DNA of 64,000 nt, taken from NCBI RefSeq assembly GCF_009914755.1, contig NC_060933.1, one strand, 5' to 3'. How positions within the stretch are numbered: the first letter of the stretch is position 1; the number at the start of each line of letters is the position of its first letter. Source of the stretch: the human T2T-CHM13v2.0 reference genome, Homo sapiens. The position numbers and the translations under genes were made by a program. This document shows, in pieces, positions 1 through 64,000 of this stretch. Below the pieces are notes generated by a model. The model searched no databases. It had not been told where the DNA came from and saw only the letters and a list, made by a program, of their open reading frames with translations.

Positions 1-99
1 GAATGGAACGAAAAGGAAGGGAATGGAATGGAATAGAATGGAATGGAATGGAATCAACGCGAGTGCAGGGGAATGGAATGGAATGGAATGCAATGGAAT

Positions 100-114
100 G
101 GAATCTTCCGGAAT
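100..114. promoter_or_regulatory. Perfect canonical heat-shock element nGAAnnTTCnnGAAn (first of ~24 copies of GGAATCTTCCGGAAT)
   Basis: gGAAt-cTTCc-gGAAt matches the three-unit HSF1 trimer consensus exactly. HSF1 binding to SatIII arrays is established, but binding at this site is inferred. Confidence 0.55.
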
Positions 115-1849
115 GGAATGGAATGGAATGGAATGGAATGGAATGGAATGGAATCAACCCGAGTGCAATGGAATGGAGTGGAATGCAATGGAATGGAATG
201 GAACAACCCGAATGGAATGGAATGTAATGGAGAGTAAGGGAGTTGAATAGAATGAATCCGAATGTAATGGATTGGAATGGAACGGAACGGAACGCAATGG
301 AATGGAATGGAATCGAATGGAATGGAATCAACTCGAGTGCAGGGGAATGGATTGGAATGGAATGCAATGGAATGGAATCTTCCGGAATGGAATGGAATGG
401 AATGGAATGGAATGAAATGCAATGGGTTCAACTCGATTGCAATGGAATGGAATAGAATGGAATGGAATGGAATGGAATGGAATTAATTCGAATAGAATGG
501 AATGGAATGTAATGGAACGGAATGGAACGGAATGGAATGGAATGGAATGGAATGGTATGGAACGGAATGGAATGGTACGGAATAGAATGGAATGGAACGA
601 ATTGTAATGGAATGGAATTGAATGGAATGGAATGGAATGGAATGGAATCAACGCGACTGCAGGGGAATGTAATGGAACGGAATGCAATGGAATGGAATCA
701 TCCGCAATGGAATGGAATGGAATGGAATGGAATGGAATCAACCCGAGTGCAATGGAATGGAGTGGAATGGAATGGAATGGAATGGAACAACCCGAATGGA
801 ATGGAATGTAATGGAGAGTAAGGGAGTTGAATAGAATCAATCCGAATGTAATGGAATGGAATGCAACGGAATGGAATGGAATGGAATGGAATGGAATGGA
901 ATTAACCCTAATAAAATGGAATGGAATGGAATGGAACGGAATGGAGTGGAATGGAATGGAATCAACCCGAGTGCAGGGGAATCTAATGGAATGGAATGCA
1001 ATGGAATGGTATCATCCGGAATGGAATGGAATGGAATGGAATGCAAAGCAATGGAATCAACTCGATTGCAATGGAATGGAATGGAATGGAAAGGAATACA
1101 TTGGAATCAACCCGAGTGTAATGGAATGGAAAGGACTGGAATGGAGTGGAATGGAATGGAATGGAATGGAATGGAATCAACTCGATTGGAATGGAATGGA
1201 ATGGAATGGAATGGAATTAACCCGAATACAATGGAATGGAATGGAATGGAACGGAACGGATTGGAATGGAATGGAATGGAATGGAATGGAATGGAATGGA
1301 ATCAACCCGACTGCAGGGGAATGGGATGGAATGGAAGGCAATGGAATGGATTCAACTTGAACGGAATGGAAAGAATGGAATCAACACGAGTGGAATGGCA
1401 TGGATTGGAATGGAATGGAATGGAATCAACCCGAGTACAGGGGAATGGAATGGAATGCAATGCAATGGAATGGAATCATCCGTAATGGAATGGAAAGGAA
1501 TGGAATGGAATGGAATGGAATGGAATGGAATGGAATCAACTCGATTTCAATCGAATGGAATGGAATGGAATTAACCCGAATAGAATGGAATGGAATGGAA
1601 TGGAACGGAACGGAACGGAATGGAACGGAACGGAGTGGAATGGAATGGAATGGAATTGTATGGAATGGAATGGCATGGTACGGAATAGAATGGAATGGAA
1701 AGAATTGGAATGGAATGGAATCGAATGGAATGGAATGGAATGGAATGGAATCAACCCGAGTACAGGGGAATGTAATGCAAAAGAATGCAATGGAATGGAA
1801 TCATCCGGAATGGAATGGAATGGAATGGAATGGAATGGAATGGAATGGA

Positions 1850-4800
1850 ATGGAATCAACCCGAGTGCAATGGAATGGAGTGGAATGGAATGGAATGGAA
1901 TGGAGTGGAATGGAATCGAATGGAATGGAACAACCCGAATGGAATGGAATGTAATGGAGAGTAAGGGAGTTGAATAGAATCACTCCGAATGTAATGGAAT
2001 GGAACGGAATGGAATGGAATGGAATGGAATGGAATGGAATGGAATGGAATGGAATGCAATGGAATGGAATCAACCCGAGTACAATGGAACGGAATGGAAT
2101 GTAATGGAATGGAATGGAATGGAATGGAATGGAATGGAATGGAATCAACCTGAGTGTAATGGAATGGAGAGGAATGGAATGGAATGGAATGGAAACTAAC
2201 CGAATGGAATGGAATGTAATGGAGCGTAAGGGAATTGAATAGAATCAATCCGAATGGAATGGAATGGAATGGAACGGAATGTAATGGAATGGAATGAAAT
2301 GGAATCAACCCGAGTGCAGGCGAATGGAATGGAATGGAATGCAATGGAATGGAATCATCCGGAATGGAATGGAATGGAATGCAATGGAATGGAATGGAAT
2401 GGAATCAACCCGAGTGCAATGGAATGGAGTGAAATGGAATGGAATGGAATGGAAACAACCAGAATGGATTGTAATATATTGGAGTGTAAGGGAATGGAAT
2501 AGAATCAATCTGAATGTAATGAAATGGAATGGAACGGAATGAAATGGAATGGAATGGAATGCAATGGAATGGAATCAACCAGAGTGCAATCGAATGGAAT
2601 CGAATGGAATGGAATGCAATGGAATGGATTCAACTTGAATGGAAAGGAAAGAATGGAATCAACACGAGTGGAATGGCATGGATTGGAATGGAATGGAATG
2701 GAATCAACCCGAGTACAGGGGAATGGAATGGAATGGAATGCAATAGAATGGAATCATCAGTAATGGAATGGAAAGGAATGGAAAGGACTGGAATGGAATG
2801 GAATGTAATGGAATGGAATGGAATCAACTCGATTGCAATCGAATGGTATGGAATGGAATGGAATCAACTCGATTGCAATCGAATGGAATGGAATGCAATT
2901 AACCCGAATAGAATGGAATGGAATGGTATGGACCGGAACGGAATGGAATGGAATGGAATGGAATGGAACGGAAAGGAATGGAATGGAATGGAATGGAATG
3001 GAATGGAATGGAATGGAATGGAATCAACGCGCGTGCAGGGGAATGGAATGGAATCGAATGGAATGGAAAGGAATGGAATGGAATCAACCCGAGTGCAGGG
3101 GAATGTAATGGAACGGAATGCAATGGAATGGAATCATCCGGAATGGAATGGAATGGAATCAACCCGAGTGCAATGGAATGGAGTGGAATGGAATGGAATG
3201 GAATGGAACAACCCGAATGGAATGGAATGTAATGGAGAGTAAGGGAGTTGAAAAGAATCAATCCGAATGTAATGGAATGGAATGGAACGGAATGGAATGG
3301 AATGGAATGCAATGGAATGGAATCAACCCGAGTAAAATGGAAAGGAATGGAATGGAATGGAATGGAATGGAATGGAATGGAATGCAATGGAATGGAATCT
3401 TCCGGAATGGAATGGAATGGAATGGAATGGAATGCAATGGATTCAACTAGATTGCAATGGAATGGAATAGAATGGAATGGAATGGAATGCAATGGAATGG
3501 AATTAAACCGAATAGAATGGAATGGAATGGAATGGAACGGAACAGAACGGAAAGGAACGGAACGGAGTGGAATGGAATGGAATGGAATTGTATGGAATGG
3601 AATGGAATGGTACGGAATAGAATGGAATGGAAAGAATTGGAATGGAATGGAATCGAATGGAATGGAATGGAATGGAATGGAATCAACCCGAGTGCAAGGG
3701 AATGTAATGGGACGGAATGCAATGGAATGGAATCATCCGGAATGGAATGGAATGGAATGGAATGGAATGGAATGGAATGGAATCAACCCGAGCGCAATGC
3801 AATGGAGTGGAATGGAATGGAATGGAATGGAACAACCCGAATGGAATGGAATGTAATGGAGAGTAAGGGAGTTGAATTGAATCAATCCGAATGTAATGGA
3901 ATGGAACGGAATGGAATGGAAGGGAATGGAATGGAATGGAATGGAATGGAATGGAATGCAATGGAATGGAATCAACCCGAGTACAAAGGAACGGAATGGA
4001 ATGTAATGTAATGGAATGGAATGGAATGGAATGGAATGGAATGGAATGGAATGGAATGGAATCAACCCGAGTGCAATGGAATGGAGAGGAATGGAATGGA
4101 ATGGAATGCAATGGAATGGAATCATCCGGAATGGAAACCAATGGAATGGAATGCAAAGCAATGGAATCAACTCGATTGCAATGGAATGGAATGGAATGGA
4201 AAGGAATACATTGGAATCAACCCGAGTGGAATGGAATGGAAAGGACTGGAATGGAGTGGAATGGAATGGAATGGAATGGAATGGAATCAAATCGATTGGA
4301 ATGGAATGGAATGGAATGGAATGGAATGGAATGGAATGGAATGGAATTAATCCGAATAGAATGGAATGGAATGGAATGGAACGGATCGGAATGGAATGGA
4401 ATGGAATGGAATGGAAGGGAATGGAATGGAATGGAAACAACCCGACTGCAGGGGAATGGAATGGAATGGAATGGAATGGAAGGACACGGAATAGAATGGA
4501 ATGGAACGAAATGGAATGGAATGGAATGGAATGGAATGGAATGGAATGGAATGGAATCGTTCCGAGTGGAATAGGAGGGAATGTATTCGAGTGGAATGGA
4601 AAGGAATGGAATCAACCAGAGTGGAATGTAAGGGAATGGAATGGAATGGAAACTAATAGAATGGAATCAACCCGAGTGGAATGGAATGGAAAGGACTGGA
4701 ATGGAATGGAATGGAATGGAATCAACTCGATTGTAATGGAATGGAATGGAATGGAATGGAATGGAATGGAATGGAATTAACCCGAATACAATGCAATGGA

Positions 4801-5720
4801 ATGGAATGGAACGGAATGGAGTGGAATGGAATGGAATCAACCCGAGTGCAGGGGAATGGAATGGAATGGAATGCAATGGAATGGAATCATCCGGAATGGA
4901 ATGGAATGGAATGGAATGCAAAGCAATGGAATCAACTCGATTGCAATGGAATGGAATGGAATGGAAAGGAATACATTGGAATCAACCCGAGTGGAATGGA
5001 ATGGAAAGGACTGGAATGGAGTGGAATGGAATGGAATGGAATGGAATGGAATCAACTCGATTGGAATGGAATGGAATGGAATGGAATGGAATGGAATGGA
5101 ATTAAACCGAATAGAATGGAATGGAATGGAATGGAACGGAACGGAACGGAATGGAATGGAATGGAATGGAATGGAATGGAATGGAAACAACCCGACAGCA
5201 GGGGAATGGAATGGAATGGAATGGAAACAACCCGACTGCAGGGGAATGGAATGGAATGGAATGCAAAGGAATGGATTCAACTTGAATGAAATGGAAAGAA
5301 TGGAATCAACACGAGTGGAATGGCATGGATTGGAATGGAATGGAATGGAATCAACCCGAGTACAGAGGAATGGAATGGAATGGAATGCAATGGAATGGAA
5401 TTATCCGTAATGGAATGGAAAGGAATGGAATGGAATGGAATGGAATGGAATGGAATGGAATCAACTCGATTGCAATCGAACGGAATGGAATGGAATTAAC
5501 CCGAATAGAATGGAATGGAATGGAATGGAATGGAACGGAACGGAATGGAATGGATTGGAATGGAATGGAATGGAATGGAATGGAACGGAAAGGAATGGAA
5601 TGGAATGGAATGGAATGGAATGGAATGGAATGGAATGGAATGGAATCAACGCGAGTGCAGGGCAATGGAATGGAATGGAATGCAATGGAATGGAATCTTC
5701 CGGAATGGAATGGAATGGAA
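1850..5720 (+). repeat. ~3.85-kb segment duplicated in direct orientation at ~55135-58950
   Basis: Shared rare variants in the same order: ATCACTCCG (~1981/~55237), GGAGCGTAAG, GCAGGCGAATGG, AATATATTGG, CATCAGTAATGG, CGCGCGTGC, GGGACGG, CGGATCGG, AGGACACGG, CCGACAGC, TACAGAGG, GCAGGGCAATGG. Offset ~53.23-53.26 kb. Confidence 0.9.
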
Positions 5721-8169
5721 TGGAATGGAATGGAATAAACCCGAGTGCAATGGAATGGAGTGAAATGGAATGGAATGGAATGGAACAACCCGAATGGAAT
5801 GGAATGTAATGGAGAGTAAGGGAGTTGAATAGAATCAATCCGAATGTAATGGAATGGAATGGAACGGAATGGAATGGAATGGAATGGAATGGAATGCAAT
5901 GGAATTGAATCAACCCGAGTACAATGGAATGGAATGGAATGGAATGGAATGGAATGGAATGGAATGATACGGAATAGAATGGAATGGAAAGAAATGGAAT
6001 GGAATGGAATGGAATGGAATGGAATGGAATCAACCCGAGTGCTGGGGAATGGAATGGAATGGAATGCAATGGAATGGAATCATCCGGAATGGAATGGAAT
6101 GGAATGGAATGCAAAGCAATGGAATCAACTCGATTGCAATGGAATGGAATGGAATGGAAAGGAATACATTGGAATCAACCCGAGTGGAATGGAATGGAAA
6201 GGACTGGAATGGACTGGAATGGAATGGAATGGAATGGAATCAACTCGATTGGAATGCAATGGAATGGAATGGAATGGAATTAACCCGAATAGAATGGAAT
6301 GGAATGGAATGGAACGGAACGGAACGGAATGGAATGGAATGGAATGGAATGGAAGGCAATGGAATAGATTCAACTTGAATGGAATGGAAAGAATGGAATC
6401 AACACGAGTGGAATGGCATGGATTGGAATGGAATGGAATGGAATCAACCCGAGTACAGGGGAATGGAATGGAATGGAATGCAATGGAATGGAATCATCCG
6501 TTATGGAATGGAAAGGAATGGAATGGAATGGAATGGAATGGAATGGAATGGAATGGAATGGAATCAACTCGATTGCAATCGAATGGAATGGAATGGAATT
6601 AACCCGAATAGAATGGAATGGAATGGAATGGAACGGAATGGAATGGAATGGAATGGAATGGAATGGAACGGAAAGGAATGGAATGGAATGGAATGGAATG
6701 GAATGGAATGGAATGGAATGGAATCAACGCGAGTGCAGGGGAATGGAATGGAATCGAATGGAATGGAAAGGAATGGAATGGAATCAACCCGAGTGCAGGG
6801 GAATGTAATGGAACGGAATGCAATGGAATGGAATCATCCGGAATGGAATGGAATGTAATGGAATGGTATCAACCCGAGTGCAATGGAATGGAGTGGAATG
6901 GAATGGAATGGAATGGAACAACCCGAATGGAATGGAATGTAATGGAGAGTAAGGGAGTTGAAAAGAATCAATCCGAATGTAATGGAATGAAATGGAACGG
7001 AATGGAATGGAATGGAATGGAATGGAATGGAATGGAATGCAATGGAATGGAATCAACCCAAGTACAATGGAATGGAATGGAATGGAATGGAATAGAATGG
7101 AATGGAATGCAATGGAATGGAATCTTCCGGAATGGAATGGAATGGAATGGAATGGAATGGAATGGAATGCAATGGATTCAACTCGATTGCAATGGAATGG
7201 AATAGAATGGAATGGAATGGAATGGAATGGAATGGAATGGAATTAAACCGAATACAATGGAATGGAATGGAATGGAATGGAATGGAACAGAACGGAACGG
7301 AACGGAACGGAGTGGAAAGGAATGGAATGGAATTGTATGCAATGGAATGGAATGGTAAGGAATAGAATGGAATGGAAAGAATTGGAATGGAATGGAATGG
7401 AATGGAATGGAATGGAATCAAACCAAGCGCAATGGAATGGAGTGGAATGGAATGGAATGGAATGGAACAACCCGAATGGAATGGAATGTAATGGAGAGTA
7501 AGGGAGTTGAACAGAATCAATCCGAATGTAATGGAATGGAACGGAATGGAATGGAATGGAATGGAATGGAATGGAATGGAATGCAATGGAATGGAATCAA
7601 CCCGAGTACAATGGAACGGAATGTAATTTAATGTAATGTCATGGAATGGAACGGAATGGAATGGAATTGAATCAACCCGAGTGCAATGGAATGGAGAGGA
7701 ATGAAATGGAATGGAATGGAAACTACCCGAATGGAATGGAATGTAATGGAGTGTAAGGGAATTGAATAGAATCAATCCGAATGGAATGGAATGGAATAGA
7801 ACGGAATGTAATGTAATGGAATGGAATGGAATCAACCCGAGTGCAGGGGAATGGAATGGAATGGAATGCAATGGAATGGAATTATCCGGAATGGAATGGA
7901 ATGGAATGCAATGGAATGGAATGGAATGGAATCAACCCGAGTGCAATGGAATGGAGTGAAATGGAATGGAATGGAATGGAGACAACCAGAATGGATTGGA
8001 ATATAATGGAGTGTAAGGGAATTGAATAGAATCAATCTGAATGTAATGAAATGGAATGGAACGGAATGGAATGGAATGGAACGGAATGGAATGGAATGGA
8101 ATGCAATGGAATGGAATCAACCCGAGTGCAATCGAATGGAATCGAATGGAATGGAACGCAATGGAATGG

Positions 8170-11100
8170 ATTCAACTTGAATGGAATGGAAAGAATGGAA
8201 TCAACACGAGTGGAATGGCATGGATTGGAATGGAATGGAATGGAATCAACCCGAGTATAGGGGAATGGAATGGAATGGAATTCAATGGAATGGAATGATC
8301 CGTAATGGAATGGAAAGGAATGGAATGGAATGGAATGGAATGGAATGGAATCAACTCGATTGCAATCGAATGGAATGGAATGGAATTAACCCGAATAGAA
8401 TGGAATGGAATGGAATGGAACGGAACGGAATGGAATGGAATGGAATGGAATGGAATGGAATGGAGTGGAACGGAAAGGAAGGGAATGGAATGGAATGGAA
8501 TGGAATGGCATGGAATGGAATCAACACGAGTGCAGGGGAATGGAATGGAATGGAATGGAATGGAATGGAATCTTCCGGAATGGAATGGAATGGAATGGAA
8601 TGGAATGGAATGGAATGGAATAAACCCGAGTGCAATGGAATGGAGTGGAATGGAATGGAATGGAATGGAACAACCCGAATGGAATGGAATGTAATGGAGA
8701 GTAAGGGAGTTGAATAGAATCAATCCGAATGTAATGGAATGGAATGGAACGCAATGGAATTGAATGGAATGGAATGGAATGCAATGGAATGGAATCAACC
8801 CGAGTGCAATGGAATGGAGAGGAATGGAAAGGAATGGAATGGAAACTACCCGAATGGAATGGAATGTAATGGAGTGTAAGGGAATTGAATAGAATCAATC
8901 CGAATGTAATGGAATGGTATGGAACGGAATGGAATGGAATGTAATGGAATGGAATGGAATGGAATGCAATGGAATGGAATCAACCCGAGTGCAATCGAAT
9001 GGAATCGAATGGAATGGAATGCAATGGAATGGATTCAACTTGAATGGAATGGAAAGAATGGAATCAACACGAGTGGAATGGCATGGATTGGAATGGAATA
9101 TAATGGAATCAACCCGAGTACAGGGGAATGGAATGGAATGGAATGCAATGGAATGGAATCATCCGTAATGGAATGGAAAGGAATGGAATGGAATGGAATG
9201 GAATGGAATGGAATGGAATCAACTCGATTGCAATCGAATGGAATGGAATGGAATTAACCCGAATAGAATGGAATGGTACGGAACGGAATGGAATGGAATG
9301 GAATGGAATGGAATGGAATGGAATGGAATGGAATCAACGCGAGTGCAGGGGAATGGAATGGAATGGAATGCAATGGAATGGAGTCTTCCGGAATGGAATG
9401 GAATGGAATGGAATTGAATGAAATGCAATGGATTCAACTCGATTGCAATGGAATGGAATAGAATGGAATGGAATGGAATGGAATGGAATTAATTCGAATA
9501 GAATGGAATGGAATGGAATGGAACGGAATGGAACGGAATGGAATGGAATGGAAGGGAATGGAATGGTATGGAATGGAATGGAATGGAATGGTACGGAATA
9601 GAATGGAATGGAACGAATTGTAATGGAATGGAATTGAATGGAATGGAATGGAATGGAATGGAATCAACGCGAGTGCAGGGGAATGTAATGGAACGGAATG
9701 CAATGGAATGGAATCATCCGGAATGGAATGGAATGGAATGGAATGGAATGGAATGGAATCAACCCGAGTGCAATGGAATGGAGTGGAATGGAATGGAATG
9801 GAATGGAACAACCCGAATGGAATGGAATGTAATGGAGAGTAAGGGAGTTGAATAGAATCAATCCGAATGTAATGGAATGGAATGCAACAGAATGGAATGG
9901 AATGGAATGGAATGGAATGCAATGGAATTGAATCAACCCGAGTACAATGGAATGGAATGGAATGGAATGGAATGGAATGGAATGGAATGATACGGAATAG
10001 AATGGAATGGAACGAAATGGAATGGAATGCAATGGAATGGAATGGAATGGAGTGGAATGGAATGGAATCGTTCCGAGTGGAATAGGAGGGAATGTATTCG
10101 AGTGGAATGGAAAGGAATGGAATCAACCAGAGTGGAATGGAAGGGAATGGAATGGAATGGAAACTAATAGAATGGAATCAACCCGAGAGGAATGGAATGG
10201 AAAGGACTGGAATGGCATGGAATGGAATGGAATGGAATGGAATGGATTTAACGCGAATACAATGCAATGGAATGGAATGGAACGGAATGGAGTGGAATGG
10301 AATGGAATCAACCCGAGTGCAGGGGAATGGAATGGAATGGAATGCAATGGAATGGAATCTTCCGGAATGGAATGGAATGGAATGGAATGGAATAGAATGG
10401 AATGGAATGGAATGGAATGGAATCAACTCGATTGGAATGGAATGGAATGGAAAGGAATGGAATGGAATGGAATTAACCCGAATAGAATGGAATGGAATGG
10501 AATGGAACGGAACGGAATGGAATGGAATGGAATGGAAACAACCAGACTGCAGGGGAATGGAATGGAATGGAATGCAATGGAATGGGTTCAACTTGAATGG
10601 AATGGAACGAATGGAATCAACACGAGTGGAATGGCATGGATTGGAATGGAATGGAATGGAATCAACCCGAGTACAGGGGAATGGAATGGAATGGAATGCA
10701 ATGGAATGGAATCATCCGTAATGGAATGGAAAGGAATGGAATGGAATGGAATGGAATGGAATGGAATGGAATGGAATCAACTCGATTGCAATCGAATGGA
10801 ATGGAATGGAATTAAACCGAATAGAATGGAATGGAATGGAATGGAACGGAACGGAACGGAATGGAATGGATTGGAATGGAATGGAATGGAATGGAATGGA
10901 ACGGAAAGGAATGGAATGGAATGGAATGGAATGGAATGGAATGGAATCAACGCGAGTGCAGGGGAATGGAATGGAATGGAATGCAATGGAATGGAATGCA
11001 ATGGAATGGAATGGAATGGAATGGAATGGAATGGAATGGAATGGAATCAACCCGAGTGCAATGGAATGGAGTGGAATGGAATGGAACAACCCGAATGGAA

Positions 11101-13000
11101 TGGAATGTAATGGAGAGTAAGGGAGTTGAATAGAATCAATCCGAATGTAATGGAATGGAATGGAACGGAATGGAATTGAATGGAATGGAATGGAATGCAA
11201 TGGAATGGAATCAACCCGAGTGCAATGGAATGGAGAGGAATGGAATGGAATGGAATGGAAACTACCCGAATGGAATGGAATGTAATGGAGTGTAAGGGAA
11301 TTGAATAGAATCAATCCGAAAGTAATGGAATGGAACGGAATGGAATGGAATGGAATGGAATGGAATGGAATGGAATGGAATGCAATGGAATGGAATCAAC
11401 CCGAGTGCAATCGAATGGAATCGAATGGAATGGAATGCAATGGAATGGATTCAACTTGAATGGAATGGAAAGAATGGAATCAACACGAGTGGAATGGCAT
11501 GGATTGGAATGGAATGGAATGGAATCAACCCGAATACAGGGGAATGGAATGGAATGGAATGCAATGGAATGGAATCATCCGTAATGGAATGGAAAGGAAT
11601 GGAATGGAATGGAATGGAATGGAATGGAATGGAATGGAATGGAATGGAATCAACTCGATTGCAATCGAATGGAATGGAATGGAATTAACCCGAATAGAAT
11701 GGAATGGAATGGAATGGAACGGAACGGAATGGAATGGAATGGAATGGAATGGAATGGAACGGAACGGAATGGAATGGAATGGAATGGAATGGAATGGAAT
11801 CAACGCGAGTGCAGGGGAATGGAATGGAATGGAATGCAATGGAATGGAATCTTCCGGAATGGAATGGAATGGAATGGAATGGAATGAAATGCAATGGATT
11901 CAACTCGATTGCAATGGAATGGAATAGAATGGAATGGAATGGAATGGAATGGAATTAATCCGAATAGAATGGAATGGAATGGAATGGAACGGAATGGAAC
12001 GGAATGGAATTGAATGGAATGGAATGGAATGGTATGGAATGGAATGGAATGGTAGGGAATAGAATGGAATGGAACGAATTGTAATGGAATGGAATTGAAT
12101 GGAATGGAATGGAATGGAATGGAATCAACGCGAGTGCAGGGGAATGTAATGGAACGGAATGCAATGGAATGGAATCATCCGGAATGGAATGGAATGGAAT
12201 GGAATGGAATGGAATCAACCCGAGTGCAATGGAATGGAGTGGAATGGAATGGAATGGAATGGAACAACCCGAATGGAATGGAATGTAATGGAGAGTAAGG
12301 GAGTTGAATAGAATCAATCCGAATGTAATGGAATGGAATGCAACGGAATGGAATGGAATGGAATGGAATGGAATGCAATGGAATTGAATCAACCCGAGTA
12401 CAATGGAATGGAATGGAATGGAATGGAATGGAATGGAATGGAATGGAATGGAATGGAATCGTTCCGAGTGGAATAGGAGGGAATGCATTCGAGTGGAATG
12501 GAAAGGAAAGGTATCAACCAGAGTGGAATGGAAGGGAATGGAATGGAATGGAAACTAATAGAATGGAATCAACCCAAGTGGAATGGAATGGAAAGGACTG
12601 GAATGGAATGGAATGGAATGGAATCAACTCGATTGTAATGGAATGGAATGGAATGGAATGCAATGGAATGGAATTAACCCGAATACAATGGAATGGAATG
12701 GAATGGAACGGAATGGAGTGGAATGGAATGGAATCAACCCGAGTGCAGGAGAATGGAATGGAATGGAATGCAATGGAATGGAATCATCCGGAATGGAATG
12801 GAAAGGAATGGAATGCAAAGCAATGGAATCAACTCGATTGCAATGGAATGAAATGGAATGGAAAGGAATACATTGGAATCAACCCGAGTGGAATGGAATG
12901 GAAAGGACTGGAATGGAGTGGAATGGAATGGAATGGAATGGAATGGAATCAACTCGATTGGAATGGAATGGAATGGAATGGAATGGAATTAACCCGAATA
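8170..13000 (+). repeat. Two tandem ~2.4-kb higher-order units, each starting with an ~0.86-kb subunit repeat
   Basis: TTCAACTTG anchors at 8171, 9034, 10587 and 11450 (spacings 863 and 2416). Module order is colinear thereafter. Confidence 0.75.
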
Positions 13001-15849
13001 GAATGGAATGGAATGGAATGGAACGGAACGGAATGGAATGGAATGGAATGGAATGGAATGGAATAAACCCGAGTGCAATGGAATGGAGTGGAATGTAATG
13101 GAATGGAATGGAACAACCCGAATGGAATGGAATGTAATGGAGAGTAAGGGAGTTGAATAGAATCAATCCGAATGTAATGGAATGGAATGGAACGGAATGG
13201 AATTGAATGGAATGGAATGGAATGGAATCAACCCGAGTGCAATGGAATGGAGAGGAATGGAATGGAATGGAATGGAAACTACCCGAATGGAATGGAATGT
13301 AATGGAGTGTAACGGAATTGAATAGAATCAATCCGAATGTAATGGAATGGAATGGAACGGAATGGAATGGAATGGAATGGAATGGAATCGAATGGAATGG
13401 AATGCAATGGAATGGAATCAACCCGAGTGCAATCGAATGGAATCGAATGGAATGGAATGCAATGGAATGGATTCAACTTGAATGGAATGGAAAGAATGGA
13501 ATCAACACGAGTGGAATGCCATGGATTGGAATGGAATGGAATGGAATCAACCCGAGTACAGGGGAATGGAATGGAATGGAATGCAATGGAATGGAATCAT
13601 CCGTAATGGAATGGAAAGGAATGCAATGGAATGGAATGGAATGGAATGGAATGGAATGGAATCAACTCGATTGCAATCGAATGGAATGGAATGGAATTAA
13701 CCCGAATAGAATGGAATGGAATGGAATGGAACGGAACGGAATGGAATGGAATGGAATGGAACGGTACGGAATGGAATGAGACGGAATGGAATGGAATGGA
13801 ATCAACGTGAGTGCAGGGGAATGGAATGGAATTAAATGCAATGGAATGGATTCAACTTGAATGGAATGGAAAGAATGGAATCAACACGAGTGGAATGGCA
13901 TGGATTGGAATGGAATGGAATGGAATCAACCCGAGTACATGGGAATGGAATGGAATGGAATGCAATGGAGTGGAATCATCCGTAATGGAATGGAAAGGAA
14001 TGGAATGGAATGGAATGGAATGGAATAGAATGGAATGGAATCAACTCGATTGCAATCGAATGGAATGGAATGGAATTAACCCGAGTAGAATGGAATGGAA
14101 TGGAATGGAACGGAACGGAACGGAATGGAATGGATTGGAATGGAATGGAATGGAATGGAATGGAACGGAAAGGAATGGAATGGAATGGAATGGAATGGAA
14201 TGGAATCAACGCGAGTTCAGGGGAATGGAATGGAATGGAATGCAATGGAATGGAATCTTCCGGAATGGAATGGAATGGAATGGAATGGAATGGAATGGAA
14301 TGGAATAAACCCGAGTGCAATGGAATGGAGTGGAATGGAATGGAATGGAATGGAACAACCCGAATGGAATGGAATGTAATGGAGAGTAAGGGAGTTGAAT
14401 AGAATCAATCCGAATGTAATGGAAAGGAATGGAACGGAATGGAATTGAATGGAATGGAATGGAATGGAATCAACCCGAGTGCAATGGAATGGAGAGGAAT
14501 GGAATGGAATGGAATGGAAACTACCCGAATGGAATGGAATGTAATGGAGTGTAAGGGAATTGAATAGAATCAATCCGAATGTAATGGAATGGAATGGAAC
14601 GGAATGGAATGGAATGGAATGGAATAGAATGGAATGGAATGCCTTCAAACCGAAAGGAATGGAAAGGAATGGAATCAGCACGAGTGGAATGGAATGGAAT
14701 GGAATGGAATGGAATGGAATGATACGGAATAGAATGGAATGCAACGAAATGGAATGGAATGGAATGGAATGGAATGGAATGGAATGGAATGGAATGGAAT
14801 CGTTCCGAGTGGAATAGGAGGGAACGTATTCGAGTGGAATGGAAAGGAATGGAATCAACCACAGTGGAATGGAAGGTAATGGAATGGAATGGAAACTAAT
14901 AGAATGGAATCAACCCGAGTGGAATGGAATGGAAAGGACTGGAATGGAAAGGAATGGAATGGAATGGAATGGAATGGAATGGAATGGAATGGAATGGAAT
15001 CAACGCGAGTGCAGGGGAATGGAATGGAATGGAATGGAATGGAATGGAATGGAATGGAATCAACCCGAGTGCAGGGGAATGTAATGGAACGGAATGCAAT
15101 GGAATGGAATCATCCGGAATGGAATGGAATGGAATGGAATGGAATCAACCCGAGTGCAATGGAATGGAGTGGAATGGAAAGGAATGGAATGGAACAACCC
15201 GAATGGAATGGAATGTAATGGAGAGTAAGGGAGTTGAAAAGAATCAATCCAAATGTAATGGAATGGAATGGAACGGAATGGAATGGAATGGAATGGAATG
15301 GAATGGAATGGAATGCAATGGAATGGAATCAACCCGAGTACAATGGAATGGAATGGAATGGAATGGAATGGAATGGAATGGAATGCAATGGAATGGAATC
15401 TTCCGGAATGGAATGGAATGGAATGGAATGGAATCGAATGCAATGGACTCAACTCGATTGCAATGGAATGGAATAGAATGGAATGGAATGGAATGGAATG
15501 GAATTAAACCGAATAGAATGGAATGGAATGGAATGGAACGGAACGGAATGGAACGGAACGGAGTGGAATGGAATGGAATGGAATTGTATGGAATGGAATG
15601 GAATGTTACGGAATAGAATGGAATGGAAAGAATTGGAATGGAATGGAATCGAAAGGAATGGAGTGGAATGGAATGGAATCAACCCGAGTGCAGGGGAATG
15701 TAATGGAACGGAATGCAATGGAATGGAATCATCCGGAATGGAATGGAATGGAATTGAATGGAATGGAATGGAATGGAATCAACCCGAGTGCAATGGAATG
15801 GAGTGGAATGGAATGGAATGGAATGGAACAACCCGAATGGAATGGAATG

Positions 15850-16229
15850 TAATGGAGAGTTAGGGAGTTGAATAGAATCAATCCGAATGTAATGGAATGG
15901 AAGGGAATGGAATGGAATGGAATGGAATGGAATGGAATGGAATGGAATGCAATGGAATGGAATCAACCCGAGTACAATGGAACGGAATGGAATGGAATGG
16001 AATGGCATGGAATGGAATGGAATGGAATGGAATGGAATGGAATGGAGAGTTAGGGAGTTGAATAGAATCAATCCGAATGTAATGGAATGGAACGGAATGG
16101 AATGGAATGGAATGGAATGGAATGGAATGGAATGGAATGCAATGGAATGGAATCAACCCGAGTACAATGGAACGGAATGGAATGGAATGGAATGGCATGG
16201 AATGGAATGGAATGGAATGGAATGGAATG
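15850..16229 (+). repeat. 190-bp tandem duplication
   Basis: Private variant GGAGAGTTAGGGAG at ~15854 and ~16044. AATGGCATGG at 16001 and 16191. Confidence 0.85.
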
Positions 16230-17437
16230 GAATGGAATCAACCCAAGTGCAATAGAATGGAGAGGAATGGAATGGAATGGAATGGAAACTACCCGAATGG
16301 AATGGAATGTAATGGAGTGTAAGGGAATTGAATAGAATCAATCCGAATGTAATGGAATGGAATGGAACGGAATGGAATGGAATGGAATGGAATGGAATGG
16401 AATAAACCCGAGTGCAATGGAATGGAGTGGAATGGAATGGAATGGAATGGAACAACCCGAATGGAATGGAATGTAATGGAGAGTAAGGGAGTTGAATAGA
16501 ATCAATCCGAATGTAATGGAATGGAATGGAACGGAATGGAATTGAATGGAATGGAATGGAATGGAATCAACCCGAGTGCAATGGAATGGAGAGGAATGGA
16601 ATGGAATGGAATGGAAACTACCCGAATGGAATGGAATGTAATGGAGTGTAAGGGAATTGAATAGAATCAATCCGAATGTAATGGAATGGAATGGAACGGA
16701 ATGGAATGGAATGGAATGGAATGGAATGGAATCGAATGGAATGGAATGCAATGGAATGGAATCAACCCGAGTGCAATCGAATGGAATCGAATGGAATGGA
16801 ATGCAATGGAATGGATTCAACTTGAATGGAATGGAAAGAATGGAATCAACACGAGTGGAATGCCATGGATTGGAATGGAATGGAATGGAATCAACCCGAG
16901 CACAGGGGAATGGAATGGAATGGAATGCAATGGAATGGAATCATCCGTAATGGAATGGAAAGGAATGGAATGGAATGGAATGGAATGGAATGGAATGGAA
17001 TGGAATGGAATCAACTCGATTGCAATCGAATGGAATGGAATGGAATTAACCCGAATAGAATGGAATGGAATGGAATGGAACGGAACGGAACGGAACGGAA
17101 CGGAGTGGAATGAGTGGAATGGAATGGAATGGAATTGTATGGAATGGAATGGCATGGTACGGAATAGAATGGAATGGAAAGAATTGGAATGGAATGGAAT
17201 CGAATGGAAGGGAATGGAATGGAATGGAATCAACCCGAGTGCAATGGAATGGAGTGGAATGGAATGGAATGGAATGGAACAACCCGAATGGAATGGAATG
17301 TAATGGAGAGTAAGGGAGTTGAATAGAATCAATCCGAATGTAATGGAATGAAACGGAATGGAATGGAATGGAATGGAATGGAATGGAATGGAATGGAATG
17401 GAATGCAATGGAATGGAATCAACCCGAGTACAATGGA

Positions 17438-17456
17438 ACGGAATGGGTTTATTCCA
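17438..17456. other. Strand-switch junction 1 (GGAAT> <ATTCC)
   Basis: Sequence ...GGAACGGAAT[GG]GTTTATTCC. The forward repeat ends at 17446 and the reverse complement of GGAATAAACCC begins at 17445, giving 2-bp GG microhomology and no inserted bases. Confidence 0.95.
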
Positions 17457-20400
17457 TTCCATTCCATTCCATTCCGGATGATTCCATTCCATTGCATTCT
17501 ATTCCATTCCATTCCCCTGTACTCGGGTTGATTCCATTCCATTCCACTCCATTCCGTTCCATTCCATTCCATTCCATTGTATTCGGGTTAATTCCATTCC
17601 ATTCCATTCCATTCCATTCCATTCCATTACAATCGAGTTGATTCCATTCCATTCCATTCCATTCCATTCCATTCCAGTCCTTTCCATTCCATTCCACTCG
17701 GGTTGATTCCATTCTATTAGTTTCCATTCCATTCCATTCCCTTCCATTCCACTCTGGTTGATTCCATTCCTTTCCATTCCACTCGAATACATTCCCTCCT
17801 ATTCCACTCGGAACTATTCCATTCCATTCCATTCCATTCCATTCCATTTCGTTCCATTCCATTCTATTCCATATCATTCCATTCCATTCCGTTCCATTCC
17901 ATTCCATTCCATTCCACTCGTGTTGATTCCATTCCTTTCCATTCCATTCGGTTTGAAGGCATTCCATTCCATTCCATTCCATTCCATTCCATTGTACTCG
18001 GGTTGATTCCATTCCATTGCATTCCATTCCATTCCATTCCATTCCATTCCCTTGCATTCCATTCCATTACATTCGGATTGATTCTATTCAAATCCCTTAC
18101 TCTCCATTACATTCCATTCCATACGGGTTGTTCCATTCCATTCCATTCCATTCCACTCCATTCCATTGCACTAGGGTTGATTCCATTCCATTCCATTCCA
18201 TTCCATTCCATTCCGGATGATTCCATTCCATTGCATTCCGTTCCATTACATTCCCCTGCACTCGCGTTCATTCCATTCCATTCCATTCCATTCCATTCCA
18301 TTCCATTCCATACCATTCCGTTCCATTCCATTCCGTTCCGTTCCATTCCATTCCATTCCATTCCATTCCATTCCGTTCCGTTCCGTTCCATTCCATTCCA
18401 TTCCATTCTATTCGGGTTAATTCCATTCCATTCCATTCGATTGCAATCGAGTTGATTCCATTCCATTCCATTCCATTCCATTCCATTCCTTTCCATTCCA
18501 TTACGGATGATTCCATTCCATTGCATTCCATTCCATTCCATTCCCCTGTACTCGGGTTTATTCCATTCCATTCCATTCCAATCCATGCCATTCCACTCGT
18601 GTTGATTCCATCCTTTCCATTCCATTCAAGTTGAATCCATTCCATTGCATTCCATTCAATTTGATTCCATTCGATTGCACTCGGGTTGATTCCATTCCAT
18701 TGCATTCCATTCCATTCAATTCCATTCCATTCCATTCCATTCCATTCCATTCCATTACATTACATTACATTACATTACATTCGGATTGATTCTATTCAAT
18801 TCCCTTACACTGCATTACATTCCATTCCATTCGGGTAGTTTCCATTCCATTCCATTCCATTCCTCTCCATTCCATTGCACTCGGGTTGATTCCATTCCAT
18901 TGCATTCCATTCCATTCCGTTCAATTCCATTCCGTTGCATTCAATTCGATTACATGCGGATTGATTCTATTCAACTCCCTTACTCTCCATTCCATTCCAT
19001 TCCATTCAGGTTGTTCCATTCCATTCCATTCCATTCCACTCCATTCCATTGCAAGCGGGTTGATTCCATTCCATTCCATTCAATTCCATTCCATTCCATT
19101 CCATTCCATTCCATTCCATTCCATTCCATTACAATCGAGTTGATTCCATTCCATTCCATTCCATTCCATTCCTTTCCATTCCATTCCACTCGGGTTGATT
19201 CCATTCTATTAGTTTCCATTCCATTCCAATGCCTTCCATTCCACTCTGGTTGATTCCATTCCTTTCCATTCCACTCGAATACATTCCCTCCTATTCCACT
19301 CGGAACGATTCCATTCCATTCCATTCCATTCCATTCCATTTCGTTCCATTCCATTCTATTCCGTATCATTCCATTCCATTCCATTCCATTCCATTCCATT
19401 CCATTCGATTCCATTCCATTCCATTGTACTCGGGTTGATTCCATTCCATTGCATTCCATTCCATTCCATTCCATTCCATTCCATTCCATTCCATTCCGTT
19501 CCATTCCATTACATTCGGATTGATTCTTTTCAACTCCCTTACTCTCCATTACATTCCATTCCATTCGGATTGTTCCATTCAATTCCATTCCATTCCACTC
19601 CATTCCATTGCACTCGGGTTGATTCCATTCCATTCCATTGCATTCCATTCCGGATGATTCCATTCCATTGCATTCCGTTCCATTACATTCCCCTGCACTC
19701 GGGTTGATTAAATTCCATTCAATTCCATTCCATTCCATTCCATTCCATTCCATTCCCCTGCACTCGCGTTGATTCCATTCCATTCCATTCCATTCCATTC
19801 CATTCCATTCCATTCCATTCCATTCCTTTCCATTCCAGTCCTTTCCATTCCATTCCACTCGGGTTGATTCCATTCTATTAGTTTCCATTCCATTCCATTC
19901 CCTTCCATTCCACTCTGGTTGATTCCATTCCTTTCCATTCCACTCGAATACATTCCCTCCTATTCCACTCGGAACGATTCTATTCCATTCCATTCCATTC
20001 CATTACATTCCATTCCATTCCATTTCGTTCCATTCCATTCTATTCCGTATCATTCCATTCCATTCCATTCCATTCCATTCCATTCCACTCGTTTTGATTT
20101 CATTCCTTTCCATTCCATTCGGTTTGAAGGCATTCCATTCCATTCCATTCCATTCCATTCCATTCCATTCCATTCCATTTCGTTCCATTCCATTCTATTC
20201 CGTATCATTCCATTCCATTCCATTCCATTCCATTCCATTCCATTCCATTCCATTCCATTGTACTCGGGTTGATTCAATTCCATTGCATTCCATTCCATTC
20301 CATTCCATTCCATTCCGTTGCATTCCATTCCATTTCATTCGGATTGATTCTATTCAACTCCCTTACTCTCCATTACATTCCATTCCATTCGGGTTGTTCC

Positions 20401-22639
20401 ATTCCATTCCATTCCATTCCACTCCATTCCATTGCACTCGGATTGATTCCATTCCATTCCATTCCATTCCATTCCATTCCGGATGATTCCATTCCATTGC
20501 ATTCCGTTCCATTACATTCCCCTGCACTCGGGTTGATTCCATTCCATTCCATTCCATTCCATTCGATTCCATTCCATTCCAATTCTTTCCATTCCATTCT
20601 ATACCGTTCCATTCCATTCCATTGCATACAATTCCATTCCATTCCATTCCACTCCGTTCCGTTCCGTTCCGTTCCATTCCGTTCCATTCCATTCCATTCC
20701 ATTCTATTCGGTTTAATTCCATTCCATTCCATTCCATTCCATTCCATTCCATTCTATTCCATTCCATTGCAATCGATTTGAATCCATTGCATTCCATTCC
20801 ATTCCATTCCATTCCATTCCGGAAGATTCCATTCCATTGCATTCCATTCCATTCCATTCCATTCCATTCCATTCCATTCCATTCCATTCCTTTCCATTCC
20901 ATTACAGATGATTCCATTCCATTGCGTTCCATTCCATTCCATTCCCCTGTACTCGGGTTGATTCCATTCCATTCCATTCCAATCCATGCCATTCCACTCG
21001 TGTTGATTCCATTCTTTCCATTCCATTCAAGTTGAATCCATTCCATTGCATTCCATTCCATTCCATTCCCCTGCAGTCGGGTTGTTTCCATTCCATTCCA
21101 TTCCATTCCATTCCGTTCCGTTCGGTTCCGTTCCATTCCATTCCATTCCATTCTATTCGGGTTAATTCCATTTCATTCCATTCCATTCCATTCCATTCCA
21201 TTCCAATCCAGTTGATTCCATTCCATTCCATTCCATTCCATTCCACTCCATTCCAGTCCTTTCCATTCCATTCCACTCGGGTTGATTCCAATGTATTCCT
21301 TTCCATTCCATTCCATTCCATTGCAATCGAGTTGATTCCATTGCTTTGCATTCCATTCCATTCCATTCCATTCCGGATGATTGCATTCCATTGCATTCCA
21401 TTCCATTCCATTCCCCTGCACTCGGGTTGATTCCATTCCATTCCACTCCATTCCGTTCCATTCCATTCCATTGCATTGTATTCGGGTTAATTCCATTCCA
21501 TTCCATTCCATTCCATTCCATTCCATTCCATTCCATTCCATTACAATCGAGTTGATTCCATTCCATTCTAGTCCTTTCCATTCTATTCCTCTCGGGTTGA
21601 TTCCATTCTATTAGTTTCCATTCCATTCCATTCCCTTCCATTCCACTCTGGTTGATTCCATTCCTTTCCATTCCACTCGAATACATTCCCTCCTTTTCCA
21701 CTCGGAACGATTCCATTCCATTCCATTCCATTCCATTCCATTGCATTCCATTACATTTCGTTCCATTCCATTGTATTCCGTATCATTCCATTCCATTCCA
21801 TTCCATTCCATTCCATTCCATTCCATTCCATTCCATTCCATTGTACTCGGGTTGATTCCATTCCATTGCATTCCATTCCATTCCATTCCATTCCATTCCG
21901 TTCCATTCCATTCCATTACATTCGGATTGATTCTTTTCAACTCCCTTACTCTCCATTACATTCCATTCCATTCGGGTTGTTCCATTCCATTCCATTCCAT
22001 TCCACTCCATTCCATTGCACTCGGGTTGATTCCATTCCATTCCATTCCATTCCATTCCGGATGATTCCATTCCATTGCATTCCGTTCCATTACATTCCCC
22101 TGCACTCGGGTTGATTCCATTCCATTCCATTCCATTCCATTCGATTCCATTCCATTCCCCTGCACTCGCGTTGATTCCATTCCATTCCATTCCATTCCAT
22201 TCCATTCCATTCCATTCATTTCCATTCCAGTCTTTTCCATTCCATTCCACTCGGGTTGATTCCATTCTATTAGTTTCCATTCCATTCCATTCCCTTCCAT
22301 TCCACTCTGGTTGATTCCATTCCTTTCCATTCCACTCGAATACATTCCCTCCTATTCCACTCGGAACGATTCCATTCCATTCCATTCCATTCCTTTCCAT
22401 TCCATTCCATTCCATTCCATTCCGTTTCGTTCCATTCCATTCTATTCCGTATCATTCCATTCCATTCCATTCCATTCCATTCCATTCCATTCCATTCCAC
22501 TCGTGTTGATTCCATTCCTTTCCATTCCATTCGGTTTGAAGGCATTCCATTCCATTCCATTCCATTCCATTCCATTCCATTGTACTCGGGTTGATTCCAT
22601 TCCATTGCATTCCATTCCATTCCAATCCGTTGCATTCCA

Positions 22640-25600
22640 TTCCATTACATTCGGATTGATTCTATTCAACTCCCTTACTCTCCATTACATTCCATTCCAT
22701 TCGGGTTGTTCCATTCCATTCCATTCCATACCACTCCATTCCATTGCACTCGGGTTGATTGCATTCCATTCCATTCCATTCCATTCCATTCCATTCCGGA
22801 TGATTCCGTTCCATTGCATTCCGTTCCATTACATTCCCCTGCACTCGCGTTGGTTCCATTCCATTCCATTCCATTCCATTCCATTCCATTCAATTCCATT
22901 CCATTACAATTCGTTGCATTCCATTCTATTCCGTACCATTCCATTCCATTCCATACCATTCCATTCCATTCCATTCCATTCCATTCCATTCCATTCCGTT
23001 CCGTTCCATTCCGTTCCATTCCATTCCATTCCATTCTATTCGGGTTAATTCCATTCCATTCCTTTCCAATCTATTCCATTCCATTGCAATCGAGTTGAAT
23101 CCATTGCATTTCATTCCATTCCATTCCATTCCATTCCATTCCATTGCAATCGAGTTGAATCCATTGCATTTCATTCCATTCCATTCCATTCCATTCCATT
23201 CCGGAAGATTCCATTCCATTGCATTCCATTCCATTCCACTCCCCTGCACTCGCGTTGATTCCATTCCATTCCATTCCATTCCATTCCATTCCGTTCCGTT
23301 CCGTTCCATTTCATTCCATTCCATTCCATTCCATTCCGTTCCGTTCCATTCCATTCCATTCCATTCTATTCGGGTTAATTCCATTCCATTCCATTCGATT
23401 GCAATCGAGTTGATTCCATTCCATTCCATTCCATTCCGTTCCGGATGATTCCATTCTATTGCATTCCATTCCATTCCATTCCCCTGCAGTCGGGTTGATT
23501 CCATTCCATTCCATTCCATTCCATTCCGTTCCATTCCATTCCATTCCATTCTATTCGGGTTAATTCCATTCCATTCCTTTCCATTCCATTCCATTCCATT
23601 CCATTCGAGTTGATTCCATTCCATTCCATTCCATTCCATTCCACTCCATTCCAGTCCTTTCCATTCCATTACACTCGGGTTGATTCCGTTCTATTCCTTT
23701 CCATTCCATTCCATTCCATTGCAATCGAGTTGATTCCATTGCTTTGCATTCCATTCCATTCCATTCCATTCCGGATGATTCCATTCCATTGCATTCCATT
23801 CCATTCCATTCCCCTGCACTCGGGTTGATTCCATTCCATTCCACTCCATTCCGTTCCATTCTAGTCCATTCCATTGTATTCGGGTTAATTCCATTCCATT
23901 CCATTCCATTCCATTCCATTACAATGTAGTTGATTCCATTCAATTCCATTCCATTCCATTCCATTCCAGTCCTTTCCATTCCATTCCACTCGGGTTGATT
24001 CCATTCTATTAGTTTCCATTCCATTCCATTCCCTTCCATTCCAATCTGGTTGATTCCATTCCTTTCCATGCCACTCGAATACATTCCCTCCTATTCCACT
24101 CAGAACGATTCCATTCCATTCCATTCCATTCCATTCCATTCCATTCCATTCCATTCCATTCCAGTTCGTTCCATTCCATTCTATTCCTTACCATTCTATT
24201 CCATTCCATTCCTTTCCATTCCATTCCATTCCACTCGTGGTGATTCCATTCCTTTCCATTCCATTCGGTTTGAAGGCATTCCATTCCATTCCATTCCATT
24301 CCATTCCATTCCATTCCATTCCATTGTACTCGGGTTGATTCCATTCCATTGCATTGCATTCCATTCCATTCCATTCCATTCCATTCCATTCCATTCCGTT
24401 CCATTCCATTCCATTACATTCGGATTGATTCTATTCAATTCCCTTACACTCCATTACATTCCATTCCATTCGGGTAGTTTCCATTCCATTCCATTCCATT
24501 CCTCTCCATTCCATTGCACTCGGGTTGATTCCATTCCATTGCATTCCATTCCATTCCATTCAATTGCATTCCGTTCCATTCCATTCCATTACATTCGGAT
24601 TGATTCTATTCAACTCCCTTACTCTCCATTACATTCGATTCCTTTCGGGTTGTTCCATTCCATTCCATTCCATTCCACTCCATTCCATTGCACTCGGGTT
24701 GATTCCATTCCATTCCATTCCATTCCATTCCATTCCGGAAGATTCCATTCCATTGCATTCCATTCCATTCCATTCCCCTGCACTCGCGTTGATTCCATTC
24801 CATTCCATTCCATTCCATTCCATTCCATTCCATTCCTTTCCGTTCCATTCCATTCCATTCCATTCCATTCCAATCCATTCCATTCCGTTCCGTTCCGTTC
24901 CATTCCATTCCATTCCATTCTATTCGGGTTAATTCCATTCCATTCCATTCGATTGCAATCGAGTTGATTCCATTCCATTCTATTCCATTCCATTCCATTC
25001 CTTTCCATTCCATTACGGATGATTCCATTCCATTGCATTCCATTCCATTCCATTCCCCTGTACTCGGGTTGATTCCATTCCATTCCATTCCAATCCATGC
25101 CATTCCACTCGTGTTGATTCCATTCTTTCCATTCCATTCAAGTTGAATCCATTCCATTGCATTCCATTCCATTCCATTACCCTGCAGTCGGGTTGATTCC
25201 ATTCCATTCCATTCCTTTACATTACATTCCATTGAATTCCGTTCCGTTCCATTCCATTCCATTCCATTCTATTCGGGTTAATTCCATTCCATTCCATTCC
25301 ATTCCATTCCAATCGAGTTGATTCCATTCCATTCCATTCCATTCCATTCCACTCCATTCCAGTCCTTTCCATTCCATTCCACTCGGGTTGATTCCAATGT
25401 ATTCCTTTCCATTCCTTTCCATTCCTTTGCAATCGAGTTGGTTCCATTGCTTTGCATTCCATTCCATTCCATTCCATTCCGGATGATTCCATTCCATTGC
25501 ATTCCATTCCATTCCATTCCCCTGCACTCGGGTTGATTCCATTCCATTCCACTCCATTCCGTTCCATTCCATTCCATTCCATTGTATTCGGGTTAATTCC

Positions 25601-28600
25601 ATTCCATTCCATTCCATTCCATTCCATTCCATTACAATCGAGTTGATTCCATTCCATTCCATTCCATTCCAGTCCTTTCCATTCCATTCCACTCGGGTTG
25701 ATTCCATTCTATTAGTTTCCATTCCATTCCATTCCCTTCCATTCCACTCTGGTTGATACCATTCCTTTCCATTCCACTCGAATACATTCCCTCCTATTCC
25801 ACTCGGAACGATTCCATTCCATTCCATTCCCTTACATTCCATTCCATTCCATTCCATTTCGTTCCATTCCATTCTATTCCGTATCATTCCATTCCATTCC
25901 ATTCCATTCCAATCCACTCGTGTTGATTCCATTCCTTTCCATTCCATTCGGTTTAAAGGCATTCTATTCCATTCCATTCCATTCCATTCCATTCCATTCC
26001 ATTCCATTCCATTGTACTCGGGTTGATTCCATTCCATTGCATTCCATTCCATTCCATTCCATTCCATTCCGTTGCATTCCATTCCATTACATTCGGATTG
26101 ATTGTATTCAACTCCCTTACGCTCCATTCCATTCCATTCCATTCGGGTTGTTCCATTCCATTCCATTCCATTCCACTCCATTCTATTGCACTCGGGTTGA
26201 TTCCATTCCATTCCATTCCATTCCATTCCATTCCATTGCGGATGATTCCATTCCATTGCATTCCGTTCCATTACATTCCCCTGCACTCGCGTTGAATCCA
26301 TTCCATTCCATTCCATTCCATTCAATTCCATTCCATTACAATTCGTTCCATTGCATTCTATTCCGTACCATTCCATTCCATTCCATACCCTTCCATTGCA
26401 TTCCATTCCATTCCATTCCGTTCCATTCCGTTCCATTGCATTCCATTCCATTCTATTCGGGTTAATTCCATTCCATTCCATTCCATTCTATTCCATTCCA
26501 TTTCAATCGAGTTGAATCCATTGCATTTCATTCCATTACATTCCATTCCATTCCATTCCGGAAGATTCCATTCCACTGCGTTCCATTCCATTCCATTACA
26601 TTCGGATTGATTCTATTCAACTCCCTTACTCTCCATTACATTCCATTCCATTCGGGTTGTTCCATTCCATTCCATTCCATACCACTCCATTCCATTGCAC
26701 TCGGGTTGATTGCATTCCATTCCATTCCATTCCATTCCATTCCATTCCATTCCATTCCGGATGATTCCGTTCCATTGCATTCCGTTCCATTACATTCCCC
26801 TGCACTCGCGTTGGTTCCATTCCATTCCATTCCATTCCATTCCATTCAATTCCATTCCATTACAATTCGTTGCATTCCATTCTATTCCGTACCATTCCAT
26901 TCCATTCCATACCATTCCATTCCATTCCATTCCATTCCATTGCATTCCGTTCCGTTCCATTCCGTTCCATTCCATTCCATTCCATTCTATTCGGGTTAAT
27001 TCCATTCCATTCCATTCCAATCTATTCCATTCCATTGCAATCGAGTTGAATCCATTGCATTTCATTCCATTCCATTCCATTCCATTCCATTCCGGAAGAT
27101 TCCATTCCATTGCATTCCATTCCATTCCATTCCCCTGCACTCGCGTTGATTCCATTCCATTCCATTCCATTCCATTCCATTCCATTCCGTTCCGTTCCGT
27201 TCCATTTCATTCCATTCCATTCCATTCCATTCCGTTCCGTTCCATTCCATTCCATTCCATTCTATTCGGGTTAATTCCATTCCATTCCATTCGATTGCAA
27301 TCGAGTTGATTCCATTCCATTCCATTCCATTCCGTTCCGGATGATTCCATTCTATTGCATTCCATTCCATTCCATTCCCCTGCAGTCGGGTTGATTCCAT
27401 TCCATTCCATTCCATTCCATTCCGTTCCATTCCATTCCATTCCATTCTATTCGGGTTAATTCCATTCCATTCCTTTCCATTCCATTCCATTCCATTCCAA
27501 TCGAGTTGATTCCATTCCATTCCATTCCATTCCATTCCACTCCATTCCAGTCCTTTCCATTCCATTACACTCGGGTTGATTCCGTTCTATTCCTTTCCAT
27601 TCCATTCCATTCCATTGCAATCGAGTTGATTCCATTGCTTTGCATTCCATTCCATTCCATTCCATTCCGGATGATTCCATTCCATTGCATTCCATTCCAT
27701 TCCATTCCCCTGCACTCGGGTTGATTCCATTCCATTCCACTCCATTCCGTTCCATTCTAGTCCATTCCATTGTATTCGGGTTAATTCCATTCCATTCCAT
27801 TCCATTCCATTCCATTACAATGTAGTTGATTCCATTCAATTCCATTCCATTCCATTCCATTCCAGTCCTTTCCATTCCATTCCACTCGGGTTGATTCCAT
27901 TCTATTAGTTTCCATTCCATTCCATTCCCTTCCATTCCAAACTGGTTGATTCCATTCCTTTCCATTCCACTCGAATACATTCCCTCCTATTCCACTCAGA
28001 ACGATTCCATTCCATTCCATTCCATTCCATTCCATTCCATTCCATTCCATTCCAGTTCGTTCCATTCCATTCTATTCCTTACCATTCTATTCCATTCCAT
28101 TCCTTTCCATTCCATTCCATTCCACTCGTGGTGATTCCATTCCTTTCCATTCCATTCGGTTTGAAGGCATTCCATTCCATTCCATTCCATTCCATTCCAT
28201 TCCATTCCATTCCAGTGTACTCGGGTTGATTCCATTCCATTGCATTGCATTCCATTCCATTCCATTCCATTCCATTCCATTCCATTCCGTTCCATTCCAT
28301 TCCATTACATTCGGATTGATTCTATTCAATTCCCTTACACTCCATTACATTCCATTCCATTCGGGTAGTTTCCATTCCATTCCATTCCATTCCTCTCCAT
28401 TCCATTGCACTCGGGATGATTCCATTCCATTGCATTCCATTCCATTCCATTCAATTGCATTCCGTTCCATTCCATTCCATTACATTCGGATTGATTCTAT
28501 TCAACTCCCTTACTATCCATTACATTCGATTCCTTTCGGGTTGTTCCATTCCATTCCATTCCATTCCACTCCATTCCATTGCACTCGGGTTGATTCCATT

Positions 28601-30415
28601 CCATTCCATTCCATTCCATTCCATTCCGGAAGATTCCATTCCATTGCATTCCATTCCATTCCATTCCCCTGCACTCGCGTTGATTCCATTCCATTCCATT
28701 CCATTCCATTCCATTCCACTCCATTCCGTTCCATTCTATTCCATTCCATTCTATTCGGGTTAATTCCATTCCATTCCATTCGATTGCAATCGAGTTGATT
28801 CCATTCCATTCTATTCCATTCCATTCCATTCCTTTCCATTCCATTACGGATGATTCCATTCCATTGCATTCCATTCCATTCCATTCCCCTGTACTCGGGT
28901 TGATTCCATTCCATTCCATTCCAATCCATGCCATTCCACTCGTGTTGATTCCATTCTTTCCATTCCATTCAAGTTGAATCCATTCCATTGCATTCCATTC
29001 CATTCCATTACCCTGCAGTCGGGTTGATTCCATTCCATTCCATTCCATTACATTACATTCCATTGCATTCCGTTCCGTTCCATTCCATTCCATTCCATTC
29101 TATTCGGGTTAATTCCATTCCATTCCATTCCATTCCATTCCAATCGAGTTGATTCCATTCCATTCCATTCCATTCCATTCCACTCCATTCCAGTCCTTTC
29201 CATTCCATTCCACTCGGGTTGATTCCAATGTATTCCTTTCCATTCCATTCCATTCCTTTGCAATCGAGTTGGTTCCATTGCTTTGCATTCCATTCCATTC
29301 CATTCCATTCCGGATGATTCCATTCCATTGCATTCCATTCCATTCCATTCCCCTGCACTCGGGTTGATTCCATTCCATTCCACTCCATTCCGTTCCATTC
29401 CATTCCATTCCATTGTATTCGGGTTAATTCCATTCCATTCCATTCCATTCCATTCCATTCCATTACAATCGAGTTGATTCCATTCCATTCCATTCCATTC
29501 CAGTCCTTTCCATTCCATTTCGCTCAGGTTGATTCCATTCTATTAGTTTCCATTCCATTCCATTCCCTTCCATTCCACTCTGGTTGATACCATTCCTTTC
29601 CATTCCACTCGAATACATTCCGTCCTATTCCATTCGGAACGATTCCATTCCATTCCATTCCCTTACATTCCATTCCATTCCATTCGATTTCGTTCCATTC
29701 CATTCTATTCCGTATCATTCCATTCCATTCCATTCCATTCCATTCCACTCGTGTTGATTCCATTCCTTTCCATTCCATTCGGTTTAAAGGCATTCTATTC
29801 CATTCCATTCCATTCCATTCCATTCCATTCCACTCCATTCCATTCCATTGTACTCGGGTTGATTCCATTCCATTGCATTCCATTCCATTCCATTCCATTC
29901 CATTCCGTTGCATTCCATTCCATTACATTCGGATTGATTGTATTCAACTCCCTTACGCTCCATTCCATTCCATTCCATTCGGGTTGTTCCATTCCATTCC
30001 ATTCCATTCCACTCCATTCTATTGCACTCGGGTTGATTCCATTCCATTCCATTCCATTCCATTCCATTCCATTCCGGATGATTCCATTCCATTGCATTCC
30101 GTTCCATTACATTCCCCTGCACTCGCGTTGAATCCATTCCATTCCATTCCATTCCATTCAATTCCATTCCATTACAATTCGTTCCATTGCATTCTATTCC
30201 GTACCATTCCATTCCATTCCATACCCTTCCATTGCATTCCATTCCATTCCATTCCGTTCCATTCCGTTCCATTGCATTCCATTCCATTCTATTCGGGTTA
30301 ATTCCATTCCATTCCATTCCATTCTATTCCATTCCATTTCAATCGAGTTGAATCCATTGCATTTCATTCCATTACATTCCATTCCATTCCATTCCGGAAG
30401 ATTCCATTCCATTGC
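22640..30415 (-). repeat. Tandem duplication of a ~3.9-kb unit (22640-26590 and 26591-30415)
   Basis: Shared variants ATACCACTCC, GTTGGTTCC, CTAGTCC, ACAATGTAG, CAGAACG, CGTGGTGATT, CGATTCCTTTCGGG, TTACCCTGCAG, GTTTAAAGGC, CTTACGCTCC, ATACCCTTCC. Near-identical ORF translations recur at offsets 3896 and 3831. Confidence 0.92.
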
Positions 30416-32520
30416 ATTCCATTCCATTCCATTCCCCTGCACTCGCGTTGATTCCATTCCATTCCATTCCATTCCATTCCATTCCGTTCCGTTCCGTTCC
30501 GTTCCATTCCATTCCATTCCATTCCATTCCGTTCCGTTCCATTCCATTCCATTCCATTCTATTCGGGTTAATTCCATTCCATGCCATTCGATTGCAATCA
30601 AATTGATTCCATTCTATTTCATTCCATTCCATTCCATTCCATTCCATTCCTTTCCATTCCATTACGGATGATTCCATTCCATTGCATTCCATTCCATTCC
30701 ATTCCCCTGTACTCCGGTTGATTCCATTCCATTCCATTCCAATCCATGCCATTCCACTCGTGTTGATTCCATTCTTTCCATTCCATTCAAGTTGAATCCA
30801 TTCCATTGCATTCCATTCCATTCGATTCCATTCGATTGCACTCGGGTTGATTCCATTCCATTGCATTCCATTCGATTCCATTCCATTCCATTCCATTCCA
30901 TTCCGTTCCATTCCATTCCATTACATTCGGATTGATTCTATTCAATTCCCTTACACTCCATTACATTCCATTCCATTCGGGTAGTTTCCATTCCATTCTA
31001 TTCCTCTCCATTCCATTGCACTCGGGTTGATTCCATTCCATTGCATTCCATTCCATTCCATTCAATTCCATTCAGTTCCATTCCATTCCATTACATTCGG
31101 ATTGATTCTATTCAACTCCCTTACTCTCCATTAAATTCCATTCCATTCGGGTTGTTCCATTCCATTCCATTACATTCCACTCCATTCCATTGCACTCGGG
31201 TTTATTCCATTCAATTCCATTCCATTCCATTCCATTCCATTCCGGAAGATTCCATTCCATTGCATTCCATTCCATTCCATTCCCCTGCACTCGCGTTGAT
31301 TCCATTCCATTCCATTCCATTCCATTCCATTCCATTCCATTCCATTCCTTTCCATTCCATTCCATTCCATTCCGTTCCGTTCCGTTCCGTTCCGTTCCGT
31401 TCCGTTCCATTCCATTCCATTCCATTCTATTCGGGTTAATTCCATTCCATTCCATTCGATTGCAATCGAGTTCATTCCATTCCATTCCATTCCATTCCAT
31501 TCCATTCCTTTCCATTCCATTACGGATGATTCCATTCCATTGCATTCCATTCCATTCCATTCCCCTGTACTCGGGTTGATTCCATTCCATTCCATTCCAA
31601 TCCATGCCATTCCACTCGTGTTGATTCGATTCTTTGCATTCCATTCAAGTTGAATCCATTCCATTGCATTCCATTCCATTCGATTCCATTCAATTGCACT
31701 CGGGTTGATTCCATTACATTGCATTCCATTCCATTCCATTCCATTCCATTCCATTCCATTCCGTTCCATTCCATTCCATTACATTCGGATTGATTCTATT
31801 CAATTCCCTTACACTCCATTACATTCCATTCCATTCGGGTAGTTTCCATTCCATTCCATTCCATTCCTCTCCATTCCATTGCTCTCGGGTTGATTCCATT
31901 CCATTGCATTCCATTCCATTCCATTCAATTCCATTCCGTTCCATTCCATTCCATTACATTCGGATTGATTCTATTCAACTCCCTTACTCTCCATTACATT
32001 CCGTTCCATTCGGGTTGTTCCATTCCATTCCATTCCATTCCACTCCATTCCACTGCACTCGGGTTGATTCCATTCCATTCCATTCCATTCCATTCCATTC
32101 CGGAAGATTCCATTCTATTGTATTCCATTCCATTCCATTCCCCTGCACTCGCGTTGATTCCATTCCATTCCATTCTATTCCATTCCATTCCCTTCCTTTC
32201 CGTTCCATTCCATTCCATTCCATTCCGTTCCGTTCCGTTCCATTCCATTCCTTTCCATTCTATTTGGGTTAATTCCATTCCATTCCATTCGATTGCAATC
32301 GAGTTGATTCTATTCCATTCCATTCCATTCCATTCCATTCCATTCCATTCCATTCCTTTCCATTCCATTACGGATGATTCCATTCCATTGCATTCCATTC
32401 CATTCCATTCCCCTGTACTCGGGTTGACTCCATTCCATTCCATTCCAATCCATGCCATTCCACTCGTGTTGATTCCATTCTTTCCATTCCATTCAAGTTG
32501 AATCCATTCCATTGCATTCC
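30391..32520 (-). repeat. ~2.5 tandem copies of an ~850-860-bp higher-order unit
   Basis: ATTCCGGAAGATTCC at 30391, 31239 and 32097. AAGTTG at ~30789, ~31647 and ~32495. Confidence 0.8.
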
Positions 32521-32600
32521 ATTCCATTCCATTCCCCTGCAGTAGGGTTGATTCCATTCCATTCCATTCCATTCCATTCCGGATGATTCCATTCCACTGC

Positions 32601-35600
32601 CTTCCATTCCACTCCATTCCCCTGCACTCGGGTTGATTCCATTCCATTCCATTCCATTCCATTCGATTCCATTCCATTCCATTTCGTTCCATTCCACTCT
32701 ATTCCGTACCATTCCATTCCATTCCTTTCCATTCCAATCCACGCTATTCCACTCGGGTTGATTCCATTCCTTTCCATTCCATTCGAGTTGAATCCATTCC
32801 ATTCCTTTCCGTTCCATTCCATTCCATTCCTTTCCATTTCGTTCCATTCCATTCTATTCCGTACCATTCCATTCCATTCCATTCCATTCCATTCCATTCC
32901 ATTCCATTCCGTTCCATTCCATTCCATGCCATTCCACTCGGGTTGATTCCATTGCTTTCCATTCCATTTGGGTTGAATCCATTCCATTCCATTCCATTCC
33001 ATTCCATTCCATTCCATTGCACTAGGTTTGATTCCATTCCACTGCATTCCATTCCATTCCATTCCATTCCGTTCCATTCCATTGCATTACATTCGGATTG
33101 ATTGTATTCAATTCCCTTACACTCCATTTCATTCCATTCCATTCGGGTTGTTTCCATACCATTCCATTCCATTCTATTCCATTTCGTTCCATTCCATTCT
33201 ATTCGGTACCATTCCATTCCATTCCATACCATTCCATTCCATGCCATTCCACTTGGGTTGATTCCCTTCCTTTCCATTCCATTCGGGTTGAATCCATTCC
33301 ATTCCATTCCATTCCATTCCATTCCATTCCATTCCATTCCATTCCTTTCCATTCCATTGCACACGGGTTGATTCCATTCCATTCCTTTCTGTTCCATTCC
33401 GGATGACTCCATTCCATTGCATTCCATTCCATTCCATTCCCCTGCCCTCGGGTTCATTACATTCCATTCCATTTACTTCCATTCCATTCCATTCCATTCA
33501 ATTCCATTCTATTCGGGTTAATTCCATTCCATTCCATTCCATTCCATTCCATTCCATTCCATTCCATTGCATTCCATTGCATTCCATTGCAATCGAGTTG
33601 ACTCCATTCCATTCCATTCAATTCCGGATGATTCCATTCCATTGCCTTCAATTCCATTCCATTCCCCTGCACTCGGGTTGATTCCATTCCATTCCATTCC
33701 ATTCCATTCCATTCCATTTCATTCCATTCCATTTCGTTCCATTGCATTCTTTTCCGTTCCATTCCATTCCATTCCATTCCATTACATTCCATTCCATTCC
33801 ATTCCTTTCCATTCTATTCGGGTTAATTCCATTCCATTCCATTCCATTCCATTCCTTTCCATTCCGTTCCATTCAATTCCATTACATTCGGATTGATTCT
33901 TTTTAATTCCCTTACACTCCATTACATTCTATTCCATTCGGGTAGTTTCCATACCATTCCATTCCATTCCACTGCATTCTATTGCACTCGGGTTGATTGA
34001 TTCCATTCCATTGCATTCCATTCCATTCCATTCCATTGGGGATGATTCCATTCCATTGCATTCCATTGCATTCCATTCCCCTGTACTCGGGTTGATCCCA
34101 TTCCATTGCATTCCATTCCATTCCATTGCATTCCATTCCGTTCCATTCCATTCCATTACATTCGTATTGATTCTATTCAATTCCCTTACTCTCCATTACA
34201 TTCCATTCCATTCGTGTTGTTTCCATTCCATTCCATTCCATTCCACTCCATTCCATTGCAATCGGGTTGATTCCATTCCATTCCATTGCATTCCATTCCA
34301 TTCCATTCCATTCCGTATGATTCCATTCCATTGCATTCCATTCCATTCCATTCCCCTGCACTCGGGTGGATTCCATTCTATTCCATTCCATTCCATTCCA
34401 TTCCACTCCATTCCATTCCATTCTATTCGGGTTAATTTCATTCCATTCCATTCCATTCCCTTCCATTGCATTCCATTCCATTCCATTCCATTCCATTGAA
34501 ATCGAGTTGATTCCATTCCATTCCATTCCATTCCATTCCATTCCATTCTATTCGGGTTAATTCCATTCCATTCCATTCCATTCCATTCCCTTCCATTCCA
34601 TTCTATTCCATTCCATTCCATTCCATTCCATTCTAGTAGGGTTAATTCCATTCCATTCCATTCCATTCCATTCCATTCCATTCCATTCCATTCCATTGCA
34701 ATCGAGTTGATTCCATTCCATTCCATTCCATTCCATTCCATTCCATTCAATTCCATTGAACTCGGGTTGATTCCATTCCATTCCATGCCATTCCGTTTCA
34801 TTCCATTCCATTCCATTCCATTCCATTCCATTCCTTTCCGTTCTATTCAATTACATTCGGATTGATTCTATTCAATTCCCTTACACTCCAATACATTCTA
34901 TTCCATTCTTGTTGTTTCCATTCTATTCCATTCCATTCCACTCCATTCCATTGCACTCTGGTTGATTCCATTCCATTCCCTTCCATTCCGTATGACTCCA
35001 TTCCATTTCATTCCATTGCATTGCTTTCCCCTGCACTCGAGTTGATTACATTCCATTCCATTCCCTTCCTTTCCGTTCCATTCCATTCTATTCGGGTTAA
35101 TTCCATTCCATTCCATTACATTCCATTCCCTTCCATTCCATTCCATTCCATTGCAATCGAGTTGATTCCATTCCATTCCATTCCATTCCATTCCGTTGCA
35201 TTCCATTCCATTACATTCGGATTGATTCTTTTTAATTCCCTTACACTCCATTCCATTCCATTCCATTCGGGTACTTTCCATTCCATTCCATTCCATTCCA
35301 CTGCATTCTATTGCACTCGGGTTCATTGATTCCATTCCATTGCATTCCATTCCATTCCATTCCCCTGCACTCGGGTTGATCCCATTTCATTGCATTCCAT
35401 TCCATTCCATTCCATTCCATTCCATTCCATTCCGTTCCATTCTATTCCATTCCATTCTGTTCAGGTTAATTCCATTCCATTCCATTTCCTTTCATTCCGT
35501 TTCATTCCATTCCATTCAATTCTGTTCAGGTTAATTCCATTCCATTCCATTCCCTTCCATTCCATTCCATTCCATTCCATCCCATTGCAATCTAGTTGAT

Positions 35601-38600
35601 TCCATTGCATTCCATTCCATTCCATTCCATTCCATTGCATTCCATTCCATTCCATTCACCTGCACTCAGATTGATTCCATTCCATCCCATTCCATTCCAT
35701 TCCGTTCCATTACATTCCATTCCATTCTATTCGCGTTAATTCCATTCCATTCCATTCCATTACATTCCATTGCAATCGAGTTGATTTCATTCCATTCCGT
35801 TCCATTCCATTCCATTCCATTCCATTTCGTTCCATTCCATTTTATTCTGTACCATTCCATTCAATTCCATTCCATTCCATTCCATTCCATGCCATTCCAC
35901 TCGGGTTGATTCCATTGCTTTCCATTCCATTTGGGTTGAATCCAATCCATTCCATTCCATTCCATTCCATTCCATTCCATTCCATTCCATTGCACTAGGT
36001 TTGATTACATTCCACGGCATTCCATTCCATTCCATTCCGTTCCATTCCATTCCATTACATTCGGATTGATTGTATTCAATTCCCTTACACTCCATTACAT
36101 TCCATTCCATTCGGGTTGTTTCCATTCCATTTCATTCCATTCCACTCCATTCCATTGCACTCAGGTTGATTCCATTCCATTGCATTCCATTCCATTCCAT
36201 TTCGTTCCATTCCATTCTATTCCGTACCATTCCATTCAATTCCATTCCATTCCATGCCATTCCACTCAGGTTTATTACATTCCTTTCCATTCCATTCGGG
36301 TTGAATCCATTCCATTCCATTCCCTTCCATTCCATTCCATTCCATTCCTTTGCACTCGGGTTGATTCCATTCCATTCCCTGCCATTCCATTTCATTCCAT
36401 TCCATTCCATTCCATTCCATTCCATTACATTCCATTCCGTTCCATTCCATTCCATTACATTCGGATTGATTGTATTCAATTCCCTTAAACTCCATTACAT
36501 TCCATTCCATTCGGGTTGTTTCCGTTCCATTACATTCCATTCCACTCCATTCCATTGCACTCAGGTTGATTCCATTCCATTCCATTTCGTTCCATTCCAT
36601 TCTATTCCATACTATTCCATTCCATTCCATTCCATTCCATGCCATTCCACTCGGGTTGATTCCATTCCTTTCCATTCCATTCGGGTTGAATCCATTCCAT
36701 TCCATTCCATTGCATTCCGTTCCATTCCATTCCCTTGCAATCGGGTGGATTCCATTCTATTCCATTCCATTCCATTCATTCCATTCCATTCCATTCCATT
36801 TCGTTCCATTCCATTCTATTCCGTACCTTTCCATTCCATTCCATTCCATTCCATTCCATACCATGCCATTCCACTCGGGTTGATTCCATTCCTTTCCATT
36901 CCATTCTAGTTGAACCCATTCCATTGCATTCCATTCCATTCGATTCCATTCAATTGCACACGGGTTCATTCCTTTCCATTCCATTCCATTCCATTCCGTT
37001 CCATTCCATTCCATTTCGTTCCATTCCATTCTATTCCGTACCATTCCCTTCCATTCCATTCCATTCCACTCCGTTCCATGCCATTCCACTCGGGTTTATT
37101 CCATTCCTTTCCATTCCATTCGGGTTGAATCCATTCCATTCCATTCCATTCCATTCCATTCCATTCCATTCCATTCCATGCCATTCCACTCGGGTTGATT
37201 CCATTCCTTTCCATTCCATTCGAGTTGAACAAATTCCATTCCATTCCATTCCATTCCATTCCATTCCATTGCTCACGGGTTCATTCCATTCCATTCCATT
37301 CCATTCCATTTCGTTCCATTCCATTCTACTCCGTACCGTTCCATTCCATTCCATTCCCTTCCATGCCATTTCACTCGGGATTATTCCTTTCCTTTCCATT
37401 CCATTCGGGTTGAATCCATTCCATTCCATTCCTTTGCATTCCATTCCATTCCATTCCCCTGTAATCGGGTGGATTCCATTCTATTCCATTCCATTGCATT
37501 CCATTCCATTCCATCCCATTCCATTCCATTTCGTTCCATTCCATTCTATTCCGTACCTTTCCATTCCATTCCATTCCATTCCATTCCATGCCATTCCACT
37601 CGGGTTGATTCCATTGCTTTCCATTCCATTTGGGTTGAATCTAATCCATTCCATTCCATTCCATTCCATTCCATTCCATTCCATTGCACTAGGTTTGATT
37701 CCATTTAACTGCATTCCATTCCATTCCATTCCATTAAATTCCATTCCACTCGGGTTGATTCCATTCCTTTCCATTCCATTCGTGTTGAATCCATTCCATT
37801 CCATTCCATTACTTTCGATTCCATTCCATTGCACTCGGGTTGAACCCATTCCATTGGATTCCATTCCATTCCATTGCATTCCATTCCGTTCCATTCCATT
37901 CCATTACATTCGTATTGATTCTATTCAATTCCCTTACACTCCATTCCATTCCATTCCATTCCATTCGGGTTGTTTCCATTCCATTCCATTCCATTCCACT
38001 CCATTCCATTGCAATCGGGTTGATTCCATTCCTTTCCATTCCATTCCATTCGGTATGATTCCATTCCATTGCATTCCATTCCATTCCATTCCCCTGCACT
38101 CGGGTGGATTCCATTCTATTCCATTCCATTCCATTCCACTCTATTCCATTCCATTCCATTCCATTCCATTCCATTCCATTCCATTCCATTCTATTCGGGT
38201 TAATTTCATTCCATTCCATTCCATTCCATTCCATTCCATTCCATTCCATTGAAATCGAGTTGATTCCATTTCATTCCATTCCATTCCATTCCATTCCATT
38301 CCATTCCATTCCATTCCATTCCATTGCATTCTATTCCGGTTAATTCCATTCCATTCCATTCCATTCCATTCCCTTCCATTCCATTCCATTCCATTCTATT
38401 AGGGTTAATTCCATTCCATTCCATTCCATTACATTCCATTGCAATCGAGTTGATTCCATTCCATTCCATTCCATTCCATTCAATTCCGGATGATTGCATT
38501 CCATTGCCTTCCATTCCATTCCATTCACCTGCACTCGGGTTGATTCCATTCCATTCCTTTCCATTCCATTCCATTCCATTCCATTCCATTCCATTCCATT

Positions 38601-41600
38601 TCGTTTCATTCCGTTCTATTCCGTACCATTCCATTCCATTCCATTCCATTTCATTCCATTCCATTCCATGCCATTCCACTCGGGTTGATTCCATTCCTTT
38701 CCATTCCATCCGACTTGAATCCATTCCATTCCATTCCATTCCATTCCATTCCATTCCATTGCACACGGTTTCATTCCATTCCAATCCATTCCTTTCCATT
38801 CCATTCCATTGCACACGGGTTCATTCCATTCCATTCCATTCCATTACATTACATTCCATTTCGTTCCATTCCATTCTATTCCGTACCATTCCATTCCATT
38901 CCATTCCATTCCATTCCACTCCATTCCATGCCATTCCACTCGGGTTTATTCCATTCCTTTCCATTCCATTCGGGTTGAATCCATTCCATTCCATTCCATT
39001 CCATTCCATTCCATTCAATTCCATTACATAGCACTCGGGTTGATTCCATTGCATTCCATTCCATTCCATTGCATTCCATTCCATTCCATTGCATTCCATT
39101 CCATGCCATTCCACTCGGGTTGATTCCATTCCTTTCCATTCCATTCGAGTTGAACCCATTCCATTCCATTCCATTCCATTCAATTCCATTCCATTGCAAT
39201 CGAATTGATTCCATTCCATTCCATTCCATTGCACTAGGTTTGATTCCATTCCACTGCATTCCATTCCATTCCATTCCATTCCATTCCGTTCCATTCCATT
39301 CCATTACATTCGGTTTGATTGTTTTCAATTCCCTTACACTCCATTTCATTCCATTCCATTCAGGTTGTTTCCATTCCATTCCAATCCATTCCACTCCATT
39401 CCATTGCACTCGGGTTGATTGCATTCCATTCCATTCCATTCTACTCCATTTCGTTCCATTCCATTCTATTCGGTAGCATTCCATTCCATTCCATTCCAAT
39501 CCATTCCATTCCATGCCATTCCACTTGGGTTGATTCCCTTCCTTTCCATTCCATTCGGGTTGAATCCATTCCATTCCATTCCATTCCATTCCATTCCATT
39601 CCATTCCTTTCAATTCCATTGCACACGGGTTGGTTCCATTCCATTCCTTTCCGTTCCATTCCGGATGACTCCATTCCATTGCATTCCATTCCATTCCATT
39701 CCCCTGCACTCGGGTTCATTACCTTCCATTCCATTTAGTTCCATTCCATTCCATTCCATTCTATTCGGGTTAATTCCATTCCATTCCATTGCATTCCATT
39801 GCATTGCATTCCATTCCATTCCATTCCATGCCATTCCATTCCATTCCATTGCAATCGAGTTGATTCCATTCCATTCCATTCAATTCCGGATGATTCCATT
39901 CCATTGCCTTCAATTCCATTCCATTCCCCTGCACTCGGTTTGATTCCATTCCATTCCATTCCATTCCATTCCATTCCATTCCATTCCATTTCGTTCCATT
40001 CCATTCTATTCCGAACCATTCCATTCTATTCCATTCCATTCCATTCCACTCCACTCCATGCCATTCCACTCGGGTTTATTCCATTCCTTTCCATTCCATT
40101 CGGGTTGAATCCATTCCATTCCATTCCATTCCATTCGATTCCATTACATTGCACTCGGGTTGATTCCATTGCATTCCATTCCATTACATTCCATTGCATT
40201 CCATTCCATTCCATTCCCCTGCACTCAGGTTGATTCCATTCGATTCCTTTCCATTCCATTCCATTCGGGTTGTTTCCATTCCATTCCATTCCATTCCACT
40301 CCATTCCATTGCAATCGGGTTGATTCCATTCCATTCCATTGCATTCCATTCCATTCCATTCCATTCCGTATGATTCCATTCCATTGCATTCCATTCCATT
40401 CCATTCCCCTGCACTCGGTTGGATTACATTCTATTCCATTCCATTCCATTCCATTCCATTCCATTCCATTCCATTCTATTCAGGTTAATTTCATTCCATT
40501 CCATTCCGTTCCCTTCCATTCCATTCCATTCCATTCCATTCCATTGAAATCGAGTTGATTCCATTCCATTCCATTCCATTCCATTCCATTCTATTCGGGT
40601 TAATTCCATTCCATTCCATTCCATTCCATTCCCTTCTATTCCATTCCATTCGATTCCATTCCATTCTATTAGGGTTAATTCCATTCCATTCCATTCCATT
40701 CCATTCCATTCCATTCCACTCCATTCCATGCCATTCCACTCGGGTTTATTCCATTCCTTTCCATTCCATTTGGGTTGAATCCATTCCATTCCATTCCATT
40801 CCATTCCATTCCATTCCATTCCATGCCATTGCACTCGGGTTGATTCCATTCCTTTCCATTCCATTCGAATTGAACCCATTCCATTCCATTCCATTCCATT
40901 CCATTCCATTCCATTCCATTCCATTGCTCACGGGTTCATTCCATTCCATTCCATTCCATTCCATTCCATTCCATTCCATTTCGTTCCATTCCATTCTACT
41001 CCGTACCATTCCATTCCATTCCATTCCCTTCCATGCCATTTCACTCGGGTTTATTCCATTCCTTTCCATTCCATTCGGGTTGAATCCATTCCATTCCATT
41101 CCATTCCATTCCATTCCATTCCATTCCATTGCGCTCGGGTTGATTCCATTCCATTCTATGCCATTCCATTTCATTCCATTCCATTCCATTCCATTCCAAT
41201 CCATTCCATTCCATTCCTTTCCTTTCAATTCCATTCCATTACATTCGGATTGATTCTTTTTAATTCCCTTACACTCCATTCCATTCCATTCCATTCGGGT
41301 ACTTTCCATTCCATTCCATTCCATTCCACTGCATTCTTTTGCACTCGCGTTGATTGATTCCATTCCATTCCATTCCATTCCATTCCATTCCATTCCATTA
41401 CATTCCATACCATTCCATTCCATTCTGTTCAGGTTAATTCCATTCCATTCCATTCCCTTCCATTCCATTCCATTCCATTCCATCCCATTGCAATCGAGGT
41501 GATTCCATTGCATTCCATTCCTTTCCATTCCATTGCACTCCATTCCATTCCATTCCCCTGCACTCAGATTGATTCCATTCCATTCCTTTCCATTCCATTC

Positions 41601-44600
41601 CTTTCCATTCCTTTCCATTCCATTCTATTTGCGTTAATTCCGTTCCATTCCATTCCATTACATTCCTTTGCAATCGAGTTGATTCCATTCCATTCCGTTC
41701 CATTCCATTCCATTCCATTCCATTCCATGCCATTCCACTCGGGTTGATTCCATTCCTTTCCATTCCATTCGAGTTGAATCCATTCCATTCCATTCCATTC
41801 CATTCGATTCCATTCCATTGCTCACGTGTTCATTCCATTCCATTCCATTCCATTCCATTCCATTCCATTTCGTTCCATTCCATTCTCTTCCATAGTATTC
41901 CATTCCATTCCATTCCAATCCATTCCATGCCATTCCACTCGGGTTTATTCCATTCCTTTCCATTCCATTCGGGTTGAATTCATTCCATTCCATTCCATTC
42001 CATTCCATTCAATTCCATTACATTGCACTCGGGTTGATTCCATTCCATTCCATTCCATTTCAATCCATTCCCTTCCATTCCATTTCATTCCATTCCATTC
42101 CATTCCATTCCATTCCATTCCATTCCTTTCCATTCCATTCCATGCCATTCCACTCGGGTTGATTCCATTCCTTTCCATTCCATTCTAGTTGAACCCATTC
42201 CATTCCATTCCATTCCATTCCATTCCATTCCATTCCATTGCACACGGGTTCATTCCATTCCATTCCATTCCATTCCATTCCATTCCATTCCATTTCGTAC
42301 CATTCCATTCTATTCCTTACCATTCCATTCCATTCCATTCCCTTCCATGCCATTTCACTCGGGTTTATTCCATTCCTTTCCATTCCATTCGGGTTGAATC
42401 CATTCCATTCCATTCCATTCCATTCCATTGAACTCAGGTTGATTCCATTCCATTCCATGCCATTCCATTTCATTCCATTCCATTCCATTCCATTCCATTC
42501 CATTCCATTCCGTTCCCTTCCATTCCATTACATTCGGATTGATTCTTTTTAATTCCCTTACACTCCATTACATTCCTTTCCATTCGGGTAATTTCCATTC
42601 CATTCCATTCCATTCCACTGAATTCTATTGCACTCGGGTTGATTGATGCCATTCCATTGCATTCCATTCCATTCCATTCCCCTGCACTCGGGTTGATCCC
42701 ATTCCATTGCATTCCATTCCATTCCATTCCATTCCATTCCGTTCCATTCCATTCCATTCCATTCTCTTCAGCTTAATTCCATTCCATTCCATTCCCTTCC
42801 ATTCCGTTCCATTCCATTCCATTCCATTCTGTTCAGGTTAATTCCATTCCATTCCATTCCCTTCCATTCCATTCCATTCCATTCCATCCCATTGCAATCT
42901 AGTTGATTCCATTGCATTCCATTCCATTCCATTCCATTCCATTGCATTCCATTCCATTCCATTCTCCTGCACTCAGATTGATTCCATTCCATCCCATTCC
43001 ATTCCATTCCGTTCCATTACATTCCATTCCATTCTATTCGCGTTAATTCCATTCCATTCCATTCCATTACATTCCATTGCAATCGAGTTGATTCCATTCC
43101 ATTCCGTTCCATTCCATTCCATTCCATTCCATTCCATTCCATTTCATTCCATTCCATTCTATTCTGTACCATTCCATTCCATTCCATTCCATTCCATTCA
43201 ATTCCATGCCATTCCACTCGGGTTGATTCCATTGCTTTCCATTCCATTTGGGTTGAATCCAATCCATTCCATTCCATTCCATTCCATTCCATTCCATTTC
43301 ATTCCATTCCATTCCATTCCATTCCATTGCACTAGGTTTGATTCCATTCCACTGCATTCCATTCCATTCCATTCCGTTCCATTCCATTCCATTACATTCG
43401 GATTGATTGTATTCAGTTCCCTTACACTCCATTACATTCCATTACATTCGGGTTGTTTCCATTCCATTACATTCCATTCCACTCCATTCCATTGCACTCA
43501 GGTTGATTCCATTCCATTCCATTCCATTCCATTCCATTACTTTCCATTCCATTCTATTCCGTACCATTCCATTCCATTCCATTCCATTCCATTCCATGCG
43601 ATTCCACTCAGGTTTATTCCATTCCTTTCCATTCCATTCGGGTTGAATCCATTCCATTCCATTCCATTCCATTCCATTCCATTCCATTCCTTTGCACTCG
43701 GGTTGATTCCATTCCATTCCCTGCCATTCCATTTCATTCCATTCCATTCCATTCCATTCCATTCCATTCCATTCCATTCCACTGCATTCTATTGCACTCG
43801 GGTTGATTGATTCCATTCCATTGCATTCCATTCCATTCCATTCCATTCCATTCCATTCTGTTCAGGTTAATTCCATTCCATTCCATTCCCTTCCATTCCA
43901 TTCCATTCCATTCCATCCCATTGCAATCGAGGTGATTCCATTGCATTCCATTCCATTCCATTCCATTGCATTCCATTCCATTGCATTCCCCTGCACTCAG
44001 ATTGATTCCATTCCATTTCTTTCCATTCCATTCCGTTCCATTCCTTTCCATTCCATTCTATTTGCGTTAATTCCGTTCCATTCCATTCCATTACATTCCT
44101 TTGCAATCGAGTTGATTCCATTCCATTCCGTTCCATTCCATTCCATTCCATTCCATGCCATTCCACTCGGGTTGATTCCATTCCTTTCCATTCCATTCGA
44201 GTTGAATCCATTCCATTCCATTCGATTCCATTCAATTGCTCACGTGTTCATTCCATTCCATTCCATTCCATTCCATTTCGTTCCATTCCATTCTCTTCCG
44301 TAATATTCCATTCCATTCCATTCCACTCCATTCCATGCCATTCCACTCGGGTTTATTCCATTCCTTTCCATTCCATTCGGGTTGAATTCATTCCATTGCA
44401 TTCCATTCCATTCCATTCAATTCCATTACATTGCACTCGGGTTGATTCCATTCCATTCCATTCCATTTCAATCCATTCCCTTCCATTCCATTTCATTCCA
44501 TTGCTTTCCATTCCATTCCATTCCATTCCATTCCATTCCATGCCATTCCACTCGGGTTGATTCCATTCCTTTCCATTCCATTCTAGTTGAACCCATTCCA

Positions 44601-44635
44601 TTCCATTCCATTCCATTCCATTCCATTGCACACGG
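32601..44635 (-). repeat. HSat3 block 2b: inverted (ATTCC on +), module type B
   Basis: Different vocabulary, read in GGAAT sense: CAAACCTAGTGC, TTCAACCCAAATGG...AAAGCAATGG, GAACCCGTGTGC/GTGAGC, ATCCACCCG, CATACGG, AATTAAAAAGAATC, GAATACAATCAATCCG, TTAACCTGAACAG. GGAATCTTCCGG and CAACTTG were not seen. Confidence 0.85.
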
Positions 44636-44645
44636 AATGGAATGG
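44625..44645. other. Strand-switch junction 2 (<ATTCC GGAAT>)
   Basis: Sequence ...CATTGCAC[ACGG]AATGGAATGG. The paralog at ~42238 reads TTGCACACGGGTTCATTCC, so the inverted block is truncated at 44635. Microhomology is 2-4 bp (GG to ACGG). Confidence 0.95.
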
Positions 44646-47600
44646 AATGGAAACAACCCGAATGGAATGGAATGTAATGGAGTGTAAGGGAATTGAATAC
44701 AATCAATCCGAATGTAATGGAATGGAATGGAACGGAATGGAATGGAATGGAATGCAGCGGAATGGAATCAAACCTAGTGCAATGGAATGGAATGGAATGG
44801 AATGGAATGGAATGGAATGGATTGGATTCAACCCAAATGGAATGGAAAGCAATGGAATCAACCTGAGTGGAATGGCATGGAATGGAATGGAGTGGAATGG
44901 AATGGAATGGAATGGAATGGTACACAATAGAATGGAATGGAACGAAATGGAATGGAATGGAATGGAATGGAACGGAATGGAATGGAATCAACTCGATTGC
45001 AATGGAATGTAATGGAATGGAATGGAATGGAATTAACGCGAATAGAATGGAATGGAATGTAATGGAACGGAATGGAATGGAATGGGATGGAATGGAATCA
45101 ATCTGAGTGCAGGGGAATGGAATGGAATGGAATGCAATGGAATCAACTAGATTGCAATGGGATGGAATGGAATGGAATGGAATGGAATGGAATGGAATGG
45201 AATTAACCTGAACAGAATGGAATGGAATGGAATGGAACGGAATGGAATGGAATGCAATGGAATGGGATCAACCCGAGTGCAGGGGAATGGAATGGAATGG
45301 AATGCAATCTAAAGGAATCAATCAACCCGAGTGCAATAGAATGCAGTGGAATGGAATGGAATGGAATGGAAAGTACCCGAATGGAATGGAATGTAATGGA
45401 GTGTAAGGGAATTAAAAAGAATCAATCCGAATGTAATGGAATGGAATTGAAAGGAAAGGAATGGAAAGGAATGGAATGGAATGGAACGGAATGAAATGGA
45501 ATGGCATAGAATGGAATGGAATCAACCCGAGCGCAATGGAATGGAATGGAATGGAATGGAATGGATTCAACCCGAATGGAATGGAAAGGAATGGAATAAA
45601 CCCGAGTGAAATGGCATGGAAGGGAATGGAATGGAATGGAATGGTACGGAGTAGAATGGAATGGAACGAAATGGAATGGAATGGAATGGAATGGAATGGA
45701 ATGGAATGAACCCGTGAGCAATGGAATGGAATGGAATGGAATGGAATGGAAGGGAATGGAATGGGTTCAATTCGAATGGAATGGAAAGGAATGGAATCAA
45801 CCCGAGTGCAATGGCATGGAATGGAATGGAATGGAATGGAATGGAATGGAATGGAATGGACTCAACCCGAATGGAATGGAAAGGGATGGAATAAACCCGA
45901 GTGGAATGGCATGGAATGGAGTGGAATGGAATGGAATGGAATGGAATGGAATGGAATGGAATGGAATGGAATTAACCCTAATAGAATGGAATGGAATGGA
46001 ATGGAATGGAATGGAATGGAATGGAAGGGAATGGAATGGAATGGAATGGAATTAACACGAATAGAATGGAATGGAATGGAATGGAATGGAATGGAATGGA
46101 ATCAACTCGATTTCAATGGAATGGAATGGAATGGAATGGAATGGAATGGAATGGAATGGAAGGGAATGGAATGAAATTAACCCGAATAGAATGGAATGGA
46201 ATGGAATGGAATGGAATGGAATGGAATGGAATGGAATAGAATGGAATCCAACCGAGTGCAGTGGAATAGAATGGAATGGAATGCAATGGAATGGAATCAT
46301 ACGGAATGGAATGGAATGGAATGGAATGGAATGAAATGGAATGGAATGCAATGGAATGGAATGGAATCAACCCGATTGCAATGGAATGGAGTGGAATGGA
46401 ATGGAATGGAATGGAAACAACCCGAATGGAATGGAATGTAATGGAGAGTAAGGGAATTGAATAGAATCAATACGAATGTAATGGAATAGAATGGAACGGA
46501 ATGGAATGCAATGGAATGGAATGGAATGCAATGGAATGGGATCAACCCGAGTGAAATGGAATGGAATCGAAAGGAATGGAATGGAATGGAATGGTTTCAA
46601 CCCGAATGGAATGGAAAGGAATGGAATCAACCCGAGTGGAATGGAATGGAATGGAATGGAATGGAATGGAATGGGTTCAACTCGAATGGAATGGAAAAGA
46701 ATGGAATCAACCCGAGTGGAATGGCATGGAATGGAATGTAATGGAATGGAATGGAATGGAATGGAATGGATTCAACCCGAATGGAATGGAAGGGAATGGA
46801 ATAAACCCGAGTGGAATGGCATGGAATGGAGTGGAATGGAATTGAATGGAAGGGAATGGTACGGAATAGAATGGAATGGAACGAAATGGAATGGAATGGA
46901 ATGGAATGGAATGGAATGGAATGAACCCGTGTGCAATTGAATGGAATCGAATGGAATGGAATGCAATGGAATGGATTCAACTAGAATGGAATGGAAAGGA
47001 ATGGAATCAACCCGAGTGGAATGGCATGGCATGGAATGGAATGGAATGGAATGGAAAGGAATGGTACGGAATAGAATTTAATGGAACGAAATGGAATGGA
47101 ATGGAATGGAATGGAAAGGAATGGAATGGAATAGAATGGAATCCACCCGATTGCAGGGGAATGGAATGGAATGGAATGGAATGGAATGGAATGGAATGGA
47201 ATGGATTCAACCCGAATGGAATGGAAAGGAATGGAATAAACCCGAGTGGATTGGCATGGAATGGAATGGAATGGAATGGAATGGTAGGGAATAGAATGGA
47301 ATGGAACGAAATGGAATGGAATGGAATGGAATGGAATGGAATGGAATGGAATGGAATCAACCTGAGTGCAATGGAATGGAGTGGAAGGGAATGTAATGGA
47401 ACGGAAACAACACGAATGGAATGGAATGTAATGGAGTGTAAGGGAATTGAATACAATCAATCCGAATGTAATGGAATGGAATGGAACGGAATGGAATGGA
47501 ATGCAATGGAATGGAATGGAATGGAATGAAATGGAACGGCAGGGAATGGAATGGAATCAACCCGAGTGCAATGGAATGGAATGGAATGGAATGGAATGGA

Positions 47601-50600
47601 ATGGAATGGATTCAACCCGAATGGAATGGAAAGGAATGGAATAAACCCGAGTGGAATGGCATGGAATGGAGTGGAATGGAATGGAATGGTACGGAATAGA
47701 ATGGAATGGAACGAAATGGAATGGAATGGAATGGAATGGAATGGAATGGAATGGAATCAACCTGAGTGCAATGGAATGGAATGGAATGGAATGGAAACAA
47801 CCCGAATGGAATGGAATGTAATGGAGTGTAAGGAATTGAATACAATCAATCCGAATGTAATGGAATGGAATGGAACAGAATGGAATGGAATGGAATGCAG
47901 TGGAATGGAATCAAACCTAGTGCAATGGAATGGAATGGAATGGAATGGAATGGAATGGAATGGATTGGATTCAACCCAAATGGAATGGAAAGCAATAGAA
48001 TCAACCCGAGTGGAATGGCATGGAATGGAATGGAATGGAATGGAATGGAATGGAATGGAATGGTACGGAATAGAATGGAATGGAACGAAATGGAATGGAA
48101 TGGAATGGAATGGAACGGAATGGAATGGAATCAACTCGATTGCAATGGAATGTAATGGAATGGAACGGAATTAACGCGAATAGAATGGAATGGAATGGAA
48201 TGGAACGGAATGGAATGGAATGGGATGGAATGGAATCAATCTGAGTGCAGGGGAATGGAATGGAATGGAATGCAATGGAACGGAATCTAATGGAATGGAA
48301 TGCAATGGAATGGAATGGAATGGAATGGAATGCAATGGAATCAACTCGATTGCAATTGAATGGAATGGAATGGAATGGAATGGAATGGAATGGAATGGAA
48401 GGGAATGGAATGGAATGGAATTAACCTGAACAGAATGGAATGGAATGGAATGGAACGGAATGGAATGGAATGGAATGGAATGGAATCAACCCGATTGCAA
48501 TGGAATGGAGTGGAATGGAATGGAATGGAATGGAAACAACCCGAATGGAATGGAATGTAATGGAGTGTAAGGGAATTGAATAGAATCAATCCGAATGTAA
48601 TGGAATGGAATGAAATCGAAAGGAATGGAATGGAATGGAATGGTTTCAACCCGAATGGAATGGAAAGGAATGGAATCATCCCCAGTGGAATGGAATGGAA
48701 TGGAATGGAATGGAATGGAATGGAATGGAATGGAATGAACCCGTGTGCAATGGAATGGAATCGAATGGAATGGAATGGAATGGAATGGATTCAAGTCGAA
48801 TGGAATGGAAAGGAATGGAATCAACCCGAGTGGAATGGCATGGAATGGAATGGAATGAAATGGAATGGAATGGAATGGAATGGTACAGAATAGAACGGAA
48901 TGAAACGAAATGGAATGGAATGGAATGGAATGGAATCAACCCGAGTGCAGGGGAATGGAATGGAATGGAAGGCAATGGAATGCAATCATGCGGAATTGAA
49001 TGGAATGGAATGGAATGGAATGGAATCAACTCGATTGCAATGGAATGTAATGGAATGGAATGGAATGGAATTAACCCTAATAGAATGGAATGGAATGGAA
49101 TGGAAGGGAATGGAATGGAATGGAATGGAATGGAATTAACCGGAATAGAATGCAATGGAATGGAATGGAATGGATTGGAATGGAATGGAATGAAATTAAC
49201 CCGAATAGAATGGAATGGAATGGAATGGAATGGAATGGAATGGAATGGAATGGAATTCAATGGAATGGAATGGAATGGAATGGAATGAAATTAACCCGAA
49301 TAGAATGGAATGGAATGGAATGGAATGGAATGGAATGGAATGGAATGGAATAGAGTGGAATGGAATGGAATGGAATAGAATGGAATCCACCCGAGTGCAG
49401 GGGAATGGAATGGAATGGAATGCAATGGAATGGAATCATACGGAATGGAATGGAATGGAATGGAATGGAATCAACCTGATTGCAATGGAATGGAGTGGAA
49501 TGGAATGGAATGGAATGGAAACAACCCGAATGGAATGGAATGGAATGGAGTGTAAGGGAAGTGAATAGAATCAATACGAATGTAATGGAATGGAAAGGAA
49601 CGGAATGGAATGCAATGGAATGGAATGGAATCCAATGGAATGGGTTCAACCCGAGTGTAATGGAATGGAATCGAAAGTAATGGAATGGAATGGAATGGAT
49701 TCAACACCAATGGAATGGAAAGGAATGGAATCAACCCGAGTGGAATGGAATTTAATGGAATGGAATGGAATGGAATGCAGTGAAATGGAATCAAACCTAG
49801 TGCAATGGAATGGAATGGAATGGAATGGAATGGAATGGATTAGATTCAACCCAAATGGAATGGAAAGCAATGGAATCAACCCGAGTGGAATGGCATGGCA
49901 TGGAATGGAATGGAATGGAATGGAATGGAAGGGTACGGAATAGAATGGAATGGAACGAAATGGAATGGAATGGAATGGAATGGAATGGAATGGAATGGAA
50001 TAGAATGGAATCCACCCGATTGCAGGGGAATGGAATGGAATGGAATGCAATGGAATGGAATGGAATGGATTCAACCCGAATGGAATGGAAAGGAAAGGAA
50101 TAAACCCGAGTGAAATGGCATGGAAGGGAATGGAATGGAATGCAATGGTACGGAGTAGAATGGAATGGAACGAAATGGAATGGAATGGAATGGAATGGAA
50201 TGGAATTGGATGGAATGAACCCGTGAGCAATGGAATGGAATGGAATGGAATGGAATGGAATGGAATGGGTTCAACTCGAATGGAATGGAAAGGAATGGAA
50301 TCAACCCGAGTGGAATGGCATGGAATGGAATGGAATGGAATGGAATGGAATGGAATGGAATGGAATGGAATGGATTCAACCCGAATAGAATGGATTCAAC
50401 CCGAATGGAATGGAAAGGAATGGAATAAACCCGAGTGGAATGGCATGGAATGGAGTGGAATGGAATGGAATGGAAGGGAATGGTACGGAAAAGAATGGAA
50501 TGGAACGAAATGGAATGGAATGGAATGGAATGGAATGGAATGGAATGGAATGGAATGAACCCGTGTGCAATTGAATGGAATCGAATGGAATGGAATACAA

Positions 50601-53600
50601 TGGAATGGATTCAACTAGAATGGAATGGAAAGGAATGGAATCAACTCGAGTGGAATGGCATGGCATGGAATGGAATGGAATGGAATGGAATGGAATGGAA
50701 AGGTAGGGAATAGAATGGAAAGGAACGAAATGGAATGGAATGGAATGGAATGAATTGAATGGAATGGAATAGAATGGAATCCACTCGATTGCAGGGGAAT
50801 GGAATGGAACGGAATGCAATGGAATGGAATGGAATGGATTCAACCCGAATGGAATGGAAAGGAATGGAATCAACCCGAGTGGAATGGCATGGAATGGAAT
50901 GGAATGGAATGGAATGGTACGGAATAGAATGGAATGGAACGAAATGGAATGGAATGGAATGGAATGGAATGGAATGGAATGGAATGGAATGGAATCAACC
51001 TGAGTGCAATGGAATGGAGTGGAATGGAATGTAATGGAACGGAAACAACCCGAATGGAATGGAATGTAATGGAGTGTAAGGGAATTGAATACAATCAATC
51101 CGAATGTAATGGAATGGAATGGAACGGAATGGAATGGAATGGAATGGAATGGAATGAAATGGAATGGAATGGAATGAAATGGAATGGCAGGGAATGGAAT
51201 GGAATCAACCCGAGTGCAAAGGAATGGAATGGAATGGAATGGAATGGAATGGAATGGAATGGAATGGAATGGATTCAACCCGAATGGAATGGAAAGGAAT
51301 GTAATAAACCTGAGTGGAATGGCATGGAATGGAATGGAATGGAATGGAATGGTACGGAATAGAATGGAATGGAACGAAATGGAATGGAATGGAATGGAAT
51401 GGAATGGAATCAACCTGAGTGCAATGGAATGGAGTAGAATGGAATGTAATGGAATGGAAACAACCCGAATGGAATGGAATGTAATGGAGTGTAAGGGAAT
51501 TGAGTACAATCAGTACGAATGTAATGGAATGGAATGGAACGGAATGGAATGGAATGGAAAGGAATGGAATCAACACGAGTGCAGGGGAATGGAATGGAAT
51601 GGAATGCAATGGAATGGAATCATCCTGAATGGAATGGAATGCAATGGAATAGAATCAATCAACCCGAGAGCAATAGAATGCAGAGGAATGGAATGGAATG
51701 GAATGGAAACTACCCGAATGGAATGGAATGTAATGGAGTGTAAGGGAATTAAAAAGAATCAATCCGAATGTAATGGAATTGAACGGAAAGGAATGGAATG
51801 GAATGGAACGGAATGGAATGGAATGGAATGAAATGGAATGGCATGGAATGGAATGGAATCAACCCGAGTTCAATGGAATGGAATGGAATGGAATGGAATG
51901 GAATGGAATGGAATGGAATGGAATGGATTCAACCCGAATGGAATGGAAAGGAATGGAATAAACCCGAGTGAAATGGCATGGAAGGGAATGGAATGGAATG
52001 GAATGGTAAGGAATAGAATGGAATGGAACGAAATGGAATGGAATGGAATGGAATGGAATGGAATGGAATGGAATGGAATGGAATGGAATGGAATGAACCC
52101 GTGTGCAAAGGAATGGAATGGAATGGAATGGAATGGAATGGAATAGAATGGAATGGGTTCAACTGGAATGGAATGGAAAGGAATGGAATCAACCCGAGTG
52201 CAATGGAATGGAGTGGAATGGAATGGAATGGAATGGAATCAACCCGAGTGCAATGGAATAGAATGGAATGGAATGGAATGGAATGGAATGGAATGAATTC
52301 AACCCGAATGGAATGGAAAGGAATGGAATAAACCCGAGTGGAATGGCATGGAATGGAGTGGAATGGAATGGAATGGAATGGTACGGAAGAGAATGGAATG
52401 GAACGAAATGGAATGAAATGGAATAGAATGGAATGGAATGGAATGGAATGGAATGAACCCGTGAGCAATGGAATGGAATCGAATGGAATGGAATCGAATG
52501 GAATGGATTCAACTCGAATGGAATGGAAAGTAATGGAATCAACTCGAATGGAATGGAAAGTAATGGAATCAACCCGAGTGGAATGGCATGGAATGGAATC
52601 GAATGGAATGGAAAGGAATGGAATCAACCCGAGTGCAGAGGAATGGAATGGAATGGAAGGCAATGGATTGGAATGAAATGGAATGGCATGGAATGGAATG
52701 GAATCAACCCGAGTTCAATGGAATTGAATGGAATGGAATGGAATGGAATGGAATAAACTCGATTGCAAAGGAATGGAATGGAATGGAATGGAATGGAATG
52801 GAATGGAATGGAATTAACCCTAATAGAATGGAATGGAATGGAATAGAATGGAATGGAATGGAAGGGAATGGAATGGAATGGAATGGAATTAACCCGAATA
52901 GAATGGAATGGAATGGAATTGAATGGAATGGAATGGAATGGAATCAACTCGATTTCAATGGAATGGAATGGAATGGAATGGAATGGAATGGAATGGAATG
53001 GAATGGAATGGAATAGAATGGAATCCACCCGAGTGCAGGGGAATGGAATGGAATAGAATGCAATGGAATGGAATCATACGGAATGGAATGGAATGGAATG
53101 GAATTGAATGGAATGGAAAGGAATGGAAACAACCCGAATGGAAAGGAATGTGATGGATTGTAAGGGAATTGAATAGAATCAATCCGAATGTAATGGAATT
53201 GAATGGAACGGAATGGAATGGAATGGAATGGAATGGAATGGAATGGAATGGAATGCAAAGGAATGGGATCAACCCGAGTGCAATGGAATGGAATCGAAAG
53301 GAATGGAATGGAATGGAAAGGCTTCACCCCGAATGGAATGGAAAGGAATGGAATCAACCCGAGTTGAATGGAATGGAATGGAATGGAATGGAATGGAATG
53401 GAATGGAATGGAATGCAATGGAATGTAACGGAATGGAATCAACCCGATTGCAATGAAACTGAATGGAATGGAATGGAATGGAATGGAATTAACCCAAATA
53501 GAATGGAATGGAATGGAATGGAATGGTATGGAATGGAATGGAACGGAATGGAATGGAATGGAATTGAATGGAATCAACCCGGGTGCAGGGGAATGCAATT

Positions 53601-54215
53601 GAATGGAAGGCAATGGAATGCAATCATCCGAAATGGAATGGAATTGCATGGAATGGAATGGTTTCAACCCGAATGGAATGGAATGGAAAGGAATCAACCC
53701 AAGTGGAATGGCATGGAATGGAATGGAATGGAATGGAATGGAATGGAATGGAATGGAATGGTATGGAATAGAATGGAATGGAACGAAATGGAATGGAAGG
53801 GAATGGAATGGAATGGAATGGAATCAACCCGACTGCAATGGAATGGAGTGGAATGGAATGGAATGGAATGGAAACAACCCGAATGGAATGGAATGTAATG
53901 GAGTGTAAGGGAATTGAATACAATCAATACGAATGTAATGGAATGGAATGGAACGGAACGGAATGGAATGGAATGGAATGGAATGGAATGGAATGGAATG
54001 GATTCAACCCAAATGGAATGGAAAGCAATGGAATCAACCCGAGTGGAATGGCATGGAACGGAATGGAATGGAATGGTATGGAATAGAATGGAATGCAAAG
54101 AAATGGAATGGAATGGAATGGAATGGAACGGAATGGAATGGAAAGGAATGGAATGGAATGGAATGGAATAGAATGGAATGGAACGAAATGGAATGGAATG
54201 GAACGGAATGGAATG
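44636..54215 (+). repeat. HSat3 block 3a: GGAAT on +, module type B
   Basis: Orientation returns to GGAAT after ...TTGCACACGG at 44635. Same type-B modules (AAACCTAG ~44770, ~47914, ~49793; CCGTGTGC ~46927, ~48741, ~50561; AATTAAAAAG ~45410, ~51747). Confidence 0.88.
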
Positions 54216-57200
54216 GAATCAATCCGAGTGGAATAGAAGGGAATGCAATCGAGTAGAATGGAAAGGAATGGAATCAACCAGAGTGGAATGGAAGGGAATG
54301 GAATGGAATGGAATGGAATGGAATGGAATGGAATGGAATGGAATCAAGTCGATTGCAATGGAATGTAATGGAATGGAGTGGAATGGAATTAACGCGAATA
54401 GAATGGAATGGAATGGAATGGAATGGAATGGAATCAACCTGAGTGCAGGGGAATGGAATGCAATGGAATGCAATGGAATGCAAAGGAATGGAATGGAATG
54501 GAATGGAATCAACGCGAGTACAGGGGAATGGAATTTAATGGAATGCAATGGAATGGAATCTTCCGGAATGGAATGGAATGGAATGGAATCAACCCGAGTG
54601 CAATGGAATGGAGAGGAATGGAATGGAATGGAATGGAACAACCCGAATGGAATCGAATGTAATGGAGAGTAAGGGAGTTGAATAGAATCAATCCGAATGT
54701 AATGGAATGGAATGGAACGGAATGGAATTGAATGGTATCGAATGGAATGCAATGGAATGGAATCAACCCGAGTGCAATGGAATGGAGAGGAATGGAATGG
54801 AATGGAATGGAAACTACCCGAATGGAATGGAATGTAATGGAGTGTAAGGGAATTGAATAGAATCAATCCGAATGTAATGGAATGGAATGGAACGGAATGG
54901 AATGGAATGGAATGGCATGGAATGGAATGGAATGGAATACAATGGAATGGAATCAACCCGAGTGCAATTGAATGGAATCGAATGTAATGGAATGCAATGG
55001 AATGGATTCAACTTGAATGGAATGGAAAGAATGGAATCAATACGAGTGGAATGGCATGGATTGGAATGGAATGGAATGGAATCAACCCGAGTACAGGGGA
55101 ATGGAATGGAATGGAATGCAATGGAATGGAATGGAATCAACCCGAGTGCAATGGAATGGAGTGGAATGGAATGGAATGGAATGGAACAACCCGAATGGAA
55201 TGGAATGTAATGGAGAGTAAGGGAGTTGAATAGAATCACTCCGAATGTAATGGAATGGAACGGAATGGAATGGAATGGAATGGAATGGAATGGAATGGAA
55301 TGGAATGGAATGCAATGGAATGGAATCAACCCGAGTACAATGGAACGGAATGGAATGTAATGTAATGTAATGGAATGGAATGGAATGGAATGGAATGGAA
55401 TGGAATCAACCCGAGTGCAATGGAATGGAGAGGAATGGAATGGAATGGAATGGAAACTACCCGAATGGAATGGAATGTAATGGAGCGTAAGGGAATTGAA
55501 TAGAATCAATCCGAATGGAATGGAATGGAATGGAACGGAATGTAATGGAATGGAATGAAATGGAATCAACCTGAGTGCAGGCGAATGGAATGGAATGGAA
55601 TGCAATGGAATGGAATCATCCGGAATGGAATGGAATGGAATGCAATGGAATGGAATGGAATGGAATCAACCCGAGTGCAATGGAATGGAGTGAAATGGAA
55701 TGGAATGGAATGGAAACAACCAGAATGGATTGGAATATATTGGAGTGTAAGGGAATGGAATAGAATCAATCTGAATGTAATGAAATGGAATGGAACGGAA
55801 TGGAATGGAATGGAATGGAATGCAATGGAATGGAATCAACCCGAGTGCAATCGAATGGAATCGAATGGAATGGAATGCAATGGAATGGATTCAACTTGAA
55901 TGGAAAGGAAAGAATGGAATCAACACGAGTGGAATGGCATGGATTGGAATGGAATGGAATGGAATCAACCCGAGTACAGGGGAATGGAATGGAATGGAAT
56001 GCAATAGAATGGAATCATCAGTAATGGAATACAAAGGAATGGAAAGGACTGGAATGGAATGGAATGTAATGGAATGGAATGGAATCAACTCGATTGCAAT
56101 CGAATGGTATGGAATGGAATGGAATCAACTCGATTGCAATCGAATGGAATGGAATGGAATTAACCCGAATAGAATGGAATGGAATGGTATGGAACGGAAC
56201 GGAATGGAATGGAATGGAATGGAATGGAACGGAAAGGAATGGAATGGAATGGAATGGAATGGAATGGAATGGAATGGAATGGAATCGAATGGAATCAACG
56301 CGCGTGCAGGGGAATGGAATGGAATCGAATGGAATGGAAAGGAATGGAATGGAATCAACCCGAGTGCAGGGGAATGTAATGGAACGGAATGCAATGGAAT
56401 GGAATCATCCGGAATGGAATGGAATGGAATCAACCCGAGTGCAATGGAATGGAGTGGAATGGAATGGAATGGAATGGAACAACCCGAATGGAATGGAATG
56501 TAATGGAGAGTAAGGGAGTTGAAAAGAATCAATCCGAATGTAATGGAATGGAATGGAACGGAATGGAATGGAATGGAATGGAATGCAATGGAATGGAATC
56601 AACCCGAGTACAATGGAATGGAATGGAATGGAATGGAATGGAATGGAATGGAATGCAATGGAATGGAATCTTCCGGAATGGAATGGAATGGAATGGATTG
56701 GAATGGAATGCAATGGATTCAAATCGATTGCAATGGAATGGAATAGAATGGAATGGAATGGAATGGAATGGAATGGAATTAAACCGAATAGAATGGAATG
56801 GAATGGAATGGAAAGGAACAGAACGGAATGGAACGGAACGGAGTGGAATGGAATGGAATGGAATTGTATGGAATGGAATGGAATGGTACGGAATAGAATG
56901 GAATGGAAAGAATTGGAATGGAATGGAATCGAATGGAATGGAATGGAATGGAATGGAATCAACCCGAGTGCAAGGGAATGTAATGGGACGGAATGCAATG
57001 GAATGGAATCATCCGGAATGGAATGGAATGGAATGGAATGGAATGGAATGGAATCAACCCGAGCGCAATGGAATGGAGTGGAATGGAATGGAATGGAATG
57101 GAACAACCCGAATGGAATGGAATGTAACGGAGAGTAAGGGAGTTGAATTGAATCAATCCGAATGTAATGGAATGGAACGGAATGGAATGGAAGGGAATGG

Positions 57201-60200
57201 AATGGAATGGAATGGAATGGAATGGAATGCAATGGAATGGAATCAACCCGAGTACAAAGGAACGGAATGGAATGTAATGTAATGTAATGGAATGGAATGG
57301 AATGGAATGGAATGGAATCAACCCGAGTGCAATGGAATGGAGAGGAATGGAATGGAATGGAATGCAATGGAATGGAATCATCCGGAATGGAAAGGAATGG
57401 AATGGAATGCAAAGCAATGGAATCAACTCGATTGCAATGGAATGGAATGGAATGGAAAGGAATACATTGGAATCAACCCGAGTGGAATGGAATGGAAAGG
57501 ACTGGAATGGAGTGGAATGGAATGGAATGGAATGGAATGGAATGGAATCAACTCGATTGGAATGGAATGGAATGGAATGGAATGGAATGGAATGGAATGG
57601 AATTAACCCGAATAGAATGGAATGGAATGGAATGGAACGGATCGGAATGGAATGGAATGGAATGGAATGGAAGGGAATGGAATGGAATGGAAACAACCCG
57701 ACTGCAGGGGAATGGAATGGAATGGAATGGAATGGAAGGACACGGAATAGAATGCAATGGAACGAAATGGAATGGAATGGAATGGAATGGAATGGAATGG
57801 AATGGAATGGAATCGTTCCGAGTGGAATAGGAGGGAATGTATTCGAGTGGAATGGAATGGAATGGAATCAACCAGAGTGGAATGGAAGGGAATGGAATGG
57901 AATGGAAACTAATAGAATGGAATCAACCCGAGTGGAATGGAATGGAAAGGACTGGAATGGAATGGAATGGAATGGAATCAACTCGATTGTAATGGAATGG
58001 ACTGGAATGGAATGGTATGGAATGGAATGGAATGGAATTAACCCGAATACAATGCAATGGAATGGAATGGAACGGAATGGAGTGGAATGGAATGGAATCA
58101 ACCCGAGTGCAGGGGAATGGAATGGAATGGAAAGCAATGGAATGGAATCATCCGGAATGGAATGGAATGGAATGGAATGCAAAGCAATGGAATCAACTCG
58201 ATTGCAATGGAATGGAATGGAATGGAAAGGAATACATTGGAATCAACCCGAGTGGAATGGAATGGAAAGCACTGGAATGGAGTGGAATGGAATGGAATGG
58301 AATGGAATGGAATCAACTCGATTGGAATGGAATGGAATGGAATGGAATGGAATGGAATTAAACCGAATAGAATGGAATGGAATGGAATGGAACGGAACGG
58401 AATGGAATGGAATGGAATGGAATGGAATGGAATGGAAACAACCCGACAGCAGGGGAATGGAATGGAATGGAATGGAAACAACCCGACTGCAGGGGAGTGG
58501 AATGGAATGGAATGCAAAGGAATGGATTCAACTTGAATGAAATGGAAAGAATGGAATCAACACGAGTGGAATGGCTTGGATTGGAATGGAATGGAATGGA
58601 ATCAACCCGAGTACAGAGGAATGGAATGGAATGGAATGCAATGGAATGGAATTATCCGTAATGGAATGGAAAGGAATGGAATGGAATGGAATGGAATGGA
58701 ATGGAATCAACTCGATTGCAATCGAATGGAATGGAATGGAATTAACCCGAATAGAATGGAATGGAATGGAATGGAATGGAACGGAACGGAATGGAATGGA
58801 TTGGAATGGAATGGAATGGAATGGAATGGAACGGAAAGGAATGGAATGGAATGGAATGGAATGGAATGGAATGGAATCAACGCGAGTGCAGGGCAATGGA
58901 ATGGTATGGAATACAATGGAATGGAATCTTCCGGAATGGAATGGAATGGAATGGAATGGCATGAAATGCAATGGATTCAACTCGATTGCAATGGAATGGA
59001 ATAGAATGGAATGGAATGGAATGGAATGGAATTAACCCGAATAGAATGGAATGGAATGGAATGGAACGGAATGGAACGGAATGGAATGGAATGGAATGGA
59101 ATGGAATGGAATGGAATGGTATGGAATGGAATGGAATGGAATCAACCCGAGTGCAATGGAATGGAGTGGAATGGAATGGAATGGGATGGAACAACCCGAA
59201 TGGAATGGAATGTAATGGAGAGTAAGGGAGTTGAATAGAATCAGTCCGAATGTAATGGAATGGAATGCAACGGAATGGAATGGAATGGAATTGAATGGAA
59301 TGGAATGGAATGGAATCAACCCGAGTACAATGGAATGGAATGGAATGGAATGGAATGGAATGGAATGGAATTGAATGGAATGGAATGCCTTCAAACCGAA
59401 TGGAATGGAAAGGAATGGAATCAACAAGAGTAAAATGGAATGGAATGGAATGGAAAGGAATGGAATGGAATGGAATGGTACGGAATAGAATGGAATGGAA
59501 CGAAATGGAATGGAATGGAATGGAATGGAATGGAATGGAATGGAATGGAATGGAATGGAATCGATCCGAGTGGAATAGGAGGGAATGTATTCGATTGGAA
59601 TGGAAAGGAATGGAATCAACCAGAGTGGAATGGAAGGGAATGGAATGGAATGGAAACTAATAGAATGGAATCAACCCGAGTGGAATGGAATGGAAAGGAC
59701 TGGAATGGAATGGAATGGAATGGAATGGAATGGAATGGAATCAACTCGATTGTAATAGAATGGAATGGAATGGAATGGAATGGAATGGAATGGAATGGCA
59801 TGGAATGGAATTAACCCGAATACAATGGAATGGAATGGAATGGAACGGAATGGAGTGGAATGGAATGGAATCAACCCGAGTGCAGGGGAATGGAATGGAA
59901 TGGAATGCAATGGAATGGAATCATCCGGAATGGAATGGAATGGAATGGAATGCAAAGCAATTGAATCAACTCGATTGCAATGGAATGGAATGGAATGGAA
60001 AGGAATAGAATGGAATCAACCCGAGTGGAATGGAATGGAAAGGACTGGAATGGAGTGGAATGGAATGGAATGGAATGGAATGCAATCAACTCGATTGGAA
60101 TGGAATGGAATGGAATGGAATGGAATGGAATCAACTCGATTGCAATCGAATGGAATGGAATGGAATTAACCCGAATAGAATGGAATGGAATGGAATTTAA

Positions 60201-63200
60201 CGGAACGGAATGGAATGGAATGGAATGGAATGAAATGGAACGGAACGGAACGGAATGGAATGGAATGGAATGGAATGGAATGGAAAGGAATCATCGCGAG
60301 TGCAGGGGAATGGAATGGAATGGAATGCAATGGAATGGAATCTTCCGGAATGGAATGGAATGGAATAGAATGGAATGAAATGCAATGGATTCAACTCGAT
60401 TGCAATGGAATGGAATGGAATGGAATGGAATGGAATGAAATGCAATGGATTCAACTCGATTGCAATGGAATGGAATAGATTGGAATGGAATGGAATGGAA
60501 TGGAATGGAATGGAATGGAATGGAATTAACCCGAATAGAATGGAATGGAATGGAATGGAACGGAATGGAAAGGAATGGAATGGAATGGAATGGAATGGTA
60601 TGGAATGGAATGGAATGGTACGGAATAGAATGGAATGGAACGAATTGTAATGGAATGGAATTGAATGGAATGGAATGCAATGGAATGGAATGGAATCAAC
60701 GCGAGTGCAGGGGAATGTAATGGAACGGAATGCAATGGAATGGAATCATCCGGAATGGAATGGAATGGAATGGAATGGAATGGAATCAACCCGAGTGCAA
60801 TGGAATGGAGTGGAATGGAATGGAATGGAATGGAACAACCCGAATGGAATGGAATGTAATGGAGAGTAAGGGAGTTGAATAGAATCAATCCGAATGTAAT
60901 GGAATGGAATGCAACGGATTGGAATGGAATGGAATGGAATGGAATGCAATGGAATGGAATCAACCCGAGTACAATGGAATGGAATGGAATGGAATGGAAT
61001 GGAATGGAAAGCCTTCAAACCGAATGGAATGGAAAGGAATGGAATCAACACGAGTGGAATGGAATGGAATGGAATGGAATGGAATGGAATGGAATGGAAT
61101 GATACGGAATAGAATGTAATGGAACGAAATGGAATGGAATGGAATGGAATGGAATGGAATGGAATGAAATGGAATGGAATCGTTCCGAGTGGAATAGGAG
61201 GGAATGTATTCGAGTGGAATGGAAAGGAATGGAATCAACCAGAGTGGAATGGAAGGGAATGGAATGGAATGGAAACTAATAGAATGGAATCAACCCGAGT
61301 GGAATGCAATGGAAAGGACTGGAATGGAATGGAATGGAATGGAATGGAATGGAATGGAATCAACTCGATTGGAATGGAATGGAATGGAATGGAATGGAAT
61401 GGAATTAACCCGAATACAATGGAATGGAATGGAATGCAACGGAATGGAGTGGAACGGAATGGAATCAACCCGAGTGCAGGGGAATGCAATGGAATGGAAT
61501 GCAATGGAATGGAGTCATCCGGAATGGAATGGAATGGAATGGAATGCAAAGCAATGGAATCAACTCGATTGCAATGGAATGGAATGGAATGGAAAGGAAT
61601 ACATTGGAATCAACCCGAGTGGAATGGAATGGAAAGGACTGGAATGGAGTGGAATGGAATGGAATGGAATGGAATGGAATCAACTCGATTGGAATGGAAT
61701 GGAATGGAATGGAATGGAATGGAATGGAATGGAATTAACCCGAATAGAATGGAATGGAATGGAATGGAACGGAACGGAACGGAACGGAACGGAATGGAAT
61801 GGAATGGAATGGAATGGAATGGAATGGAATGGAATCAACCCGACTACAGGGGAATGGAATGGAATGGAAAGCAATGGAATGGATTCAACTTGAATGGAAT
61901 GGAAAGAATGGAATCAACACGAGTGGAATGGCATGGATTGGAATGGAATGGAATGGAATCAACCCGAGTACAGGGGAAAGGAATGGAATGGAATGCAATG
62001 GAATGGAATCATCCGTAATGGAATGGAAAGGCATGGAATGGAATGGAATGGAATGGAATGGAATGGCATGGAATCAACTCGATTGCAATCGAATGGAATG
62101 GAATGGAATTAACCCGAATAGAATGGAATGGAATGGAATGGAACAGAACGGAACGGAATGGAATGGAATGGAATGGAATGGAACGGAAAGGAATTGAATG
62201 GAATGGAATGGAATGGAATGGAATGGAATGGAATGGAATCAACGTGAGTGCAGGGGAATGGAATGGAATGGAATGCAATGGAATGGAATCTTCCGGAATG
62301 GAATGGAATGGAATGGAATTGAATGGAATCAACCTGAGTGCAATGGAATGGAGTGGAATGGAATGGAATGGAATGGAACAACCCGAATGGAATCGAATGT
62401 AATGGAGAGTAAGGGAGTTGAATAGAATCAATCCGAATGTAATGGAATGGAATGGAACGGAATGGAATTGAATGGTATGGAATGGAATGCAATGGAATAG
62501 AATCAACGTGAGTGCAATGGAATGGAGAGGAATGGAATGGAATGGAATGGAAACTACCCGAAAGGAATGGAATGTAATGGAGTGTAAGGGAATTGAATAG
62601 AATCAATCCGAATATAATGGAATGGAATGGAACGGAATGGAATGGAATGGAATGGAATGGAATGGAATGGAATGGAATGGAATGGAATGCAATGGAATGG
62701 AATCAACCCGAGTGCAATCGAATGGAATCGAATGGAATAGAATGCAATGGAATGGATTCAACTTGAATGGAATGGAAACAATGGAATCAATACGAGTGGA
62801 ATGGCATGGATTGGAATGGAATGGAATGGAATCAACCCGAGTACAGGGGAATGGAATGGAATGGAATGCAATGGAATGGAATCATCCGTAATGTAATGGA
62901 AAGGAATGGAATGGAATGGAATGGAATGGAATGGAATGGAATGGAATGGAATCAACTCGATTGCAATCAAATGGAATGGAATGGAGTTAACCCAAATAGA
63001 ATGGAATGGAATGGAATGGAACGGAACGGAATGGAATGGAATGGAATGGAATGGAATGGAATCAACGCGAGTGCAGGGGAATGTAATGGAACGGAATGCA
63101 GTGGAATGGAATCATCCGGAATGGAATGGAATGGAATGGAATGGAATGGAATCAACCCGAGTGCAATGGAATGGAGTGGAATGGAATGGAATGGAATGGA

Positions 63201-64000
63201 ACAACCCGAATGGAATGGAATGTAATGGAGAGTAAGGGAGTTGAATAGAATCAATCCGAATGTAATGGAATGGAATGCAATGGATTGGAATGGAATGGAA
63301 TGGAATGGAATGCAATGGAATGGAATCAACCCGAGTACAATGGAATGGAATGGAATGGAATGGAATGGAATGGAAAGCCTTCAAACCGAATGGAATGGAA
63401 AGGAATGGAATCAACACGAGTGGAATGGAATGGAATGGAATGGAATGGAATGGAATGGAATGATACGGAATAGAATGGAATGGAACGAAATGGAATGGAA
63501 TGGAATGGAATGGAATGGAATGGAATAGTTCCGAGTGGAATAGGAGGGAATGTATTCGAGTGGAATGGAAAGGAATGGAATCAACCAGAGTGGAATGGAA
63601 GGGAATGGAATGGAATGGAAACGAATAGAATGGAATCAACCCGAGTGGAATGCAATGGAAAGGACTGGAATGGAATGGAATGGAATGGAATGGAATGGAA
63701 TGGAATCAACTCGATTGTAATGGAATGGAATGGAATGGAATGGAATGGAATGGAATGGAATGGAATTAACCCGAATACAATGGAATGGAATGGAATGCAA
63801 AGGAATGGAGTGGAATGGAATGGAATCAACCCGAGTGCAGGGGAATGCAATGGAATGGAATGCAATGGAATGGAGTCATCCGGAATGGAATGGAATGGAA
63901 TGGAATGCAAAACAATGGAATCAACACGATTGCAATGGAATGGAATGGAATGGAAAGGAATACATTGGAATCAACCCGAGTGGAATGGAATGGAAAGGAA
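54216..64000 (+). repeat. HSat3 block 3b: GGAAT on +, module type A (mosaic transition ~54216-54510)
   Basis: Type-A modules return (GGAATCTTCCGG 54555, GAGAGTAAGGGAGTTG ~54665, CAACTTG ~55009) and continue to the window end. Confidence 0.88.
60690..64000 (+). repeat. ~2.36-kb period repeat (second copy from ~63056, truncated by the window end)
   Basis: Shared variants AAAGCCTTCAAAC (~61008/~63374), GTGGAATGCAATGGAAAGGACT, GGAGTCATCC (~61511/~63872). Confidence 0.82.

What the first reader, a model, noticed from the sequence alone, without database searches (positions are those of the whole stretch)
1..64000. A> <A <B B> A> layout fits an inverted triplication (DUP-TRP/INV-DUP-like), not a simple inversion
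Seen: junction 1 joins type A to type A and junction 2 joins type B to type B. Undoing a simple two-break inversion would put both breakpoints exactly on A/B boundaries. A forward-reverse-forward template-switch path (replication-based, as in FoSTeS/MMBIR) gives this layout directly. It also explains the direct 53-kb-offset copy (1850-5720 = 55135-58950), the mirror arms and the 2-4 bp microhomologies. Inference: the array grew by tens-of-kb fold-back amplification, then by local tandem duplications.
Basis: inference. Interest (0 to 1): 0.8.

Follow-up and report, generated by a model that had tools for sequence, protein, structure and literature searches.

The report
Inherited inverted block in chr9 HSat3
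This is a 27-kb flipped stretch inside the giant satellite-3 array of human chromosome 9, and both of its edges are old junctions copied many times along the array, so it is an inherited piece of a known mosaic and not a fresh local triplication.

Summary
The layout is real. The (GGAAT)n satellite switches strand at 17447/17448 (J1, type A to type A) and at about 44631 (J2, type B to type B), giving A> <A <B B> A>. The 53-kb direct copy is real: 1963-5673 = 55219-58904, 96.7% identity.

The event did not happen here. A 40-mer across J2 occurs 85 times and one across J1 20 times, all on chr9 52-76 Mb, with 0 control hits. The breakpoints are identical in the copies I aligned. Each junction therefore formed once and was then spread by array amplification.

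The predicted forward B block just upstream is absent. The upstream 76 kb is type A, and J1 and J2 are the only strand switches in 264 kb. The three putative copies are not collinear. B2, B3 and a third B block 52 kb downstream are about equally related.

Both junctions show only a 2-bp GG microhomology. This argues against homologous recombination and leaves end joining or replicative template switching. A founder inverted duplication is most likely, but triplication versus fold-back cannot be settled. Many inversion breakpoints in this array are already published.

The parts
1..17447 (+). Forward (GGAAT)n HSat3, type A (segment S1). It continues upstream as forward type A for a further 76 kb.
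17440..17455 (.). J1, a head-to-head junction: ...GGAACGGAATGG|GTTTATTCCATTCC... It has 2-bp GG microhomology. It is one of 20 copies of the same junction on chr9.
17448..32900 (-). Inverted type A, the first part of segment S2. It contains a 3.9-kb tandem duplication.
32901..44631 (-). Inverted type B (B2). It is itself repetitive, with periods of about 7.3 kb and 2.45 kb.
44621..44660 (.). J2, a tail-to-tail junction: ...CCATTGCACACGG|AATGGAATGGAATGGAAAC... It has 2-bp GG microhomology. It is one of 85 copies of the same junction on chr9.
44632..54500 (+). Forward type B (B3). It is collinear with a third B block at window +96944 to +103648 (97.2% substitution identity). The transition to type A lies between about 54.0 and 55.2 kb.
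54501..64000 (+). Forward type A (the rest of S3). It continues forward for more than 100 kb beyond the window.
1963..5673 (+). Direct copy of 55219-58904 (offset 53,256; 96.7% identity with gaps, 98.9% by substitutions). Upstream of 1963 the homology switches to type-A contexts at +72.4 and +94.1 kb, not to B3.
55219..58904 (+). Partner of 1963-5673. It starts at the B3-to-A boundary.
22706..30398 (-). Local tandem duplication: 22706-26562 = 26657-30398 (99.4% substitution identity, 95.4% with gaps).
41307..44631 (-). 2.45-kb-period duplication: 41307-42247 = 43760-44631. The second copy ends exactly at J2. The inner copy shows the un-rearranged continuation CACACGG|GTTCATTCC. The same arrangement is present at the 63.29-Mb copy.
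36332..51237 (.). Mirror patches around J2: 36332-38838 = rc(48721-51237), 40294-41701 = rc(44969-46396), 42811-43415 = rc(44694-45233). They have 97.5-99.1% substitution identity and lie on three different antidiagonals (centres 43.78, 43.35 and 44.02 kb).

Best explanation
The window lies in the large HSat3 array of chromosome 9 (9q12). It holds one 27.2-kb inverted block (17448-44631) in an otherwise forward stretch of at least 264 kb.

Shown:
- Its two edges are not unique events. J1 (head-to-head, A|A) and J2 (tail-to-tail, B|B) are each one member of a junction family with base-identical breakpoints: 20 and 85 copies, or about 13 and 51 after collapsing CHM13's multi-Mb duplication. The copies are scattered in both orientations over chr9 52-76 Mb.
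- Each junction therefore formed once in an ancestral unit. It was then carried along as the array grew by large direct and inverted duplications.
- Around the junctions, sequence has since been remodelled by tandem duplications (2.45 kb, 3.9 kb, and 21.7 kb just outside the window) and by unit turnover. Paralogous copies now share only a few kb of flank.

Inferred:
- The founder events were non-homologous, microhomology-mediated joins (2-bp GG at both) that made an inverted duplication. This could have been a fold-back or template switch during replication or break repair.
- They were not a reciprocal two-break inversion and not recombination between inverted repeats.
For: Identity and context. 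The sequence is GGAAT repeats with CAACCCGAGT-type motifs. The window is chr9:75516001-75580000 in the held assembly. Only two strand switches occur in 264 kb.

Junction families.
- The 661-bp J2 probe gave 31 other full-length matches at 91-97%.
- The J2 40-mer gave 85 hits at up to 2 mismatches (71 exact; 49 forward, 36 reverse), all on chr9, with 0 hits for the reversed control.
- The J1 40-mer gave 20 hits (19 exact; 10 forward, 10 reverse), with 0 control hits.
- The breakpoint letters are identical in the window and in L002, L003 and L005 for J2, and in L031 for J1. Un-rearranged paralogues (L029, L030, L032, L033) run straight through.
- Five J2 copies are 94-96% identical to the window across 3.66 kb spanning both arms.

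Not a local triplication.
- No B block lies within 68 kb upstream.
- 1-kb chunks of S2 and S1 have their best matches scattered from -58 to +150 kb.
- Substitution identities for B2/B3, B2/Bd and B3/Bd are 96.3, 98.5 and 97.1% in one segment, and 97.6, 96.0 and 97.3% in another.

Microhomology. There is a 2-bp GG at both junctions and no long shared homology.

Module pattern elsewhere. A J2(+) lies 8-22 kb upstream of 10 of 20 J1 copies, and 27-58 kb downstream of 10 of 20.

Published context. [quoted passage not shown]
Against: - The founder mechanism is inferred, not shown.
- Mirror symmetry is patchy, and the first kb on each side of both junctions is at background identity (79%). A fold-back origin is therefore not demonstrated.
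- The paralogues used as 'un-rearranged' references are other repeat units, not true empty sites. A two-break inversion with small deletions at the breaks would escape the reciprocity test.
- GG occurs in the ATTCC-strand arms almost only inside the CGGGTT motif: 176 CGGGTT among 283 CGG in 27 kb. The tidy pairing of the four ends may therefore simply follow from use of GG.
- The inverted block (27.2 kb) is close to the B-to-B spacing of about 30.5 kb left after removing the 21.66-kb duplication. That is what inversion of one whole (B A) unit would give.
- The search tool scores only its best candidates. Counts are lower bounds.
- No read-level check of this part of the assembly was possible.
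Confidence: 0.6

Rival explanations
1. A single forward-reverse-forward replicative template switch (FoSTeS/MMBIR-like) in an ancestral unit made B>A>|<A<B|B>A>, creating J1 and J2 together. Unequal exchange between the two flanking direct copies then multiplied the module. At this locus the upstream B was later lost or pushed away by type-A duplications.
For: - The layout places J1 within A and J2 within B without needing breakpoints on A/B boundaries.
- Both junctions have 2-bp microhomology.
- 10 of 20 J1 copies have a J2(+) 8-22 kb upstream, and 10 of 20 have a J2(+) 27-58 kb downstream. Three loci show J2-J1-J2 in one orientation with spacings of 19+40, 8+45 and 14+58 kb.
- The 53-kb direct copy lies at about such a period.
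- The upstream type-A region carries recent 15-19-kb and 10-kb duplications that could have displaced a B block.
Against: - No B lies within 68 kb upstream here. The B-like block at -92 to -68 kb is not collinear with B2 or B3.
- The middle copy lacks the 3.7-kb segment shared by copies 1 and 3. Its B-to-A boundary matches the block at +103 to +107 kb instead.
- J2 has about four times as many copies as J1, which is unexpected if the two always travelled together.
- Forward segments between J2 and J1 (8-22 kb) are consistently shorter than reverse segments between J1 and J2 (27-58 kb).
- In the one module fetched (74.27 Mb), the B-like part after J2 is only about 3 kb long.
Confidence: 0.22
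2. Simple two-break inversion, joined by end joining, of exactly one (B A) unit in an ancestral (B A)n array. The inverted unit was then amplified along with the array.
For: - The inverted block is 27.2 kb. The spacing between B3 and the next B block is about 30.5 kb once the 21.66-kb recent duplication is removed.
- Short microhomology is also typical of end-joined inversions (general knowledge).
- B2 and B3 start at nearly the same phase of the B sub-repeat (offset about 135-160 bp).
Against: - It needs both breaks to fall on A-to-B boundaries.
- The type-A ends at J1 do not resemble the type-A sequence before the one native A-to-B boundary examined (at +96.9 kb).
- L and X, and L' and Y, are only 79% alike in the first kb. 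The two supposed boundaries would therefore not be paralogous.
- The ancestral L-L' 10-mers occur 0 times in 8 of 9 placements of the ambiguous GG and once in the ninth; the X-Y 10-mers occur 0 times in 5 of 9 placements, and one X-Y 10-mer (AACCCGAATG) is common at 231 hits.
- 8 of 8 other L copies continue as (GGAAT)n.
Confidence: 0.13
3. Assembly artefact. The strand switches in this window would be mis-joins in a very repetitive region.
For: - The region is 89% masked satellite (hub note).
- CHM13's chr9 array contains a multi-Mb near-identical duplication that needed special graph traversal (PMC9186530, passages).
Against: - The same breakpoints recur 85 and 20 times with diverged flanks (91-97% for J2 copies, 90-92% for J1 copies). 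A chance mis-join would not produce that.
- Mosaic inversions in HSat arrays are reported by the assembly's authors.
Confidence: 0.03

Closest known systems
Mosaic inversion structure of the chr9 HSat3 (HSat3B5) array in T2T-CHM13 (Altemose et al., preprint 10.1101/2021.07.12.452052, section 7 read; Nurk et al., PMC9186530, passages read)
   Same: Same array and same phenomenon: strand switches inside a (GGAAT)n-derived satellite. The window's two switches are presumably among the published 'over 200 inversion breakpoints'.
   Different: The texts I read give counts only. Here the two breakpoints are resolved to the base, shown to belong to multi-copy junction families, and shown to carry 2-bp microhomology. 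The preprint's Tables S6 and S7 and its supplements could not be opened and may list or analyse the breakpoints.
DUP-TRP/INV-DUP complex rearrangements (definition recalled from memory: Carvalho et al. 2011; not read here)
   Same: Forward-reverse-forward order of related sequence, two junctions, and at least one microhomology junction.
   Different: Neither junction lies in long pre-existing inverted repeats. Three collinear copies are not present at this locus. No reference allele is available to show copy-number 2-3-2.
Fold-back inverted duplications (Hermetz et al. 2014, PMC3907307, only the search listing and start of the abstract seen; yeast foldback inversions, PMC7467729, listing only)
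   Same: Head-to-head or tail-to-tail junction with related inverted arms, short microhomology and possibly a short asymmetric spacer (offsets of about 0.14-1.3 kb between the J2 arms).
   Different: Those events are terminal or chromosome-scale and recent. Here the junctions sit inside a satellite, are old and amplified, and the arms next to the junction are no longer mirror images.
Palindromic / breakage-fusion-bridge amplification (general knowledge)
   Same: Both orientations of each junction occur. Sets such as J1(-), J2(+), J1(+) with 8.4-kb and 8.2-kb arms at 60.20-60.22 Mb and 70.85-70.87 Mb look like nested inverted duplication.
   Different: No evidence of dicentric intermediates or terminal deletions. 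This is a germline satellite array, not a tumour amplicon.

Membership tests
Human satellite 3 (HSat3), chr9 9q12 array | Diverged (GGAAT)n / (ATTCC)n pentamer repeats interspersed with CAACCCGAGT-like motifs (definition recalled) | tested here: met
   Read directly. Strong GC and AT skew that flips with strand.
Human satellite 3 (HSat3), chr9 9q12 array | Location inside the multi-Mb chr9 array | tested here: met
   The window is C9:75516001-75580000. Junction copies span 52.3-76.4 Mb of the same contig. The paper gives 27.6 Mb for the chr9 array.
Human satellite 3 (HSat3), chr9 9q12 array | Subfamily B5 marker k-mers | not tested
No marker set was available. The subfamily name is taken from Altemose et al..
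DUP-TRP/INV-DUP | Three collinear copies of one segment, with the middle one inverted | tested here: not met
   Only 3.7 kb links S1 to S3. S2 chunks match scattered places. The B-to-A boundaries differ. No B lies upstream within 68 kb.
DUP-TRP/INV-DUP | One junction formed through pre-existing long inverted repeats (recalled definition) | tested here: not met
   Both junctions show only 2-bp GG overlap against un-rearranged paralogues.
DUP-TRP/INV-DUP | Second junction with microhomology or blunt joining | tested here: met
DUP-TRP/INV-DUP | Copy-number gain relative to an un-rearranged allele | not testable with these tools
   Only one human assembly is held.
Fold-back inverted duplication | Arms that mirror each other from the junction outwards, with at most a short spacer | tested here: inconclusive
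   J2 has ordered mirror patches of 0.6-2.5 kb at 97.5-99.1% substitution identity, on three antidiagonals. The first kb is 79% at both J1 and J2. B2 is as close to the direct copy Bd as it is to its mirror B3.
Fold-back inverted duplication | Microhomology at the junction | tested here: met
   2-bp GG
Reciprocal two-break inversion | The sequence after the left break (L') follows L, and Y follows X, in un-rearranged copies | tested here: inconclusive
   This is not seen. 8 of 8 other L copies continue as (GGAAT)n. The required L-L' 10-mers are absent in 8 of 9 placements and the X-Y 10-mers in 5 of 9. However, the references are paralogues, and small deletions at the breaks would hide reciprocity.

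The most novel reading that the evidence does not exclude
A large share of the published 200-plus strand switches, of which the chr9 satellite-3 array holds a share, descend from a handful of founder junctions. J2 alone supplies 85 of the strand switches on chr9. J1 and J2 were made together by one forward-reverse-forward replicative template switch that used GG microhomology at the only G-rich motif of the ATTCC strand. The resulting palindrome-bearing module of about 40-60 kb then became the unit by which the array expanded.
Probability: 0.22. Interest if true: 0.5.

Novelty: already known. Interest (0 to 1): 0.3.

Why it matters
Strand switches in the chr9 HSat3 array are already reported, so the feature itself is not new. 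The useful points are three.

- Windows in such arrays cannot be read as records of local events. Both junctions here are inherited copies.
- The many 'inversion breakpoints' counted in the array collapse into a few families with identical breakpoints. This makes it feasible to date the founder events and order the amplification steps across complete human and ape genomes.
- Both founder joins used the same 2-bp GG at the CGGGTT motif. This points to non-homologous, microhomology-guided joining, not recombination, as the source of inversions in this satellite.

Tried and rejected
BLAST self-comparison.
- timed out.
- Searches returned almost nothing or truncated hits, because of containment culling and seed limits in satellite sequence. 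They were not used, except as pointers that were later re-checked.

Failed scripts of my own.
- The first diagonal k-mer scan saturated on (GGAAT)n words and was discarded.
- The first aligner had the wrong end-gap setting and gave diluted identities. It was discarded and redone.

Genome searches and fetches.
- A 10-kb genome search across J1 was patchy. It did not list even the self match and was used only as a lead.
Only one other module could be examined (74.264-74.294 Mb, 30 kb). The ancestral module could therefore not be reconstructed.

Periodic alternating palindromes. This idea predicted a J1 just past the window end. It was rejected because no further strand switch exists within 100 kb on either side.

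Re-inserted circular DNA or a whole-period templated insertion.
- The idea came from the four ends pairing cleanly as L+Y (GGAATGGAAT, 18,988 occurrences) and X+L' (AACCCGTGTG, 29 occurrences).
- It is not needed. GG microhomology is available on the ATTCC strand almost only at CGG^GTT, which produces the same pattern.
- It is kept only as a remote possibility.

The upstream B-like block (-92 to -68 kb) as the missing 'copy 1'. This was rejected because the block consists of repeats of one B sub-unit (the one at 39.2-39.9 kb) and is not collinear with B2 or B3.

Full report
**What is in the window.**
The sequence is human satellite 3: diverged GGAAT pentamers with CAACCCGAGT-like motifs. GC skew is +0.6 up to about 17 kb, -0.6 up to about 44.6 kb, then +0.6 again. 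Counts of GGAAT against ATTCC in 200-bp bins change sign only twice.
- Read directly, the first switch (J1) is ...CAATGGAACGGAATGG|GTTTATTCCATTCC... at 17447/17448.
- The second (J2) is ...CCATTCCATTGCACACGG|AATGGAATGGAATGGAAACAACCC... at about 44631.
- The held assembly confirms the place as contig 9, 75,516,001-75,580,000. This is the 9q12 HSat3 array.

**Checking the observation.**
A 21-mer identity matrix of 1-kb blocks on both strands shows two sequence types.
- Blocks 0-17 (forward), 18-32 (reverse) and 54-63 (forward) resemble one another and form type A.
- Blocks 33-44 (reverse) and 45-53 (forward) resemble each other and not type A. They form type B.
- The layout A> <A <B B> A> is therefore real. 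J1 joins A to A and J2 joins B to B.

The 53-kb direct copy is also real. 1963-5673 matches 55219-58904 at 96.7% identity (98.9% counting substitutions only). It is not a private pair: its first 1.2 kb is equally close to copies at +73.0 and +94.7 kb outside the window.

Mirror arms exist around J2 as ordered patches of 0.6-2.5 kb at 97.5-99.1% substitution identity, but on three different antidiagonals. Around J1 there are only two short patches. The first kilobase on either side of each junction is 79% identical, which is background level.

Local tandem duplications are confirmed. One has a 3.9-kb period at 99.4% substitution identity. Another has a 2.45-kb period, and its outer copy ends exactly at J2.

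**The junctions are not local events.**
- The 661 bases across J2 have 31 other full-length matches at 91-97% on chr9. The 661 bases across J1 have 16 at 90-92%.
- Exact-pattern searches are cleaner. A 40-mer spanning J2 occurs 85 times at up to 2 mismatches (71 exact; 49 forward, 36 reverse). One spanning J1 occurs 20 times (19 exact; 10 forward, 10 reverse). All hits lie on chr9 between 52.3 and 76.4 Mb, and the reversed-pattern control gave zero hits.
- In alignments, the breakpoint letters are identical in the window and in the copies at 72.56, 71.17 and 62.2 Mb for J2, and at 66.53 Mb for J1. Other paralogues of the same arms run straight on without a strand switch.
- Five J2 copies are 94-96% identical to the window over 3.66 kb covering both arms.
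- Many copies come in pairs about 8.75 or about 10.6 Mb apart. This fits the recent multi-megabase HSat3 duplication described for CHM13 (PMC9186530, passages). Collapsing those pairs leaves roughly 51 J2 and 13 J1 copies.

Each junction was therefore made once and then propagated, in both orientations, as the array grew.

I fetched 100 kb on each side of the window.
- J1 and J2 are the only strand switches in the 264 kb.
- Upstream of the window the sequence is forward type A for 76 kb. B-like blocks lie at -92 to -78 kb (plus -70 and -68 kb), at 33-54 kb (the two arms), and at +96 to +104 kb.
- The upstream block is built from repeats of a single B sub-unit and is not collinear with B2 or B3.
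- The downstream block (Bd) is collinear with B3 over 6.2 kb.
- B2, B3 and Bd are about equally related. Substitution identities for B2/B3, B2/Bd and B3/Bd are 96.3, 98.5 and 97.1% in one segment, and 97.6, 96.0 and 97.3% in another. The mirror pair is therefore no younger than the direct pair.
- 1-kb chunks of the inverted block and of segment S1 find their best matches scattered between about -58 and +150 kb, not along one diagonal.
- The inverted block has no counterpart of the 3.7-kb S1/S3 copy. Its B-to-A boundary resembles that of Bd (93-96%), not that of the adjacent B3.
- Upstream of 1963, S1 follows type-A contexts at +72.4 and +94.1 kb, not B3.

At this locus the prediction of a forward B block just upstream fails, and three collinear copies are not present.

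**What the family pattern says.**
I put all J1 copies in one orientation.
- 10 of 20 have a J2 in the same orientation 8-22 kb upstream, that is <B|B> ... A>|<A.
- 10 of 20, including the window at 27.2 kb, have one 27-58 kb downstream.
- Several places show J2-J1-J2 in series, with spacings of 19+40, 8+45 and 14+58 kb.
- Two places show J1(-), J2(+), J1(+) with arms of about 8.3 kb.

It does not show how the module arose.

The one other module I could fetch lies at 74.264-74.294 Mb. It shares only a few kb with the window next to each junction, and its B-like part after J2 is only about 3 kb. Surrounding sequence has turned over too much for a reconstruction from the letters I was allowed.

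**Mechanism.**
Against un-rearranged paralogues, both junctions show a 2-bp GG that could belong to either side, and no longer homology. That rules out recombination between long inverted repeats at the junctions, and with it the defining junction of DUP-TRP/INV-DUP as I recall it.

A reciprocal two-break inversion is not favoured.
- It would need both breaks on A-to-B boundaries.
- The type-A ends at J1 do not resemble the type-A sequence before the one native A-to-B boundary examined.
- 8 of 8 other copies of the J1 left-arm 27-mer continue as ordinary GGAAT repeats.
- The ancestral join 10-mers it requires are absent from 264 kb at the L-L' join in 8 of 9 placements of the ambiguous GG (one hit in the ninth) and at the X-Y join in 5 of 9.

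These tests use paralogues, not true empty sites, and small deletions at the breaks would hide reciprocity. The block length (27.2 kb) is also close to the B-to-B spacing of about 30.5 kb once a 21.66-kb recent duplication is removed. I therefore keep simple inversion as a minority rival.

The four ends pair neatly as L+Y and X+L', which briefly suggested a re-inserted circle. However, GG on the ATTCC strand occurs almost only inside CGGGTT: 176 CGGGTT among 283 CGG in 27 kb. Any GG-guided join would land there.

My best reading is an old, non-reciprocal inverted duplication made by microhomology-guided joining, through either fold-back or template switching. Later amplification and local remodelling followed. 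Whether J1 and J2 arose together remains open.

**Comparison with what is known.**
- Nurk et al. mention a 'mosaic inversion structure' in HSat arrays (PMC9186530; passages read).
- Neither text, as far as I read, analyses breakpoint sequences or mechanism.
- Four full-text searches listed no paper that combines HSat3 with fold-back or inverted-duplication analysis. In one search all 12 listed papers had zero occurrences of HSat3.
- The definitions of DUP-TRP/INV-DUP and of FoSTeS/MMBIR are recalled, not read here. For Hermetz et al. (PMC3907307) I saw only the listing and the start of the abstract.

**Verdict.**
However, the event is ancestral and amplified, the local prediction fails, and a triplication is not demonstrated. 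The feature belongs to an already described phenomenon, so interest is modest.

Noticed in passing
outside the window: window coordinates +66650 to +75075 and +88312 to +96752 (L019-L021): An 8.4-kb stretch is repeated at an offset of 21.66 kb with 99.8% substitution identity (98.7% with gaps). This is a very recent tandem duplication in the type-A array, ending just before the third B block.
   Followed up: partly
outside the window: -54 to -8 kb (L013-L018): 2-kb blocks recur at about 15-19 kb spacing with k-mer identity of at least 98.5% (for example -52/-36/-18 kb and -50/-34/-30/-16 kb). Blocks at -76 to -72 kb recur at -66 to -62 kb. These are recent direct duplications of type A upstream of the window.
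   Followed up: no
chr9 52-72 Mb (coordinates): Junction copies come in same-strand pairs about 8.75 Mb and about 10.6 Mb apart (34 of 85 J2 hits and 7 of 20 J1 hits are the later member of such a pair). This matches the multi-megabase 9qh+ HSat3 duplication reported for CHM13.
   Followed up: partly
chr9 60,202,474 / 60,210,879 / 60,219,084 and 70,855,010 / 70,863,430 / 70,871,640: J1(-), J2(+), J1(+) lie in series with arms of 8.4 and 8.2 kb. This is a palindrome-like set centred on J2 in which the forward-arm side of J1 is attached to both arms of J2. In the window the arrangement differs. It points to nested inverted duplications.
   Followed up: no
window 33000-44631 and 44632-54000; +96944 to +104720: Type B is itself a nested tandem repeat with a period of about 7.3-7.4 kb and a sub-period of about 1.2-2.45 kb. 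The three B blocks hold about 1.6, 1.3 and 1.1 periods.
   Followed up: partly
window 17000-17446; L029, L030, L031: The last ~450 bp before J1 is about 99% identical in all four copies aligned, including two without the junction. The sequence just after J1 differs at several sites in the ~110 bp aligned between the window and the 66.5-Mb copy. Some units of the array are therefore far more homogeneous than their neighbours.
   Followed up: no
chr9 63,290,004-63,292,762 (L032): The inner copy of the 2.45-kb duplication next to J2 is also present about 2.4 kb before the J2 copy at 63.29 Mb. This 'local' duplication therefore predates at least part of the amplification.
   Followed up: partly

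What the first reader, a model, noticed from the sequence alone, without database searches (positions are those of the whole stretch)
100..62299. ~24 perfect heat-shock elements, confined to type-A satellite
Plain GGAAT repeats give only head-to-tail nGAAn units, but the module GGAATCTTCCGGAAT is an exact nGAAn-nTTCn-nGAAn element. Copies start at 100, 374, 3394, 5692, 7119, 8567, 10354, 11846, 14252 and 15395; inverted at 20816, 23198, 24732, 26555, 27089, 28623, 30391, 31239 and 32097; then at 54555, 56665, 58923, 60337 and 62285. I saw none in the ~22 kb between 32112 and 54554. The common sister module GGAATCATCCGGAAT is one base away. Established: HSF1 binds SatIII and drives stress-induced SatIII RNA in nuclear stress bodies. 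Inference: type-A domains are HSF1 platforms flanking an HSE-free core.
Basis: partly seen in the sequence, partly recalled or inferred. Interest (0 to 1): 0.75.

Follow-up and report, generated by a model that had tools for sequence, protein, structure and literature searches.

The report
Chromosome 9 satellite's heat-shock docking sites
A 15-base variant of the chromosome 9 satellite repeat spells a textbook heat-shock element and occurs 12,700 times in the genome, likely serving as the landing site for the stress factor HSF1, which is already known to bind this satellite unevenly.

Summary
Observation confirmed: 24 of 24 exact GAA..TTC..GAA elements at the stated places, all one 15-mer, none in 32,113-54,554. 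The headline idea is largely in print: Franklin et al. report HSF1 motifs in sub-regions of HSat3 with heat-shock ChIP-seq following them. Added here: the 15-mer has 12,700 copies, 17% of all perfect three-unit elements in CHM13, apparently all in the chr9 array. It rides on one flanking haplotype, so it is one amplified variant, with no extra conservation. chrY satellite carries unrelated elements (about 9,700 copies), matching the two known primary stress-body loci. HSF1 binding to this exact 15-mer rather than its one-base sister was not testable. The exact motif was not found in print. Known system, now resolved to a testable base.

The parts
1..17439 (+). Type-A HSat3, GGAAT strand on +, 10 perfect HSEs
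17440..17458 (.). Convergent strand switch inside type A; 20 identical copies, all in the chr9 array
17459..32600 (-). Type-A HSat3, GGAAT strand on -, 9 perfect HSEs
32600..54450 (.). Type-B island: no perfect HSE, 2 sister modules, lower CpG (20 vs 25-27 per kb)
44621..44640 (.). Divergent strand switch at the centre of the B island; 80 identical copies (87 with one mismatch) in the chr9 array
54450..64000 (+). Type-A HSat3, GGAAT strand on +, 5 perfect HSEs
100..114 (+). HSE 15-mer
374..388 (+). HSE 15-mer
3394..3408 (+). HSE 15-mer
5692..5706 (+). HSE 15-mer
7119..7133 (+). HSE 15-mer
8567..8581 (+). HSE 15-mer
10354..10368 (+). HSE 15-mer
11846..11860 (+). HSE 15-mer
14252..14266 (+). HSE 15-mer
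15395..15409 (+). HSE 15-mer
20816..20830 (-). HSE 15-mer
23198..23212 (-). HSE 15-mer
24732..24746 (-). HSE 15-mer
26555..26569 (-). HSE 15-mer
27089..27103 (-). HSE 15-mer
28623..28637 (-). HSE 15-mer
30391..30405 (-). HSE 15-mer
31239..31253 (-). HSE 15-mer
32097..32111 (-). HSE 15-mer
54555..54569 (+). HSE 15-mer
56665..56679 (+). HSE 15-mer
58923..58937 (+). HSE 15-mer
60337..60351 (+). HSE 15-mer
62285..62299 (+). HSE 15-mer

Best explanation
The 24 sites are copies of one chr9-satellite module variant that spells a perfect three-unit heat-shock element, occurs 12,700 times in the genome, and likely provides the high-affinity sites where activated HSF1 trimers land to seed nuclear stress bodies. 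Shown: sequence, counts, confinement to type A, linkage to one haplotype. Inferred: a single A-to-T change in the commoner sister module made the element, and expansion of type A spread it to about one copy per 1.7 kb. Inferred: a trimer binds each site, in-register GAA units downstream (1-5 per site) and nearby sister sites help further loading, and the local density drives condensate formation and transcription of the G-rich strand. Type-B islands are likely an older form, shared with other chromosomes, that never received the variant; they are not a designed core.
For: Perfect match to the HSE definition of at least three inverted nGAAn units. 12,700 of 76,189 perfect elements genome-wide (16.7%). 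No copy on contigs 1-8 on either strand; 12 of 12 and the 100 listed of 105 copies tagged by a rare next base lie in chr9:49.5-75.9 Mb; 77 copies in 200 kb of 23 array samples extrapolate to 10,600 (bootstrap 8,000-13,100). chrY satellite has 2-3 other perfect elements per 3.6 kb, two of them with 4,836 and 4,895 copies; chr9 and chrY are the two reported primary HSF1 targets. None in four HSat3 samples from chr14, 15, 22 (10 kb). Published: HSF1 motifs lie in HSat3 sub-regions and heat-shock ChIP-seq is enriched where they are dense; granules need only the DNA-binding and trimer domains. Single origin: 71 of 109 element copies vs 3 of 176 sister copies share one upstream haplotype.
Against: No binding data could be examined. 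The pHuR98 probe, said not to be organised as a canonical HSE, still bound HSF1 in vitro at about four times the protein (above 12.5 ng vs above 3 ng), so perfect elements are not strictly needed. The sister (20,563 copies) is one mismatch from perfect and co-distributed, so domain-level ChIP cannot tell them apart. No extra conservation of the core bases (8 of 513 vs 36 of 1,413 mismatches, p=0.23). In HT1080 cells HSF1 foci form on chrY and not chr9, so the motif is not sufficient. Samples of other arrays were small and 6 of 8 acrocentric samples missed or only clipped HSat3. Each site has three units only and a central CpG of unknown effect.
Confidence: 0.75

Rival explanations
1. HSF1 loads on type A through many weak sites (the sister module and the every-second-GAA step pattern) or chromatin state; the perfect element is a passenger marker of type A, not the determinant.
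For: pHuR98 binds HSF1 without canonical organisation. Sister outnumbers the element 20,563 to 12,700 and keeps the guanine said to be most conserved. One-mismatch sites are 11-13 per 10 kb in A vs 4.6 in B. No excess conservation.
Against: Step-type matches are equal in A and B (654 vs 668 per 10 kb) and would be present in every GGAAT array, yet ChIP follows motif density and chr9 and chrY, the arrays with perfect elements in my samples, are the primary targets. HSF1 is reported to prefer canonical elements.
Confidence: 0.17
2. The variant matters through another reader or not at all in vivo: on the C-rich strand it creates a CCGGAAG core (an ETS-type word, recalled), and methylation of the central CpG could hide the site from HSF1.
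For: CCGGAAG occurs 25 times in A and 0 in B; the CpG sits at the centre of the element.
Against: ETS motifs were noted as largely not enriched in HSat3. The CpG fills the two variable positions, not the GAA/TTC cores (sequence). HSF1 bound chr9 on chromosome spreads from unstressed cells. No paper on HSF1 methyl sensitivity was found.
Confidence: 0.05
3. The elements are an assembly artefact or local curiosity of this window.
For: Highly repetitive region; one genome examined.
Against: Same module at steady density from 49.2 to 76.5 Mb, in varied flanks.
Confidence: 0.01

Closest known systems
HSF1 motif sub-regions of HSat3 (Franklin et al., bioRxiv 10.1101/2024.10.22.616524, Fig. 2b; abstract, passages, sections 5 and 13 read; figure and supplements not seen)
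   Same: HSF1 motifs unevenly placed within HSat3 in T2T-CHM13, with heat-shock ChIP-seq enriched where they are dense.
   Different: The text read names no motif sequence, count, origin, chromosome split or relation to inversion junctions.
HSF1 binding to 9q12 satellite III / nuclear stress bodies (Jolly et al. 2002, PMC2173303; parts 1-2 of 4 read)
   Same: Same locus, factor and direct DNA binding.
   Different: That paper judged the nGAAn layout of its probe non-canonical and left the recognised feature open; the array does hold canonical elements. The review PMC9032817 (passages) mentions putative HSEs at 9q12 only as an unpublished observation.
HSEs in chrY satellite III (PMC7889540; passages)
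   Same: Perfect HSEs interspersed in a GGAAT satellite that is a primary HSF1 target.
   Different: Different sequences, so likely independent origins; Y has 2-3 kinds per 3.6 kb unit, chr9 essentially one.
Strand switches of the chr9 HSat3B5 array (10.1101/2021.07.12.452052; 10.64898/2026.07.22.740206; 10.64898/2026.09.03.749043; passages)
   Same: Many inversions; number scales with array length and is read as a by-product of expansion.
   Different: Passages read do not say that scores of them are copies of one junction or that they sit in an HSE-poor subtype (vs 59, 64).

Membership tests
Canonical (perfect) heat-shock element | At least three contiguous inverted nGAAn units | tested here: met
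   24 of 24 sites; definition
Canonical (perfect) heat-shock element | Four or more alternating units for cooperative two-trimer binding | tested here: not met
   Flanking pentamers are head-to-tail; only gap/step-type extension, 1-5 in-register units downstream, upstream in 1 of 24
Canonical (perfect) heat-shock element | Bound by HSF1 trimer at that sequence after stress | not testable with these tools
   Only domain-level published ChIP
Canonical (perfect) heat-shock element | Drives HSF1-dependent transcription nearby | not testable with these tools
   Satellite III RNA is heat-induced; start sites unmapped
Human satellite 3, chr9 array (HSat3B5) | Diverged GGAAT pentamer array at the chr9 pericentromere | tested here: met
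   array name and 27.6 Mb size
Human satellite 3, chr9 array (HSat3B5) | Subfamily assignment by published k-mer sets | not tested
   k-mer sets not available
Element under purifying selection | Core bases more conserved than the same positions of sister modules | tested here: inconclusive
   8 of 513 vs 36 of 1,413, p=0.23; small, non-independent sample
Hairpin-type recognition site | Stable fold of the single strand | tested here: not met
   -1.9 kcal/mol, z 0.13 for one 56-base site

The most novel reading that the evidence does not exclude
One base change, amplified 12,700-fold, made chr9 the heat-shock hub, chrY got there independently by other changes, and together three satellite words hold 29% of the genome's perfect HSEs as a copy-number-variable HSF1 sink. 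The chr9 array is built of repeated back-to-back units: an HSE-poor island around one ancestral inversion junction (about 87 copies), with HSE-dense arms whose transcribed strand points outward.
Probability: 0.3. Interest if true: 0.75.

Novelty: new member of a known kind. Interest (0 to 1): 0.5.

Why it matters
Since 2002 it has been open what HSF1 recognises at 9q12 and why chr9 and chrY outrank other GGAAT arrays. A defined 15-mer with a natural one-base control in the same flanks makes this testable from existing ChIP-seq reads without mapping. Because chr9 HSat3 size is reported to range from 0.76 to 20.69 Mb between people, the number of these sites could vary widely and alter how much HSF1 is tied up during stress (inference). 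The shared junction says that many of the array's inversions are copies of few events.

Tried and rejected
Shuffle tests as evidence of enrichment: rejected, since copies share descent. Selection on the core: not detected. Hairpin at the site: none. B island as a perfect mirror duplicate around its junction: rejected; the arms are 90% alike, the same as unrelated B stretches. B confined to junctions: rejected; B-marked loci lie 34 kb, 40 kb and about 3 Mb from the nearest copy (L012, L007, L003). Sampling acrocentric arrays from recalled coordinates: 5 of 8 missed, 1 clipped, 2 hit. Effect of CpG methylation on HSF1: nothing found. Exact motif in print: four spellings gave two unrelated papers, seen as listings only; searches found no further paper mapping HSEs or shared junctions in the T2T array. 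Subscription journals, figures and preprint supplements were not seen and may hold this. PMC13705371, PMC13634412 and 10.64898/2026.07.13.738322 (passages) added nothing on the motif.

Full report
Observation. The window is pure GGAAT satellite in three orientation blocks. All 24 sites are exact and are the only GAA..TTC..GAA matches on either strand; none lies between 32,113 and 54,554. Two sequence types are separable by 10-mers unrelated to the motif, with borders near 32.6 and 54.45 kb. Dinucleotide shuffles give mean 2.98, largest 10 of 100; pentamer-preserving shuffles give mean 12.0, largest 21 of 300. About 0.4 elements would be expected from scattered single changes at 2% divergence. 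These numbers show that the sites are not scattered chance; they do not show selection.

Scale. The 15-mer has 12,700 copies in the genome (6,460 and 6,240 by strand; reversed control 3), its sister 20,563, and all perfect three-unit elements 76,189, so this one word is 16.7%. The tool lists in contig order; the first hits on each strand are chr9:49.76 and 49.16 Mb, so contigs 1-8 have none. Copies tagged by a rare following base all fall in the chr9 array: 12 of 12, and the 100 listed of 105, with 5 unseen. Twenty-three samples inside the array (200 kb; L001 and L002 left out as flank) hold 77 copies, extrapolating to 10,600 (8,000-13,100) over 27.6 Mb. All 18 samples without the B marker carry the element; 4 of 5 with it carry none, and the fifth (L012) is mixed and has 4. 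Window densities imply about 22 Mb of type A and at most 3.8 Mb of type B. The B marker also occurs in satellite on chr4, 5 and 7, which lack the element, so B is likely the older shared form.

Other arrays. Two chrY samples hold 3 and 2 perfect elements per 3.6 kb, of other sequences; two of these words have 4,836 and 4,895 copies, listed at about 3.5 kb spacing on contig 24 after 46 and 1 scattered hits. With the chr9 word that is 29% of perfect elements. Two chr15 samples and one each from chr14 and chr22 had none; one clipped chr21 sample had one element of another sequence; five samples missed HSat3. This fits chr9 and chrY being the reported primary HSF1 targets (PMC7889540, passages), but the negative samples total only 10 kb.

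Origin. The array is a mosaic of modules. Counting the 15-mer and one close variant, 71 of 109 copies share one upstream anchor and spacer, against 3 of 176 sister copies. The sister occurs in both types and is commoner, so one A-to-T change followed by amplification is the simplest history (inference). Core bases are not detectably better kept than in sister lineages (8 of 513 vs 36 of 1,413, p=0.23).

Mechanism. The site meets the definition of a typical HSE (PMC4552642, passages). It offers three units, one trimer; every site has 1-5 further GAA units in register downstream, which could aid loading (inference). Median spacing in type A is 1.65 kb. HSF1 granules on 9q12 need DNA binding and trimerisation only, and form on stripped chromosomes (PMC2173303). 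Heat induces mainly the G-rich strand (PMC2241877, passages). Against a strict need: the pHuR98 probe bound HSF1 though judged non-canonical, and HT1080 cells form foci on chrY but not chr9. The central CpG occupies the two variable positions; its effect is unknown (searches found nothing). The reverse strand gains a CCGGAAG word, 25 in A and 0 in B; its reading as ETS-type is recalled.

The element-free core. Its centre is a divergent strand switch at 44,621-44,640. That 20-mer has 80 exact copies, all at chr9:52.3-76.4 Mb, and 7 more in the array with one mismatch. All five other copies fetched are real strand switches in type B; the four centred ones hold 2 elements in 40 kb against about 23 expected. 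Tagged elements are depleted near the junctions: 3 of 103 within 20 kb vs 13 expected, not independent. One arm is 94-97% alike to the window in four copies (91.5% over 1.3 kb in the fifth) against 88-90% for controls; the other arm is 90-92% in four and 99.6% in one. The convergent switch at 17,440 lies in type A and has 20 copies; two other convergent switches seen have other sequences. Switches must alternate, and published totals are 'over 200' (pooled wording) or about 129 per haplotype, so this one junction likely accounts for most divergent switches (inference). Type B also occurs away from junctions.

What is known. Franklin et al. state that HSF1 motifs are enriched in sub-regions of HSat3 and that heat-shock ChIP-seq follows them; I could not see the figure or supplements, which may show this very array. 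Putative HSEs at 9q12 are mentioned as unpublished (PMC9032817), and perfect HSEs are described for chrY. Strand switches are described as by-products of expansion. The exact motif, its count, single origin and the shared junction were not found in the held library.

Verdict. Real, and a likely sequence-level answer within a known system. Interest 0.5.

Noticed in passing
window 44621-44640; L020, L038-L041: One divergent inversion junction recurs as 80 exact copies (87 with one mismatch) along the chr9 array, in type-B islands in all 5 other copies checked.
   Followed up: partly
window 17440-17458; L009, L016: Convergent junctions lie in type A and come in several sequences; the window's has 20 copies.
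   Followed up: partly
window 2200-5450 and 55461-58701: Near-identical stretch of about 3.2 kb repeated in direct orientation 53.26 kb apart; also 23259-26573 repeated about 3.85 kb further on.
   Followed up: no
L021, L022 (chrY): chrY satellite HSEs are almost all on one strand and likely explain the genome-wide strand excess of perfect elements (45,122 vs 31,067).
   Followed up: partly
L008-L010, L017, L019: Further perfect variants of the chr9 element (mostly with AAAC in place of AATC) add about 15%: 90 perfect elements vs 77 exact 15-mers in 200 kb.
   Followed up: no
window 32600-54450: Type B has fewer CpG (20 vs 25-27 per kb) and fewer CCGG sites (8 in 21.6 kb vs 68 in 42.4 kb), which would bias HpaII/MspI methylation assays of this satellite towards type A.
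   Followed up: no
chr9:52.3-53.7 Mb and 61.65-62.4 Mb: Spacing and orientation of junction copies repeat between these two stretches, suggesting a megabase-scale duplication inside the array.
   Followed up: no

What the first reader, a model, noticed from the sequence alone, without database searches (positions are those of the whole stretch)
17438..44640. Both breakpoints cut the AACCC-G module in the same register, so the inverted 27.2-kb block closes into a seamless circle
The right end of the inverted block (...ATTGCACACGG) joined to its left end (GTTTATTCC...) gives ATTGCACACGGGTTTATTCC. This is a normal-looking module (compare TGCACTCGGGTTTATTCC at 31191 and TTGCACACGGGTTCATTCC at ~42238). 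The flanks also rejoin as clean pentamers, and ACGGAATGG lies at both 17438-17446 and 44632-44640. Possible explanations: inverted re-integration of an extrachromosomal circle, a preferred break or switch point in the CpG-containing decamer, or chance. The 9-mer is common here, so it is weak evidence of a target-site duplication on its own.
Basis: partly seen in the sequence, partly recalled or inferred. Interest (0 to 1): 0.7.

Follow-up and report, generated by a model that had tools for sequence, protein, structure and literature searches.

The report
Old, copied HSat3 strand-switch junction pair
The 27-kb flipped stretch of chromosome 9 satellite DNA is real, but its two ends are old junctions copied many times across the array, and their neat circle-like fit is what this lopsided repeat gives almost by default.

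Summary
The inverted block is real: strand switches lie at 17446/17447 and 44635/44636, each with a 2-bp GG overlap. Its ends do rejoin into a module-like sequence, and the flanks into clean pentamers.

It is not a private 27.2-kb event:
- The left junction 26-mer has 20 exact copies on chr9 and the right junction 28-mer has 80, on both strands.
- Left-to-right spacing is 27-49 kb.
- The right junction also pairs with two other left-junction families (27 copies and 1 copy).
- The window's copy has a secondary ~2.4-kb deletion beside the left junction.
- The left end's parent module has no CpG.
- The block's right ~11 kb and the right flank's first ~9 kb are the same sub-variant in mirror orientation.

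Against four random ends the double closure has P about 0.01-0.03. Given the observed GG overlaps it has P about 0.10-0.23. The C-rich strand is 7.9% G, and 189 of its 557 GG sites sit at exactly GG^GTT.

Verdict: ordinary, ancient, amplified HSat3B5 strand-switch junctions made by short-overlap joins. The circle fit is a by-product of composition. An eccDNA founder is not excluded but nothing specifically supports it.

The parts
1..17446 (+). Left flank (A), HSat3 in (GGAAT)n orientation
   Evidence: GC skew is +0.6. There are no ATTCC runs. The array stays forward for 20 kb further left (L093, L094).
17405..17446 (+). A-end 42-mer: module m1 (AATCAAC^CCGAGTAC...) plus 23 nt, a common repeat element
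   Evidence: 588 exact copies on chr9, of which 20 are junction copies. Of 20 sampled uninterrupted copies, 18 reach a D-like y-unit after 83-103 nt.
17435..17460 (+). Left junction I-a (GGAAT->ATTCC), with GG overlap at 17445-17446
   Evidence: Sequence read. The 26-mer has 20 exact copies on chr9 (10 on each strand), and the reversed-pattern control gives 0. One mutated copy was seen (L063).
17447..44635 (-). Inverted block, 27,189 bp, (ATTCC)n on the + strand
   Evidence: Base composition is G 7.9%, C 33.6%.
17447..17485 (-). Block-side 39-mer: the right half of a degenerate module followed by pentamers and CCGGATGATTCC
   Evidence: 82 exact copies on chr9, 19 of them at I-a junctions. Of 20 others sampled: 16 follow CATTGCAATGGA, 2 follow CACTCGG, 1 follows CACTAGG, and 1 is a mutated junction.
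17474..18050 (-). Recombinant stretch marking a secondary ~2.4-kb deletion; the first diagnostic difference from the other junction copies is at 17500
   Evidence: 8 of 8 other I-a copies continue in a different context. The window is 300/300 identical, then has 2 mismatches up to position 577, to a paralogue 2,392 bp inside the block of the copy at chr9:60023578.
33359..44635 (-). Y-type sub-domain of the block (CCGTGTGC modules, D-like y-units)
   Evidence: GCACACGG modules lie only at 33359-44628 within the block. There is a dense block of shared rare 26-mers with the right flank and matching marker tracks.
44618..44645 (+). Right junction II-a (ATTCC->GGAAT), with GG overlap at 44634-44635
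   Evidence: Sequence read. The 28-mer has 80 exact copies on chr9 (47 on +, 33 on -), and the control gives 0.
44636..64000 (+). Right flank (D), forward orientation; the first ~9 kb is Y-type
44649..44720 (+). D 72-mer (y-unit variant)
   Evidence: 148 exact copies. 86 of the 97 copies analysed (of 100 rows listed) lie within 12 kb of a II-a copy: 25 at the junction, 36 on the D side and 25 on the inverted side. All 23 non-junction hits in the 20 sampled loci are preceded by a Y-type module context, never by A.

Best explanation
The block is one copy of an old strand-switch structure in the chr9 HSat3B5 array. It is not a recent or local insertion of a 27.2-kb circle.

Shown:
- Two founder junctions, I-a on the left and II-a on the right, were each made by a join with a 2-bp GG overlap between G-rich (GGAAT)n DNA and C-rich (ATTCC)n DNA.
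- Both junctions were later copied many times by segmental and multi-megabase duplication of the array.
- The blocks they bound were reshaped by unequal recombination. In this window that includes a ~2.4-kb deletion beside the left junction.

Why both block ends fall at the same module register (shown as composition, inferred as cause):
- The C-rich strand has almost no G outside the module core CGGG^TT.
- A join that needs a GG overlap with ...AATGG therefore can hardly land anywhere else.
- The flanks rejoin in pentamer phase for the same reason.
- So the seamless circle is a by-product of composition.

How the founder arose (inferred):
- The most likely mechanism is replication template switching or fold-back, giving an inverted duplication centred on II-a, because a rare sub-variant flanks II-a on both sides in mirror orientation.
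- I-a was either a second switch of the same event or a separate, later join.
For: Multi-copy junctions:
- I-a has 20 exact copies, II-a has 80 and I-b has 27.
- 134 switches were mapped, and spacing patterns repeat at offsets of about 8.74 and 10.63 Mb.

The block is not a fixed unit:
- I-a to II-a spacing is 27.2, 36.2 (x4), 40.4, 45.3 (x2) and 49.5 kb.
- II-a is also bounded by I-b and I-c.

Secondary deletion in the window copy. The window's flank is 0.98-0.99 identical to the copies that have 36-kb blocks.

Composition funnel:
- The block's + strand is 7.9% G.
- Of its 557 GG sites, 189 are at GG^GTT, 189 at GGG^TT and 51 at GG^TT.
- Given GG at all four ends, the closure probabilities are 0.36/0.27 (block) and 0.64/0.38 (flanks).

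Mirror sub-domain around II-a:
- Shared rare 26-mers are confined to block 0-12 kb versus flank 0-10 kb from II-a.
- The 72-mer clusters on both sides of II-a copies: 22 of 52 copies have one on each side, against 0.075 expected per random 12-kb window.

Literature:
- Passages of bioRxiv 10.1101/2021.07.12.452052 state that the chr9 HSat3B5 array and beta satellite arrays contain over 200 inversion breakpoints.
- Passages of bioRxiv 10.64898/2026.07.22.740206 report hundreds of strand switches in CEN09 HSat3, with counts correlated with array length (r = 0.90) and read there as by-products of array expansion.
Against: - Without conditioning on GG, the double closure is fairly unlikely: P about 0.026 at 20 nt and 0.0085 at 30 nt. 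The observed C end with a random B start gives 0.009-0.014. The GG overlap could be a result of the register rather than its cause.
- A and D are neighbouring repeat elements. 18 of 20 A-end copies reach a D-like unit within 83-103 nt. This fits an insertion between A and D with about 85 nt lost.
- The arms next to II-a are not mirror copies at base level. The best collinear piece is 92.8% identical over 1.5 kb at a 1.8-kb offset, and the rest is background at about 84%.
- The Y module is common, with 1,728 copies, so the symmetry at this one locus is weak evidence on its own.
- The I-a arms show no mirror similarity above background.
- The junction census is partial and was gathered in a biased way.
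Confidence: 0.62

Rival explanations
1. An ancient extrachromosomal circle of HSat3 was linearised in a module and re-integrated in inverted orientation between A and D. The whole structure was then amplified.
For: - Both closures hold at 20-30 nt.
- A and D are adjacent repeat elements.
- A simple inversion does not reconstruct cleanly.
Against: - The closure is expected at P = 0.10-0.23 given GG overlaps.
- The joined module is a hybrid of two variant types that never occur together in the window. In a circle that hybrid seam would mark where the circle closed, so the circle would have had to reopen exactly there.
- C's natural successor and B's natural predecessor do not match beyond about 9 nt.
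- About 85 nt, including a module, is missing from the A+D join.
- No empty site was found: 0 of 20 and 0 of 20.
- II-a outnumbers I-a four to one and pairs with other junction families.
- The block's right part is the same rare sub-variant as the flank.
Confidence: 0.07
2. A linear segment, broken at the same register in two different modules because that site is break-prone, was pasted in inverted orientation into a break between A and D. In this reading breakage is site-specific rather than forced by composition.
For: - Both block ends lie at AAC^ in true module contexts.
- Among the roughly ten junction families seen, 7 of 20 sides lie within -3 to +7 of an AAC^ anchor, against 10% expected. 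The nominal P is 0.003, but the window was chosen after seeing the data.
Against: - At the exact register (0 to +2), 2 of 20 sides gives P = 0.11.
- The left parent module has no CpG.
- Families I-b and I-x3 sit on TGCA palindromes, which points to overlap availability rather than fragility.
- The census was gathered in a biased way.
Confidence: 0.12
3. This is a plain two-break inversion of a segment A|B...C|D, sealed by end joining with small losses at both ends. The closure is then chance.
For: - The two junctions are of opposite class and have 2-bp overlaps.
- Y-type domains recur in the array (1,728 module copies), so a Y-W-Y arrangement before the inversion is plausible.
Against: - A+B and C+D are far out of register: 7 and 6 mismatches of 20, 11 and 10 of 30.
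- A is not B's usual predecessor and C is not D's usual predecessor in paralogues.
- The copy numbers are unequal, 20 against 80.
Confidence: 0.17

Closest known systems
Strand switches (inversion breakpoints) of the chr9 HSat3B5 array in T2T-CHM13 and population assemblies
   Same: It is the same array and the same kind of feature. Passages of bioRxiv 10.1101/2021.07.12.452052 state that the chr9 HSat3B5 array and beta satellite arrays contain over 200 inversion breakpoints. Passages of bioRxiv 10.64898/2026.07.22.740206 report hundreds of switches whose number tracks array length.
   Different: The passages I read give counts and distribution, not junction sequences. Here the switches fall into a few sequence families (80, 27 and 20 copies, plus singletons). 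My searches found no paper describing these families. I read search listings and passages only; supplements of the preprints were not opened.
Microhomology-mediated template switching and fold-back inverted duplication (MMBIR/FoSTeS, DUP-TRP/INV-DUP); named from recall, no paper read here
   Same: Both junctions have 2-bp overlaps and no inserted bases. II-a is flanked by the same sub-variant in mirror orientation. Family I-b sits on a TGCA palindrome at the centre of 21.4-kb and 17.8-kb mirrored arms.
   Different: The arms next to II-a are not base-level mirror copies now. The I-a arms are unrelated. No template for the block's left 15 kb was found within 49 kb to the right of II-a.
eccDNA from tandem repeats and its re-integration; general reviews appeared in the search listing and were not read
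   Same: A circle cut from a tandem array closes seamlessly, and integrating it gives flanks that rejoin. Both are seen here over 20-30 nt.
   Different: The block has no constant unit length, no empty site was found, the seam is a hybrid module, about 85 nt of the target is missing, and the closure is explained by composition.

Membership tests
HSat3B5 strand-switch junction | An abrupt change from (GGAAT)n to (ATTCC)n, or the reverse, inside the chr9 HSat3 array | tested here: met
   The window is chr9:75516001-75580000.
eccDNA re-integration | The insert ends join into contiguous source sequence over a long range | tested here: not met
   The join is module-like only over about 20-30 nt. 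Paralogues of the C end continue differently from B, and B's predecessors differ from C beyond about 9 nt. The joined variant combination is absent from the window.
eccDNA re-integration | An empty target site exists (A directly followed by D) | tested here: not met
   0 of 20 sampled uninterrupted A-end copies (of about 568) continue as D. 0 of 20 sampled non-junction D copies are preceded by A. Other haplotypes could not be tested.
eccDNA re-integration | The insert is a discrete unit, unrelated to its flanks, of one length in all copies | tested here: not met
   Spacing is 27.2-49.5 kb. The Y sub-variant lies on both sides of II-a.
eccDNA re-integration | The circle is detected in circular-DNA reads | not testable with these tools
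   No read data are available.
Microhomology-mediated join (alt-EJ / MMBIR) | A short overlap shared by both partners at each junction, with no long homology | tested here: met
   The overlap is GG at 17445-17446 and at 44634-44635.
Fold-back / inverted duplication | The sequences on the two sides of the junction are mirror copies | tested here: inconclusive
   For II-a, symmetry at domain level is strong but there is no base-level mirror. For I-a, no mirror similarity: scores 526-691 against background 587-901.
Simple two-break inversion | Un-inverting the block restores contiguous array at both ends | tested here: not met
   A+B has 7 of 20 and C+D 6 of 20 mismatches to the nearest array word. 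Small losses at the breaks cannot be excluded.
Transposon-like insertion with target-site duplication | A direct repeat immediately outside both ends | tested here: not met
   The second ACGGAATGG straddles the right junction, with 4 nt inside the block. The 9-mer occurs 183 times in the window.

The most novel reading that the evidence does not exclude
One founder event long ago took an HSat3 segment bounded by cuts at the same module register, as a circle or as a linear piece, and placed it in inverted orientation between two neighbouring repeat elements with about 85 nt lost. That structure then seeded a large share of the strand switches on chr9. If so, satellite circles or site-preferred breaks would be a source of inversions in human heterochromatin.
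Probability: 0.1. Interest if true: 0.55.

Novelty: already known. Interest (0 to 1): 0.25.

Why it matters
The finding itself is an ordinary example of the known strand switches in chr9 HSat3. Two by-products may interest satellite specialists.

- At least 134 switches on CHM13 chr9 fall into about nine sequence families. Three of these have 80, 27 and 20 copies. Most switches are therefore copies of a few founder joins, not independent inversions. This fits the reported link between switch number and array length.
- In a satellite with strongly unequal strands, short-overlap inverted joins are steered to the few places where the C-rich strand carries G (the module core) or a TGCA palindrome. 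This imitates site-specific cutting and circle-like closure, and is a caution for anyone reading mechanism from junction register in such repeats.

Tried and rejected
I replaced it with exact-match and k-mer chaining.
- Blastn of 600-bp reconstructed joins could not discriminate, because the pentamer background aligns everything at 85-90%.
- A recent inverted duplicate of the flanks was rejected. The longest block-to-flank exact match is 184 nt, and only two dense chains link the block to the right flank.
- A generic census pattern for head-to-head junctions found only 7 places, because it needs clean pentamers on both sides. It missed junction I-a itself.
- My first inference, that the left end is not in a module at all, came from 9 in-window paralogues and 3 exact genomic paralogues that continue with GCTTTGC. 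I withdrew it when the other junction copies showed that the window's left end is a recombinant.
- A 9-mer target-site duplication was rejected.
- A fold-back origin for I-a was rejected because the arms do not mirror each other.
- A strict mirror image around II-a was rejected. Only domain-level symmetry holds.
Full report
**Observation.** The window (CHM13 chr9:75516001-75580000) is HSat3. GC skew is about +0.6 up to 17 kb, about -0.6 from 18 to 44 kb, and about +0.6 afterwards. There are exactly two strand switches.
- The left junction reads ...CAACCCGAGTACAATGGAACGGAATGG|GTTTATTCCATTCC... at 17446/17447.
- The right junction reads ...CCATTCCATTGCACACGG|AATGGAATGGAATGGAAACAACCCG... at 44635/44636.
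- Each has a 2-bp GG that could belong to either partner.
- The block is 27,189 bp.
- I name the four ends A (left flank end), C' (block start), B' (block end) and D (right flank start). B and C are the block ends read in forward orientation.

**How good is the closure?** I measured each hypothetical join by its smallest Hamming distance to any 20-mer or 30-mer of the orientation-normalised array.

| Join | Mismatches (20-mer / 30-mer) | P for random ends (20 / 30 nt) |
|---|---|---|
| C+B (block closes) | 1 / 1 | 0.22 / 0.135 |
| A+D (flanks rejoin) | 0 / 0 | 0.12 / 0.063 |
| A+B (simple inversion) | 7 / 11 | not seamless |
| C+D (simple inversion) | 6 / 10 | not seamless |

- The joint probability for both closures is about 0.026 at 20 nt and 0.0085 at 30 nt.
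- With one end fixed, the block join has P between 0.009 and 0.09.
- The exact joined module does not occur in the window. 0 of 10 intact CACACGG modules are followed by GTTT, and 0 of the 24 intact GGGTTTATTCC modules follow CACA.

**The junctions are not private to this block.**
- The left junction 26-mer has 20 exact copies on chr9, 10 on each strand, between 55.9 and 75.5 Mb.
- The right junction 28-mer has 80 copies, 47 on + and 33 on -, between 52.3 and 76.4 Mb. Reversed-pattern controls give 0 for both.
- Where a left copy is followed by a right copy in the same orientation, the spacing is 27.2 kb (here), 36.2 kb (four times), 40.4, 45.3 (twice) or 49.5 kb.
- Forward segments running from D to A, 8-22 kb long, also occur between a right and a left copy.
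- Walking between neighbouring right-junction copies uncovered two further left-type families. I-b (GAGTGCA|TTCCATTGCATTCTGG) has 27 copies. I-c has 1 copy.
- Adding four small families gives 134 mapped switches. 36 adjacent pairs are of the same class, so at least 36 junctions remain unseen.
- Identical spacing series recur at offsets of about 8.74 and 10.63 Mb, so multi-megabase duplications account for roughly half the copies.

**The window's copy is a derived one.**
- In 8 of 8 other left-junction copies, the block continues after GTTTATTCC...CCGGATGATTCCATTCCATTGCATTC with a different context.
- From 17500 onward the window instead matches a paralogue lying 2,392 bp inside the block of the copy at chr9:60023578. 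The match is 300 of 300, then 2 mismatches up to 577 nt.
- The window's flank side is 0.98-0.99 identical to the two sampled copies that have 36-kb blocks.
- So 27.2 kb is not an ancestral unit length.

**What the four ends were cut from.**
- B starts inside a true module. In-block paralogues read GGAATGAAC|CCGTGTGCAATGG.
- The block-side 39-mer of the left junction has 82 copies. Of 20 sampled non-junction copies, 16 are uninterrupted array reading ...CATTGCAATGGA|GTTTATTCC, 2 read CACTCGG|GTTT, 1 reads CACTAGG|GTTT, and 1 is a mutated junction.
- The first of these forms shares its downstream context with the junction copies. The left end is therefore the right half of a module, but its parent is a degenerate form without a CpG.
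- A ends 23 nt after AAC^ of a very common element with 588 copies. 18 of 20 sampled uninterrupted copies reach a D-like unit after 83-103 nt, against 13 nt in the A+D join.
- About 85 nt, including a whole module, is therefore missing from A+D. D also carries variants that none of those 18 successors have.
- All 23 non-junction hits to D's 72-mer in the 20 sampled loci are preceded by a different, Y-type context.
- No paralogous empty site was found. The flanks are neighbours in repeat phase but are not demonstrably a broken contiguous site.

**Why the register matches.**
- The block's + strand is only 7.9% G. It has 557 GG sites, of which 189 sit at exactly GG^GTT, 189 at GGG^TT and 51 at GG^TT.
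- A join that shares GG with ...AATGG is therefore steered into the module's G-run.
- Restricting random ends to GG sites, as observed at both junctions, gives closure as good as observed with P = 0.36/0.27 for the block and 0.64/0.38 for the flanks. The joint value is 0.23/0.10.
- Other families point the same way. I-b and the junction at chr9:75367552 sit on TGCA palindromes.
- A rough tally puts 7 of 20 junction sides within -3 to +7 of an AAC^ anchor, against 10% expected. The nominal P is 0.003, but I chose that window after seeing the data and the sample is biased.
- At the exact register the tally is 2 of 20, P = 0.11.

**Relation of block to flank.**
- Rare 26-mers shared between the block and the right flank are confined to the block's first 12 kb and the flank's first 10 kb, measured from II-a. 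Nothing comparable appears in 49 kb of flank.
- CCGTGTGC modules and D-type units occur only there within 114 kb.
- Genome-wide, 86 of the 97 analysed copies of the D 72-mer (of 100 rows listed) lie within 12 kb of a II-a copy: 25 at the junction, 36 on the D side and 25 on the inverted side.
- 22 of 52 II-a copies have one on each side, against 0.075 expected per random 12-kb window.
- II-a therefore sits inside an orientation-symmetric sub-domain. This favours an inverted duplication, or a break within that domain, over the edge of a foreign insert.
- Caveats: the arms are not base-level mirrors, the Y module itself is common with 1,728 copies, and the I-a arms are unrelated.

**Mechanism.**
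- Shown: there are two short-overlap inverted joins. They are old and have been amplified. The bounded block has been remodelled.
- Inferred: the founder of II-a was a template switch or fold-back that duplicated a Y-type segment in inverted orientation. I-a was either a second switch or a later join at a module that offers a GG or AATGG overlap.
- My rough split is: inverted duplication or template switch about 0.4; plain inversion with small losses about 0.2; inverted insertion of a linear piece about 0.1; circle about 0.07; the remainder unresolved.

**Literature.**
- Passages of bioRxiv 10.1101/2021.07.12.452052 state that the chr9 HSat3B5 array and beta satellite arrays contain over 200 inversion breakpoints.
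- Passages of bioRxiv 10.64898/2026.07.22.740206 report hundreds of strand switches in CEN09 HSat3. Their number correlates with array length (r = 0.90), and the authors interpret them as by-products of array expansion.
- Searches found no paper in the held library that gives junction-level families or overlaps for HSat3.
- I read passages and search listings only. Supplementary tables of these preprints (for example strand tables) were not opened and may list this block.

**Verdict.** This is a real but ordinary feature of a known kind. The circle reading is not supported. The register coincidence is explained by strand composition together with short-overlap joining.

Noticed in passing
window about 23100-30400 (inside the block): There is a tandem duplication with a period of about 3.83-3.90 kb, with exact matches up to 440 nt. 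It is the most recent-looking duplication in the window.
   Followed up: partly
window 1956-5646 and 55212-58877: A direct duplication of about 3.7 kb links the left and right flanks, as dense in shared 28-mers as the tandem duplication inside the block.
   Followed up: no
chr9:52915249-52975691 (loci L046-L049, L039-L041): Junction family I-b (27 copies) overlaps on a TGCA palindrome. It lies at the centre of mirrored arms of 21.4 and 17.8 kb that both start at right-junction copies. A 21.2-kb unit made of 17.8 kb reverse plus 3.4 kb forward sequence is tandemly repeated.
   Followed up: partly
chr9:75367552, about 148 kb left of the window: A strand switch here has a perfectly palindromic centre, GGAATGCATTCC. 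It was found once.
   Followed up: no
loci L051, L052, L054-L058 and others: The degenerate module ...CCATTGCAATGGAGTTTATTCC... contains the perfect 12-nt palindrome CCATTGCAATGG, in effect a single inverted pentamer inside the array. It looks like a miniature of the right-junction/left-junction pair.
   Followed up: no
chr9 52.3-54.5 Mb versus 61.0-63.3 Mb, and 54.9-60.7 Mb versus 65.5-71.3 Mb: The series of junction spacings repeats almost to the base at offsets of about 8.74 and 10.63 Mb. This indicates multi-megabase duplications within the HSat3 array.
   Followed up: partly
chr7:58746830 and chr7:59010650: Two head-to-head pentamer junctions on chr7 have the same sequence in opposite orientation, about 264 kb apart. 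They may be the two ends of one inverted segment.
   Followed up: no

What the first reader, a model, noticed from the sequence alone, without database searches (positions are those of the whole stretch)
17447..63900. ~46-kb degenerate palindrome hidden inside the satellite
Rare variants pair the inverted block with the downstream forward block along a roughly monotonic anti-diagonal. 17470-19060 pairs with 62330-63885 (private AATAGTTCCGAG at ~17812/~63524). 22250-24270 pairs with 59390-61330 (same doubled 60-bp module, AATAGATTGG, GCAACGGATTGG). ~31690 pairs with ~54961 (GAGTGCAATTG). 36070-38770 pairs with 48740-51510, 40260-41355 with 45315-46430, and 42530-43460 with 44645-45430. The left arm (~26 kb) is longer than the right (~19 kb), partly because of the 3.9-kb tandem duplication. 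The inverted block is therefore a diverged mirror copy of its neighbour, not an unrelated flipped piece.
Basis: partly seen in the sequence, partly recalled or inferred. Interest (0 to 1): 0.85.

Follow-up and report, generated by a model that had tools for sequence, protein, structure and literature searches.

The report
Amplified inversion module in chr9 satellite
A flipped 27-kb block in the chromosome 9 satellite III array is mirror-symmetric with its neighbour only over the inner 11-12 kb, and its two junctions recur 85 and 20 times along the array, so it is one copy of an old, amplified module and not a local 46-kb palindrome.

Summary
The strand flip is real: bases 17,447-44,632 are C-rich inside a G-rich HSat3B5 array.

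Mirror symmetry about the right junction (J2) is solid for about 11-12 kb per side (x 30.8-43.5k against y 44.6-55.9k).
- The core is 95% identical, against about 0.83 to upstream sequence.
- A boundary between two sequence variants is mirrored.
- A 1,156-bp unpaired spacer lies next to J2.

The outer 13-15 kb of the claimed arms is not established.

Both junctions are repeated. The J2 40-mer occurs 85 times and the J1 40-mer 20 times. All copies lie on chr9 at 52.3-76.4 Mb, on both strands, and the sampled copies have colinear flanks. Left-arm and right-arm cores keep their sides of J2 across the array.

Best reading: an old inverted duplication with a spacer, probably formed by fold-back, later copied as the array grew. 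Strand switches here are already published. That they fall into junction families was not stated in what I read.

The parts
1..17446 (+). Upstream G-rich (GGAAT) HSat3B5 array, variant 'A'
   Evidence: GGAAT 45-64 and ATTCC 0 per 500 bp up to base 17,000; 45 and 7 in the bin that holds the junction. The HSat3B5 24-mer matches on the minus strand. The array stays forward for a further 20 kb upstream.
17426..17465 (.). J1, the G-rich to C-rich junction (...GGAACGGAATGG / GTTT / ATTCCATTCC...)
   Evidence: Sequence. This 40-mer occurs 20 times in the genome (10 plus, 10 minus), all exact and all on chr9 at 55.9-75.5 Mb; the control pattern gave 0. It is not a mirror axis: the band around 2 x J1 holds the best upstream hit for 2 of 33 tiles.
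17447..44632 (-). Inverted (C-rich) block, 27,186 bp; the only one between -20 kb and +94 kb
   Evidence: HSat3B5 24-mer matches lie on the plus strand from 18,102 to 43,450.
17447..30780 (-). Outer part of the block (variant A'); mirror relation to 55.9-63.9k not established
Evidence: 11 of 30 tiles match downstream better than upstream. Better partners lie at -13 to -11k and at 70-71k.
21394..31403 (-).
   Evidence: Local alignment of 21,394-27,498 against 25,500-31,403 gives 0.90 identity at offsets of 3,905-4,106 bp. 1-kb tiles 23-25 match tiles 27-29 at 0.95-0.98 or better.
30781..43476 (-). Left arm of the supported inverted duplication (variant B' plus about 2 kb of A')
   Evidence: Global alignment to 44,633-54,763, with segments at 0.79-0.985 identity. 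Colinear anchors at x+y sums of 86.66-86.98k extend to 30,781 / 55,905.
36001..38500 (-). Left-arm core
   Evidence: Mean identity 0.95 on diagonal 87,520; the next diagonal gives 0.873. Of 24 genomic copies at 94% or more, 20 sit on the C-rich side of a J2 copy.
43477..44632 (-). Unpaired spacer (1,156 bp) next to J2, partly built from local duplicates
   Evidence: Left as an end gap in the global alignment. 43,833-44,632 resembles 41,400-42,232 at 0.95-0.98, and 42,633-43,832 resembles 35,326-36,497 at 0.905-0.995, both on the same strand.
44621..44660 (.). J2, the C-rich to G-rich junction (...CCATTGCA / CACGGAATGG...)
   Evidence: Sequence. The 40-mer with up to 2 mismatches occurs 85 times (49 plus, 36 minus; 71 exact), all on chr9 at 52.34-76.36 Mb; the control gave 0. 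All 40 candidates scored (of 1,047) gave full-length 200-bp matches at 91-100% identity, ours included.
44633..55905 (+). Right arm of the supported inverted duplication (variant B plus about 1.3 kb of A)
   Evidence: Homology to the left arm starts within about 4 nt of J2.
49001..51500 (+). Right-arm core
   Evidence: Mirror partner of 36.0-38.5k. 28 of 35 full-length genomic copies sit on the G-rich side of a J2 copy.
32500..33000 (-). A'/B' variant boundary in the left arm
   Evidence: The fraction of 18-mers shared with the upstream array falls from 0.8 or more to 0.44.
54500..54750 (+). B/A variant boundary in the right arm, mirror of the left boundary (sum about 87.2k)
   Evidence: The same measure rises from 0.58 or less to 0.73-0.80.
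55906..63909 (+).

Best explanation
The window holds one copy of a recurrent inversion module of the human chr9 HSat3B5 array.

Structure. A 27.2-kb C-rich block lies in a G-rich array. Its right junction, J2, is the centre of an old inverted duplication. About 11-12 kb on each side are mirror images, and the right arm starts at the junction itself. The left arm runs on for 1,156 unpaired bases before reaching J2. That is the layout a fold-back or template-switch inverted duplication leaves behind.

Proposed history.
1. The two arms diverged to about 5% in the best-kept core and to background level elsewhere.
2. The module, with J2 and often with the left junction J1, was copied many times as the array expanded, in both orientations. 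The copying includes the multi-megabase duplication in this genome.
3. Each copy then acquired its own deletions and local duplications.

Shown: the strand flip, the inner mirror symmetry, the spacer, the junction copy numbers, the colinear flanks in sampled copies, and the side-specific arm lineages.

Inferred: the fold-back origin, the order of events, and the idea that flips between inverted copies produced both orientations.
For: Inner symmetry.
- Tiles 36,001-38,001 match downstream at 0.938-0.961, at x+y sums of 87,489-87,574, against 0.824-0.863 upstream.
- One diagonal dominates: 87,520 gives 0.95, the next gives 0.873. This argues for unit-specific pairing and against a generic periodic echo.
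- 23 of 24 inner 500-bp tiles match downstream better than upstream.
- The variant boundary is mirrored.

Spacer. The global alignment leaves 43,477-44,632 unpaired. Base-level reading shows right-arm homology up to about 4 nt from J2. Published fold-back duplications carry spacers of 766-70,466 bp (passages).

Junction families.
- J2 40-mer: 85 copies. J1 40-mer: 20 copies. All on chr9; controls 0.
- All 40 scored 200-bp windows across J2 match at 91-100%. The 20 full-length matches across J1 are at 96-100%.
- Of 10 J2 copies sampled out of 85, 9 are colinear with this locus for the first 1 kb to the right. 8 are colinear for the tile 1.0-0.5 kb to the left. Identities are 0.90-1.00, and the arms are colinear for up to 9.5 kb.

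Arm lineages.
- 20 of 24 left-core copies at 94% or more lie on the C-rich side of the nearest J2. None lies on the other side; 4 have no J2 within 40 kb.
- 28 of 35 right-core copies lie on the G-rich side, 1 on the other side, and 6 have none nearby.

Amplification.
- J1 to J2 spacings recur at 27.2, 36.2 (twice, plus two reversed pairs at 36.1), 40.4 and 45.3-45.4 (twice) kb. 22 J2 pairs lie 10.55-10.67 Mb apart on the same strand.
- Nurk 2022 reports a multi-megabase HSat3 duplication on this chromosome (passages).
Against: - About half of the inner arm length aligns only at background level, 0.79-0.84. The symmetry rests on a few conserved stretches plus position.
- Shuffling block order did not show significant colinearity for the inner block alone (46 of 200).
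- The arms are not each other's closest relatives. The left core has 96-98% copies elsewhere against about 95% to its partner.
- Part of the spacer is itself a duplicate of left-arm sequence. One sampled copy (52.339 Mb) lacks 2.4 kb next to J2. The original junction anatomy may therefore be altered.
- Sampling was thin. Only 10 of 85 J2 copies and 1 of 19 other J1 copies were examined. In that J1 copy the inverted side is colinear for less than 500 bp.
- The genome search scored only 40 of 9,270, 1,047 and 8,483 candidates.
- 4 of 24 left-core and 6 of 35 right-core copies have no J2 within 40 kb, and one right-like copy sits on the left side.
- No reads were available to check the assembly at this locus.
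Confidence: 0.7

Rival explanations
1. A single local palindrome of about 46 kb, in which the whole inverted block (17.4-44.6k) is the mirror copy of 44.6-63.9k. The left arm was later lengthened by a 3.9-kb tandem duplication and smaller insertions.
For: - The rare markers pair as stated.
- Pairs 1 and 2 are the best reverse-complement sites within the window, 0.917 vs 0.878 and 0.890 vs 0.873.
- A 4-kb run x 22,001-26,000 against y 57,649-61,649 reaches 0.925, versus 0.873 for the best upstream run.
- The order of outer blocks is colinear with the downstream block (3 of 200 shuffles reach it, z = 2.6) and not with the upstream block.
- An alignment with free outer ends runs x 17,448 to y 63,909.
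Against: - With 50 kb of added flanks, only 5 of 30 outer tiles have their best downstream hit on these diagonals and only 3 of 30 are best overall.
- x 18-20k matches -13.4 to -11.4k at 0.95-0.96, and x 30-32k matches 70.5-71.5k at 0.945-0.955.
- Strictly private 20-mers scatter.
- In the window, the outer-tile enrichment downstream (8 of 27, 7 of 20) barely exceeds upstream (6 of 25).
- The left region is a repeated 3.9-4.1-kb unit, so several parallel diagonals are expected anyway.
- Both junctions are multi-copy, so the structure did not arise here.
Confidence: 0.12
2. No inverted duplication took place. A large direct tandem duplication ([B-A][B-A], period about 25.4 kb) existed first. 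A plain inversion then flipped roughly one unit, which gives the look of a palindrome. The module was amplified afterwards.
For: - Arrays of this kind grow by direct duplication.
- The upstream block is variant A, as this model needs.
- An inversion of length close to the period puts the mirror axis near one breakpoint. The axis here lies about 0.9 kb left of J2 (sum 87.5k against 2 x J2 = 89.26k).
Against: - The model needs the inversion length (27.2 kb) to match the period within about 1.8 kb.
- It predicts same-strand homology between 17.45-19.2k and 42.9-44.63k. That homology is below 0.86.
- If the upstream block is the preceding repeat unit, the model also predicts a mirror axis at J1. 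None is seen (2 of 33 tiles).
- Right-arm homology begins at J2 itself. That is natural for a fold-back and a coincidence in this model.
Confidence: 0.13
3. Artefact or chance. The strand flip is a misassembly, or the mirror pattern is ordinary satellite self-similarity.
For: - Background reverse-complement identity in this satellite is already about 0.80-0.82.
- An ungapped repeat finder returns thousands of inverted pairs at 72-76%.
- No reads were available to check the assembly.
Against: - 85 J2 and 20 J1 copies have identical junction 40-mers, and the sampled copies have colinear flanks.
- The core reaches 0.95 against a next-best diagonal of 0.873. No shuffle reached the observed colinear score (0 of 200).
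- Independent assemblies report about 129 orientation switches per chr9 haplotype, and hundreds across assemblies (passages).
Confidence: 0.03

Closest known systems
Strand-switch ('mosaic inversion') structure of the chr9 HSat3B5 array in complete human assemblies
   Same: Same array and same phenomenon. The Altemose 2021 preprint reports over 200 inversion breakpoints for the chr9 HSat3B5 array together with beta-satellite arrays (passages). Nurk 2022 mentions a 'mosaic inversion structure' in HSat arrays (passages). A 2026 pangenome preprint gives about 129 orientation switches per chr9 haplotype (passages). A 2026 Asian pangenome preprint finds that switch number correlates with array length, r = 0.90 (passages).
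   Different: The passages I read count switches. The Asian pangenome preprint calls them randomly distributed 'stochastic byproducts' of expansion. Here the junctions fall into sequence-identical families (J2 85 copies, J1 20 copies) with colinear flanks in sampled copies, and J2 sits at the centre of a mirrored pair of arms. I did not see the supplements of these papers (the bioRxiv ones are closed), so the point may be made there.
Fold-back inverted duplications with a single-copy spacer (Hermetz et al. 2014, PLoS Genet)
   Same: Two inverted arms. One arm starts at the junction; the other continues into an unpaired spacer. The spacer here (1,156 bp) falls within the published range of 766-70,466 bp, median 3,428 bp (passages).
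   Different: The published cases are recent, megabase-scale, next to terminal deletions, and have 2-8 bp of inverted microhomology. This one is old, interstitial, kilobase-scale and later amplified. Its junction microhomology cannot be read reliably, because both partners are pentamer repeats and the spacer has been remodelled.
Large palindromes kept near-identical by arm-to-arm gene conversion (human Y-chromosome palindromes; recalled, not from a call)
   Same: Inverted arms around a short spacer inside repetitive DNA.
   Different: Arm identity here is 0.79-0.96, not above 99.9%. Each arm has closer relatives elsewhere than its partner. There is no sign of arm-to-arm homogenisation.
Palindromic units in human rDNA arrays (Caburet et al. 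2005; seen only as a title in a reference list)
   Same: Inverted units embedded in a tandem array.
   Different: A different repeat. I did not read that paper, so no detailed comparison is made.

Membership tests
HSat3 subfamily B5 (chr9 pericentromeric satellite) | Derived from the (CATTC)n / (GGAAT)n pentamer | tested here: met
   44-67 pentamer matches in every 500-bp bin of the window.
HSat3 subfamily B5 (chr9 pericentromeric satellite) | Subfamily-specific 24-mer listed for HSat3B5 by Altemose 2014 | tested here: met
   The 24-mer was taken from the paper's table. It gives 72 matches with up to 1 mismatch, against 0 in shuffles. The match strand follows the block orientation.
HSat3 subfamily B5 (chr9 pericentromeric satellite) | Located in the large chr9 array | tested here: met
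   The window is C9:75,516,001-75,580,000. This lies within the 52.3-76.4 Mb span that holds the junction copies.
Satellite strand switch (inversion breakpoint) | Abrupt change of repeat strand within one array | tested here: met
   Two switches, at 17,446/17,451 and 44,632/44,633. No others occur between -20 kb and +94 kb.
Palindrome / inverted duplication | Colinear reverse-complement homology on one anti-diagonal, above array background | tested here: met
   Met for x 30.8-43.5k against y 44.6-55.9k. Not met for x 17.4-30.8k once flanks are added.
Palindrome / inverted duplication | The arms are each other's closest relatives | tested here: not met
   The left core has copies of 96-98% identity elsewhere on chr9, against about 95% to its mirror partner. 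The best other copy of the right core is 96%.
Fold-back inverted duplication with spacer | One arm begins at the junction; a single-copy spacer is contiguous with the other arm | tested here: met
   Right-arm homology reaches within about 4 nt of J2. 1,156 bp of the left side is unpaired. Caveat: the last 800 bp of the spacer duplicates 41,400-42,232.
Fold-back inverted duplication with spacer | Short inverted microhomology between the spacer end and the start of the duplication | tested here: inconclusive
   A TGCA lies at the spacer end, and another at 43,492-43,495 near the other spacer boundary. The junction they would predict does not match the observed one, and pentamer repeats make short matches uninformative.
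Fold-back inverted duplication with spacer | Associated terminal deletion or dicentric intermediate | not testable with these tools
   The event is old and interstitial, and no ancestral sequence is available.
Gene-conversion-maintained palindrome (Y-chromosome type) | Arm identity above 99.9% (recalled criterion) | tested here: not met
   Aligned segments are 0.79-0.985 identical, and the core about 0.95.

The most novel reading that the evidence does not exclude
Most C-rich to G-rich strand switches of the 9q12 satellite III array descend from one ancestral fold-back palindrome (J2). That palindrome was carried along as the array expanded. The array's 'hundreds of inversions' would then be a handful of events plus amplification and flips. 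J2 and J1 k-mers would serve as lineage markers for how the array, and its size polymorphism, grew. The repeated inverted modules could also be preferred sites for further rearrangement in this region.
Probability: 0.5. Interest if true: 0.6.

Novelty: new member of a known kind. Interest (0 to 1): 0.5.

Why it matters
The chr9 satellite III block is the largest satellite array in the human genome, and it varies greatly in size between people. It is also the site where stress-induced satellite III RNA is made (passage). Published work counts its strand switches and, in one preprint, treats them as random by-products of expansion.

If the switches are instead copies of a few junctions, three things follow.
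- The number of independent inversion events is far smaller than the count of switches.
- Junction k-mers give a simple handle for tracing array history across complete genomes.
- Claims about strand-specific satellite transcription need to allow for fixed, repeated inverted modules (compare).

For this scan, the result also shows that a palindrome call inside a satellite needs flanks and genome-wide copy counts before its size is believed.

Tried and rejected
I replaced it with tiled fit alignments.
One paper id was not held.
- The repeat finder returned 3,969 inverted pairs, of which the 25 longest shown are ungapped and 72-76% complementary. It follows the pentamer register and does not pick out the true arms.
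- J1 as a second mirror axis: rejected. The band around 2 x J1 is best for 2 of 33 tiles, and the tiles next to J1 are at 0.81-0.87.
- A duplication-triplication model, in which the upstream block is a direct copy of the right arm at an offset of about 46.5 kb: rejected. The only strong direct match is 2,001-5,750 against 55,257-59,000 at an offset of 53.26 kb.
- The spacer as an inverted copy of the upstream block's end: rejected. Tiles 43,501 and 44,001 match upstream at only 0.83-0.84.
- Same-strand homology between 17.45-19.2k and 42.9-44.63k, predicted by the plain-inversion rival: below 0.86.
- Similarity between the last 166 bp before J1 and the first bases after J2 looked suggestive. 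The module is multi-copy, with best matches at 55,104, 57,021, 3,750 and others, so I dropped it.
A single 10-kb stretch around one J1 copy was obtained instead.
Full report
WHAT IS IN THE WINDOW

The window is pentamer satellite throughout, with 44-67 GGAAT or ATTCC matches in every 500-bp bin. The strand is G-rich from base 1 to about 17,446, C-rich from 17,447 to 44,632, and G-rich again to 64,000. GC skew runs +0.6, -0.6, +0.6.

The 24-mer that Altemose 2014 lists for subfamily HSat3B5 (passages) matches 72 times with up to one mismatch, against none in shuffles. Its strand follows the blocks.

The junctions read ...GGAACGGAATGG / GTTT / ATTCCATTCC... (J1) and ...CCATTCCATTGCA / CACGGAATGGAATGG... 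(J2). With 20 kb added upstream and 30 kb downstream, this is the only inverted block in 114 kb.

All four rare markers are private to the stated pairs. One also occurs in the tandem-duplicate copy.

I aligned the reverse complement of 500-bp, 1-kb and 2-kb tiles of the inverted block to all forward sequence. Identity here means (length + score) / (2 x length), with +1 / -1 / -1 scoring. Background identity is about 0.80-0.82.

Two sequence variants emerge.
- Variant A covers 0-17k, 17.4-32.5k (inverted) and about 54.6-64k. It is internally repetitive, with many partners at 0.90-0.98.
- Variant B covers 33-44.6k (inverted) and 44.6-54.6k. Almost nothing there exceeds 0.86 except the mirror partner.

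In the inner part, tiles 36,001-38,001 match at 0.938-0.961 on x+y sums of 87,489-87,574, against 0.824-0.863 upstream. The diagonal at 87,520 averages 0.95; the next best is 0.873. 23 of 24 inner tiles match downstream better than upstream.

The 1.7-kb band centred on x+y = 87.5k holds the best downstream hit for 21 of 40 tiles. The next independent band holds 9 of 40 and lies 3.9 kb away. The best upstream band holds 9 of 35.

Shuffling the order of 2-kb blocks never reached the observed colinear path score against the downstream block (0 of 200, z = 4.0). Against the upstream block, 142 of 200 shuffles did. The same test on the inner block alone was not significant (46 of 200). Only a few blocks align well, so the test has little power there.

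The A/B boundary is mirrored. Similarity to the upstream array drops at x about 32.5-33.0k and rises at y about 54.5-54.75k, giving a sum of about 87.2k.

One is top only if an 80-bp indel is allowed. One (~31.7k / ~55.0k) is beaten by at least four upstream sites.

THE CENTRE

A global alignment of the inner arms pairs x 43,476 down to 32,501 with y 44,633 up to 54,763. It leaves 43,477-44,632 (1,156 bp) unpaired. Segment identities range from 0.79 to 0.985. About half the length is at background level.

Read base by base, the reverse complement of the right arm's start follows the left arm up to about 4 nt from J2. So the right arm begins at the junction, while the left arm continues into a spacer. 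This is the layout of fold-back inverted duplications, whose spacers span 766-70,466 bp (Hermetz 2014, passages).

The centre has since been remodelled. 43,833-44,632 is a same-strand copy of 41,400-42,232 at 0.95-0.98. 42,633-43,832 is a same-strand copy of 35,326-36,497 at 0.905-0.995.

J1 is not a mirror axis. The band around twice its position is best for only 2 of 33 tiles.

THE OUTER ARMS

Inside the window the evidence is mixed.

In favour:
- A 4-kb run x 22,001-26,000 against y 57,649-61,649 reaches 0.925, versus 0.873 for the best upstream run.
- Outer block order is colinear with the downstream block (3 of 200 shuffles reach it).
- x 26.5-32.5k has its best downstream diagonal at exactly 87,520: 0.879, versus 0.870 for the best upstream diagonal.

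Against:
- Only 11 of 30 outer tiles match downstream better than upstream.
- x 28,001-32,000 fits upstream better, 0.907 versus 0.885.
- Strictly private 20-mer pairs scatter over sums from 66k to 90k.
- The outer-tile enrichment downstream (8 of 27, 7 of 20) barely exceeds upstream (6 of 25).

The added flanks weigh heavily against the outer arms. x 18-20k matches -13.4 to -11.4k at 0.95-0.96. x 30-32k matches 70.5-71.5k at 0.945-0.955. For the inner tiles the figure is 10 of 21, all of them best overall.

Several parallel diagonals are therefore expected whatever the history.

I conclude that the mirror relation is supported from about x 30.8k / y 55.9k inward. Further out it is not distinguishable from general array self-similarity.

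THE GENOME-WIDE VIEW CHANGES THE READING

The window's genome is held. The left-arm core (36,001-38,500) has many full-length copies at 94-98% identity elsewhere on chr9, on both strands. That is closer than its local mirror partner at about 95%.

Junction copy numbers:
- Two hundred bases across J2 gave full-length matches at 91-100% for all 40 candidates scored, of 1,047.
- Two hundred bases across J1 gave 20 full-length matches at 96-100%, with all 25 candidates scored.
- The J2 40-mer with up to 2 mismatches occurs 85 times (49 plus, 36 minus; 71 exact).
- The J1 40-mer occurs 20 times (10 plus, 10 minus; all exact).
- Every copy lies on chr9, J2 between 52.34 and 76.36 Mb and J1 between 55.9 and 75.5 Mb. 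Control patterns gave 0.

I fetched 10 kb on each side of 10 of the 85 J2 copies.
- In 9 of 10, the first 1 kb to the right is colinear with this locus.
- In 8 of 10, the tile 1.0-0.5 kb to the left is colinear. Identities are 0.90-1.00.
- Left arms are colinear for 6-9.5 kb in six copies. Right arms are colinear for 5.5-9.5 kb in three copies.
- Beyond that, the copies jump by kilobases, which indicates deletions and duplications.

One other J1 copy shares 2.5 kb on the G-rich side at 0.94-0.99, but less than 500 bp on the inverted side.

THE ARMS ARE TWO LINEAGES THAT KEEP THEIR SIDES

- Of 24 full-length copies at 94% or more to the left core, 20 lie on the C-rich side of the nearest J2 copy, none on the other side, and 4 have no J2 within 40 kb.
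- Of 35 full-length copies of the right core (85-96%), 28 lie on the G-rich side, 1 on the other side, and 6 have no J2 within 40 kb.

J1 to J2 spacings recur at 27.2 kb (this locus), 36.2 kb (twice, plus two reversed pairs at 36.1 kb), 40.4 kb, and 45.3-45.4 kb (twice). Three short blocks of 8.4 kb also occur. Twenty-two same-strand J2 pairs lie 10.55-10.67 Mb apart. That fits the multi-megabase HSat3 duplication reported for this genome (Nurk 2022, passages).

A generic pattern for C-to-G switches gave 511 matches, of which only the first 100 were listed. On chr9 52.34-55.31 Mb these make 20 sites. Fifteen carry the J2 sequence, four carry a second junction type (CCATTACGG...), and one is different. 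Switch types must alternate along a chromosome, and J1 has only 20 copies against 85 for J2. Other G-to-C junction families must therefore exist (inference).

HOW IT MOST LIKELY AROSE

An inverted duplication with a spacer of about 1.2 kb formed once in variant-B sequence. This is inferred from the layout, and fold-back or template switching fits best.

The single dominant diagonal argues against a plain inversion inside a periodic array, which would give several comparable diagonals. An inversion of one unit of an earlier 25-kb direct duplication is not excluded. It would need the inversion length to match the period closely, and its predicted secondary homologies are absent.

The arms then diverged. 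The module was later spread by the duplications that built the array, and each copy acquired its own changes. The near-equal numbers of plus and minus copies suggest larger inverted duplications or flips between inverted copies (inferred).

WHAT IS KNOWN

Strand switches in this array are published:
- Over 200 breakpoints, for this array together with beta-satellite arrays (Altemose 2021 preprint, passages).
- A 'mosaic inversion structure' (Nurk 2022, passages).
- About 129 switches per haplotype (2026 pangenome preprint, passages).
- A correlation with array length, r = 0.90, with switches described as randomly distributed stochastic by-products (2026 Asian pangenome preprint, passages).

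Searches for HSat3 together with palindrome, inverted duplication, fold-back, inverted repeat or mosaic inversion found no description of junction families or of a mirrored module in this array. I read passages only. The bioRxiv supplements are closed, and the journal version of Altemose 2022 was not held under the id I tried. The point may therefore already be in print.

VERDICT

- The flip is real and of a known kind.
- The palindrome is real but about half the claimed size.
- The structure is old, and it is one of about 85 copies.
- The junction-family observation is the part worth following up.

Noticed in passing
window 2001-5750 and 55257-59000: A 3.75-kb direct repeat at about 97-100% identity per 250-bp step, offset about 53.26 kb, spanning the inverted block. 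The flanks fall to 0.80-0.88. It is much younger than the mirror arms. It could be a conversion tract or a small dispersed duplication. It explains why the upstream diagonal near 30.4k echoes the downstream one near 83.65k.
   Followed up: partly
window 44641-44755, 47776-48025, 51041-51146, 53962-54058; inverted at 43226-43475, 35889-36138, 32921-33170: A recurring module roughly every 3.0-3.3 kb in variant B, mirrored in both arms. Variant B therefore has its own multi-kilobase unit.
   Followed up: partly
G000 chr9 52,748,550; 53,795,421; 53,839,718; 54,581,667: A second family of C-rich to G-rich junctions reading ...CCATTACGGAATGG..., at four sites in the listed part of the scan. A single ...CCATTCGGAATGG... 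site lies at 54,755,076.
   Followed up: no
G000 chr9 60,202,479-60,210,879; 70,845,482-70,853,887; 70,855,015-70,863,430: Three short blocks of 8.4 kb bounded by a reversed J1 copy and a forward J2 copy. This shows the two junctions recombined into other arrangements.
   Followed up: no
G000 chr9 71,177,744; 71,188,102; 71,198,440; 71,208,763 (and twins near 60.52-60.55 Mb): The right-arm core is repeated four times at a spacing of about 10.3 kb, to the right of one J2 copy. This is a local tandem amplification of the right arm.
   Followed up: no
G000 chr9 52,339,071 (J2 copy): This copy lacks about 2.4 kb next to J2 on the C-rich side compared with this locus (shift of -2,400 to -2,620 over 8 kb). 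The missing piece is the interval between the two direct copies at window 41,400-42,232 and 43,833-44,632. It is either a deletion between them or the older state.
   Followed up: partly
G000 chr7 58,725,949; 59,006,831; 59,037,543: The generic strand-switch pattern also hits three sites on chr7, so pentamer satellite there has C-to-G switches too.
   Followed up: no
G000 chr9 75,617,145-75,619,679 (window coordinate about 101k): A forward copy of the right-arm core at 91% identity lies 56.5 kb to the right of this locus's J2, beyond the flanks I fetched.
   Followed up: no
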